DNA of 63,117 bases, filler included, from Stramenopiles sp. TOSAG23-3 (Eukaryota): assembly GCA_900128585.1 (NCBI GenBank). It is 12 parts of 12 records of this genome, joined end to end, with 100 filler letters (N's around TTAATTAATTAA, not from the genome) between each part and the next. Parts side by side here need not be neighbours in the genome. Positions count along the whole stretch, not along the records: positions 1 to 8,047 come from LT643073.1; positions 8,148 to 16,190 come from LT643074.1; positions 16,291 to 24,332 come from LT643075.1; positions 24,433 to 32,455 come from LT643076.1; positions 32,556 to 40,556 come from LT643077.1; positions 40,657 to 48,646 come from LT643078.1; positions 48,747 to 56,729 come from LT643079.1; 5 more parts are not named here. One strand, 5' to 3'. The position numbers and the translations under genes are program-made. Under the pieces are notes generated by a model. The model made no database searches. It was given only the letters and a program-made list of their open reading frames with translations, and had not been told where the DNA came from. Of this stretch, positions 1-63,117 are shown one piece after another (the stretch's first letter is position 1; each line of letters opens with the position of its first letter).

Positions 1-108
1 AAAGAAACAAAGAAACAAAGAAACAAAGAAACAAAGAAACAAAGAAACAAAGAAACAAAGAAACAAAGAAACAAAGAAAAGAAGAAAAGAAGAAAAGAAG
101 AAACAAAG
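1..108. repeat. (AAAGAAAC)n / purine-rich microsatellite at contig start
   Basis: About 9 tandem AAAGAAAC units followed by GAAAAGAA units. Confidence 0.95.
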
Positions 109-671
109 ATTAGCTGTGCGTGAATGATGTGAAAGCACAACACAACATGCCTTCTTCATTCATTTCCTCTCCGTACATTACTACAGGTCCTCGTACCTGT
201 ACTTATAATAATAGATGTTGTAATTAGAGATATTATTACTACAGTATTACGGTTACTATTATTAAAATAAATTATTATTTATTATTATTATTCTCTTAAC
301 CGTAATAAAGACGACCGATGAATTAGCTTACACAGCATGATCATTTATTATTGTTGTGTTTTTTTTTTATGTTTGTAGACTTTTCTGACTTTTTTATTGA
401 GTTTATATTTGTTCAATGTTAACCTTTATCAAAGATTTTAAAACAGTTTGAAGAAACAAGATTTGCGAAGAAAATCTAATTGAGAAATTTTTAACGCACA
501 TCCGCTGATACAAGAAAACTGTGCTAAGTGTGGTTGGTTGTTTCGGACAAGGACGTGCGCGTGCTGTGTGAAGGCGTGGATAGAAGAATGGACGTGTAAC
601 GGGTAGTGCGTTTTCTCGAATAGATATATATGTATGTATGTACGTAAGCGTGTAATTAGGACCGCGAAAAT

Positions 672-2177
672 ATGAGGTACCCTTTGATTGCTGTAATATC
701 GTGTGTGGTATTCCTCGTCGGATCGCTGCCTGGTGTTTGGGGATCGCGAAGATTTACCGTAAAAAATTGTACCGAATGCGTCGTGCGAGACGCGCGCGTG
801 AAAAGGGCGGAGATTATTATTGCCTATTGCAGCGAGGTGGCACAACAGTGCACTTGCCACAACCACTACCGTCTACCCAAAGACAGTGCGGAGAGGATAT
901 GCCGCCATGAGCTTCGTGGGCTGCAATATCCTCAAGTCGTCAACTACGTTTATATCGTCCCCTTGTTCACATTCCTTTTTGTTTTTGCTCTGTTGCTGCA
1001 GTGCAAAAAAGTACGGGCAAACCTGAAGCGGCGGAAAGCACAAGGTGTGCACGGCACCCTTTACGATGGCCCTTGCGTCACCCCCCACACTGCTCTGTTC
1101 GGAAACAAGGCCATCATTGCGCTGAACTGGGCGCTTCTGTTTTTGTCTTCCAGGCTGGTAGTGCACGCGTTTGACGGTTTTGATGGCCTGAACTACATGC
1201 TACCGACGTTGTTGGTTCAAATTCTCAGTGGCACGGCAGAGAAGGCCTTGATGATGTCGGCTGTGCTGGTCGCGTTTGTCTGGTACAGACTGAGCACGGG
1301 CCTCGACGAGGTACAAGCCGGATTGGGAGTGTCGTTTAGGGGGGGGGGGAGATTTTACGTTGAGTTTACGGCTGCTAGATTGAACCATGTTTTGCTGTTT
1401 TGCATCCTCTCAAGTTGGATTTTTTACCCGTTTTTGTTGATTTTCGGTGTAAATAACCAGGGGACCCACAAGGCCTTGACAGGATTTTTTGTTGTTGGAT
1501 TGGGGTTCTTCGTAAGCTACTTCGGTAAACGGTTCATGAAAATGTTAATAAACATGCTTCAAGAGGAGCAGCCCGACATTATTCCACAGGAGAACCCGAT
1601 GAATCAGGGGCCAATCCTGGCTGCGCAACCGAGCATACGAGGTGCTCTCCAAAACAAGGTAAACGCAATGCACGTGATGTCGTCCACGCAAGGGTGGAAG
1701 CTCCATGGAATCTCCAAGAACAAAAAAATTTCAACACGCACTAGGAAAAAAGCCGAGCTTGCACTCTTAATGGGGAAATACTTGATTATGGGACGGATCT
1801 ACATGGTTTTGTTCTGCCTGTATGTGCTTGTGTTTGAAATTATCATTGATGAAAAAACGCCATTGGTGATATGCATAGAACGGACGTCCCTTAGGTCAAT
1901 AAACGCCATGATCGTATTTATATTGCTGAGAGTCTTAGAGGGTACAAAACAGAGCATGATGTTTCCAAGGTGCTGCCGAAAGCTCGCTAAAAGTAGTACG
2001 GCTCAGGTCATAAAGATCGTAAGGCTCTCGGAGCGCAGCTTCCGAAGTGGGGGTCGGAAGACAGAGAAATCTGACCATTTTGAAATCCAGTTGTCTAATA
2101 TTGATAGGACAATAAGTAGGCGCAGAAACAGTTGGGACCACGATGAGCACGGTGCCAGACTTACGGTGCCGGGATAA
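672..2177 (+). CDS. Signal peptide + Cys-rich ectodomain + multi-pass (about 7 TM) membrane protein, GPCR-like/THH1-TOM1-like
   Basis: 501-aa ORF; hydrophobic N-terminus, CTEC...C...CTC...C ectodomain, about 7 hydrophobic segments, long basic loop before the last two TMs; family call is an inference. Confidence 0.6.
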   Translation: MRYPLIAVISCVVFLVGSLPGVWGSRRFTVKNCTECVVRDARVKRAEIIIAYCSEVAQQCTCHNHYRLPKDSAERICRHELRGLQYPQVVNYVYIVPLFTFLFVFALLLQCKKVRANLKRRKAQGVHGTLYDGPCVTPHTALFGNKAIIALNWALLFLSSRLVVHAFDGFDGLNYMLPTLLVQILSGTAEKALMMSAVLVAFVWYRLSTGLDEVQAGLGVSFRGGGRFYVEFTAARLNHVLLFCILSSWIFYPFLLIFGVNNQGTHKALTGFFVVGLGFFVSYFGKRFMKMLINMLQEEQPDIIPQENPMNQGPILAAQPSIRGALQNKVNAMHVMSSTQGWKLHGISKNKKISTRTRKKAELALLMGKYLIMGRIYMVLFCLYVLVFEIIIDEKTPLVICIERTSLRSINAMIVFILLRVLEGTKQSMMFPRCCRKLAKSSTAQVIKIVRLSERSFRSGGRKTEKSDHFEIQLSNIDRTISRRRNSWDHDEHGARLTVPG

Positions 2178-2420
2178 AGACTGGCAGCGTAGTGTTGCCA
2201 CGCACGGAAAGCTGTCTCTCCGGGACTCAAAATCGGCGTGCGCACGCGCTGAACTTTAAAAGAAAATCCACCGCGAGAGAGATTAGAGGAGAGCGGGTGT
2301 GAAAATTTCTTTTTAATTTTGATAAGAATTGATATGATACATAAAAGTACTCATGAAGAAAAGGTAAATTTTAATTACACGTTTAATCAACAGAGCCCCT
2401 TTATTTTTGTTTTTAAAACA

Positions 2421-2845
2421 CAAGAAAATTGGCTGTTATTTAATATTTAAGTAATTAAATTTAGCTTCGTCGTACCCTAATCCTAACCTGGTTCTGTAAT
2501 TTCGTCTCATTGATGGTTGTCAATCATCATTTTTTTTTATAGTGGAGACCATGAACTATCCGGAGCGATAACTGAATTGGCATTGCTTGCAGATGAACCG
2601 TAATCAACTTCCTCATCCGATATCTCCCTCAGAGATAAATCAACCCTTATACCATCTTCCAAGCAGCGGCTTAATTGTTTTAGAGGTGCTCGTTGTCTGA
2701 CTTGGAAATCGGTCAAGGGGTTTTTATCTGTGGGTTGAGATGTCGGGGGAGGGTCGTTTGCGTTTTAAAGTACATGCTCAAAATGAATAGGAGATTATGA
2801 CGAAACTAAATTTAATTACTTAAATAACAGCCAATTTTCTTGTTT
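2421..2845. mobile_element. MITE-like element, copy 1 (family A), with terminal inverted repeats
   Basis: Left end CAAGAAAATTGGCTGTTATTT...AAGTAATTAAATTTAGCTTCGTCGTA (from 2421) mirrors right end TATGACGAAACTAAATTTAATTACTTAAATAACAGCCAATTTTCTTGTTT (about 2797-2845); the interior recurs at 33183-33310 and 45125-45300. Confidence 0.65.
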
Positions 2846-2894
2846 AATGAATAGGAGATAAATTTTATTAAATAACAGCCAATTTTTCTTGTTT

Positions 2895-3794
2895 TTACTC
2901 GAGCTGGTATAGCCCTTTTTCATACTCCACCAACGTGGATTTCACGCGCTCTAAGCTCCCCACGATGTCCTGCCTGGTTTCGCCGTCTAGCTGGCCACCA
3001 ATAGATGGCCGGTCTCCAAAGACTTTGTAGTACAGCATCAAAGCGCCCAGCCAGTATAGGTAATTCTTGTACGTCCAATTGGACAAAACAGGACGGTCCC
3101 CCCTGGTATAGATGGAGTCCATTGACTTGATCTGGTTCTTTATCGTTTTGTAGTCGGGTGCGTGGGCCTCACCGTGCTTCCAATGCCACATCACAAACCC
3201 CCACATAACGGTGAACCATATATTCTCTCCGAACCTGCGTCCCTCATACGTATTCTGTACAAAGGGAATCCGCTTGTTCCTTACTAGGTATATGCAGACA
3301 GCGTACATGCACCTGATACCTATCCCCATGTTCATTTGGGTTTTCAACGAGTCCGTTTGACCGGGCCGCGCCCGCCCCCTTCGTACGTTTACCGGGAAAA
3401 CGTCATAGTTGAACACTAAGTTTGACGCGATCATGCCAGCAATGAATGTGTGCCACTCTTTCGGTTCTTTCGTCAGGGGGGCGCCAGACACCAACGAACC
3501 AAATCTTCCCAGTCCCTTTTCGGACAACTTGTACAAAACGCAGATTCGAGCTAGGATCCAACCGTGATCCCAGACTTGAGGGATCAAAAAAGTCAGGTTG
3601 CTCGACAACGACCTCGGCTGACTGGTTGCGTCCATAAACAAGTACTCACGAAACAGTGACGTGATCATGTAAGGGACACGCGTTGCGACCCCAAAAAAAA
3701 TCCCCTCTCTCAAACCTCGCAAAAGTTCCCCGACGAGACCGTCATTACCTACAAGCGGTAGGGCCGATACCACACTATGAACAAACGAATTCAT
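2895..3794 (-). CDS. PXMP4: Peroxisomal membrane protein 4 (PXMP4/PMP24, Tim17 superfamily)-like
   Basis: LRGLREGIFFGVATRVPY, HGWILARICVLYK, HTFIAGMIA, QMNMGIGIRCMYA, VMWGFVMW, KSMDSIY run colinear with PXMP4 motifs (KGFRNGAVYGAKIRAPH ... VVWGLVLWLF ... SSMTYLY). Confidence 0.75.
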   Translation of the reverse strand: MNSFVHSVVSALPLVGNDGLVGELLRGLREGIFFGVATRVPYMITSLFREYLFMDATSQPRSLSSNLTFLIPQVWDHGWILARICVLYKLSEKGLGRFGSLVSGAPLTKEPKEWHTFIAGMIASNLVFNYDVFPVNVRRGRARPGQTDSLKTQMNMGIGIRCMYAVCIYLVRNKRIPFVQNTYEGRRFGENIWFTVMWGFVMWHWKHGEAHAPDYKTIKNQIKSMDSIYTRGDRPVLSNWTYKNYLYWLGALMLYYKVFGDRPSIGGQLDGETRQDIVGSLERVKSTLVEYEKGLYQLE

Positions 3795-4819
3795 TGAATT
3801 CTACTGAAGGGGGGGGGGAGTGGCAAAAGGGACGGGAAGAAACTCTAACGAAAGGGGGTCCAAAAAAATCACACAACTAAAAGATAGATATATCTACACG
3901 GACGGGCAAAGTGTCCGCAACCAATTTCAATTTCAATTTTTTTGCTGTTGAGGCTTTGTAAGCACGTACTCCGGTTGGCCACAAACTTTTCCTTTTTTTT
4001 TCATCATCAGTACAAATTCAATAAAGTAAAAAAAAAGCTCAACAATTACTGTGTATTATATTTTTATGTATTTTTTTTTTTACCGAAGAAGAAAAAAAAT
4101 ATAATAAATAAAATAAAAAAATATACGTAAAATAATAATCTTCTTCCATCATCGTCAAGCAGCTATTATCGGTATAATAAACAATATAATATAACGGCAG
4201 CAACTAAAACAGTTTTAAAAAAAGAAGAAGAAGAAGAAGAAGAACAACAAAAAAAGAAAAAAAAAATAATTTCAAATAATAAAATTAATAAATCTCTATT
4301 AAAAGACTCTTATAACTACATACGACTACGAACTGGTCAATTATTAATTACGAAGAGTACGTAGACTAAACTAAATAGACAACTACGAGGAGTCGTGTAT
4401 TTAAATTATTTAGCCACAACAGTCTACGAGGAGTACGAGCGATCATTCAACATCGTTTTTTTAATCCTGAATCCTGATGATGAAGCCTATTGTAAAAAAT
4501 ATATAAGTTAAAGTTGTATATAAAATAAGATAATAATAGTCTAATAATCTAAATAGAAATATATTGGATAATCTAAATAGAAATATATTGGATAATAATA
4601 TATAATTTAATAATACAGTAGGAACACAACGCGGAGGAGGGAGATGAAAATAAAATGAAAAAATGGGGGCGGAATTTGGATAGGATAGACTAGTTAATAC
4701 TACCAAGTACTAGTCTACGATGAGTTGTAATTAATAATAATACCGGTTACGGGCTGGGCAACAATACACAAAAGACACTACATCAACACAGCATAAACAA
4801 ATATTTATGATGCATGGAT

Positions 4820-4990
4820 AGAAGAAGAAAGAAGAAGAAAAGAAAGAAGAAGAAGAAGAAGAAGAAGAAGAAGAAGAGAAGAAGAAAGAAGAAGAAGAAG
4901 AAGAAGAAGAAGAAGAAGAAGAAGAAGAAGAAGAAGAAGAAGAAGAAGAAAAAGCAAAGAAGAAGAAGAAGAAGAAGAAGAAGAAGAAGG
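4820..4990. repeat. (GAA)n microsatellite
   Basis: Long GAA run in a divergent intergenic region. Confidence 0.95.
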
Positions 4991-5317
4991 AACAATTTTT
5001 ATAGCTAATAATAATAAAATAAATAATTCAAAAAGAAGAGAAGAGAAGAAGAAAAAAAAAAGTAAAAAAATCAATTTTTGCACAGCGAGCAGTGGTAAAC
5101 AAAATTGAACGCACGCCGGTAGTTGCATTTAAATACGACACGGGACGATGGATATTCGGAGAAGAAATACAAAAGATTTCTACAAGAGATTTTATTACCT
5201 ACGAAGGGGAAACGTTGAGAAAACATTCTCAAGGTGTTATTTATTGGTTGATTTTTGAACAGGATAAGAAGAGGGCCGTCTGCGGACGACATAAAAAAAC
5301 CGTTCGAAAGTGGAAGT

Positions 5318-6441
5318 ATGAACAATCAGCTGTTGTCGTACGTTTTGCTTCTTTTAGCGAATGCATTCTTTGCGTTATGGGATATATTCGTAAGGGAAAT
5401 TTTCTCCCTGTCAAAGCATCCGTTCAATCCTTTGCTGTTTCTTATCCTAAGAACCGTTATTGTGGGGACAATAAACACTGCGAACGCCTATCGAAGGCAC
5501 GGGTTTCGGGTTGCAAAGGAAGAGCACGGACGGTTTAAGTTCGACGACCGCAGGTTCTTGGAGTGGGCTTTGTTTACACCTCGGCGGCGCCAGATGCTCG
5601 TCGTCACAACATCTTTGTGCGGCATATTTTTCACACAGACCGGGTACCTTTACGGAGTAAAGTTTACCTCTGCGACCCATGGCGCCGTGCTTCAACCTAG
5701 TATCGCCGTGGTTGCGATGGTTCTCGCGGTATTCCTGGGTGCGGAGACATTGGGAAGCGGGGAAGAGAAAAAGAATAAGCTTATTGGCCTGGTTCTGTCT
5801 GTTGGGGGGGCGGTAGTGATTGTTTTGGGAAGTGGTCATCACACGCCCTCCAAGGGAGCGTTGCACGTGCCAAAGGCTTACCCAATAATGGGCACGTCGT
5901 TCCTGTTGATTGAAGTTGTCGCCATGGCGTTCTTTTACATACTGTTGCCTGTCCTTAGCAGGTTCTACCACTCGGAATGGGTCACTGCATGGTTGTTTTG
6001 GGCCGCGCTCCCCTGTTACATTTTTATATTTGTCTTGCTCCTGGAGATTGAGCCAATAAATTCAAACCAATTCATTTTCGATCGATTATTGTGTTTTATT
6101 ACAATTCGATCGTATTTAGTAGCCAGCACATCAGCGGCAGCATGGCCTCCCTGTTCGCATGCTCGCACCCAGTTGTGACTGCATTCCTATCGGTCCTGAT
6201 TCTAGGGAGGCCTGCGACGATGTTTGATGCTTGCGGTGGGGTGTTGATTTGCATTGGGTTTTATCAGAGCATTAAGCTGAAGTTGAAAGCAGAATCGAAA
6301 AAGTTCAAGGGGGGGGACGCTTCCAAGAACCAGTTTAAACCGTTTCGCGACCAAGATAGCGATGACGAAATCGGAGAGCTCGGCGATAGCAGCAGCGACG
6401 ATCAACGCTATTCCAGCAGCGATGACAGCTATGGGCTATGA
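5318..6441 (+). CDS. EamA/DMT (WAT1-like) transporter, split by a frame change at about 6060-6120
   Basis: ORF 5318-6178 has GYLYGVKFTSATHGAVLQPSIAVVAMVLAVFLGAE and KLIGLVLSVGGAVVI; ORF 6091-6441 supplies the end of the second EamA repeat (ISGSMASLFACSHPVVTAFLSVLILG...GGVLICIG). Confidence 0.75.
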
Positions 6442-6554
6442 CGATTGAGCCGCGGGTTCCAGTTTAGATTTGGCTGTTACGTTTACTAATTAAGAGATTA
6501 AAAAATATTTAAATCAGTATATTACTGAATTAACTGAGAATTAGTTTTTTGAAA

Positions 6555-8021
6555 TCAGTATATGGAATAGCGCCTGGGGTTGTGTGGGTGGCTCTGCTCT
6601 TCAGAGTCCATCAAAAATCCGGATGGTTCGTTGCTTTCACGTTCTGGTTCTACCTTTAGGGTCTGATCCTTCTGGTTCGTTGGACGGTGCTGTTGGCCCT
6701 TCCGGGGATTTGAGGTGGAAGAAGCGAGAACAGAATCCAACATCTCCCACTGTTGTTGCAAAATGGCAATATCGTTTTGCATTTCATCGAGATTTTCATT
6801 GCCCCTTGCCTGGGTGCGCCCACGTTTGATTTGACAATCGATCCAGCTCATCATCATCAAACAACGATCGGTCACCTGGTCTGCAAATCGAGATCGCTCC
6901 GCGCTCATGGTTGCAAGTTTCCCTGACCGTGTCCCTGACATGCGCGGGGTAGGGTCAAAGTCGGATAATTTTTCCAAAATTATAGCCAACGCTGGAAGGG
7001 CATGTGCATTGGCCAACAACCTTTTGTGGCCTTTTTCTCTGCCCATCAAGTCGGAGATTTTATTGATAGCCTTTGAAATACGATAGATAACTGACTTTGT
7101 AAATTCATGGTCAACCTTACCCGAAACGCCTTGAAATCCACCGTGGTTGGACTTCTCCATGGAGTCGCTCAGACGATCCCACATTTCATTGATTTCGTTG
7201 TTTTTTTTCAAGTGTTCGAGGCTTGGAATTTCAATGGCCATGCCTTCCCCTCCATTGTTGTCCTCGGTCCTGCGCATACCCCTTTTTCGGCTGTTTCTCA
7301 CGCTATTCGGGCTGCCACCCGTTGGTTTTCGCTCACGCTCTCCCTTAGTAGAAGGCACTGTCATTGGTAGTCGTCCACCTCCCAGTCCCAAAATATCCCG
7401 TAAACGCGTGGTGCCGTTCCTCTCCAGCTCCAGCTTCAGAGAAATCAGCTCTACTTTGTTCTTGCTGCTGGGGAACTTTTTCAGTATTTTGAACAAGTCC
7501 TGTTCCCGCTTCGCGCTCTCGTCTAGAATGTTCTGGACGTCCGAGATTGTCATTTTCGCTCGTCTGGGGTCATGGCCCATCATGCTTTCCACAAAACTGT
7601 CCATCGATCCCATCAAGTTTGTCTTTTCCTGTTGCTCAAAATGGTACTGCCGCAACATGTCCCCTTCCATAACGTTGAAATCGCCATCTGCCTTCTTTGC
7701 AGAGCGAAGCCTTGATCTATGCTTTTGCTCGGCAACGTAGCCTCTATTCGAAGCAGCAGTCGCCGACGGTAGTCCGCCGATAACTTGCTGAACGGCTGTC
7801 TTTTCGCCACTCGGTACCAATGCTATCTCTTGGTGCGGCGGCAGTGGCGCTGTCCTTTTCACAAACTTTCCCGTAACCTCTCCGCTCTTTATGTACGCAG
7901 CAAGGGGTTCTTCACTTGCCATGAAGCTGGTCGCTCTTTCCTTGGACGGCGGTTTCGCTGGTGGAGGGGGCGGGGGGACTCCAGGCTCCTCCAAGTCTAA
8001 ATTCCGTAAAAGTTTTACCAT
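6555..8021 (-). CDS. Uncharacterised protein (Pro-rich N-terminus, coiled-coil/helical C-terminal half)
   Basis: 488-aa ORF with ATG and coding-like composition; no family recognised. Confidence 0.7.
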   Translation of the reverse strand: MVKLLRNLDLEEPGVPPPPPPAKPPSKERATSFMASEEPLAAYIKSGEVTGKFVKRTAPLPPHQEIALVPSGEKTAVQQVIGGLPSATAASNRGYVAEQKHRSRLRSAKKADGDFNVMEGDMLRQYHFEQQEKTNLMGSMDSFVESMMGHDPRRAKMTISDVQNILDESAKREQDLFKILKKFPSSKNKVELISLKLELERNGTTRLRDILGLGGGRLPMTVPSTKGERERKPTGGSPNSVRNSRKRGMRRTEDNNGGEGMAIEIPSLEHLKKNNEINEMWDRLSDSMEKSNHGGFQGVSGKVDHEFTKSVIYRISKAINKISDLMGREKGHKRLLANAHALPALAIILEKLSDFDPTPRMSGTRSGKLATMSAERSRFADQVTDRCLMMMSWIDCQIKRGRTQARGNENLDEMQNDIAILQQQWEMLDSVLASSTSNPRKGQQHRPTNQKDQTLKVEPERESNEPSGFLMDSEEQSHPHNPRRYSIY

Positions 8022-8047
8022 GGCAGCAGTTTTTGACTTTCGCCGCT

Positions 8048-8147
8048 NNNNNNNNNNNNNNNNNNNNNNNNNNNNNNNNNNNNNNNNNNNNTTAATTAAT
8101 TAANNNNNNNNNNNNNNNNNNNNNNNNNNNNNNNNNNNNNNNNNNNN
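8048..8147. other. Artificial contig spacer (N44-TTAATTAATTAA-N44)
   Basis: Same 100-nt six-frame-stop linker at 8048, 16191, 24333, 32456, 40557, 48647, 56730, 58009, 59287, 60564 and 61841. Confidence 0.99.
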
Positions 8148-9518
8148 AAGGAAGAAGGATACGAAGTAACACTTAAAGGATTTGGCAATGCAATTACGTA
8201 CCGCCGAAAGGACAAAATTGTCGCCCTCGATGGCCAATGGAAAAAGTTTGAACGTTGGCGTTCAGAGCGGAAAAAAATGGAGGAAAAGCGGAAGGAAACA
8301 AGCGATAAAAATAAAATAAAACAGATCGAAAAAGATATCGCCGCCATCCAGGCGCACCCAAAAGCTGTTCTTAAGGACTCGTTGAAACGGTTTGAAGCAC
8401 TGAAAGAAGAAGGGCTGCTGCAGATGATGGCCCCAGAGATTTTAATGTGCAGTCAAGTATACACGGAAATGTGCGAGGCCTGGAGCTTAGGCTCTGTTCT
8501 GTTCTTTATTTTTTCGCGGGGCAAAATGTTTGCTTCCGGCTCTGAAAAGAAAGAGGGCCAAGCCATTGATGACTATCGCCGAGAGTTGCTAAAGACAATA
8601 TTTGGGAGGTGTAGCCGAGCTCACATCCCGAAACAGATACGTAGCTACCCCGGGCGTCTAAACATTTCCGAGAAAAAAGAAGAAGACGGGAAGTACAAAC
8701 AAAAAATGGTCAGCTGGTTGAAAAAACGGGCCTTGGAAGATGATGACGAAAGCGTATTGGAAAAGATTGCGGGGTCCATAAACCAATTGCTTCAAATTCA
8801 TCCACGGAACCGTCTTTCTTTGCGCCAATTTCTCAAAGACGACCCGACGTTCGGCATGGCCGATTTTTCGGCGCCCAAGACGGTGGGAAAGAGTGCGAGA
8901 AAGAGCCCACGCAAGACTCCGGCAGGAACGGACACAACCCAAAAGCGAAAACTGGAGGGCGGGGGCAGTGCGTCGGCTGCCAAAAAGTCACGCGTAGAGG
9001 GTCCCGTCGATTCCCCGTCTGCACCAGGCAACCATGGTGGGTACTCGGCGCCAGCGCAAAGCTACGGTGGATATTCTGCACCGCCAGCCCGTTTTGACAA
9101 TTCCACCCCTGCGGCCCAGCGATGGTCAGATGCTGGTCCTGATGCTAGACAGGAAGGAGAAGTGGCCGAGCCACGATGGAAGGAGACGCGGGAAAGTGAA
9201 AGTCGGCGCTGGTCGGAGAACAAAGACGATAGCCGCAAAGACAACTGGAACAACTCTCCACGAGCCAACCATCAAAACCAGTGGGGGGATGCGGCCGACA
9301 ACCGCACACCCAGGCGTTGGGAAGATGAGGATACGCGCACTGGTGAGCGCAGCGGACGGCGCGATAGCCGGGAATCCGGAGGCGATAGGCGACAGAGCTG
9401 GGGAAGGAACGGAGGCAACAGACGTCAGAGCTGGGGTGACGGCGGCGGCAACAGGCGGCAAAGCTGGGGAGACGACAACCCTGACCGAAACCGTACCCCC
9501 AAAAGGTGGGAAGAGTGA
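8148..9518 (+). CDS. CMGC (CDK/MAPK)-like protein kinase C-lobe, 5'-truncated, probable pseudokinase, with disordered repeat tail
   Basis: Frame open from contig start: EVTLKGFGNA (DFG position), MMAPEILMCSQVYTEMCEAWSLGSVLF, INQLLQIHPRNRLS. Confidence 0.75.
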   Translation, partial: KEEGYEVTLKGFGNAITYRRKDKIVALDGQWKKFERWRSERKKMEEKRKETSDKNKIKQIEKDIAAIQAHPKAVLKDSLKRFEALKEEGLLQMMAPEILMCSQVYTEMCEAWSLGSVLFFIFSRGKMFASGSEKKEGQAIDDYRRELLKTIFGRCSRAHIPKQIRSYPGRLNISEKKEEDGKYKQKMVSWLKKRALEDDDESVLEKIAGSINQLLQIHPRNRLSLRQFLKDDPTFGMADFSAPKTVGKSARKSPRKTPAGTDTTQKRKLEGGGSASAAKKSRVEGPVDSPSAPGNHGGYSAPAQSYGGYSAPPARFDNSTPAAQRWSDAGPDARQEGEVAEPRWKETRESESRRWSENKDDSRKDNWNNSPRANHQNQWGDAADNRTPRRWEDEDTRTGERSGRRDSRESGGDRRQSWGRNGGNRRQSWGDGGGNRRQSWGDDNPDRNRTPKRWEE

Positions 9519-9785
9519 GCTACACGAAGCGTAAGCTTGCAAAATTCAGCGTGAATAATTCATTAAGAGCTTATATTATACTTAGTACGAATTTTTTTAA
9601 AAATGCTTTTATCTTTTTATTTAATAATTACTTATTTTTACATAGAGAAGTTCGCCCGCTTAATATTTGTACTGTTCTTACTTGTCGGCGATTGTATTAT
9701 ATTTCCCCCTAAACACTGGGTACTTCGAATATCATTACAGATTTACGCTTCAAGTTAATTTGTTTTAAAAATCCTCTTACCATAT

Positions 9786-10679
9786 TTAAAATGTGTCCTT
9801 CGCTTGTCGCAGCCTTGACATTACTGCGTCCTTCGGGGCGTCGAGGCTAAGTCCTAGTTTTGTGCGAATGATGTCTTCTTCTAGTCGCAAAAAAGGGTTG
9901 TACAGCAGTTCATCTTGCAGTGTGGTGGGAACCGTTGGTGCCCCATTTGCCCGTTGCTGCTGTACGTCATCGATCTTTTTCAAAAGTGCTCGGTTCCGCG
10001 GCTCCATCGTCAAGGCAAATGCCAAGTTACTCTCAGTATACTCATGCCCTACAAATATTTTCGAATCGAGAGGAACGGCATTTACAATAGTCTCAAGTGA
10101 TTTAACCATATCGTCCCCGGTTCCCTCAAAAAATCTCCCCGCCCCACCCACAAACAGGGTATCTCCAGGAAACAATAGATTTTCCTTTTCAAAATAGAAC
10201 GAGACATGCCCTGCCGTGTGGCAAGGAGTATCCAAAACTAGTATCTTATGTGGCCCAATAGCAATGCAGTCACCACCGCGCACGATGTCCGTCAAGCCCG
10301 GGAGAGGATCGTCGCCATCTACGGGCCCATAAATTTTGCAACCCTCTATCCTTGATTTGACATCCAAGTTACCACCTATGTGATCCCAGTGTTTGTGCGT
10401 TGATAAAACTGCGTCGAGTGTAAGGCCGAGCCTTTTCGCTTCACGCAGAACCGGTTCTGCTTCACCAACGTCGATCGCTAGACAACTTTTTGCGTCTTCA
10501 TTTATCACCAAGTAGGAGTAGTTATCTTCCAACACAGGAACGATCACAACGTTACCCGAAGCACAAACCGTTGTTGAAAATTTTAAGCACGCCGATGTTG
10601 CCCCGACAAGGCGCCTTTTGGTAGCCGCGAGAAACAGCGTTCGTGGAAGACTGCCGCGACGACGAGTCAGGAACGACAT
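9786..10679 (-). CDS. HAGH: Hydroxyacylglutathione hydrolase (glyoxalase II), probably mitochondrial
   Basis: LEDNYSYLV, THKHWDHIGGN, TPCHTAGHV, FPGDTLFVGGAGRFFEG, GHEYT, PTTLQDELLYNPFLR; likely start MSFLTRRR (ATG 10679) is Arg/Ser-rich like a transit peptide. Confidence 0.95.
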   Translation of the reverse strand: MSFLTRRRGSLPRTLFLAATKRRLVGATSACLKFSTTVCASGNVVIVPVLEDNYSYLVINEDAKSCLAIDVGEAEPVLREAKRLGLTLDAVLSTHKHWDHIGGNLDVKSRIEGCKIYGPVDGDDPLPGLTDIVRGGDCIAIGPHKILVLDTPCHTAGHVSFYFEKENLLFPGDTLFVGGAGRFFEGTGDDMVKSLETIVNAVPLDSKIFVGHEYTESNLAFALTMEPRNRALLKKIDDVQQQRANGAPTVPTTLQDELLYNPFLRLEEDIIRTKLGLSLDAPKDAVMSRLRQAKDTF

Positions 10680-20662: not shown

Positions 20663-22912
20663 TCACTTTTTTTTGTGTAGCCCATTCTTCAATCGCCACA
20701 GGCGCCCCCTCTCAATTTTTTCTTGTTTTCGACGCTTTTTCCGGCTTTCCTCGTCTTCTTTAAGACGGGCGTGCTTTTTACTGTCGAATGGGGTTTCTCC
20801 TAACATAACCTTGATCTCGTCTCGAATGACCCCCCGTGCACGGGGGTCGGACCCACTTCGTTTCAGCGACTTGAACAGGCCATTGTAGTCTGTTCTGCTG
20901 TTGGCCCCGAGGGTTGCGGTGTCCCCCGCGCTTAGTTGGCACACTACCTTGCGCAGGCCCTCCAGAGTTGCGCTCGTTGCACAGTCCGCGTTATTCGGCA
21001 CTAAGGCGCCTGTGCGCGCAGATTGTGCGGTGCTTTTGGCCCGTTCGTCCGTGGTTGCAGTCGCCTCCCCGGCAGCACGCTGTGACGGCAATTTAGGAGC
21101 ATGACCCGGTTCACACCGGCATGCCTCTTTAGCCGAAATTACGAACGCCTCCAGCTTCTCGCAGTACACAGAATGCGGGATTGACTGCAGGAACAACTTT
21201 GCAGGACTATTCCGGTCCGTCGTTTTCCATTGTACATTTATGTCGTCGTACCCAAGATGTTTCGCAACGTTCCCCACGTGTCGAAGCATCAAATGTTCTA
21301 CCCCGCGCTGCAGCGCCCGGCAGCTCAACAGAAATATTTGTACCCAGAACATCGGCGAAGAGCAGTCCGGTGTCCCAAGGCTCGGTTGCCATACCAACAG
21401 CCCAACATCCCCGTAATGCCCGAATCGGTCCGTCACCGATACCAGTGCGAAGCAGTCGGGACCGGCTTCACCGCCCACAAGCTTTACAATGTCGGAACGA
21501 GATTTCTTGAGTGCAGATGCATTGAATTGGTTTGTTCTCTCCATCAGTTGGATTATTCTCGGAATTTTCGTATTCATGTTCTTCGTGGTTGAGGTGTTCT
21601 GGAAATTAGCTTTAACGGCTAAGCTTCCAATAAAATCTCGCCAGCCCGTGCGCTCAGCCCCGTCGTTCCCATTTTCGTTTTCGACGAGGCCATTAAACTC
21701 TTTTTCCCTTTCCGTAGCCGCCCGGTACATTTCCGTTCGTTTGCCGTCCTCCTCCGTTAGAATCGACCCCAATGTAACGGGCCGGTCGAACACCCACGAG
21801 TGCCGCAGGTACGAAGCGATCTGTTCCTCTCGATATGGGATTTGCACCACTGAAACTTCGGGAAGGCGGCTTCTCACCAATGCGCACTCTCCAGGATTAT
21901 CATCGACGAATACGAAGGAGTTTAACGCCAGGTTGAGGTGCTTTGCCAAACATTGCAAGTTGTCGACCTTCTCCTTCCAATTTATGCGGTGCGCAACGAT
22001 GTGCTTATCAATGTCAAGAACCATATCGTTTTTCCGTTGGCGAAACACCTCGATGACATCAGATTCGTTGTTCTTGCTGCACAGGCACAGCAGCATACCT
22101 TGGTCGTGAAGGCGAGCAAAGTACTGCTGTAGAAAACGGTGCTGACCCGATATCTGGACCCCCATTGGCCCCACTTCGCCGACCGCCGACCGCCAAAGGG
22201 TATTGTCGCAATCCAGAACAATTACCTTTCTGGGTTTTAAATTCGGCAAGCATCGAAAGGTTTGTCGTGAAATTAGTTGGCCCAGTGCAGTTACCGCGAT
22301 AGACGTCAAGGGTGCATGCGCGGCCTTGTCCGCCGCTTTGTCGTACCAAGCAGCCGGAGCGGACGAGGGGATCGTTCCGGTGCAGTCCTTCGATGCAAAC
22401 GCAGGGTACAGTTCAAAAAAAGACGGGGTCGATGGAGCAAGGTGGAGGTTGGAAAGACCGGTGGCCTTCGCAAACTCCCCGAGCACGGTAGTTGTTGCCT
22501 GCTTTGAACGTTCCACTTTGCCGGGAGAGGACGGAAACTGGTATAAAATCAGCTGTTTGCCACTGTGATTAATGCAGTGCGCAATGACTGCCTTTGCGAA
22601 AGATTCGGCGCGCCTTTTCCACAGCCGGTCGGACTGTTCCGAATCTTCCCTTTCCGGTGCCAGCTCTGGGTGACTGTACACAATATCTTCCATACGGAAT
22701 ACAAGGACGCTTGCCCACACTCCCGTCTTACGCGCACTGGACCGAAGGTTACTCCTTAGGAAATCATCCATCGCCCCGTACGGCGACCATAATAATATTA
22801 CACGGGAAGAAAACCTTTTCGTGTAATGCCGAACAGCCTCGACGAGCCCGTCGCACGCGAAAGACGTCGCCACCGTCACCGTCGCCACCCCCAGACGATT
22901 GGTGCCGCTCAT
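20663..22912 (-). CDS. FkbH-like protein (HAD-IIIC phosphatase + acyltransferase-like domain)
   Basis: KVIVLDCDNTLW, LCSKNNE, INWKEK, FVFVDDNPGEC, RTNQFN, VTDRFGHYG, FLLSCRALQRGVEH. Confidence 0.92.
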   Translation of the reverse strand: MSGTNRLGVATVTVATSFACDGLVEAVRHYTKRFSSRVILLWSPYGAMDDFLRSNLRSSARKTGVWASVLVFRMEDIVYSHPELAPEREDSEQSDRLWKRRAESFAKAVIAHCINHSGKQLILYQFPSSPGKVERSKQATTTVLGEFAKATGLSNLHLAPSTPSFFELYPAFASKDCTGTIPSSAPAAWYDKAADKAAHAPLTSIAVTALGQLISRQTFRCLPNLKPRKVIVLDCDNTLWRSAVGEVGPMGVQISGQHRFLQQYFARLHDQGMLLCLCSKNNESDVIEVFRQRKNDMVLDIDKHIVAHRINWKEKVDNLQCLAKHLNLALNSFVFVDDNPGECALVRSRLPEVSVVQIPYREEQIASYLRHSWVFDRPVTLGSILTEEDGKRTEMYRAATEREKEFNGLVENENGNDGAERTGWRDFIGSLAVKANFQNTSTTKNMNTKIPRIIQLMERTNQFNASALKKSRSDIVKLVGGEAGPDCFALVSVTDRFGHYGDVGLLVWQPSLGTPDCSSPMFWVQIFLLSCRALQRGVEHLMLRHVGNVAKHLGYDDINVQWKTTDRNSPAKLFLQSIPHSVYCEKLEAFVISAKEACRCEPGHAPKLPSQRAAGEATATTDERAKSTAQSARTGALVPNNADCATSATLEGLRKVVCQLSAGDTATLGANSRTDYNGLFKSLKRSGSDPRARGVIRDEIKVMLGETPFDSKKHARLKEDEESRKKRRKQEKIERGRLWRLKNGLHKKK

Positions 22913-23753
22913 CGCTTCTTCGGGGGTTTTCGACTCTGCAGATATCGTACTAACCTAACAGTAGAACCATTTTTGCTATAACGGAAAGTGCAAGTACCAA
23001 TTTACAATGTACGCCAAGATCTCTTTCTAACCACCCCTCATCATTTTTGATGGTTTCGAGCAGACAAAATATATGTACCGTACTGGTATACAGAAAAACA
23101 GCATGTGTGTGGGTAACGAAGGAAGAAGTCGTTCTAATAATTAATAATACTGTTGTACCAATAATAATAATAATAATAGTTAATAATTTATAGTGTCTAC
23201 GACGACTACCACCCATCATTAATAATAATATTAGGTCTATCTACTATTACAATTAAAAAAAAAAATGTATAGTCTAATAAAATATAAAAAAAATAACACA
23301 CTATATTATTATGAATTATTAGTTCTTCGCGTTTTTTGTTGTTTGTTATTTATTAATAGAATTTTTTTTTATTACTACTACCATTATTTTTTAATAATGA
23401 TAATCATATAATACAGCAGTACAGGTACTGTATTATTGGTACAATAATAATATTATTATTTATAAATATTATTATTTCATTATACTTCTTGTTACACGAC
23501 GAGGTATTCTTCGATGTGGTTCACCACAAACAAATACCGAATATGGTTGAAAGTGTTTAATCTGTCCCTGGATTATTTATAAATTAACCAGGAAACTATT
23601 ACTAGAGATGAGCCCGACTTCATATGTACATTATTGAATTTTGGCCAACCTCGACGTGAGTATAGCTTAGTTGGACTGGCTAGAAGTTCCAAGGTCCAAG
23701 CAGGCGCGAACTGAGCGGTGGTGGGTTATCCCAAGCAAGTTTTTGTTGCTACT

Positions 23754-24332
23754 ATGAACGTTACTCGCGGCGTCTTCACGCGAGTACGCGTTGCTAATTG
23801 GCGAGCCATTGCTATGCGACCACGGGTGTATCGGGGCGTGCTTGGTACGCCAATAAATGCGAGCGAGCAGCAACGTTTTTTTGTGTCGACGAGCTTTTTT
23901 GACGGCTGGAAAAATCGTATAAAGACTGCCTTTGGCTTGGACAATCCGGAGGTCTTCTCCGACAAACAGGGTAATTTTTTTGCAGAGTCAAAGGAGAAGA
24001 ATCTCAATAATGATTACAAGAATAGGATACATGGTGCAAAGGGCATCAATGCCACCCGAAGGTTGTTTGCGGAGATGAAAGAGAAGAACATCGAAATGAA
24101 TGCCGGAACGTACAACCGTATGATTCGTGAGGTTGGGCAGTTCGGTCGTGACGTCGATGGCGCCCGAAGGTTGTTTGCGGAGATGAAAGAGAAGAACATC
24201 AAAATGAGTGCCGGGACGTACAACGTTATGATTCGTGTGGTTGGGGAGGGAGTTCGTGACGTCGATGGCGCCCGAAGGTTGTTTGCGGAGATGAAAGAGA
24301 AGAACATCAAAATGAATGCCGGGACGTACAAC
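23754..24332 (+). CDS. Pentatricopeptide-repeat-like protein, probably mitochondrial; 3'-truncated
   Basis: Arg-rich presequence-like N-terminus; 36-aa repeats AGTYN.MIR.VG...RDVDGARRLFAEMKEKNI.M; runs into the spacer. Confidence 0.85.
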
Positions 24333-25020
24333 NNNNNNNNNNNNNNNNNNNNNNNNNNNNNNNNNNNNNNNNNNNNTTAATTAATTAANNNNNNNNNNNN
24401 NNNNNNNNNNNNNNNNNNNNNNNNNNNNNNNNATAAAAACAAGAAAATTGGCTGTTTATTTAAAGTAAATATTAATAGAGAAATAAATATAATAATGTAC
24501 AGTGTCAGTAAAAATTTATTCCCTATATTTATTTTATAATTTAAAACTAATTTTATTTGTCTAAATCCACACTGAATTAAACAAATTTGATATATTGGTC
24601 GACAGGTTCGGTAACCCTAACCCTTCCTCCAAAAAGAACAAACAAATTAGTACTACAAAGATGCAGGAACAAGGAATGAAAGATTTTAAGGATTGGAAGA
24701 TCGTAACAAAGTGTTTATGGAAAGAAATGAGGGAACCGTTAGAGGCACGGACGACTAATAATAATATAATAATTATTAGAACGACTATTATAATAACACC
24801 CTCTTCATACAGACACCTTGGCTTCTTGTTAAGAATAAAATTTAAATTATTATGAGTGAATCGCAAACAGTGAATATATTTCCGAAAAAAATTATGATCA
24901 AGTGCGGTTTACATTAAAGGATTTATAGCTCACTACTTCTTTTGATGAATTCAAAAATATATATTTCGTACTGAATTGGACCGTGTACGTAAGGCACTTT
25001 CCCTGCAACAGCGGGTGAAG

Positions 25021-25935
25021 ATGGCGACGCAGAGAAGCTCGCCAAAACTGGGTCGGCAAATGACCAAAGAAGAGTTTGAAAGACAGAAACGGCTGGATAC
25101 GATTAATCTTAAACCGGAGCGCAGCGAGCCTCAGTTTTTAGTGAAGCAAGTTGCTGCTGGGTTGACGGTGACGGACGAGAGAACAAATATCCTGAGTGCG
25201 TTGAAAATATGCAACCTCGCTTCGCAAGGAGGAATCATGCTCAGGTCCATTATTGTAAGAGCAGTACCGCTTGTGTTGATTGAAATGCTGGAATTAAATC
25301 GAACGTACAAAACTGTGGGGTACTTTGAAAAACGAAAAATCGATCCAAAAATGAGTGAAAAAGTGGCGGGTGCCGCGGCGGCAGCGCTGACAGTGATTTA
25401 CCCGCAGCTTACCGAAAGCGAAAAAATTACTTACATCGAACAGGACATTGTGGGGAAAGCTATGAAACTTCACTACGCTGTTACCGATAATACAATAAAA
25501 AGGCAAGTGCATGGCCTGTTGCGAGTGTTAGGAGTTTTGAAACTGTTGCCGTACGCTGGTCCAAGTGGGGCGGGTGGCTTTGCAAAGCAGCCGTACCGAA
25601 AATACCAAAGTATGTTAGGAAGGGATTCAACGTGTCCAAAGAGTTCAAATAGGGGGGACGATGCTCGAATCATGTTCAAAACATACAACGAGGAAAATGT
25701 CAGACATACGTCTGAAACCTTGAATCCGGACCGCTGCCCCCATTGCAACGAGAGAGATCACTGGATGGATGAGTGCCCAGTGCGCAAAAGAGATCTATTT
25801 GCCGAATTACAAGCGCGAAACGAAGTAAAATATGGAACAGAAGAAGCTAAGAAGCGAATGATGAAGATCCGCAACGAGAAGCTTGCAGAAAAGAAAAGAC
25901 AGAAGAGAAAGAAACAACCAACTGTGCAAAACTAA
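25021..25935 (+). CDS. Uncharacterised protein with a CCHC zinc knuckle
   Basis: CPHCNERDHWMDEC fits C-X2-C-X4-H-X4-C; basic C-terminus. Confidence 0.75.
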   Translation: MATQRSSPKLGRQMTKEEFERQKRLDTINLKPERSEPQFLVKQVAAGLTVTDERTNILSALKICNLASQGGIMLRSIIVRAVPLVLIEMLELNRTYKTVGYFEKRKIDPKMSEKVAGAAAAALTVIYPQLTESEKITYIEQDIVGKAMKLHYAVTDNTIKRQVHGLLRVLGVLKLLPYAGPSGAGGFAKQPYRKYQSMLGRDSTCPKSSNRGDDARIMFKTYNEENVRHTSETLNPDRCPHCNERDHWMDECPVRKRDLFAELQARNEVKYGTEEAKKRMMKIRNEKLAEKKRQKRKKQPTVQN

Positions 25936-26139
25936 AAAGAAACAAAAACACAAAATTAATTCGTATGTTACATGATTTGATACATGATTAGTTGTTAAGT
26001 GTAAGAGTTCTTATAATCACATATCATACATTAATTGCGGTAAGTTAATGATTAAGCACATTTTTTAAATTAAACGGTACTTCGCTGTACTTTTCAGTCT
26101 GCCGTTTTCCTTAAGAGGTACAATTACCAGAGAGTTTTC

Positions 26140-26484
26140 TCACTCCTCGGTCACTTCCCAAATAAATATGCCTCGGTCGTTCGTCCCACAACTCACAAGA
26201 ATTTGAGGCATGTTGCCGGCATGCTGCAGCTCGCCATTCGATTCTTCGGGAACGCTGTCGGTGAACAGAAGCCGTGATATTTTAGGGCCGTGGCCTAGCA
26301 GACTAACGTACTCTTGTCCTCGTGTCCAAGCCGGGTAAGTGAACAGCTTAATTATACCGTCATCGTTTCCTGTAGCAAATATAGACCGCTGAGCGTTAAC
26401 GTGGGCGCAATTTACGAGAATCGGCCTCGCTTCCACAGGCCACGCTCCGCGCGTGTGCCGGTTTAAAGTCGTTCTTCCTTCCAT
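26140..26484 (-). pseudogene. Isolated C-terminal WD40 fragment of an EML (echinoderm microtubule-associated protein-like) protein
   Basis: GAWP...VNCAH...FATGNDDGIIKLFTYPA...GHGPKISRLLF...LVSCGTNDRGIFIW matches the last EML blades; only AT-rich DNA upstream. Confidence 0.55.
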
Positions 26485-27277
26485 ATACTACTCTTAACTA
26501 CTATTCTGTTTATTTATAATTAAATTACTTTTCGTTCTAATATGTGAATAGTCTATAATACGGTATTATTACGTACTAAAATCCCCCCTCTTTTTTTTTT
26601 CCCACAGACTTGAAACATTTTAAAACGCGCCTCAATCCTCAATCCTCAATAATTAAAATAAAATAAAATAAAATAGAACGAATAGAGACGACTAAAATAA
26701 TATGAATGAAGAATTTTTTATTACATTTCCTTTTTTTTTTATTTTATGCTATTTCCATGTATTATCGAAAACTAAAAAAATAGTTTCTATGCTATTGCCT
26801 GTGAAACTTATATAATGCTAAGTCAATGCTAACAATCTCTATTTAAAAAATGAAGTTTTTATATTTCTTTCCTTCCTTCCGGACATATTATAATTATAAT
26901 TATAATTTATTATTGAGAGGAACAATAGAATTATATTAGTAATAATAAAATATTAAAATAAAACAATAAATATATATTTTATTAATAACTTAAAATCATA
27001 ATATTATATTCATTCACACACCATCACCACAACCAACAACAAAAAACAAAAAAATCCGTTTTTTATTTTGAAAAAGCATTTTTCTCCTACCTCGTGCATT
27101 TTCATTCTATACAATACAAGACAATTCGATCCCATTCCCATGTTTGACATGAACATGTAGAATAAGAGTGGAGACAGAGTTGAAGAGGTGAAAGAGACGG
27201 AATTCAAAGTTACAATAGAACCACGGGAGAAACGATTGGCCATTGTTGTTGGTTGGTTAGTCGTCTCCCTGCTGAGC

Positions 27278-29461
27278 ATGGAAAACACGCAAACAACCAT
27301 TGATAGAGAGCATGAAATCAGCGAATGGATAGAAAAGGCAAAGAAAGCTGCGTATAAGAAAGACTTTTACAATGCGTCCCACCTGTTGCGGAGGGCGATC
27401 AAGTCGATGAAAGCGATCCGTGGCGAAAATGATATTCAGGTCGGCGGATTGTACGGTAAGCTATCTATTATACAGCGGCGTGCTGGCGACTACGTGGCTG
27501 CGCAGATGTCATACAACCTAGCGCTATCCATACTGAACGACACTCGTTCGGGCAATGCGATGGGCGGAATGATGGAAATCGCCGAAACGAGTCCCAAAGT
27601 AAAGGCGCCGCCCAAACGGAAACGAGGGAAAAAGAAGAGAAGCTCAAAGTCTTTGCCAAGCTTGTCGTTTTCCGAACAGTCGCGAGAGGAACGAAAGCAT
27701 TTGTTGAAGCATTTAAATCTCAATGACGTCTACCAACTTCCGCACTATACAATGCAGCACATAGCCGATGGAAGAATCAGCTACTGCGTACCAATAGAAA
27801 TGCAAGACTTGACGCCCCGGACACGCCACGCATTTGCAAAAATGGGGGTAAACCCAGATGTTATTCGCATCAGGGACCTTCACAGTTTCTACTTGGCAAA
27901 GCCGTGCATGAAACCCGAAGAACGGGAGAAACAGTTTGCGTGGTGGAGTCAGCGGCGGGAGCTGCTCTATCGAGATCTATTAGAATACAGGGAAATGAGC
28001 CAGTTGAAGCGGGAGAGTGACCAGCGAATGCAAAAAATGAAAGACGAACACGCGTCGATGGCGGAAACGTTCAAAGTCACCGCGTACGGCTTGGCGAACA
28101 CCAACGCATACGACAACGAGAGAAAATTAGCTCGGTCTGTCATTCCCACCGCTGTAAACGCGCCTTTTCGTGGCTCCGTGGTGGCAGCACTGCGGTGTCT
28201 GAAGACCCCGAAACAGACTCCAAATGAAAGACATAGGGGGAGAAAGCCCCGAATAGAAGCGGGGCCCAACTCGCTTGCTTGTCCCGCTTGCAAAACGATA
28301 TGGGACGGTAAGGATCGACCAATCTGTCGCATATGCAAAAAGAAAGTGAACTGGCAAGCGCTTTACCAATCAAATTATGAAAATGAGCGAGAACTGAATC
28401 ATTTTTTGAAACACAAGAAGAAACTAAGGAAAAAGCGAGAGAAAGAAAAACGGAAAAAAAAAGCCGCCCGAGATGCTGTTTTGAAACGAAGGGAAGATGC
28501 GAGAATTGCAAAATGGAAAGCCCAATGCAAAAAGAAGAAGCAGGAAAAATGGACCAGAATATCGGACGACGAAGAAGAAGCGATCGAGATGGCCCCCAAA
28601 GACGCTGGCGCCTCGTCTGATGAGGAAGAACACCACGGCGGTGACAATGTCCCTGTGGACTTTGCGGCCCTCATGGAGTCGCACAGAGTTGCAGCAAAAA
28701 AGAAGAAGAAAGAGGATGCGGGTGAAGACGAGGACAACATCGATTCGGAATCGAGCTCTTCATCGGATGACGAGAAGGAAAAGGACCCGAGCAAGTTTGT
28801 TGAAACTATACCGACGGGGTACGCCTTTCCGTTGCTCTTAAGTAGTTTAGAACGGGACGGTTTGAACCCTATCTTCGGCGGCCAGCGTCCGACCAACATG
28901 ACCTCGGAAGTAAACCTTATTCGAACGATCGACAATAAAACGAAACTAGACGTTACAAAGAAAGGCAGACGGAGGCATTTTCACCTGGCAAAGCACCGTG
29001 CTTTGCACCGGAAAAAGAAGATAGACCAACAGCTGTACATGTACAGCTTGACCAAGTCGGAGAAGAAAAAAATCCCAACAACCTCAACCGTCCTTGAAGC
29101 CGACTCTATCTTTGCCACCCTGCCGCCGCCAAAGGAGGAATCATGGGTCACCATTCAGGACACCAACAAAACGTACGCTAACGATGTTCATGAAATGATG
29201 CTCCACAAGTTGAGGCGTGATCAAAAGAACAGCATCGAGGAGGCCAAGAAAATGAATTCGTTGGACATTGGAAATGCAACTGACCGAACCGCTTTGTCTA
29301 CGTATTACCTCTTGAAGAATGCAAAGAAAAAAGACGAGTGGTTCGCTCAGCAGGAAAACTTGGGATTGATCGGAATTCGCCAAGAATTAAAATACTTGCA
29401 AAGTTCCATGGTGGAAGACGAAGAGGCAGCGGAACGCACGAATAATTTTACGTTGATGTGA
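27278..29461 (+). CDS. Uncharacterised TPR + C4 zinc-ribbon + coiled-coil protein (paralog of 29728-32328)
   Basis: N-terminal TPR-like helices, CPACK...CRICKK, acidic low-complexity middle; many motifs shared with the neighbour. Confidence 0.8.
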   Translation: MENTQTTIDREHEISEWIEKAKKAAYKKDFYNASHLLRRAIKSMKAIRGENDIQVGGLYGKLSIIQRRAGDYVAAQMSYNLALSILNDTRSGNAMGGMMEIAETSPKVKAPPKRKRGKKKRSSKSLPSLSFSEQSREERKHLLKHLNLNDVYQLPHYTMQHIADGRISYCVPIEMQDLTPRTRHAFAKMGVNPDVIRIRDLHSFYLAKPCMKPEEREKQFAWWSQRRELLYRDLLEYREMSQLKRESDQRMQKMKDEHASMAETFKVTAYGLANTNAYDNERKLARSVIPTAVNAPFRGSVVAALRCLKTPKQTPNERHRGRKPRIEAGPNSLACPACKTIWDGKDRPICRICKKKVNWQALYQSNYENERELNHFLKHKKKLRKKREKEKRKKKAARDAVLKRREDARIAKWKAQCKKKKQEKWTRISDDEEEAIEMAPKDAGASSDEEEHHGGDNVPVDFAALMESHRVAAKKKKKEDAGEDEDNIDSESSSSSDDEKEKDPSKFVETIPTGYAFPLLLSSLERDGLNPIFGGQRPTNMTSEVNLIRTIDNKTKLDVTKKGRRRHFHLAKHRALHRKKKIDQQLYMYSLTKSEKKKIPTTSTVLEADSIFATLPPPKEESWVTIQDTNKTYANDVHEMMLHKLRRDQKNSIEEAKKMNSLDIGNATDRTALSTYYLLKNAKKKDEWFAQQENLGLIGIRQELKYLQSSMVEDEEAAERTNNFTLM

Positions 29462-29727
29462 GATGTGTGCCCCCTTTCAAAAATTGGTTCTCGTGAGGGA
29501 GTAATCATTTTTTTTACGTGAATATTATTTAGAGAGAGAATTAAAACAAGAAAATTAGAGCTGTTATTTTTAAGTAGTATAATTAAAATTAATGTACTGC
29601 GAACTGATCTTTACTGTTGTGACTTTATCTCACTTAAAAGTTAATTAAAATAATTATCTTCCTCATGTACCGCGAAAATGTTTTAAAATCTGCTTTAAAT
29701 CTAATCCAATTACTATTTTTATTTCGC

Positions 29728-32328
29728 TCAGACAATTTTCGACATCATGGCGTCCATTTTTTGCGTGGCCAGTAACGAATTTATCTCCTGTGGAATCGTC
29801 AAAATGCCTGCTTTCTCCATTAATTCATTTATTTCGTCCCGCTTCTTCGCGCTTTTCATAACCGCGTACTGGTACATTTCTTTTCGGTACTTCGGGTCGT
29901 CGATGGATTTGATTTTCTGCATTTCGCGCCCGTCGTCATATTGCGCTTCGTGCAAAGTATGCATGAGTAATTCGATCTGGCGCTCCTTGTACTGAAAGGC
30001 GTTGTTTTCGTGATCAACCCACGTAGGAGGTGGTTTCGGCTTTCTTGGTGTCACTTGCCAGTCGTCCGACGTCACCGTTTTGACCTTCTTCGGTTTCGGT
30101 TTCTTGTGGTCCAGGTCGTGGAGGTAAAGAGTGCGCAGCATTTTCTTTTTATTCCCTGCAACACGTTTCGAAACGGGGTTCAGGTGCCTGCGCTTTCCGT
30201 TCTTCACTTCCGGGCGGGTCATCTTGTCCAATGCCCGTAGCAGATTTTCCTCCGAACTCATGTTCGCGGGAACAATACCAAATTTTGTGCGCATGTCCCT
30301 ATTTTGCACCAAGAAGGTGGACAAGAGAGGGTACGCGTACCCTGAGGGTTGAACCGCGATGTGAGTGTCGCTCTTATCCTCAATGACTGCGTTTTTACTG
30401 TCCTCTAACTGTTTCTTCTCTTTGATACGTTCTTCTGCCTCGGCCAACGATTTCATAGCTTCCTTTTTTGCACCCTCATCGGCGTCCAAGGAAGCGTTTA
30501 TTTTCGAGACTATGCCCAACAGCATTCTCCACTCTGGCGCCAGCTTGTCAGAGGGTTGAAGGGCAAGGCCAGACCGGGCCTTGTGGCGCCCGTGAAATAT
30601 TCGGTCGGCAATCTTTGCGTTTATCGAACTGGTGCCACGCTCGCCTTTGTATATTGTGTAGTCCATGCATGGTCTCTTGTTTTCCCGCAGCTGGTGCACA
30701 AAAATCAATTCTTCGTCCGACAAAGGGTCGTACAGAACACTTTCCGACAGAGCAACCCGCAACACTTTCATCACGGGACCATGACCCGCAGTGGATGCCA
30801 AATCCAGCGGTGTCTGAATGTCTTTTGTCAGCGTTTCTACTTCCGCACCCGCAGCAATCAGCACCTTTACAATTTCTAGGTACCCTCTAATAGATGCATA
30901 ATGCAACAGAGTCCATTTGTTGACGTCCCGCGTGTCTGGGCTGACGCCTTCGTCGAGAAACGTCTTCACTTTGGCCAAGTCCCCCATTTTTACAGCTTTG
31001 AACAGAGCGGGGGCCTTCCTCTGTGCTTTCTCGTACGCTGTCGGTTCTTTCTTTCTTAAAATTTCAGGTATAGGGATATGAGCGGCGCTCCCAGGGTTTT
31101 TCCCAGCCCTACGCTTTGCGAGCAAATAGTACTCTAACGCCCGCGCCTTGTCTATTTTTGATTTTGCTTTCTTGTACTCCCAGTCCATCGCTGCCTGGAG
31201 CTTCTTGTCTTCTCGCTCGCGGCGAGCTTTCTGCAGCCTTTCCTTTCTTTCCAAAAATATTTTCTTTTGCGTCATACTGTAATGCGAATCTTGCTGCATT
31301 TGGTTCCAATCTATCGTTTTCTTGCATACTCGGCATGGCTCGTGCTTGAAATCCCATGGCGTTTTGCACGCCGGGCAAAATACTGGAGCTAGTGCCATTT
31401 GGTCAATCGCCGCGGCAGCCGACCCTCTGAATTTGGAGTTGTACTTTGCCTTCATTACGCTCTTAGGGCCGACAAACCCGTCCGTCTTTACGTTTGTCAA
31501 ACCAAAAAATTTCGCCTTTCGCGCTTCCGCCTCCAGTGCCACTTTTTCCCTCATTAGCTCCAACCGCGCATCACTTTCCTTCTGCAACTGCGTCACTTCT
31601 AAATCTTCTAATAATTCTTTCATGAGAATTTCTCGGCGTTGACACCACCGGACGAAGTATTTTTTCCTCATGTCCGCTGATATTTTAGGATGGGCTAGAA
31701 AGAAGCTGTGGAAATCACGCACGCGCAACAGGTTCGGGTTGTGAACCCTCCTTCTTTTCAGCACTTCCTGGGCACGCGCGTTCATTTGGCACATTTTAAT
31801 TGGTTTGGCGTACAGGATGCGCCCGTCGGCATGCTGCATTGTCTGGTGGGGAAGCTCAAACAACTCTTGCAAACTAAGGTTTGTCTTGTAGGCCCCTTTC
31901 CGGGCAGCTGGCAAATTTCTCTGCACTTTAACCGGGCTTACCTTTGCTAACATTTTCTTTTGCCCGGGATCTTCGTGAACTTTTTTCACTCTGCCGACGC
32001 GGTTTATTTCCCATATAAAAAGAGCGCGCTCCCATGTCATCCGTGCCTCTAAGGGTTTCCCCAAAGCGTCTTGCATCGCTGACAGCTTGCCTAATATTCC
32101 CGCAAACTCAAGGCTTTGGCCGCCATGGAACCTTCGAGACACCACGCTGGCCCGTTTTAAAATAGACGCACTCTTGTAATAGTTTGCTTCCATCGCGGCT
32201 TTGCTTGCGTCCACCACTAATTCTTGTATTTCTTGCTCATATTCCTTTGCTGTTTTGTTTAACTGAACATCTTCAGCCTCCGGGGGAGATGCTGAGCTTT
32301 CCCCGTTGTCAGACTTGTTGTTGCTCAT
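29728..32328 (-). CDS. Uncharacterised TPR + C4 zinc-ribbon + ankyrin-repeat protein (paralog of 27278-29461)
   Basis: CPACK...CRVCKK; ankyrin repeats ALFKAVKMGD, WTLLHYASIRGYLEIVKVLIAAGA, QTPLDLASTAGH. Confidence 0.85.
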   Translation of the reverse strand: MSNNKSDNGESSASPPEAEDVQLNKTAKEYEQEIQELVVDASKAAMEANYYKSASILKRASVVSRRFHGGQSLEFAGILGKLSAMQDALGKPLEARMTWERALFIWEINRVGRVKKVHEDPGQKKMLAKVSPVKVQRNLPAARKGAYKTNLSLQELFELPHQTMQHADGRILYAKPIKMCQMNARAQEVLKRRRVHNPNLLRVRDFHSFFLAHPKISADMRKKYFVRWCQRREILMKELLEDLEVTQLQKESDARLELMREKVALEAEARKAKFFGLTNVKTDGFVGPKSVMKAKYNSKFRGSAAAAIDQMALAPVFCPACKTPWDFKHEPCRVCKKTIDWNQMQQDSHYSMTQKKIFLERKERLQKARREREDKKLQAAMDWEYKKAKSKIDKARALEYYLLAKRRAGKNPGSAAHIPIPEILRKKEPTAYEKAQRKAPALFKAVKMGDLAKVKTFLDEGVSPDTRDVNKWTLLHYASIRGYLEIVKVLIAAGAEVETLTKDIQTPLDLASTAGHGPVMKVLRVALSESVLYDPLSDEELIFVHQLRENKRPCMDYTIYKGERGTSSINAKIADRIFHGRHKARSGLALQPSDKLAPEWRMLLGIVSKINASLDADEGAKKEAMKSLAEAEERIKEKKQLEDSKNAVIEDKSDTHIAVQPSGYAYPLLSTFLVQNRDMRTKFGIVPANMSSEENLLRALDKMTRPEVKNGKRRHLNPVSKRVAGNKKKMLRTLYLHDLDHKKPKPKKVKTVTSDDWQVTPRKPKPPPTWVDHENNAFQYKERQIELLMHTLHEAQYDDGREMQKIKSIDDPKYRKEMYQYAVMKSAKKRDEINELMEKAGILTIPQEINSLLATQKMDAMMSKIV

Positions 32329-32823
32329 TTCAGGACTTCAGGTTCGCACACGTTGCATACCCTACTGCAGCAAACCTCGGGGGGAAATTTTGACCGAAAA
32401 ATCTTCCACTGTTGTGGGGCGTCTTAATGCTTTTGATTCCAACGGAGGGAGGGGGNNNNNNNNNNNNNNNNNNNNNNNNNNNNNNNNNNNNNNNNNNNNT
32501 TAATTAATTAANNNNNNNNNNNNNNNNNNNNNNNNNNNNNNNNNNNNNNNNNNNNATCAATGGTAGTGTGCCTTTATTATTCCCTTACACAGTATTAAAT
32601 AAAAATTGCAATGCAGCTACTGAAGAACAATGTTGATTTTAGTTGTTAGAAAACACGTGATAAAAAGTACACAAAGGAATAGTATTGGGTTTATTGGGCA
32701 CACAATGATTTTGTATCCAAACTAAACCATTGCTTTCTAACATTTTTTTTGAAAGTTCCTTCCGGTACCAAGGTAGTTTATTATAATAATATTTAATATA
32801 TTTATTTATAGTCAAATAAATTA

Positions 32824-33494
32824 AAAACAAGAAAATTGGTGGCTGTAGTATATATTTTTAAGTAATTAAATTTAGCTTCCTCCTACCCTAATCCTAACTT
32901 GGTTCTTTAATTAGTCAAATAAATTATAATAATAATAACTGCTTTGAAAATCTCACAGGGAATGAGTCATCTATGAATGGGACACCGGGCCAATTTTCTT
33001 GTTTTTATGTCATAACTAATATATAATAAAATAATAATAATACGGTTAAACCCTACTAACTTTGTCTCTAATTTCACATATATATATTGATTGACACAGG
33101 GAATCAGAGCGTTGCCAGCAGGACGAGATCCCGACGGGCACGCCAACGAACCTCGTCTACCGCACCGCTGATCGAAATTGACACAAACGACCCTCCCCCG
33201 ACATCTCAACTCAGGCAGACAACGAGCACCTCAAAAACAATTAAACCGCTGCTTGGAAGATGGTACAAGGATTGAGTTATCTCTGAGTGAGTGAGATATC
33301 GGATGAGGCCGTTAATGGACAAATGGAATAAAATCGTTCATTGGAAATTATATCATCCCCTCGGTGATTGACAACCAACAACGAATCAAAATTACAGAAT
33401 CAAGTTAGGATTAGGGTATGAGGAAGCTAAAATTATACTTAATATATAAATAATAAAAAATAATAATAACAGAGCCAATAATTTTCTTGTTTTT
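32824..33494. mobile_element. MITE-like element, copy 2 (family A), inverted relative to copy 1
   Basis: Left AAAACAAGAAAATTGG...TTTAGCTTCCTCCTACCCTAATCCTAACTTGGTTCT, right GTTAGGATTAGGGTATGAGGAAGCTAAA...GCCAATAATTTTCTTGTTTT; 33183-33310 is the reverse complement of about 2610-2760 with a deletion. Confidence 0.65.
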
Positions 33495-33567
33495 AATATA
33501 TTGATTTTCAAGAGAAGAAGAAGATCACGGTTGGCAATTTATTTACACATTAATAAGACTATAAAAT

Positions 33568-34257
33568 TTACATATTAACCCCCCACCGTTTCAACAAAAT
33601 CTTTGGGCAGCGGCCCACATGTTTCAGTAATGTTCCATCTTCAGCTGAAAATGTAGCGGAGCAGTTCCCCTCGGCCTTGATAAGCTTTCTGTCCCCTGAA
33701 TCGGTAAGGACAGAACTTTTCGTGGGTGGCATCACAAACGGCTTCCCTTGATGGCCAAGCTGGCCGTGTTCGCCCCGTCCCCATGTCCATACCTCTCCAG
33801 ACTTGAGCAAAGCGACGGAATGGTCGTCCCCAGCCGCTACACTGACAACGTCTTTTAGTGCAAAAATGTGCTGTGGGCGTTTGTGCCAAAGCTTTCCCTG
33901 CCATGAATACCCCACAGCCCCGGCCTCCGGGCTTCCTAAACCTAACTGCTGCCAACGGTCGCACCCACACGCAAACACTTGCCCCACCAGGTTCACGAAC
34001 AGCGTGTGCCCAGAATCCCTGGACCCCCCTGCAGCAACGCCCACTACATCACCCAAACCATCCACTTCTTTGCGCTCCTGTATACCCCCGGATTTACCAC
34101 CACCTTGTTTATTTGAAGGTCGGCAAAGTTGCCCGAACCTATTTCCGCGCTTGTTACTGCAGATCGCCCACGCGTACGCCTTCCCGTCTTTCACGGTGGC
34201 GCAATGATTCTGGGAACAGCTAACAATTTCTGGTGCTAGTAATTCGTCACTCTTCAT
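33568..34257 (-). CDS. RCC1-repeat protein
   Basis: NRFGQL, VAAGG..SGHTLF...GQVFACGCDRWQQLGLG, VAAGDDHSVALLKSGEVWTWGRGEHGQLG. Confidence 0.9.
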   Translation of the reverse strand: MKSDELLAPEIVSCSQNHCATVKDGKAYAWAICSNKRGNRFGQLCRPSNKQGGGKSGGIQERKEVDGLGDVVGVAAGGSRDSGHTLFVNLVGQVFACGCDRWQQLGLGSPEAGAVGYSWQGKLWHKRPQHIFALKDVVSVAAGDDHSVALLKSGEVWTWGRGEHGQLGHQGKPFVMPPTKSSVLTDSGDRKLIKAEGNCSATFSAEDGTLLKHVGRCPKILLKRWGVNM

Positions 34258-34975
34258 TCCTATTTTGTTGCGTTTGCATCGGTTCCTTTCTCATCAATTA
34301 TTTGCATACATAATAAACATTTCATTGCTCGACATCCTCAAATTGTGTTCTGTTCTCAAGGTGGGAACAAACCTTGTCGGGCTTAATTCGACAAATATTG
34401 TTCGATTGGAACACCACCACCTACTATTCCGTCGATTATTATTATATAGTCGTCTTCTTCGTCTTGTTTTTCACTGCTGCTCTGCTCATGCTGTATTCTT
34501 AGTATATTATTTTTTAAGGGGTCTGCTACGTCATTCCGTTCCTATGATTCAAATTATGCTGTGTCTATATACAGTATTTGTGAATTTGTTCGAGAATAAA
34601 TAAATCCCCAAATAAAATTCCAAGAAGAGACGACAGCATTGTTATTTTAGGAAAATATATTATTTCATATATTTAATATTAATTATATAATTATAGTTTA
34701 GTGTATTTAATAACAATATTTTGTATTCATTTGACAGGAAATATTTCATTTAAAAAAAATATAATAATAATAATACAACAACAAAAAAACTTTCTTCTTC
34801 TCTTTCAGCAGTTTGATATGTTTCTTACCATCCGTTTCTTGCGCTTCCCTCTGTCGAAAAGGCCAACATTCTTTCTCCCTTTACCCGTTTTAATCTTTTG
34901 TTCGGAGGGGCATGATATATGCATACCATGAGCAATTCTGAACACCATCCGCATGTCTCGACCAACAGCATGCAT

Positions 34976-35923
34976 TTACTCTTCGTCTGGGTTGTAGAAG
35001 ATGCCGTTTGCTTCGTTTCTTTCCTTCAAGGATTCGGTCAAGAAAATACGGCCCTGGTGGAACATCGTTAGGGAAATGATGGCCTTGATGATACCGATCC
35101 CTTGTCCACGGAAGACACCGCGCAGCCCGAACTCTTTGCTGTCTCGCGCGACCTCTTTGCAGGCGTCTAATAGACTAATGCTCTTTTTGTTAATGGACGA
35201 AGTTTGCATAATAACTTCCAACCGGGATAGTGGGTTAGTCATCAAGATGTAGATTGGACTGACCAGGGAAGAAGCGATCAACCCGGTGACAAAGGTGCCC
35301 AGGTCGGTCTTCGACCCTAGCTCTTTCTTTATGTATTTTTGCAGCTGTGGCTGTCCGACAAGCCCCGTCGTTGCACTTGCCAAGGAATGGCCCATGAGGG
35401 GGAAGGTTCCTCGGAAGAGAGGCTTGTACTGCTTCGCCGCACTTTCCTTTAAAATTTCCATAATTGGCTTCTGCGCCCCCGTCTGCTTGAAATACGCCCG
35501 CTGCTGTTTTTCAATCATGCGGATGGGGTTGATGAATGGGGCCGACAAGATGGACGCCCCCGTGGCAGCCATCATTCCGACTTCTCCCCCCTCTTGGAGG
35601 AAGTAAGAAATTGCTAACAGTGACCCGAATTTGGGGATGCGCTTAAAACCAACACCTACCAAACGCGGCCCAAGCCCCGACAGGCAGGCCGATACAGGGC
35701 TTCTCTTGAAGACGGCGTTGGCTTCGTGGCGGGCTATTTTCGGGTCTACGGCCTTTCCATCCAAACCTTTGGCATACTGCTGTACCAATTGGCGGTAAGC
35801 AGTGACGGGGTTGTCTACCACAGTCTGAAAGGCAGAGCCACCAAGATAGGCAACCATGGTTTCGAACGGGGTGATCCCGTTCTTCTTGACTTTGAAGTAG
35901 GATGGGTCGAGCAGAGAAGACAT
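34976..35923 (-). CDS. Mitochondrial carrier family (SLC25) protein
   Basis: Three Px..(K/R) repeats (NPVTAYR, NPIRMIEKQ, NPLSRLEVIMQ) with PLFRG and GLRGVFRG motifs, 315 aa. Confidence 0.85.
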   Translation of the reverse strand: MSSLLDPSYFKVKKNGITPFETMVAYLGGSAFQTVVDNPVTAYRQLVQQYAKGLDGKAVDPKIARHEANAVFKRSPVSACLSGLGPRLVGVGFKRIPKFGSLLAISYFLQEGGEVGMMAATGASILSAPFINPIRMIEKQQRAYFKQTGAQKPIMEILKESAAKQYKPLFRGTFPLMGHSLASATTGLVGQPQLQKYIKKELGSKTDLGTFVTGLIASSLVSPIYILMTNPLSRLEVIMQTSSINKKSISLLDACKEVARDSKEFGLRGVFRGQGIGIIKAIISLTMFHQGRIFLTESLKERNEANGIFYNPDEE

Positions 35924-37080
35924 TGTTCGGTCAGTTGGGGTCGGTCGCTACGCGATAGGTTGAATGGCAAAAGTGTATCTAACAAAAAATAGTGTAGAAA
36001 AACTGAACAATAAAAATGTAATCGTTTGCTTTGGATGTGTCTTTAATTGAACGCGAATAAAAACATGCGTGGGAAACGAACAATTGCGTCCGTACCCTTC
36101 TACATGTTGAATACATAGACGACCATTGTGATGCCAAACCCATAATCTGAACCACATTTTTTCATCGCCGCCGCGTCGTGCGTCGTCGTCGTTTCTCCTT
36201 CACAATCATTCATCACAATTCTATTCCTATGTTAAATTATAATAACATCATCACCATTCTTGTACAAAAGTATACCTTCTACTACTCAGCTCAAATCATT
36301 TTTTTGCTTCGTCGTTGTTGTTTATAATACGTAATATACAGTATATATACATAATAATAGATATAATATAACATTTAATAAAATGTCTACAATATAATAA
36401 TAACATTGTTTGTTATTATGCCTACATTTTATTTTATTGAAAATTGATGAAAATATATATACTCACTAATTCTTCTCCTACATAAAGATAGCATTGATGT
36501 ATTGATGACGAATACAATCAAACCACAAAAAGCATTTGATTTTTTTCATTTCTTCCTTCCCTTTGCTGTGTAATCTATACATGGTGACGTAGGTGAAGGG
36601 AAAATGCTGACGACGCCACAAGGTTCTTTTTTATTACGTAAAAATATAACTATAACTTTAAATAGGAGACTAGTGTATACATTATAATGTTAAATACGTA
36701 TAATTCGTCTGAAACTATTTTTTAAACCCTATTTCTAAGCTCTGCTGAGTGATTTTTTGCTGTTGTTGTTAGTCTAGGTTGTAGTTGACACACTACGAGG
36801 ATAGATAATATATTTTAGATGATACCAGTAATAGAAGAACGAGTACTCTACCGGTAGAACGACTATTGAAGAAGAAGAAGTGTTTTTTTGAATTGAATGA
36901 TGTTTCCGTCCAAAGTTCAACAAGGTTTCTTTTTCTTCTTGAATACTTTGATTATCTACGATTATCGTCCTTCTAATGTTCTCGTTTTTCTCATGCAACA
37001 TAGAAGGCCTTTCGTAACAATTTCAAGGTCTCTCTCTACCAATGCCTTTTATTTTTATTCGTGGGGGTTCTCTTTCAACC

Positions 37081-38463
37081 ATGCTTTTGTCTAGGGGCGT
37101 CGGGTACCGGTGCCTCTTCGTGCTCTGTGGGTTTCTCCTGTCGTATTTATGTGCCAGGGTAGAAGGCCTTGGGTCCTGTGTTGTCGAACGCTTCGAGGGA
37201 ATTCAAATTCATGATCGTCACCCATTTACTGACTTGACGAACCGTGGGGGCATTGACGCAGACGCGTGCTCCCAATGGTGCTGCGGCACAGCAAAGTGCG
37301 AGGCGTTTTTTCATACCACGAACCAACTCTCCGACGCGGGCAACTGCAAAAAAGGGGCTAGCTGCTGCTGGCTGAAGCCGACGTTCAACGAAAGCAGGCT
37401 GGGCGATAAGTGCGAGACGGAAACGGACTGTGTCTCTGGGAGATGCCGGCGCTCCGTTGGCCCTGAAGTCACGATCTCAAATATTCACCCCAGGACCGAC
37501 AGGGGCGGGGAAATCATGGATGCGCATGACTCTAAAATGCTTCTTTTGGATGGAGTGTACCATTGGTACGCCGCCTCTTATGGGGAGTGCACCGAACCGA
37601 AAGGGGCTAATGGATGCAGCGCATCCGCGATAGGGGACTGTGGGTTTAAAACGGACCACAATGTAACGCTCTTTACGTCTATCGACCTGGTCACGTGGGC
37701 GAACTGTGGGGTCGTGTTTAGCGCTACGGGCAACCTTCCCCCGCAGTCCGTCCTGTTTGCACCAAAGACCGTGTTCAACAAAATCACGCAGGAGTACGTC
37801 ATGTGGTTCAATTACATCGTTGGGGACTTTTCGAAATCGTACTATGGGGTTGCCACGTCGAAAACATCCTCTGGGCCGTTTGAAATCCAAGTCCACAACG
37901 TCAACACCACGCAGTACAAAGACAATGGCGACGAAAACCTCTTCGTCGACGACGATGGGACTGGGTACTTGATATACACGAGCATTGCGCAAGGTCACGG
38001 CATTTCAATCGAAAAATTAACCCCCGATTTCAAAGGCACCCTGGGCGCCCGATCATCCAGTGGAATTTTTGGGGTAAAACTTAGTGAGGCACCAGCACTC
38101 TTCAAACGGCAGGGGGTTTACTACGCTGTCTTTGGGACATGCTGTTGTTACTGTGGGGCAGGCTCAGAGGTGAACGTGTACACCAGCACTACGGGGGCCC
38201 TGGGCCCGTACACCAAACGGACCTCCCTCGGGCAGCTCCACTCCCAATCCACGGACATTTTCCGTTACGTAGACTCTGACGGGAAGGAACAGTTCATGTA
38301 TATTGGCGATCACTGGCAAAGCGCCCCGGACCGCATTAAGGGTCATGATTTCACCGTCTGGGCAAAGCTTGATTTTTCTCAAGACGGCTTGCAAGTGACA
38401 ACCAACGGGTTTCAAGGCAGTTTCAACGTGAGCGTCTGGGGGGCGGTTGGCGGTGCGGTGTAA
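37081..38463 (+). CDS. Secreted PAN/Apple-like domain + GH43 (subfamily 24-like, beta-galactanase) glycoside hydrolase
   Basis: Signal peptide; ACSQWCC..AKCEAF...CCWLK; IMDAHD, YHWYA, FAPKTVFN..TQEYVMWFN, GDENLFVDDDGTGYLIY, SEAPALFKRQGVYY, HSQST, YIGDHW. Confidence 0.88.
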   Translation: MLLSRGVGYRCLFVLCGFLLSYLCARVEGLGSCVVERFEGIQIHDRHPFTDLTNRGGIDADACSQWCCGTAKCEAFFHTTNQLSDAGNCKKGASCCWLKPTFNESRLGDKCETETDCVSGRCRRSVGPEVTISNIHPRTDRGGEIMDAHDSKMLLLDGVYHWYAASYGECTEPKGANGCSASAIGDCGFKTDHNVTLFTSIDLVTWANCGVVFSATGNLPPQSVLFAPKTVFNKITQEYVMWFNYIVGDFSKSYYGVATSKTSSGPFEIQVHNVNTTQYKDNGDENLFVDDDGTGYLIYTSIAQGHGISIEKLTPDFKGTLGARSSSGIFGVKLSEAPALFKRQGVYYAVFGTCCCYCGAGSEVNVYTSTTGALGPYTKRTSLGQLHSQSTDIFRYVDSDGKEQFMYIGDHWQSAPDRIKGHDFTVWAKLDFSQDGLQVTTNGFQGSFNVSVWGAVGGAV

Positions 38464-39708
38464 ATTGATTTGCCCACCAAGAGAAGTCTGGATCTTATTA
38501 ATGGCTGTTATTTGCTACATAGTAGTAGTTTCCGCAGTGAATCGGAACATGGTAAGGAAGAAGACCACGAGAGTGTTGGAGTTGAGAAGTAAGTGTAAGA
38601 GGCTTTTACACAATAAATAACAGCCAATTTTCTTGTGTACTTTAAAAGGTTTCTATCATAATTCAATTTGTAGATTAGTCAAAATCATAAAACACTTATC
38701 TCAAATGTTCTTAATTGACATCATGTTAGCGCTTCGGTGTCAACGTGCGATTAGTCAAGCATTCTAACAAGCTTCTTCACGCACGGTCGAAAAGTCTGCA
38801 CAGTTTCGTCGAAGCAAAGTCAAGAGCGCCCAGAACGATTCAAGCCGTTCTCTCTAAATTTATTGGGTTTTCAAAAGTGGTCAAAAATGCGGAGGACGAA
38901 TAACTTCTCCTTCACTCCAACAATTGTCGGTTTTCAAATGATGTAGCAGTAAGGGGGTAATTCTGCATAATGCTAGTCATCCCACTCGACCCACCGGGTC
39001 AAAATGATGACAAGAAAGAAGACACAAAAACAAAACGATGCCCAGCCAATGAAACAGTTGCACACATTCCACCCTGCACACGTGTAGTTGCAATCCCCAT
39101 CCCCGTCCCCTTCTAAATGTGAGCTAGCAACCATATTATCCTGCTCACACGACGGGATTCGCACAGAGCCCGAACGGTTGCACAAACCACTGTTTTATCC
39201 AAAAACTATTACCGTAAGTTTCACGAATTCTATAAAAACAGAACGTTCTGTTTACGTACACAATCTACCGTTTCATTCATTTAAACCAAAAGGTTAAATT
39301 TTCCTTTTTGATCTTTCAATTCCTATATTATATATTATTATACGACATATTTTTTATAGTACCAGTAGTAGTAGAATAGAGAATCGTTGAATTACTACAT
39401 CATCATTATTAACCCCACCCGCGAACGGTGAATGATTATTTATAGTATTATTATTCATACTTTTATATACACAATAATGCTATAGCAATGTATAATAAAA
39501 TTAATATATAACGGTTGTTTCAGTAAAAAGAGCAAGAAAGAAAAGAAAGAAAGAAGGAAAGAAACAAAAAGCCGATGTTATTAAATACAACGTGACAACG
39601 TGTAATAATATAATATGATCTGATGCACACTTTATGATTATAAAATAATAATTTTAAATCACAATAAAATATAATAATTGTTGTTACAAAAACAAATGAT
39701 GAAGGAAG

Positions 39709-40556
39709 ATGAGTGAGGAGAAGAAGAAGCGTATTATAATATTTTTAGGGTGTTGTGGCGTATACATATGGTACCAAAGATGTATCGGCAGTATATTGTG
39801 TATGATGGAAAAGGGGGGAAAAGTACGGGAAAAGAAGAACGATAGTAAAACAATACAAACAAACAGACACACGAAAAGAGGGGATCGAGTACGCCGAGGC
39901 TCGCGGCAAGCTGTCCTGGGAAAGATGAAGTCGCGGATGAAAACCTCCCATGCCGTTCATGAAATGGACAAACACTTTACGGTGGGCCTGGCGGCAGACC
40001 CTGCAATTCATTCTGGGGGCTACGAAATGAAAACTGCAATGGACATATTGGAAGAAGCTCGCAGGCCCGTCGAACTGAGCGAGTCGAGGCAGGGAAAATT
40101 GGCCCGTTTGTCGGACAGTTTAAAGCGGCGAAGGCCCCAGCTGGTCGCCCTCGACGAGCACCAGCGCAACTTGCTCAAGGGCGGGTCGCTCGTTGCAAAG
40201 GCGTTGACCCTGCGCGACTTGTACCGTGCCGTGGAAGAGGCCTGCCCGATCGTCATGCCTACGACAAAGTCCGCTCTGTTGATTGTCGACCCGTTGGACG
40301 ACGAACGGCTGGTGTCGGAGACGCTGTCCCGCGTTTTTCAGATCACGGCAGAAAAGAGTGTGGTGGGGCACGTTGCGGCCACGGGCGAGAGCCTGAACAT
40401 GGCGATCGCCGACATGTCCGAGTGGCCCACGAAGGACCCACGGGACGATGACGGGCTGGACCCGAACCAGTTTCATCAAAGCTATTCTCGCGACCCCACC
40501 AAAAGCGTTGTGTGCGTTCCCGTCCGGGCGTACAATGCGGAGCAGAGCATTTTGGG
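39709..40556 (+). CDS. GAF-domain protein, 3'-truncated (start uncertain; alternative ATG 39925)
   Basis: KSVVGHVAATGESLNM...F...TKSVVCVPV, typical of GAF domains of phosphodiesterases/cyclases. Confidence 0.75.
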
Positions 40557-40656
40557 NNNNNNNNNNNNNNNNNNNNNNNNNNNNNNNNNNNNNNNNNNNN
40601 TTAATTAATTAANNNNNNNNNNNNNNNNNNNNNNNNNNNNNNNNNNNNNNNNNNNN

Positions 40657-40930
40657 AAGAAGAAGAAGAAGAAGAAGAAGAAGAAGAAGAAGAAGAAGAA
40701 GAAGAAGAAGAAAGAAGAAGAAGAAGAAAGAAGAAAAAGAAAGAAGAAGAAGAAAGAAGAAAAAGAAAGAAGAGAGAAGAAAAAGAAAGAAGAAAGAAGA
40801 AAAAGAAAGAAGAAAGAAGAAGAAAAAGAAGAAGAAAGAAGAAAGAAGAAAGAAGAAAAAGAAAGAAGAAAGAAGAAAAAGAAAGAAGAAAGAAGAAAAA
40901 GAAAGAAGAAAGAAGAAGAAAAAGAAAGAA
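40657..40930. repeat. Pure purine (GAA/GAAA) low-complexity tract
   Basis: About 270 nt of A/G only. Confidence 0.95.
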
Positions 40931-41195
40931 GATCGATCATCATCATCATCTCCTCCCATTTTTTTTAAATAAAATAATAATAATAACGTCCCTCTCCCCC
41001 ACTTTAGAAACAAAGGAAACAGCTGACGCACGGATAAGGTTTGAATTGAGTAGGAGTTTTACTTTGAAAGGCATTGACATTTATACTTCGCACAGATTCC
41101 TGAAGTGCACCTTCATTCTTTGTTCTGTGGATATCCTTCGCTTTGGTTTGTACTCGACACGGACCCACCCGCGCACAACTACCACCACCACCACC

Positions 41196-42245
41196 ATGGC
41201 TCCCAAGACTGGCAATGTCGATATGGACGCGTTTACTGGCAACCACGGCCTGGAGACACCCAGCAACGAGAACGATTTCATATGGTCGTTAAAGGAAGAG
41301 CCGCATTACTCTAGGAGGCTGGCTATTAAGAAGAAACACCCGGAGATCAATAAATTGTTCGGCCACGAGCCCCTCACGAAGTGGATTGTACTAGGTGTCA
41401 TGACCCTTCAGCTGGGCACGGCGTACTACTGCAGGAACAACACCTGGTCCCTTGAGTTCTGGGTGCTGGCCTACGTCGTCGGCGCGACGTGCACCCAAAA
41501 CCTTTTCTTGGCAATACACGAATGCAGCCACCAGCTATTGTTCAAAAAGAGGGTCCACAACGAACTGTTCGGCATGATTATGAACCTTCCGATCGGGCTT
41601 CCCTACTCGACCAAGTTCAAGGGGTACCATATCGAGCACCACAAACTGCAGGGCGTAGACGGGATCGACACCGACGTCCCGACGAAGCTCGAGCTCATGC
41701 TTTTTTCTAACGTGCTAGGAAAGCTGTTCTTCTGCACCACGCAGATCCTGTTCTACGCCTGTAGGCCGATGGCCGTCCGGCACCAAGTCTTTGACAACAA
41801 GACGTTGCTGAACTTTGTCATCCAGTTCACGTTCAACTTTCTTGTATGGTACAAATTCGGGTTCGGGCCAATCATCTACCTGTTCGCCAGTGGCTTCCTG
41901 GCCGGGTCGCTGCACCCTGTAGCCTCCCACTTCATCGCCGAGCACTACGTTTTCGTTGGCGAGGCGGAAACGTACAGCTACTACGGGCCTTTGAACATCT
42001 TCTGCTACAACGTTGGATACCACAACGAGCACCACGACTTCCCAAACATCCCATGGAGCCGGTTGCCCCAATTGCGAGAGATTGCCTCCGAGTTTTACGA
42101 CAACCTTCCATACCACAAAAGCTGGCCAAGGGTGCTGTGGAAATTCATCTTCGACGCCCGCATCGGTTCAAAGAACCGTGTAAAAAGAGCTGACACGGAC
42201 AATCTGGCCACCACCACCATTTGCGGTGAGAAAAAAATAAGGTAG
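41196..42245 (+). CDS. DEGS1: Sphingolipid delta-4 desaturase (DES1/DEGS)
   Basis: DFIWSLKEEPHYSRR, LAIHECSH, YHIEHH, GSLHPVASHFIAEHY, ETYSYYGPLN, NVGYHNEHHDFP. Confidence 0.97.
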   Translation: MAPKTGNVDMDAFTGNHGLETPSNENDFIWSLKEEPHYSRRLAIKKKHPEINKLFGHEPLTKWIVLGVMTLQLGTAYYCRNNTWSLEFWVLAYVVGATCTQNLFLAIHECSHQLLFKKRVHNELFGMIMNLPIGLPYSTKFKGYHIEHHKLQGVDGIDTDVPTKLELMLFSNVLGKLFFCTTQILFYACRPMAVRHQVFDNKTLLNFVIQFTFNFLVWYKFGFGPIIYLFASGFLAGSLHPVASHFIAEHYVFVGEAETYSYYGPLNIFCYNVGYHNEHHDFPNIPWSRLPQLREIASEFYDNLPYHKSWPRVLWKFIFDARIGSKNRVKRADTDNLATTTICGEKKIR

Positions 42246-42772
42246 GAAGTTTCCACACCGGTGTGAAATGATAATACAAAATATATCTTTAACTTTATAA
42301 CAGCCAATTTTTTGTTTTAACATACTAAGTAGATCTTTCAAAAAAATAGGCCAAAAAAATAAAATGATGTACAATAATATTTATATATTTTTAAAAAACT
42401 AAAAAAAAATGAAAATATTTATGCATTTGTTGATGCTGTGTTGATATAATAATATTAATATTATATAATAATAATATAACACTATAAATAATAATAATTG
42501 TTTTCTTATAAAAAAAAAGTTTAATTATTATTATTATAACAACATAGAACTACAACTACAAACGAATAATAACACAGGTTTTTTAAAAAATATGGTTGCT
42601 TCGTATGATTTGACAAATGTCCCATCGGAGAGAGGAGGCTTCTACTTTTTTTTTTCATAATATGTTTGTAAAACGTGTGTGTGTGGATGTGTGTGTGGGA
42701 TTGAAATAAGGAATGCCTTCTTCTTCTCTCTCGTTTCATCCTGTTTGTTTAAAATAGCATTGACGTCCACCC

Positions 42773-44802
42773 ATGCCTTCGTATTTATCGATCTTTCTGT
42801 TTGGGTGTGACTGGAGCGGCAATGGTGGTAGCCGTCGTCGTAAGAAACCTTCCGTGTGCAACCGTTTTGTGCACGCAGCAGGGGGCATTTTTTTTGCGGC
42901 GGTGCTGCTTTGTTACACTCTCTCGTTCGGGGTGTCTATTCAAGTAGTCGACCGAAAGGAAACAAAAGAGGCCATGCTGTTCTTGCTGGTTAGACGCAGG
43001 GTACTCGATGCACTATGCTCAGCAAACGTTTTGATATCTGGGATTTTGATCGTTGTCCTACTAAGTGTGCTTTTCTTCGGGACATTTTTAGAGGAAGATC
43101 ACCCAAAAGGAAGCCGTGAGCTTAGGTGGAAGTTCGGGTACCAAATACTTATCTCCACTCTGACGCAGGGGGGAAAAGAGGTGGCGGGGGGGGGGGCAAG
43201 GACACGAACAAAGAAACGGAAGAGAACCAAAACACGAACGGAACGACAGGTGGAGAGGGAATCCCACAAAAAAAAAAAGAAGAAGAAGAAAAGACATACC
43301 ACTGTATTGTTGGAAACGGGTCCAAGCAAGAAATTTTGGAACTTGATTCCCGAAATACCAAAGGTACCAAGGTGTATGGCATAAAGAAACTCTGCAAGAG
43401 ACATGCACAATACACCAACACGTACGTTACCGAAAAGAGTACGCCGAAGGAGGAGGCAAATGAGCGCTTCAAACTGATGGCGGAATATATCGGAGGACGT
43501 CTTCATTGCTGTAAATTCTATTACGAGCTCCATGCAAGTAAACTGAAACAATTGCGATACTACCTTTCCAACATCGAATTGTGGGTGTTCTTTGCCCTTT
43601 GCTTCACGTCATTAATGGTGTTTATTCACTCTGTTCTAGCACTGGGGACGATGTCCTACACAAATGCTATGACAGACTACGTGGAACGTAATTGGGAGAA
43701 CCCAAAGGTGCACTACCAAAAACAATACTTTGAGGAGGTAGGGAAAAACCTATCTGCAGGCGAAGCGATTCCTATGCTACGGGGCGCGATGGCAAATGTT
43801 TCGCAGTTCTATACAGTCAGCATGGCCCTGTTCAGTTTTGCCACGTTCAACGTTTACAAGTACTTTCAAAAGGAGAATGGTTTCCTGGGGGGCTTCATAC
43901 TTAATATGGCATTCTTGATCTTGGTACAAGGCTGGTGTTTGGGTTCGGCGGCGTACGTGAGTGGAGAACGCGACGGCAGTGGGCACATTATTTCGGAGCT
44001 TCTGATCGCAGGCTTTTGTGGATTTGTCCCTGGCCTGGCATTCCATTGCATCAAAGTGTATCAGCACAAGGGCCCGTGCGCTACGGTCTGGGACTACCTG
44101 TACCCGTCACTAAGTCTCTTTATCGTGGCCGTTGGGTTATTCAATTTAGCGAACGAAGGGCCTGCTGGGTTGAGCCTGGCGTGTTCGATGTACGCTATCT
44201 TTCCTGCAATACATCTGGTAAACTATGCTGTGCCAAAGATCCTTGACCTAAAATGTTGCGGTAGCAAAGAGTACACCGCGCAAGAAAAATCCAAGGCGCT
44301 CTTCGCCGTCATTGGCACTGGCTATTTAGTTGCTCTTATTTGCTTTGCCGTTCTAATCGCATCGAGACGCAAGCTGCAGTATGTGTCGCCGTTTATGATA
44401 CTCTTAGGGTGCTCGTTCGTGCTTCTTGCAATCATCGTTTTTAAAAGGGTCGAGAGCGCTACCTTAACGCAGGCGGACACCCGAGCGATTGCGTGGGGGG
44501 TTACCTTGCTTTCCCGGTTTGCACTCGGTATGAGCGTTGTCATGACGTTGTTTTTCCAATACTGTCGCACTTCGGTCCAGTACCAGGTTGAAGGGATCTC
44601 CGAGGTGGCTTACGCAAAGCTAGTCAGAGATACTAAGTGGGTCTATCGAGCAAAGGAAGACTTCGAGCATGCCTTAAAAAGCGATTTCGACTTCTTTTTC
44701 TGGTTGAGTTTGGAAAGCTGTGTATTGATCCTCTGTGCTGGCGTTACGTCTTTGCATTGGAGGGACTCCGTACAAGATATCACAATGTACGAAGGTTTGT
44801 AG
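42773..44802 (+). CDS. Multi-pass membrane protein of unknown family, split by a -1 frame change at about 43168-43196
   Basis: ORF 42773-43384 gives two TMs then degenerates into K/R-rich sequence; ORF 43126-44802 gives about 11 TMs; overlap contains G6A4 and G11 runs. Confidence 0.65.
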
Positions 44803-44949
44803 GACGCAGCAGAGAAAGATGAAAAGTCGATTTTCAAAAAAGCGAAAAGTGTTCTTCTTAACACAGAAGGGATTAGGGACCGACGTAAAGTTTTGTTTAA
44901 TTAGTTGTATCATATGATAAGATTCCGTAAATTTAACTTCTCGTTAAAT

Positions 44950-45300
44950 TAAGTTTAGGATTAGGGTATGAGGACGCTAAATTTAATTACTTAAATTAAC
45001 AGCCAATTTCCTTGTTTTTAATTAAGTTTAAAAACAAAAAATTGGCTCTCTGTTATTTCGTAAAATTAAAAACAAAGAATTGGCATGTTATATTTTTTAA
45101 AGAGTGCATTACGCACACCTACTTAAACGACCCTCCTTCGACACCTCAATTCACAAATGACAATTCCTTGACTGGTTTACAAGACAGAGAACGAGCACCT
45201 TTGAAACATTCACGCCGCTGCTCTTGGAAAACTGCACAAGGAATGATTCATCTACGAGTGAGACATTGGATGAGGAAGTTGACCATGGGTCTTTTGGCGT
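44950..45300. mobile_element. Family A termini plus diverged internal copy 3
   Basis: TTAGGATTAGGGTATGAGGACGCTAAATTTAATTACTTAAATTAACAGCCAATTTCCTTGTTTT (about 44955-45019), two forward termini near 45030 and 45069, internal homology at 45125-45300. Confidence 0.6.
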
Positions 45301-45442
45301 CGATGCAATTCCACACACTGATTTGGATCATGCATGGAGTACACTCTGTATGAATGATAGCCAAGACTAAGTGACAAGGGTATATTGATTACTAAAATCA
45401 CAGCAGTAGAGATAAGTTCGCAGTACATCATCTTCCAAAATT

Positions 45443-46381
45443 TTAAGCCATGTTCAGAATTTCGCGAGCATGGTTGTGTTTTGGACAAACCAACCGGGTT
45501 TGCTTATCCCTCGACGAAAAAAGTCGACCAAGAAATTCATGGCGAGGCACAGCTCGTCCCCCTAACTTGGTTTTGTATTCCATGGTCATGCCAAGATCCC
45601 AGAAATCAAAATTACTAGCCTTCAACAGTTTAGGGATGCAACAGCACTGGATGGTGCCCGCAGAATCCTTGTTTGAAAAGCCTGACAAACTTGTGTAGAC
45701 ACCGCCACAAGCATAACCAATTTCCCCTGCAACCACATCGTCGCCAAACCACACCTCTACGGAATGCATCGAGACCCCGTTTACCCCGTTAGGAGAACGA
45801 AATATATTCTTGTAAGCCTTGATTAACGCGGGGTAGAACCAGCAATGGTCTCCGTGCTGCTCGCAGCACATTTTTATACAGTAATCGAAGCATTCGTCGA
45901 CGGAAACCCGAAACCTACTACTTCTCTTCTTGACAGATTTTGGGACGTGCAAATCGCTAAAGTCCATAATGCAACGCTTTTTATGGAGTTTCGGCGCCAA
46001 GACCGCGTAATCAGAAAACGCTTGTATGCACATTGGCAAAAAACCGTGGCGGGCAAGGTTTGCTACAAGTTGGGTGTCGAAAGAAACGGACCATGTGAAA
46101 TCCTCTTTCATCTCTCTCACACTCTCGAGCAGCTTCGGAACGTCCTCGCAACTCTTCACGTAACGGAGGCGTCGAAAATACTTACTACTTTTCTTCAGTT
46201 GCATTGCAACTCCGAGTTCTTGTTCCATGCTGCAGCCGGTAAAGTCCTGGAACGTTGCGTAGTCGCCCCTAAACTCGTGCGGTGCCAACTCCCTTCGATA
46301 ATCCATCGTTGAGCCAGCCGTTGCATTTTCGCCGGTGGTATCGACCGCCATATCTTCCCCTGCCGTGTTGAAACTTGCCAT
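45443..46381 (-). CDS. Leucyl/phenylalanyl-tRNA-protein transferase (Aat/LFTR)-family protein
   Basis: GFLPM, PKLHKKRC, LHVPKSVKK, HGDHCWFYP, MHSVEVW..VVAGEIG..GGVYTSLSGF, FWDLGMTMEYK. Confidence 0.88.
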   Translation of the reverse strand: MASFNTAGEDMAVDTTGENATAGSTMDYRRELAPHEFRGDYATFQDFTGCSMEQELGVAMQLKKSSKYFRRLRYVKSCEDVPKLLESVREMKEDFTWSVSFDTQLVANLARHGFLPMCIQAFSDYAVLAPKLHKKRCIMDFSDLHVPKSVKKRSSRFRVSVDECFDYCIKMCCEQHGDHCWFYPALIKAYKNIFRSPNGVNGVSMHSVEVWFGDDVVAGEIGYACGGVYTSLSGFSNKDSAGTIQCCCIPKLLKASNFDFWDLGMTMEYKTKLGGRAVPRHEFLGRLFSSRDKQTRLVCPKHNHAREILNMA

Positions 46382-47028
46382 TTCAAGGTATATCCAAAGC
46401 TCCAGGTGGAATGGGGAAAGAGGTGTCAGTGAAATACTGGAAGAAAAAAATACCGCGGAAGAACAGTTAGTCGTGTTTTTAACCAATAATATTAATTAAA
46501 AGAACGGGTAAATGAAGGAACAGGAAGATTGATTATTTTTTTTGTTTCTTGCTCTTGTTTTATAAACACACATTTGCATATATTTTATTTAAATGCATCT
46601 ATCTCTGCTCTTCTGTGTGTACATTTTGTTTTTTTAATAATAATAATAATAAAATATTTTTTTATTATTATTTATTTATAATTATACCTCCTCCTCCTCC
46701 TCCTACTTCCTCTGATAATAATAATAATAATATAGCAGAGGAGCAGCAGAGGAGGAGGAGGAGGAGGAAGAAAAGAAGGAGAGAATCATCCGTCCAACAA
46801 CCGCCGCCCTACGCCCTCCACGACGACGCCCGGTTGTTTGGAAAAAAAAAGGAAGAAAGGAAAGAGGAACGAAAGAGAAGGGGGAAAGATTGAAAATATT
46901 TCTGTATTGTTGATATTCTACCACGGAAAGAAGAATAGAGGAAGAAAAGAAAGGACTTTTAATTAATACAAAAGTAAGGGTAGATGGAAGGAATGTAGGG
47001 TTGGCCTTGGAGTTTTAAGGTTGAACCG

Positions 47029-48342
47029 ATGAGCGTTTGCGTTTACTTTTACTTGCCCCACAAAACAAAATCTGACCTATCCAGCAGAACGGTGCTTTTA
47101 GAAACGCTGACTGGCGATGATTTCGGGTTCCAAGTAATTGAGAATGTTCATCGTTCTGACGGCGAGGGGCAGGGTGGGAATCTTCCAGAAACACTGTTGG
47201 TATGGACCTCGACTTTTCCTTCTTCGTCCTTCTTCAAAAGCCTGCTTCCACCAGCTCTCAAGGGCACAAAGATCGTGATAAATCACTTTCCAAGGTCCGT
47301 GGAATGTGGCCACAAAAGTCGCCTCTACCATAATTTGGACGGAAAGGATTTTTTGCCACGGTCTTTTGCGGCATCGTCCGTGAGAATCCAAGAGAAAGGA
47401 AGGAAGGATGCAAAGCGGCAGAAAGTCGCGAAAGAGCACGAGTCCAGCAACATGTCCGTTGAAGGGTTGCGTGGCCGCTTGAAGCGCTTGTCTAGTGAAG
47501 GAGATGCAACGCATTGGATCACAAAGCCGCAACGGGGTGGTGGTGGACGGCGCATTCAAATTTTCGAAACAGAATTTCTTTTAAACGAGCTGGGAAATGC
47601 CGGCTCCGGTGTCGGCCTGCTGCCGTTCAAGTGCCCCTGTGTTTTTCAAAAGTACGTTCCAAACCCATTTTTAATTGAAGGCAGAAAGGTTGATTTGCGA
47701 GCCTACGTTTTGGTTTTGCAAGGGACACAAAGCCAGCACGGCGGTATTTATGCTTACCGCGAGGGCTTAGTCAGGTTTGCCAGTAAAAAGTTTACCATGA
47801 GCCCTGTGGATTTAAACGATCCGTACGTTCATGTTACAAACAATTCTGTAAATAAGCGAAATTCCGTAAACCATGGGGCGACGGAGAACATGCTGTTCTC
47901 CGAAACCTTCCAAGACAATGGCGTCTGGGAACGTTCCCTCTTTCCACAACTCAAGCGCATAGCATTCTGCACTTTTACGGATGCGCTCCTTGAACACGAG
48001 AATGTCAAGAGAGGAGTACGCGCGTGCTATGGGCCATATTCTGCGGGGAGGAACTTGTCAAATTTTGAACTGTTTGGGGTAGATTTATTGCTCGACCAAG
48101 ATATGAAGTTGCACCTACTAGAAGTCAATCATATGCCGGAATTGGAGACCTCGGCAAAGGCCTATGCAGATACGAAAATGAACCCAAAACTAGTAAAAGA
48201 CATGTTCCACCTGGTCTGCTGCAATGGATCCAGCCTAGATTCAAAGAAGGAAATGTCTTTGTTTGTTTTATGCGGAAATGATTGCATTGCTAGAAAAGAA
48301 AAGAAGAAGGAAGAGATAAAAAACAAAGATAAACAGAGATAA
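47029..48342 (+). CDS. Tubulin-tyrosine ligase-like (TTLL) family protein
   Basis: INHFP, WITKP...GGRRIQIF, VFQKYVPNPFLIEGRKVDLRAYVLV, GLVRFA, HVTNNSVNK, FELFGVDLLLD, LLEVNHMP. Confidence 0.93.
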   Translation: MSVCVYFYLPHKTKSDLSSRTVLLETLTGDDFGFQVIENVHRSDGEGQGGNLPETLLVWTSTFPSSSFFKSLLPPALKGTKIVINHFPRSVECGHKSRLYHNLDGKDFLPRSFAASSVRIQEKGRKDAKRQKVAKEHESSNMSVEGLRGRLKRLSSEGDATHWITKPQRGGGGRRIQIFETEFLLNELGNAGSGVGLLPFKCPCVFQKYVPNPFLIEGRKVDLRAYVLVLQGTQSQHGGIYAYREGLVRFASKKFTMSPVDLNDPYVHVTNNSVNKRNSVNHGATENMLFSETFQDNGVWERSLFPQLKRIAFCTFTDALLEHENVKRGVRACYGPYSAGRNLSNFELFGVDLLLDQDMKLHLLEVNHMPELETSAKAYADTKMNPKLVKDMFHLVCCNGSSLDSKKEMSLFVLCGNDCIARKEKKKEEIKNKDKQR

Positions 48343-48746
48343 GTTCGCAGTACATGAAGGAACGTAAACCTTTGATGGACAAAAGGAGCAGATTCACTTT
48401 CGCGGTAATTATGAAGAAGATAATAACAATAATATATGTTTTATTAAGAAGATAAAAAACATTTTTTTTAATATAAAAAACAAATTATATATAGTTAAAA
48501 AATATAATATATATATTATATAAAACAAGAAAAATTGGCTGTTATTTTTTAATAGTAAAATTAAAATTTAAAGAAAAAAAGAAGGTGTCAGTTCAAGAAC
48601 AATGTCTCCTCCTATTGCAGATCCTCCCCAAGTTCTGGTCAAGATTNNNNNNNNNNNNNNNNNNNNNNNNNNNNNNNNNNNNNNNNNNNNTTAATTAATT
48701 AANNNNNNNNNNNNNNNNNNNNNNNNNNNNNNNNNNNNNNNNNNNN

Positions 48747-49556
48747 GGCTGGCAAACAATAGTGTATTACTTGGCAATTTTTGTCATGGAATGGTTGGCA
48801 ATGTTATGTGCCGATTTAATTGATGTGGCACAAATTACAACGGCGACTCCAGGAGCACTGAGGGCGGAGCACTCAAGAAAGTTTGACGATTTTCAATTCT
48901 ATCGGTTGTCCACTCGCGTCATGTTTTACTTTTCATGCGTACGACGGGCATTTTACATACCCTTGTTTTGTCAAATTGCAAATTGGGAAGAATGGGTCGC
49001 GATGACTCTTGTAAGCATGGTGGCATGTTTTTCATTACAGGTGCTTGTCCGTTCTCAGTCGTATTACGATTATATGAAATGGTACACGTTCAAATGCTGG
49101 CCAGATTGGGAGTACCGATCAAAAGACACTTGCTTGGATCAGTCGTGCCTGTACAACGGTTTCGACTTTATAAACCTCTGTACTTGTCTGTTTCAGTTTC
49201 TGGTAGTGTGGGCACTGACAGACGAACACAACATGCAGTCATTCAGTTACTTGAGGGAATCCTCTTCTGAAACAGTTGTGTATGTTATCGTGTGGGCATC
49301 GTTTCAAATGCTCTACTGCGCTATGGTTTCGTTTTACGAATGGAAAGTTCACTCCAAGGAAGGAAACGAACGCCTCGCCGGAAAACTGCTGGAAAAGGTG
49401 TACTCGACGGGAGATTCATTGGTGTTTTCAATGGTGATTATTGGTATCAATGTTACGCAGAACCCATATTTTGCCTTCTCTTTGAACAATTTAAGCGAAG
49501 TTCCATGCACGGACTTGTATAAAAACGAATCTATCGTAAACGTTACGGCATCGTGA
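48747..49556 (+). CDS. Multi-pass membrane protein, 5'-truncated
   Basis: Open frame from contig start with several hydrophobic segments; family not recognised. Confidence 0.65.
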   Translation, partial: GWQTIVYYLAIFVMEWLAMLCADLIDVAQITTATPGALRAEHSRKFDDFQFYRLSTRVMFYFSCVRRAFYIPLFCQIANWEEWVAMTLVSMVACFSLQVLVRSQSYYDYMKWYTFKCWPDWEYRSKDTCLDQSCLYNGFDFINLCTCLFQFLVVWALTDEHNMQSFSYLRESSSETVVYVIVWASFQMLYCAMVSFYEWKVHSKEGNERLAGKLLEKVYSTGDSLVFSMVIIGINVTQNPYFAFSLNNLSEVPCTDLYKNESIVNVTAS

Positions 49557-49949
49557 GTAAATTGCAGACGACTTCAAATCGTAAAGAAGAGTTGCACAAT
49601 TTCTAGATCTTAAATTTGACTTTCGCAGGGTATATGAAGAAGATGAACTAATATAAACGCCGAATAATTTTAAAAACACAAATAATTAATATTTTATTTT
49701 ATTAAATAATTAAAACCCTAATCCTAACGTGGTTTTGTAATTACATGCAATATGCAATATGCAATGTGTGATGAAAAATAAATTATATTATGGTATGCAG
49801 ATAAGCAGATAATTACTCTCCTGTAAGAAAAAACCAATTATATATAAGAGATAACCACAATTTAAAAAAATTAGCGTCCTGACATTGCTGTATATTCAGG
49901 GCACTGAGGGAGGTAAAAGTGTTGCGCGCGAGCGTGCTCGATTAAAATT

Positions 49950-52307
49950 TTACTTCTTTGTGGAATTATCGCCTTCTTCGGCCTCGCTTTCTGATCCGTT
50001 TTCGAACTCCAGCTCCAATTCCAATGCTTGCTCTTCCAAATGAGCCTCTGCGATTGCTTCTTTGCTGCTATCTTTTGGCACATACATGCGGTGGTCTTCT
50101 GGCAGCAAACTAGGGTCTAGAGAAAAGCTAAGAACACCTCCTTGTTCCGTCCCTCCCAAGATATGCGACGTTGTCCTTTGGTATTCTAGACACCGAAACT
50201 GGTCGGGGTGCTCGAATTGTTGAACCATTTTCCCGGTTTTCCCTGTTTCCTCGTCATACGCATAGTTCCAAACTTTGATCAGACCGTCGAACGAGCAGGA
50301 TGCTAAGTAACCGATGTCATCCAATATGAGCAAATCCTGAACTGATTTAGAGTGCGCATTTTCAAACACGGCCAACTCATACCCCTCTTTCACGTGCGAG
50401 ATGTTCCACATACGGATAGTATTGTCATCCGAGCCGGAAAACAAAAAGTTAGCGTCCAGCGCCATGCAGGTCACGGCATCCGAGTGCCCTTCTAATTGCC
50501 CCTCTAAGCTCTGCGACAAGATATTCCAGATCCGAATGATGGGATCGCTCCCCCCGGTAAAAAATGTTCGTTTCGTAGGGTCGTCGGCCTGGCCATTGTA
50601 CACCACACACAAAATTTCCGCGTCCAGCACACTCCCTGCCATGATCCCAGACTCATACTTCACTCCCGTATGCGCCTGAAACAAGTTTTCTAGACGGGGC
50701 TTGACGGACCGCCTTTTGGTGACATCCCATATGCCCACTTTGCCATCATACCCGCCGGTGATGAGGTAATCGACACGCCGGAGCGGCGCAAAACACATGC
50801 AGCTGACAGTATTTTTGTGCTCTCGAAGGGCCACTGTGCTCCCCGAACTGGGGTTCCACCAGCGCACGCTCCCATCTTCGTTCCCCGTGACTATGACATT
50901 ACTATCTTGCAAATAAAGCATGCAACTAATCTCACTCCTGGACTCGGTCAGGGTAAAGATGCAGGACATATCGTATGGGTCCCACGCGCGAATGGTGTTA
51001 TCGATGGAGGCGGAGTAAATCCTAGAAGTCGACTGACGTTTTGCATGAGCGTGCTTTTCCGCCGCTTCGTTGTCGTATTCGCCATGTGCCATCATTTCCT
51101 CCATCGAAGACTGTTTTCCTTCGTCCATCTTGCCCTGCTTTGAGCCTTTGTTTTCTTCGTGATGTGTCAACCCAACAGACTTAATAGAGACGACGGGCCC
51201 GACGTGGCCTTGGTACTCCTCAAACTTCATTTCTCGCGAAATTTTCCACCTTTCTAACCTGTTTTTCCCCGTAATGAAAATGGTGTCTGTTTTTCCAACG
51301 ACTGATATACTTGTCAGGGCCCCGTTGAATATTTTTTGCTGCTTCAAACACTTTTCCATGTAGATGTTCCACACGTGTAAATACCCGCTTGCGTCGACCA
51401 GAAACAGTTCTTGCTCGGTTTCATTCCAGTCCAGGCCAGTGTACCGGCAACGGTGCGGATTGTCAACCGAGAGGAAAGGGCTCCCGGTCATCGCATCAAA
51501 CACCCGCATTGAATTGTCGTACGACAGGGTAATTACGAAATTTTGAGATTGTACGATGAGGACGTGGGTTACCCCTAACCGATGTACTACTTGGCGACTT
51601 CGATGCTTGTCCAACTCAAACAATTCCTTTGTGCTGCTGGCATAATCCGTTTGGTTATAGAACGACAGCCCTCCAGTGTTGTCCACCAAGTAGGCAGACA
51701 ACCCTTCGCCACTTTTCAGGGAAATCTGAGTGAAGCAGCTTTCGCCCGGCATACGAATGGTCTGCACAACTTCAAAAAAGGGAAACAGCAATAGATCCCG
51801 CCCTACAGCAGGCCGCCAAATCAAAAAGGTGTGGTCGTTTGCACACGTGAACAAGAGTCCTTCCGCGTGGTTGATCGCGTTTATCGTGCTGCCGTGCGCA
51901 GTTAGAGTTTGGACGCACTGGTTTGCTTTTATGCCCGTCCATGGGTCCCACGCGCGCACGGTCCGGTCAGTACTCCCCGTTAATAAAAGCCCTCTGCTTG
52001 CAAAGTAGGGCGCAAACGTAATGCATTGGACCGAACCTTTATGCCCCACCAGGTGCGACTCTTTCAAATCGAAACTTTCTCTATTCCTAGCAGAAGACGG
52101 TTTCCAATGCACAACAACTCCGTCGCTTCTTCCCCCAAAAATCGCACGCTTACCAACTAAGCTGACGTGGCAATTAAGAGTAACTGCCTTGTCTTTTGGT
52201 ACGGATGTTTGTACAAGACGCTGCAGCCTATCGTCTGCAGTCTCCTTCTGGCTCTCCTCATCCCCAGAGTTCCCGGTCGTAAATATTTCGTGCCGCAGCA
52301 ACTCCAT
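49950..52307 (-). CDS. Large WD40-repeat protein (likely double propeller)
   Basis: Many GH...TGS.D.T.R.WD repeats over 785 aa. Confidence 0.92.
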   Translation of the reverse strand: MELLRHEIFTTGNSGDEESQKETADDRLQRLVQTSVPKDKAVTLNCHVSLVGKRAIFGGRSDGVVVHWKPSSARNRESFDLKESHLVGHKGSVQCITFAPYFASRGLLLTGSTDRTVRAWDPWTGIKANQCVQTLTAHGSTINAINHAEGLLFTCANDHTFLIWRPAVGRDLLLFPFFEVVQTIRMPGESCFTQISLKSGEGLSAYLVDNTGGLSFYNQTDYASSTKELFELDKHRSRQVVHRLGVTHVLIVQSQNFVITLSYDNSMRVFDAMTGSPFLSVDNPHRCRYTGLDWNETEQELFLVDASGYLHVWNIYMEKCLKQQKIFNGALTSISVVGKTDTIFITGKNRLERWKISREMKFEEYQGHVGPVVSIKSVGLTHHEENKGSKQGKMDEGKQSSMEEMMAHGEYDNEAAEKHAHAKRQSTSRIYSASIDNTIRAWDPYDMSCIFTLTESRSEISCMLYLQDSNVIVTGNEDGSVRWWNPSSGSTVALREHKNTVSCMCFAPLRRVDYLITGGYDGKVGIWDVTKRRSVKPRLENLFQAHTGVKYESGIMAGSVLDAEILCVVYNGQADDPTKRTFFTGGSDPIIRIWNILSQSLEGQLEGHSDAVTCMALDANFLFSGSDDNTIRMWNISHVKEGYELAVFENAHSKSVQDLLILDDIGYLASCSFDGLIKVWNYAYDEETGKTGKMVQQFEHPDQFRCLEYQRTTSHILGGTEQGGVLSFSLDPSLLPEDHRMYVPKDSSKEAIAEAHLEEQALELELEFENGSESEAEEGDNSTKK

Positions 52308-53598
52308 TGCCCTTTTAGCTTGTTACCCCGTATGCAACACTTTATACCTATTGTGATTGAAATGATAGAACAAAACGGTTCCAGGTTCCTTCGTTCTATT
52401 ATGTGGTTCATCCTCGGGGTACCGTCGCAGTAATAAAATATAAAAAACTATTCCTTTTGTTTATTTCTTTCAAAGATAAGGTCAACAAGACTATCAATTA
52501 TTTGTTGTTTTTTCCTTTCTTTTCTTCTGCTTATTATTTTATTAACCATCATCATCATCCTCCATTCTTCTTCTTATTCCCCTGTTATTTATTATATTGT
52601 TATTATTTCGCTTCCGTTACAATCCACTACATACGATTGTAATTTCTTCTGCTTCAGAGTTCAGAGACGACACCGACATCTCCTTCTTTCTTTTTATTAT
52701 ACTTGAATATTAATATAACGTACAACGTACAACAATCGTACAAATAAAATATTGCAGAACTACACTAGACTGTACTATTGTGTATTGAAATAACAATTCA
52801 TTAAAAAATGGTTCATCTTCAATTCATTTGTCACTTCTCATTCTTCGCTCTTCGCTCTTCGCTTCACCTTCACGAATGAGTAATAAATAAAATATTAATA
52901 TTGATTTCAATAGAGACTACCTATTATTGGTACTTTTATTAAATAGCTAAAACGACAAATGGATTTTCCATTTCCTTCCTTCCATCCTCCTCTCCCATCA
53001 CTACACTACACTACTATGCCTTTGATTCATCAGAAAACTCCTTCTGAAAGAAAAAATGAATCCTGAATCCTGAATCCTATATTTGCTTTTTTTGCGTCGT
53101 TATTATTATAAGTTATAATTCCAATATTTTATATAAATATATTATTATATCTCTTTCAATTCACCGTTATTAATATTCTTCTGAATTCAATAGTATATAC
53201 CTGTTATAAAAATAATGAAAATGGATGATGAAATCATCATCTTTTTATTTGGCTGGGTAGGTAGGTGATGGTATGATCATAGTACTACGGAACGATAATG
53301 ATCAGGAAGAAGAAGGGGTGCTTCTTCATTATCTCCTCCTCGTCCTCTTCTTTCTTCTTCTTCGTCGTAACAATTATAAGCTATTAGTTAAAAGAAAAAA
53401 TCTCCTACCATCTTGTTGATTTCAATGTGTAAGCAGAATGCAAATAAAAGTTGTTCCATGTCGTATGTAGAATAACCCTTAGACTGTGCTTTCTTTTCAC
53501 TCCAGGGAGGTATAACTTGTTGAAATTTAGATACGTTTCGTTCTTACGTAAACAGTTCTTGCTATCGCCGTCGGTCTGAACGCCCCCCGTTACACACC

Positions 53599-54891
53599 AT
53601 GCCACTTGAAGACATATCAACAACCGTTTCCAACAAGGAAGATGGCCCAGCAGCTCGTCCGAGGCAAGCCCGCTGGAGTTTGGGCAAGGATGACAAAGGG
53701 AGGAGAATATCGTTTGGGTTCCGAGACCCAAATACGCAAAAACCATTCACGACCCCAAGTAGAGTAGCACCGCCCAAATCATTTTATAGCGACCCGAACA
53801 ACGACAGTATTGATATTGACTCGTCCGATGAAGAGAACGACAAAACCACGCAGCCACCCATGTCGTCCGCCAGAAAATGTCGGCCTCGGCCGCACATGAC
53901 CCTGCAAGAAGCCAGGGAAGCCGACTTGTACACTCTCTTAGGTGTCAGCCAAAAAGCTTCCCCCACTGAAATTAAACGAGCGTACCATAAACTTAGTTTT
54001 ACTTATCACCCAGACAAAGTTGTGTCCGGGGCGGCTGCTATGGCACACGAGAGTAGAACTGTGGCGGGGACCGACGACGAGATGGTGGAGCTGGCCAGCC
54101 CAGAGGACACAACGGCAATGTTTGCATTGATAGCTCGCGCTCACGAAGTTCTGAGTGACCCACTGCAGCGGACGACATACGACGTGTACTCCGGTTTCGA
54201 AGAAAAGAACTCCAATGCGATGAATAAAATAAACACGTTGAATAGTAAGGAAGCCGAGAACGCCATCAAACTGATGCAGGTCGAGTACACGTCGAAATTA
54301 GAAAAGGAACGAGAGACCAATGGAATTATCATCACAGAGGCGAGGTATGGAGCCGTTCCATCCTACATCGCCAAGACTGCATCCGTAAAAAGTCAGTGCC
54401 GCAGGGCCACCATTAACGTGCAAGTGCCTGTGCAGTGCATGGTAAACGACTCCAAGCTTTACATCCATAGCGGTGAATCCAAACGGTGGCTTCCCGGATT
54501 TTATGATCCATTAGGAGAAAAATCGACGAAGGAAAGAAACCTAGTAGTACGCTACCAGTTTCGCGGGGCAATGCACCAGGTAGTTGTAGGAGACAACTCG
54601 GAGCTGCGAATGCCCCTGAAGCCGCATTTGTACAAGGCCAAGAAAAGAAAAAGTTCCCGCACTCGCACCAGTCGAAGCAAGAGCAAAGACGAGGCCGCCG
54701 CCGGGCACCGTGGTAGAAAAAGCAGCAGCTTTTCCAAATTAAATAAAAGTACAGGAGGGATTGACGAGGGTACGGTTGCTGTGTTGAGTGCAGAGGAGCA
54801 GAACCGTCGCAGCCGCAGGCAGGGCGTTTTGTTTGGTGGTTTTCTTGTCGCCAGTATTTCTGGCCTGATCCAAGCGTTTTGTTATCGCTGA
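53599..54891 (+). CDS. DNAJC11-like J-domain protein with DUF3395-type C-terminal domain and terminal TM
   Basis: DLYTLLGV..EIKRAYHKLSFTYHPDK, AHEVLSDP..R..YD; NGIIITEARYG, NVQVPVQCMVNDSKL, LPGFYDP, LVVRYQFRGAMHQV. Confidence 0.85.
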   Translation: MPLEDISTTVSNKEDGPAARPRQARWSLGKDDKGRRISFGFRDPNTQKPFTTPSRVAPPKSFYSDPNNDSIDIDSSDEENDKTTQPPMSSARKCRPRPHMTLQEAREADLYTLLGVSQKASPTEIKRAYHKLSFTYHPDKVVSGAAAMAHESRTVAGTDDEMVELASPEDTTAMFALIARAHEVLSDPLQRTTYDVYSGFEEKNSNAMNKINTLNSKEAENAIKLMQVEYTSKLEKERETNGIIITEARYGAVPSYIAKTASVKSQCRRATINVQVPVQCMVNDSKLYIHSGESKRWLPGFYDPLGEKSTKERNLVVRYQFRGAMHQVVVGDNSELRMPLKPHLYKAKKRKSSRTRTSRSKSKDEAAAGHRGRKSSSFSKLNKSTGGIDEGTVAVLSAEEQNRRSRRQGVLFGGFLVASISGLIQAFCYR

Positions 54892-55676
54892 GGGCCGCTC
54901 GGTAGTACCTTTCACACATTTTACGAGGTATAATAAATTGGGAGAGAAACATTTAGATTACAAAGAATTATCAATACAGTATGAATTTTCGTGCATCCCT
55001 TCTTCTTCTGGGCTTTTTTCTCCTTGCTGTCTTCTCTTCCGCCATCGTTATCGTTATTGGTATATTATTTAAAATTGATGAGGAGTATATCTAGTCGTCT
55101 CTATAATAGTTATGTAAAATGATAGACACTATGACACTGTATAATATTTATACCTTAGTGTCTTTGTTGGAGAAATCAGTTAAAAGCCCGTTTTCGAGAC
55201 CGTAGTTTTATTATGTATTACCAAGTATGATAAGGGTTATAAAAACATGCGAATAGACACAGCATAGCAAATCAATAATGCTGTGTCCGTCAGGAAGACG
55301 ACAGGAAGCATTAAGGGGGGGACGGGGGACCTCTGGAGGAAGGAAAGAAGGAAGAGGAGGTGCAATAATATAATAATAATAATAAAAAAAAAAATATAAT
55401 AATAATATGTAATACTGTACAGTAAGTAATAATAATAATAAAAAAATATATAATATGATGATGGTATTATTATAAAATAGTTTACCACTTAAATCTACAA
55501 TCGTTCGTTTGTTCCTACCTTGTTCTCCTACTTTGATTGCGCTGGTTTTCTGTTCCTTTACCCTTCATGGTTTCTTCGTTTCGTTGGCAAATTTACAAAT
55601 CGAGCGTCAACAATACAGTAATTCTGTGATTTTCTCGATTGGTTATCTCCTTTATGCTCAAAACAAACCGTTGTCC

Positions 55677-56450
55677 ATGAAGTATTTTATCTGCATTAAA
55701 AGGTTGCGATGTAGGACTCGAGTGGTGTTTACAACGATCTTTATTACGTCTATATTCTTGGTGTGTGTATCTATGTGGGAGTATGGGTACAGATTCTACC
55801 AACGCGTTGGTATCCAATACTGGTTCGATCATGATGCCTCGAGTTTTAACATCTCAAATCTGAGTGAGCTTCACAAAGGTTCAGGGTGGAATTATTTAGA
55901 TAGCAAAGGGTTTGAAAAAATGGTTCTGGTGCCCACTGAATGCTTAAACCCGAAGGTACAAGACGGGGAAAGTGTGTTTGAGTTTGGAGTGGGGACGGGA
56001 GGTGCATTGCGTGTGTTGACTACAAAGTACAAATTGCTGAAGCTTGGCGGAAGTGATTTCAGTTCGAATTCGATCAAAGTAGTCAAAACCATTTTTCCTA
56101 ATTTTTCAAACAATTTTTATCTTCTGTCGATGACAGACTTTCATTCAATGGTCAAAGACAGCACGTATGACCATGTTTTTAGTTTCGGAGCGATGGGGAT
56201 GTATTTGCATTTAGATGATATACCGGTAGCAGTAAAAGAGGCGGTTAGAATAACTAAGCCTGGGGGATCGTTACTGTTTACCCATTTTATCGAACCAGGT
56301 GGAGTTCACGTGGGAAGTATTGTCGACAGAGTCCCAAAGTCATTCTGGGAAAAAAATGCAAAACGATTCGGCGTCACAGGGGTGGTAATACAGAAAATGG
56401 ACGAACAACAAAAAGATCGGTACGCCGTATGCATGACTAAATCGTTGTGA
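55677..56450 (+). CDS. Class I SAM-dependent methyltransferase with N-terminal membrane anchor
   Basis: SVFEFGVGTG, GSDFS, YDHVFSFG, EAVRITKPGG; hydrophobic VVFTTIFITSIFLVCV. Confidence 0.85.
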   Translation: MKYFICIKRLRCRTRVVFTTIFITSIFLVCVSMWEYGYRFYQRVGIQYWFDHDASSFNISNLSELHKGSGWNYLDSKGFEKMVLVPTECLNPKVQDGESVFEFGVGTGGALRVLTTKYKLLKLGGSDFSSNSIKVVKTIFPNFSNNFYLLSMTDFHSMVKDSTYDHVFSFGAMGMYLHLDDIPVAVKEAVRITKPGGSLLFTHFIEPGGVHVGSIVDRVPKSFWEKNAKRFGVTGVVIQKMDEQQKDRYAVCMTKSL

Positions 56451-56963
56451 AACAATCAAGACACTGTGTGAACTGATCAGTCACGAGATCAGTCTCTGGA
56501 GTCTTGAATTTTGAAATGTTCAGATAGATATATTGTACAACATGGTCGACACCTTTTCTTTGCCTTCTGGTATCCCCCTTTTTGATAGGTTAATATATGT
56601 GCACTTAAATATGTATTTAATAAAATAATTTATCCAGGATGATTTTGTAGATTCTTCTTGTGTATTACACTGTATTACTATGTTGTGTTGTTGAAGAAGA
56701 AGAAGAAGAGAATGAAGAAGAATGAAGAANNNNNNNNNNNNNNNNNNNNNNNNNNNNNNNNNNNNNNNNNNNNTTAATTAATTAANNNNNNNNNNNNNNN
56801 NNNNNNNNNNNNNNNNNNNNNNNNNNNNNATAATTATAAAGTGGAAAATAGCAGACCGTTCACACCCCGGATGGGCACACGGACGGTTCCATCACACGAC
56901 GGTCGACGAAAGATACTTTACCCGCCCGTGCCCATTTCTGATCGCCGCGGTCTTGCTTCCCGC

Positions 56964-57959
56964 TCACTTCTGCTCGTTCTCAGACACAAGGGAAAACCCG
57001 GCTTGGATGTACCGAAGGTTGATTCCTATCTGGGTGGCGTCTTCCTGGCTCCATGAATACGCGACGGGGACGATCAACCCGTCGTTCGTAAACCCTTCCT
57101 CGTGAATGGCGACTTTCAAGACGTGGTCCCCGTTCGGGTACGTGCAGTACGCCAGCTCGACGGCAAACTTCGTCTTGACGCCTTTGTCCGTGACAACGGG
57201 GATGATCTGCCCGACGTCCCAAATGCTGATGTTGCTCATCAGCCCGTAGTGGCCTTGCGTCGGTTCGAGGGCGACGTACCCCGTGAAGAGCCTGGCAGCT
57301 CGGGTACGATTGAGCACGTCTGGTGTCGCGGTCCCAAAGATCTTTGCGCCCGTTTTCGAATCGTACCCACGCTCGTGGATGCTCACGTAGTTCGGCCCGA
57401 ACTCGTTGTTGTCCTTGATAAGAATTTTCGTCCCCGTGTTGTGGTCGACGACAACGCAGGCGCTGGTCGTTTGCCCACGAAAGATCCCGTCGGCGGAGCG
57501 GTGGATGTGAACATCGCAGTCCTTCGTCACCGGGGTGGTATCGTTCAGGGTCAACCCTTTCAGCTTGCTGGGGTCCTTTTGCGAGTCAACGTACTTGCTG
57601 GCGTTCTTAAAGTCGTAGAAGGAAAGGATGATCTCCCCCGTCGCCGCGTCCGACGCGAACGAGTACAGGCGTTGGCGGTAGATGTCCGTGGGCACGCCGT
57701 TCAGGTACTGCTGAACGTAGAACATGTGCTCGCCAAAGTTGGGGAGTGGGACCGGGCCATAGAAGATGCTGTGAAGGTTGGCGTGCGCGTCCGCTTGGCT
57801 CACGTTCTTCTCCACGTCCGATTCCCACTGCATGTAATTGCCATATTCACCAGGGAAACGCTTCAAGAGTTCGCCCAAATCGTCCGCGGGCGACCCTTCC
57901 ACACCCGCCAAAACCAACGACGCCACCGCCACCGCAACAAAGCACGTCCAGCTGTTCAT
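56964..57959 (-). CDS. Secreted CpcT/CpeT (T-type bilin lyase)-like protein with extra C-terminal domain
   Basis: Signal peptide; GEYGNYMQ, FYVQQY, IYRQRLYSF, CDV, FRG...CVV, IHERGYD..G.KIFG. Confidence 0.75.
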   Translation of the reverse strand: MNSWTCFVAVAVASLVLAGVEGSPADDLGELLKRFPGEYGNYMQWESDVEKNVSQADAHANLHSIFYGPVPLPNFGEHMFYVQQYLNGVPTDIYRQRLYSFASDAATGEIILSFYDFKNASKYVDSQKDPSKLKGLTLNDTTPVTKDCDVHIHRSADGIFRGQTTSACVVVDHNTGTKILIKDNNEFGPNYVSIHERGYDSKTGAKIFGTATPDVLNRTRAARLFTGYVALEPTQGHYGLMSNISIWDVGQIIPVVTDKGVKTKFAVELAYCTYPNGDHVLKVAIHEEGFTNDGLIVPVAYSWSQEDATQIGINLRYIQAGFSLVSENEQK

Positions 57960-58108
57960 TCTTTTCCTGTCTTCTGTGCGTGTCCGTTTCAATTTGCAGT
58001 TGTTATCANNNNNNNNNNNNNNNNNNNNNNNNNNNNNNNNNNNNNNNNNNNNTTAATTAATTAANNNNNNNNNNNNNNNNNNNNNNNNNNNNNNNNNNNN
58101 NNNNNNNN

Positions 58109-59286
58109 TATCGTGAACCTTTTTCAACGATTCCGTCGCCGCTCGCCCGGCAACAGACGCGGCTGCCATCAAGACTTGTCCGAGTTTCGGGTTGGTCATG
58201 GCCGAATCTTCCCCCTCTACAGGTGCCCACTCCCCGTCCTTGTCTGTCTCTTTAATATCGGTTGCCACGCCAGAAAAGCGCTTCATCCGCCCCTCCCACT
58301 TTGTGTCCAAAAAGGACTCGTCCACGTCCACCCCATCGGTGCTGACGACCTTTGCGCAGACGTCCGGGCACCAGTCGTGCATGCAAGGCTTCTCATTTGT
58401 TTTATCGTATCGTTCCTTCATGCGTTTCCTAGCGTTGGTCCATCTTTCGAGCGCGGCCGGGCTCTCGTAGTCTTTCGCTTTCTCCGAGGCCTGCTCAAGG
58501 AGTTCTTGGATTTGCTGGATTACTTTTTCGATCTCATCGACCTTTTCTCCGCCGTATTCCAGCGACTGGTCTAGCATGTCTATGTATATTTGCATGCGGT
58601 TGTCAAGGATTTTGCGATTCAAAGCTTGCAAAGTAATCATCTTGACCGTGTGTTCGTCGGCTTCAAGGACCTCAAATTTGTTCGGAAGGATGCTGCCGTA
58701 CTTTTCCAAATACTCCACGGAGTCGACTACTTCGATCTTTGGCATTTTAGCCCAGTCAACTTCCTTGCATTTTTGAACCACCTTGTTCTGTTCCGGCTTT
58801 TCACCTATTAGGTTCGACACGTCAACGCAGTGAGTGCATTTGTCCTCGCACAAAGCCCCAGAGGTCTTGACGTCCCATCTCAAGGAGAGCCCATCGTAGC
58901 AATAGTTGAAATCGGTTATCGGCGAGTATCGGTACTCACAGTGCCCCGTCGCAGCGGGTGCGTCGCCCTTGCTCTCCTTGCCTGGGACGGAGGGGAACAT
59001 ATTGCACTTCTCGATGTTTTCGGATGCCAAGGAACGCGTGCTTTGCGTGTTCTCGCAGTCTGTGTCTTTCGTTCCCTTCTCCTTGCCAATGTTGCTAACC
59101 ACGCACCCGGACTGTATGGCGTTGCGGATCCCGAACATTTTCCCGTAATTGAAAAGTTTTCCTCTTCGCATGCAGCGAGCCGGGATATGTTTTGCACCGT
59201 CGACAGTATTTCCCGCAGCCGATGGATCAAGGCTCTCTCCAGGAGATACGAGCTGCCAGTGAAACTTTGGTCGTTCGATCTGGCTT
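58109..59286 (-). CDS. Internal fragment of a large Cys-rich + coiled-coil protein
   Basis: Frame stays open across the whole contig (checked upstream of 59171). Confidence 0.7.
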
Positions 59287-59386
59287 NNNNNNNNNNNNNN
59301 NNNNNNNNNNNNNNNNNNNNNNNNNNNNNNTTAATTAATTAANNNNNNNNNNNNNNNNNNNNNNNNNNNNNNNNNNNNNNNNNNNN

Positions 59387-60563
59387 AAGAAGTATAATAA
59401 AAGAAAGAAAGAAGAAGTATAAAATAAAAGAAAGAAAGAAAAGAAAGAAAGGAGCGTTTCAACTTCATTTGATGAACTTAAATGTATGTATACTTAAATA
59501 TAGTAGACACTATGGTACTTTAACCTATATATTAAAATTGGATGGAATTTATTACACTGCTGTGCTGAGCTGAGAGAGACTGACGAATGAAGAAATTAAT
59601 TAAATTTTAATAGGATATGGAAGGTTATTAAGGAAGAAAGAATGGTATAAATTAATACAACATTTGGATTTAGAATACATATTAGTACGAAATTAATCCA
59701 TATACATAATGAAATACTATAGGCGTTTTGTATTCCCTATATAGTTCAATTTAACTAATTCGTACATATGAGTATTTACGTATAATACATAGGAGAGGCA
59801 TTGTATTTTAAATTATAAGTATAATATAATATTGAAGAGAAAGGGTGGAAGGTCCTTACTCCATACCTTACTTCGACTACTATTATGTAATATACATGGT
59901 ATAAATAGTGAGCTGGAAGTTGGTCTCTTATCTAATCTTATCTAATCTTATCTTCTCTATTTTAAATAGAAAGAAATACACCATCCATCTTGTTAAAAGA
60001 AAGAAAGAAAGAAAGAGGAGTAGTTGTATTATTTTATTATTATTAATTATTGTTAAATCTACTACACAGCAGTAGGTAAATAAAAAAAAGAAGAAGGAAG
60101 AAGGTAAAATAAATAAAAGTGATCGATGGTCTGATCAGTCAGTCAGTCAGTCAGTCACCGACCCTTCTTCCTTCTTCCTTCTAACGGCGATATAATTAAT
60201 AAACAACAACAAGAAGAAGTTTTTAAAAATATGAAATAACATGAAAATAACATAGAAAAAAAGAAAAAAAAACAGAAAAAAAAACGGTAATTATTAATTA
60301 GTATAATATATAATGTACTTGTTGATTTACCTATCTATTACGGTAGAAAGAAAGAAAGAAGAAATAAAAGAAAGAATGAAAGAAGAAGCATAATAAAGGA
60401 AAGAAGAAGTATAAGAAGAAGTATAATAAAGGAAAGAAGAAATAATAAAGGAAGAAAGAAGAAGTAAAAGAAAGAAAGAAGAAGTAAAAGAAAGAAAGAA
60501 GAAGTAAAAGAAAGAAAGAAGAAGTATAATAAAAGAAAGAAAGAAGAAGTATAATAAAAGAAA
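59387..60563. repeat. AT-rich low-complexity non-coding contig
   Basis: No ORF in the track; AAAGAAAGAAAGAAGAAGTA-type tandem units, (TCAG)n, (TCTTATCTAA)n. Confidence 0.9.
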
Positions 60564-60746
60564 NNNNNNNNNNNNNNNNNNNNNNNNNNNNNNNNNNNNN
60601 NNNNNNNTTAATTAATTAANNNNNNNNNNNNNNNNNNNNNNNNNNNNNNNNNNNNNNNNNNNNACACCACCTCGGATTCATAACCCTTGCCCTAACACTA
60701 AACGACAAAAAACCCTACACAAAACACCAAAAAAAAAAACAAGTCA

Positions 60747-61008
60747 GGGTTCCACTAAACAACTTTTATTACTTAAAGAATCCCAAGGGTTAGTGTTAGG
60801 GTTCCGCTAAACAACCCGATTAAGGAATTAAGAACAATCGCAAAAAAAACAGTTTATTCCTTAAAGAAACCCAACTTAGGGTTAGTGTGAGGGTTCCGCT
60901 ACACAACTTTTATTACTTAAAGAATCCCAAGGGTTCCGCTACACAATGTTTATTACTTAAAGAAACCCAAGGGTTCCACTACACAATGTTTATTACTTAA
61001 AGAACCCA
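60747..61008. repeat. About 40-bp minisatellite with degenerate TTAGGG motifs
   Basis: GGGTTCC(G/A)CTACACAA..TTTATTACTTAAAGAA(T/A)CCCAA at 60891, 60931, 60971 and a variant at 60747; GGGTTAGTGTTAGGG and TTAGGGTTAGTGTGAGGG interspersed. Confidence 0.85.
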
Positions 61009-61940
61009 TGGTTTAATATCTACCCAACAAGTATATATACTAAAATCTTCCCTTCTACTCTAACTACTTCTTCTTTCAGGCTCAGGTGTCTCTGGGGTAA
61101 CGAAGGAATACCTACTTGTTTTTATGGTTACAGAACCTTTCTATAAGCAAATACAACTGCCTACCATGGAAACATTACTAGTGTCAATGACTGCTAAGGG
61201 GATGATATAGTTAGCACAACTATCCTTAGAACTAGTAATGTTTCTATCTTGGGAAGCAGGCGGAAACTGCTAATTTAAGGGTTGCTACTTGGTTACGTAG
61301 GACCTTGGGTGTGAATTAATATGCTATTCACCTGTAAACAAAAACACTGCTCTGAACCCAAGATTTGTCATCCGATTAAGGAATTAAGAACAGGCGCAAA
61401 AAAACATGTGGATGAACAAGGAGCTTTTTATATAATGGGTAAAGTTCGCCTTAACGAACGTGCACATAGGAAAACTTAGTCAAGTCCTGATTTAATTCCT
61501 AGCAAACTTCGGCTTCCGCCAAAAAAAAGCCTGGAGTTCACCCTAAGTAGGTATCGGAGGTAGTTAAAAGGTAACTTCGGTTATCTTTTTGACTACCATT
61601 TAACAACAGTAACCTTAAAAACTATATCAAGATGTAAGTAAAACAGTAAGTGAAGCAGATACTCTCTGAAACAATCACAGCCATTCAATTCTACAAAGAA
61701 ACTAATCACAGCCATTCAATTCTACAAAAAACCCTACACAAAACACCAAAAAAAAAAACAAACTCGTCGTTTGTACAAACCGTTCGGCTTTAAGACCAAG
61801 ACCACGTCAAAGACTGGGAGTTTGCTTTTTATTTCGATTANNNNNNNNNNNNNNNNNNNNNNNNNNNNNNNNNNNNNNNNNNNNTTAATTAATTAANNNN
61901 NNNNNNNNNNNNNNNNNNNNNNNNNNNNNNNNNNNNNNNN

Positions 61941-63014
61941 CTCTCCGTCGGCTTCGCTCCCCTCCCCGTCCTCGGAGGCGCCACCTGCCGCTTCCGCCGC
62001 CGCTTCCGCCGCCGCCACCTTTTCTTCCATTTCTTTCAAGGCTTGCTGTTTGTTGTCCTTGAGGGCCTGCTGCTTTTGTTCGTCCGTGATACGATCTTCC
62101 GCAAGTTCCAAGGGCTGCCCGGTCGATGCCCCCTCTCCGTGAGATGAACGTTCGGGGTGGCCTTGGACTTGGGCGTCGGCATGGTCTGCAACTTCGCTGC
62201 TCACTGATTTCGCTTGCTTTCCACCCCCGTCGTCGTACTCGGACCCGCCCATCGGAGAGTTTGGTTTGGTTGACTCCTGGCCTAGGGGTTTCTCCTGCTC
62301 CCCCCCGATCAGGTCGGCCTCGTCCAACGTTTTCTGCATGGCGTCCATCATGCTTTCCCCGTTAACCTTGATGTTTGTCAATGTACAATAAAATTCGTCG
62401 CCGTGGTGGGAGCGAAATCTAAACTTCAAAAATTGAACCCATGCTGGGCGAGGCAGCTTGAACGCTTGCATGTTATTGTCGTTCTCGACGTGAATTTCCC
62501 CCATCAGCATCCATTGCTTAGTTGGGTACTTTGCGCTGCCAAGGACTTGCACGTCCGTTAGGGTCCCGCTGTACGCTTCGTTGTTGTGCAGGGACACGGT
62601 GTCGACGAGTGCGTCTTGGCCTAAACTGATGGTGATGTACTTTTTTCGGGTCGCGCACGGGACCAGTGCATACTCGTTGCTGTCGTCGTTCAGAACGTGC
62701 CCGACGTACTTAAAAACGTCCGTAGAGTCCAACACGATGGACCCCGAAGACTTGCTCGCGTAATTCACTCGCGTGTCGTCGGGCGTTTCAATTGGGGTTG
62801 AACTAAGAACAGGGGGGACCACCTTTACCGGGGGCGTTTGCTGCTGTGGCGGTTGGTGGGACGCACTAGCGTTAGTTTCGGCCGCCTTCGCCGTGGCAAT
62901 GGGCTTGGCACGCGCATCCCCGGCGTCCTTTTCTTCCTCGCCCGACACGTTCCGGTCCGCCGCCCTGCCCTCCTCGCCCACGCCTGGGGCCTGGAGCTCC
63001 CCTCGTTTCTCCAC
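61941..63014 (-). CDS. Mid-SUN domain protein (SUCO/SLP1-like), partial
   Basis: VNYAS..SGS, VLNDDSNEYALVPC, LHNNEAYSG, YPTKQW, FLKFRFRSHHGDEFYCTLTNIKVNG; 5' end unresolved (in-frame TAG at 63030-63032). Confidence 0.88.
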
Positions 63015-63117
63015 CTCTTCCCCGTCTTTCTACTGTGTTTTGGATAGTGAAAGGACTGACTCGTTGGAACTCCGTCTGGTGAAAAGCAGCCCACGCACTT
63101 TGGGCCCTTCCTGCGGC

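Follow-up and report, generated by a model that had tools for sequence, protein, structure and literature searches.

Within the available part of the literature (PMC5006619), position-specific retrotransposons of compact genomes are known mainly near tRNA genes. The family described here resembles one of them, TRE3 of Dictyostelium, a non-LTR element that, in a compact genome, lies some 100 bp downstream from genes; however, TRE3 lies behind tRNA (Pol III) genes, whereas the present family lies behind protein-coding genes and carries a predicted restriction-like endonuclease (RLE; for TRE3, sections of PMC5006619). It also recalls EhLINE1/EhSINE1 of Entamoeba histolytica, which, in the available passages of PMC1635306 and PMC2996970, have a T-rich 3’ tail for which pairing with an A-rich target is proposed, are intergenic and gene-proximal, make target-site duplications (TSDs) and have no strict target. 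Those passages mention no confinement to the 3’ side, and, unlike EhSINE1, the short copies here are truncated LINE ends and not a separate SINE. SIDER1/2 of Leishmania likewise comprise thousands of degenerate retroposon pieces, nearly all at gene 3’ regions, but the accessible part of PMC2323293 describes them as extinct and with a shown role in mRNA decay, whereas the present copies still have exact TSDs, and nothing in them points to orientation-specific selection.

In predicted architecture the closest described systems are the RLE non-LTR retrotransposons, with the clades CRE, R2, R4, NeSL and HERO (PMC4640811, in part). Shared with these are an apparently single ORF (here tiled) with reverse transcriptase (RT), CCHC knuckle and a C-terminal endonuclease of apparent R2 fold, as well as 5’ truncation and TSDs. 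Unlike R2 and its relatives as portrayed in the same sections of PMC4640811, the family has no sequence-specific multicopy target, with AT-richness alone at the presumed nick, and it forms thousands of dispersed stubs with a T-rich tail whose position is tied to gene 3’ ends. A literature search of incomplete coverage turned up neither a description of this family nor a report of any LINE confined to the 3’ ends of protein-coding genes. The family is real and undescribed, of a known element kind but in an unusually narrow niche.

The window, that is, the whole 63,117-nt stretch of DNA analysed, consists of 12 contigs joined by N-linkers, from a eukaryotic assembly of 28.4 Mb in 7,088 contigs. 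Its genes are dense and have few introns, and its DNA is also represented in marine RNA runs. A preliminary description had listed 21 sites of a short motif found almost only downstream of genes. The motif is a genuine repeat: its exact 20-mer core occurs 1,214 times genome-wide (621 + 593 on the two strands) versus 0 + 0 for a reversed control, and a 551,813-bp sample (contigs C1–C26, picked by number, plus the window) holds 79 matches at up to 4 edits versus 2 control matches. Extrapolation, by scaling the 79 matches or by their ratio to exact matches, suggests a genome-wide copy number of roughly 4,000–5,600. Twelve of the 21 sites (2421, 2822, 2870, 12528, 15862, 24436, 29543, 38615, 42297, 44996, 45069 and 48522) match a 23-nt core at up to 4 edits; three (32824, 33468 and 49713) are element DNA by BLAST, and two are partial tails, 45030 matching a 25-mer at 5 edits and 32988 having about 18 exact tail bases. 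The remaining four (6469, 15768, 20428 and 38502) are weak partial words of about 10–20 nt that the core search did not recover. The description’s wording that copies span all seven contigs was thus generous, since contig 3 has only the weak word at 20428 and contig 7 only an internal piece.

The motif, read as its reverse complement, is the T-rich 3’ terminus of a non-LTR retrotransposon. Copies share one constant end and run inward into several related subfamilies, ending at ragged points, with a median extent of 36 nt (range 22–433). In longer copies an ORF end can be read on the opposite strand from the motif, so the element RNA would finish with a U-rich tail and be truncated at its 5’ side. 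Of the 36 ORF-end loci with sufficient sequence, 24 have a sense tail no more than 520 nt away, and 6 have a copy in the opposite orientation. A CCCTAA-like word that had hinted at telomerase-like origins proved to lie inside the UTR of a single subfamily, and that reading was dropped.

Window copies illustrate this anatomy (strand denotes the inferred element RNA strand). At 2416..2763 (−) lies a 5’-truncated LINE copy of about 350 bp with ORF end, 3’ UTR and tail (motif at 2416–2441), 93% identical over 317 bp to locus L136 and 80% to L122. Behind it come a 50-bp stub at 2796..2845 (+), flanked by an exact 14-bp TSD (2782–2795/2846–2859), and a tail-only stub at 2868..2895 (+). The latter overlaps the stop codon of ORF 2895–3800(−), as described, but the name PXMP4 given to this gene rests on a below-cut-off Pfam match (Tim17/Pmp24, E 7e-4). 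A second cluster comprises an 88-bp stub at 32824..32911 (−) with an exact 15-bp TSD (32809–32823/32912–32926), an internal fragment (32939–32988) followed by a tail at 32939..33006 (+), and a 5’-truncated copy of about 400 bp at 33093..33500 (+) with Ser/Thr-rich ORF end, UTR and tail. A third holds a 62-bp stub at 44958..45019 (+) with an 11-bp TSD (44947–44957/45020–45030), two degenerate tail-only stubs at 45031..45093 (−), and an internal fragment at 45108..45428 (+) with ORF end and UTR but without tail (83% over 318 bp to L119).

Single stubs with core matches occupy a convergent gap at 12526..12572 (−), a contig start at 24435..24463 (−), the 3’ half of a tandem gap at 38606..38639 (+) and, tail only, the position behind a desaturase gene at 42295..42318 (+); a degenerate one, also with a core match, lies close to a contig end at 15833..15887 (+). 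The stub at 29543..29627 (−), in a convergent gap, belongs to a second 3’-UTR subfamily (83% to L122 and L176), and the copy at 48522..48646 (−), which reaches the contig end, to a third. A UTR fragment lies directly behind a TTL gene at 48334..48423 (+; 89% to L119), and an internal UTR fragment without motif lies at 49714..49742 (−).

TSDs were also evident beyond the three cases of 14, 15 and 11 bp in the window. From 115 sites, 12 lacked enough flank; at the remaining 103, a TSD of at least 11 bp was found in 21 (2.0% in shuffled pairs) and of at least 10 bp in 28 (3.4% in shuffled pairs), with lengths varying from 9 to 17 bp. A word of at least 10 bp just outside the constant end was repeated past the ragged end in 16/55 cases, as against 2/55 upstream. 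In their fixed 3’ end, their 5’ truncation and their TSDs of varying length, the copies agree with an RLE-type non-LTR retrotransposon. The flanks of all 115 sites are AT-rich, with a junction of T followed by A’s, and no further target consensus was found in them, nor any sequence-specific insertion site within multicopy genes or repeats of the sort that characterizes R2, CRE/SLACS and Utopia. As a separate matter, self-targeting into older copies was rejected: 11/72 outer flanks consist of element DNA, which is close to the masked fraction, although counts were overdispersed (variance 1.74, mean 0.81).

The earlier suggestion of solo transposon ends with a 3’ bias was right as to transposon origin and bias, but the copies are 5’-truncated LINE products, often with TSDs, and not solo ends of a DNA transposon. 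Solo ends or MITEs of a TIR DNA transposon would account for inserts such as those at L024 and C17, where the motif stands at both ends within one duplication. Most TSD-flanked inserts, however, have a single motif end and a ragged inner end; the TSD is not fixed (9–17 bp), two fixed inverted ends with a fixed-length TSD were not found, and the linked ORF encodes RT and endonuclease. Already largely refuted, a TIR origin is in our estimation extremely improbable.

To characterize the parent of the LINE copies, we walked by overlap from the tail inward, through the Ser/Thr-rich end, an endonuclease-like domain with CCHC knuckle and a thumb region into RT. The ORF was tiled across overlapping contigs of the genome (G000) at about 77–100% identity; no full-length copy was seen on any single contig. 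RT and endonuclease within one protein were seen only in a relative, the 1,087-aa metagenomic protein P0144, in which RT, thumb and C-terminal domain are joined (35–50% identity). The RT is of the non-LTR type: P0143 has RT motifs including FADD, 18/20 RT homologues carry PF00078, and a 22-row profile, mostly of homologues, gave its best matches to R2 proteins, spanning RT through C-terminus (E 8e-44). Pfam and PDB sequence searches with the element proteins themselves gave nothing useful, and Pfam RVT_1 misses the RT; a genome scan with RVT_1 returned 8 matches, to LTR-type and tyrosine-recombinase-type elements only. In a 42-row tree the RT family was split from APE-bearing LINEs (100/99) and sat among unlabelled rows, the tree having no labelled CRE reference; by its motifs, the RT may resemble the CRE clade.

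The C-terminal domain has a predicted fold with pLDDT 85.7. Its model aligned by VIA-align with the R2Tg endonuclease (9dou 1212–1390; Z 10.4, rmsd 3.0, 171 aligned) and with R2Bm (8ibw; Z 9.4), the following row scoring 7.0; Foldseek placed R2 chains at ranks 1–6, but with E only 0.04–0.29. The CCHC knuckle could be aligned, and the modelled domain has a restriction-like endonuclease fold. In the PD-(D/E)xK alignment the first Asp is kept (AD here, PD in P0144), as is K..KY, and an insertion shifts the second acidic residue out of register. As judged from sequence and this structural model, the parent of the motif is an R2-like LINE, a predicted RLE-type non-LTR retrotransposon.

For position relative to genes, we called coding segments in the 551,813-bp sample with a self-trained Markov model; they agree with the Pfam-supported ORFs of the window and make up about 70% of the sample. 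Dropped from the gap test were 21 short same-strand gaps (0 matches), 6 contig-edge matches and 1 exon match at 4 edits. The claimed near-exclusive 3’ and convergent placement was borne out: convergent gaps held 56 matches in 27/69 gaps (28.6 kb), tandem gaps 16 in 14/62 (48.2 kb) and divergent gaps 0 in 0/59 (67.0 kb; Fisher p by gap class, 3.7e-9 and 5.6e-5). About 20 of the 41 occupied gaps would be expected to be divergent (p 1e-12). Outside the window, by subtraction, the occupied gaps were 23/60, 12/58 and 0/51. Equal density in convergent and divergent gaps was thus not seen, length and AT content considered: AT content is alike across classes (0.67–0.68), and AT-rich proxy sites number 21.9/kb in divergent versus 17.8/kb in convergent gaps. 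Also as described, GAA microsatellites mark the divergent gaps (6.6/kb versus 0.07/kb in convergent gaps).

Element DNA makes up 17.1% of convergent, 3.0% of tandem and 0.5% of divergent gaps, the last confined to 3/59 gaps, in one of which it is a 257-bp copy of a sister family. The nearest stop lay at a median of 90 nt in convergent gaps and of 130 nt in tandem ones. Tandem gaps of at least 400 bp had 7 matches within 200 nt after the stop and 0 within 200 nt before the start, and the first listed copy lay in the 3’ half of 12/14 occupied tandem gaps (KS p 0.03). From the occupancy of single gene ends, 0.40 is predicted for convergent gaps (observed, 0.39); per-end occupancy is therefore equal in convergent and tandem gaps, and the unit is the gene 3’ end, not convergence. 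Long copies were assessed at 73 loci, chosen by similarity to inner element parts after hand removal of 19 overlapping ones: 20 were convergent, 2 in the 3’ half of tandem gaps and 31 had only a 3’ end nearby, while 4 had only a 5’ end nearby, 1 was divergent and 15 were unclassified. Nearly all truncated copies sit no more than some 200 bp past the end of a protein-coding gene.

Such a distribution could arise at insertion or afterwards. We think it likely that the R2-like LINE targets the transcription-termination zone of genes, the motif being its constant 3’ end on the opposite strand. Alternatively, the same LINE may insert in any AT-rich DNA, the 3’ bias being left by purifying selection against exonic and promoter insertions, an option that the available part of Mandal et al. 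also raises for EhLINE1/EhSINE1 (PMC1635306). Selection is probably strong, as the roughly 70% coding sample contains only 22 masked bp in its coding DNA, and since all copies are fixed in one assembly, selection has already acted on them; a target consensus of AT-richness only would likewise suit retention. On the other hand, divergent gaps are about 1.1 kb long and microsatellite-rich and accept palindromes of about 330 bp, yet received 0/72 gap matches, which are mostly stubs under 50 nt; moreover, the least diverged copies (0 edits, n = 15 in gaps) are equally biased. We regard retention as possible but rather unlikely.

The palindromes belong to an unrelated repeat of about 335 bp found in divergent gaps at C16 and C22. 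Of 11 more loci, 7 are on the 5’ side (1 divergent, 5 one-sided 5’, 1 tandem 5’-half), 4 on the 3’ side (2 tandem 3’-half, 2 one-sided 3’) and 0 convergent; the control is small, with 13 loci, 7 of them classified from one side only. The palindromic element may be sorted into the 5’ gaps of the genome that it shares with the LINE. That 5’ gaps take palindromic inserts bigger than most LINE stubs argues, indirectly, that absence of the LINE there is element-specific, and the palindromic repeat favours targeting over simple retention. Counting against targeting are the 3 divergent gaps with element DNA, the one divergent long-copy locus and the fixed state of all copies, neither de novo nor polymorphic insertions having been seen.

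For R2 and EhLINE1, the available sections of PMC4640811 and PMC1635306 describe a nick, pairing of tail with target, target-primed reverse transcription and a staggered second nick. The endonuclease of the present element would, by extension from R2/EhLINE biochemistry, nick AT-rich DNA; the freed A-rich 3’ end would pair with the U-rich RNA tail and prime reverse transcription; a second nick 9–17 nt away would yield the TSD, and early abortion of reverse transcription would leave stubs. Under targeting, Pol II termination might govern which sites are accessible, by way of a tethering factor or of open DNA, and exonic insertions would be removed by selection. TRE3 has an endonuclease of the APE type. 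The present element could be its Pol II counterpart, an RLE LINE that has traded sequence-specific for position-specific targeting of Pol II termination zones as a genome-wide safe haven, a proposition to which we give even chances. If targeting is true, it would reveal a novel mode of life for a LINE in a genome that is 70% coding, and it would provide an R2-type enzyme that naturally favours sites immediately beyond gene ends. If retention is true, the family would provide a clean measure of how much lower insertion tolerance is in 5’ than in 3’ gaps.

It had also been proposed that the motif is a co-opted terminator, poly(A) or 3’-UTR element used genome-wide and often in sense to the upstream gene. 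For co-option of the stubs in a SIDER-like manner speak their position, close to the nearest stop in convergent gaps, the occurrence of element sequence in RNA libraries and the Leishmania precedent (PMC2323293, available part). Yet the motif is missing from 90/131 gaps with a gene 3’ end (42/69 convergent, 48/62 tandem). Orientation is unbiased, 40/72 copies being in sense overall; with element DNA masked, the counts were 32/56 in convergent (p 0.35) and 8/16 in tandem gaps, and an orientation bias near stops seen in raw distances was gone. Divergence is the same in sense and antisense copies (mean, 1.875 edits in either group), and Rfam gave 0 matches in the window. In 4 runs, two RNA contigs for the upstream gene stop short of the copy at 2416, at 2324 and 2353, and an unlabelled run reaches 2402, a weak hint, as the ends differ and contigs do not map transcript ends. 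These 4 runs showed no empty-site allele either, which carries no weight in one direction or the other because contigs break at the repeat. Use as a genome-wide terminator or poly(A) element is therefore not supported, co-option at single loci is unsupported though conceivable, and on present evidence the motif is not supported as a new gene-regulatory signal; we consider co-option improbable.

Some LINE inserts carried a tail at each end, both enclosed by a single TSD (locus L024, 1484–1757; contig C17, 15756–15850), an arrangement which suggests that both nicks were used for priming. We also found copies of a sister LINE family (locus L174, 3424–3960; contigs C13, 1492–1703, and C21, 5806–5950), in which the UTR is related to that of the main LINE and the terminus is likewise T-rich but different in sequence. 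Convergent gaps held 9 of the 10 sister family ends, and one copy lay in a divergent gap.

A palindromic, MITE-like repeat of ~335 bp (contig C16 of the assembly, 9075–9410, locus L076, and ~20 other loci) had the opposite niche: whereas the LINE sits almost only behind gene ends, most sites of this repeat were divergent or 5′ gaps. GAA/GAAA microsatellites (window 4800–5000, 10950–11100, 14000–14250 and 40657–40940) were strongly enriched in divergent gaps (6.6 per kb versus 0.07 per kb in convergent gaps), where they are possibly promoter elements.

Eight retroelements with long open ORFs were present in the whole assembly. Judging by domain layout, we take three to be Gypsy-like (C2763, C2845, C4346), four DIRS-like (C4033, C3226, C4197, C2669) and one Ngaro-like (C3182). 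The window also encodes a Leu/Phe-tRNA-protein transferase (45446–46495, minus strand; PF03588, E = 3e-25), a family known mainly from bacteria.
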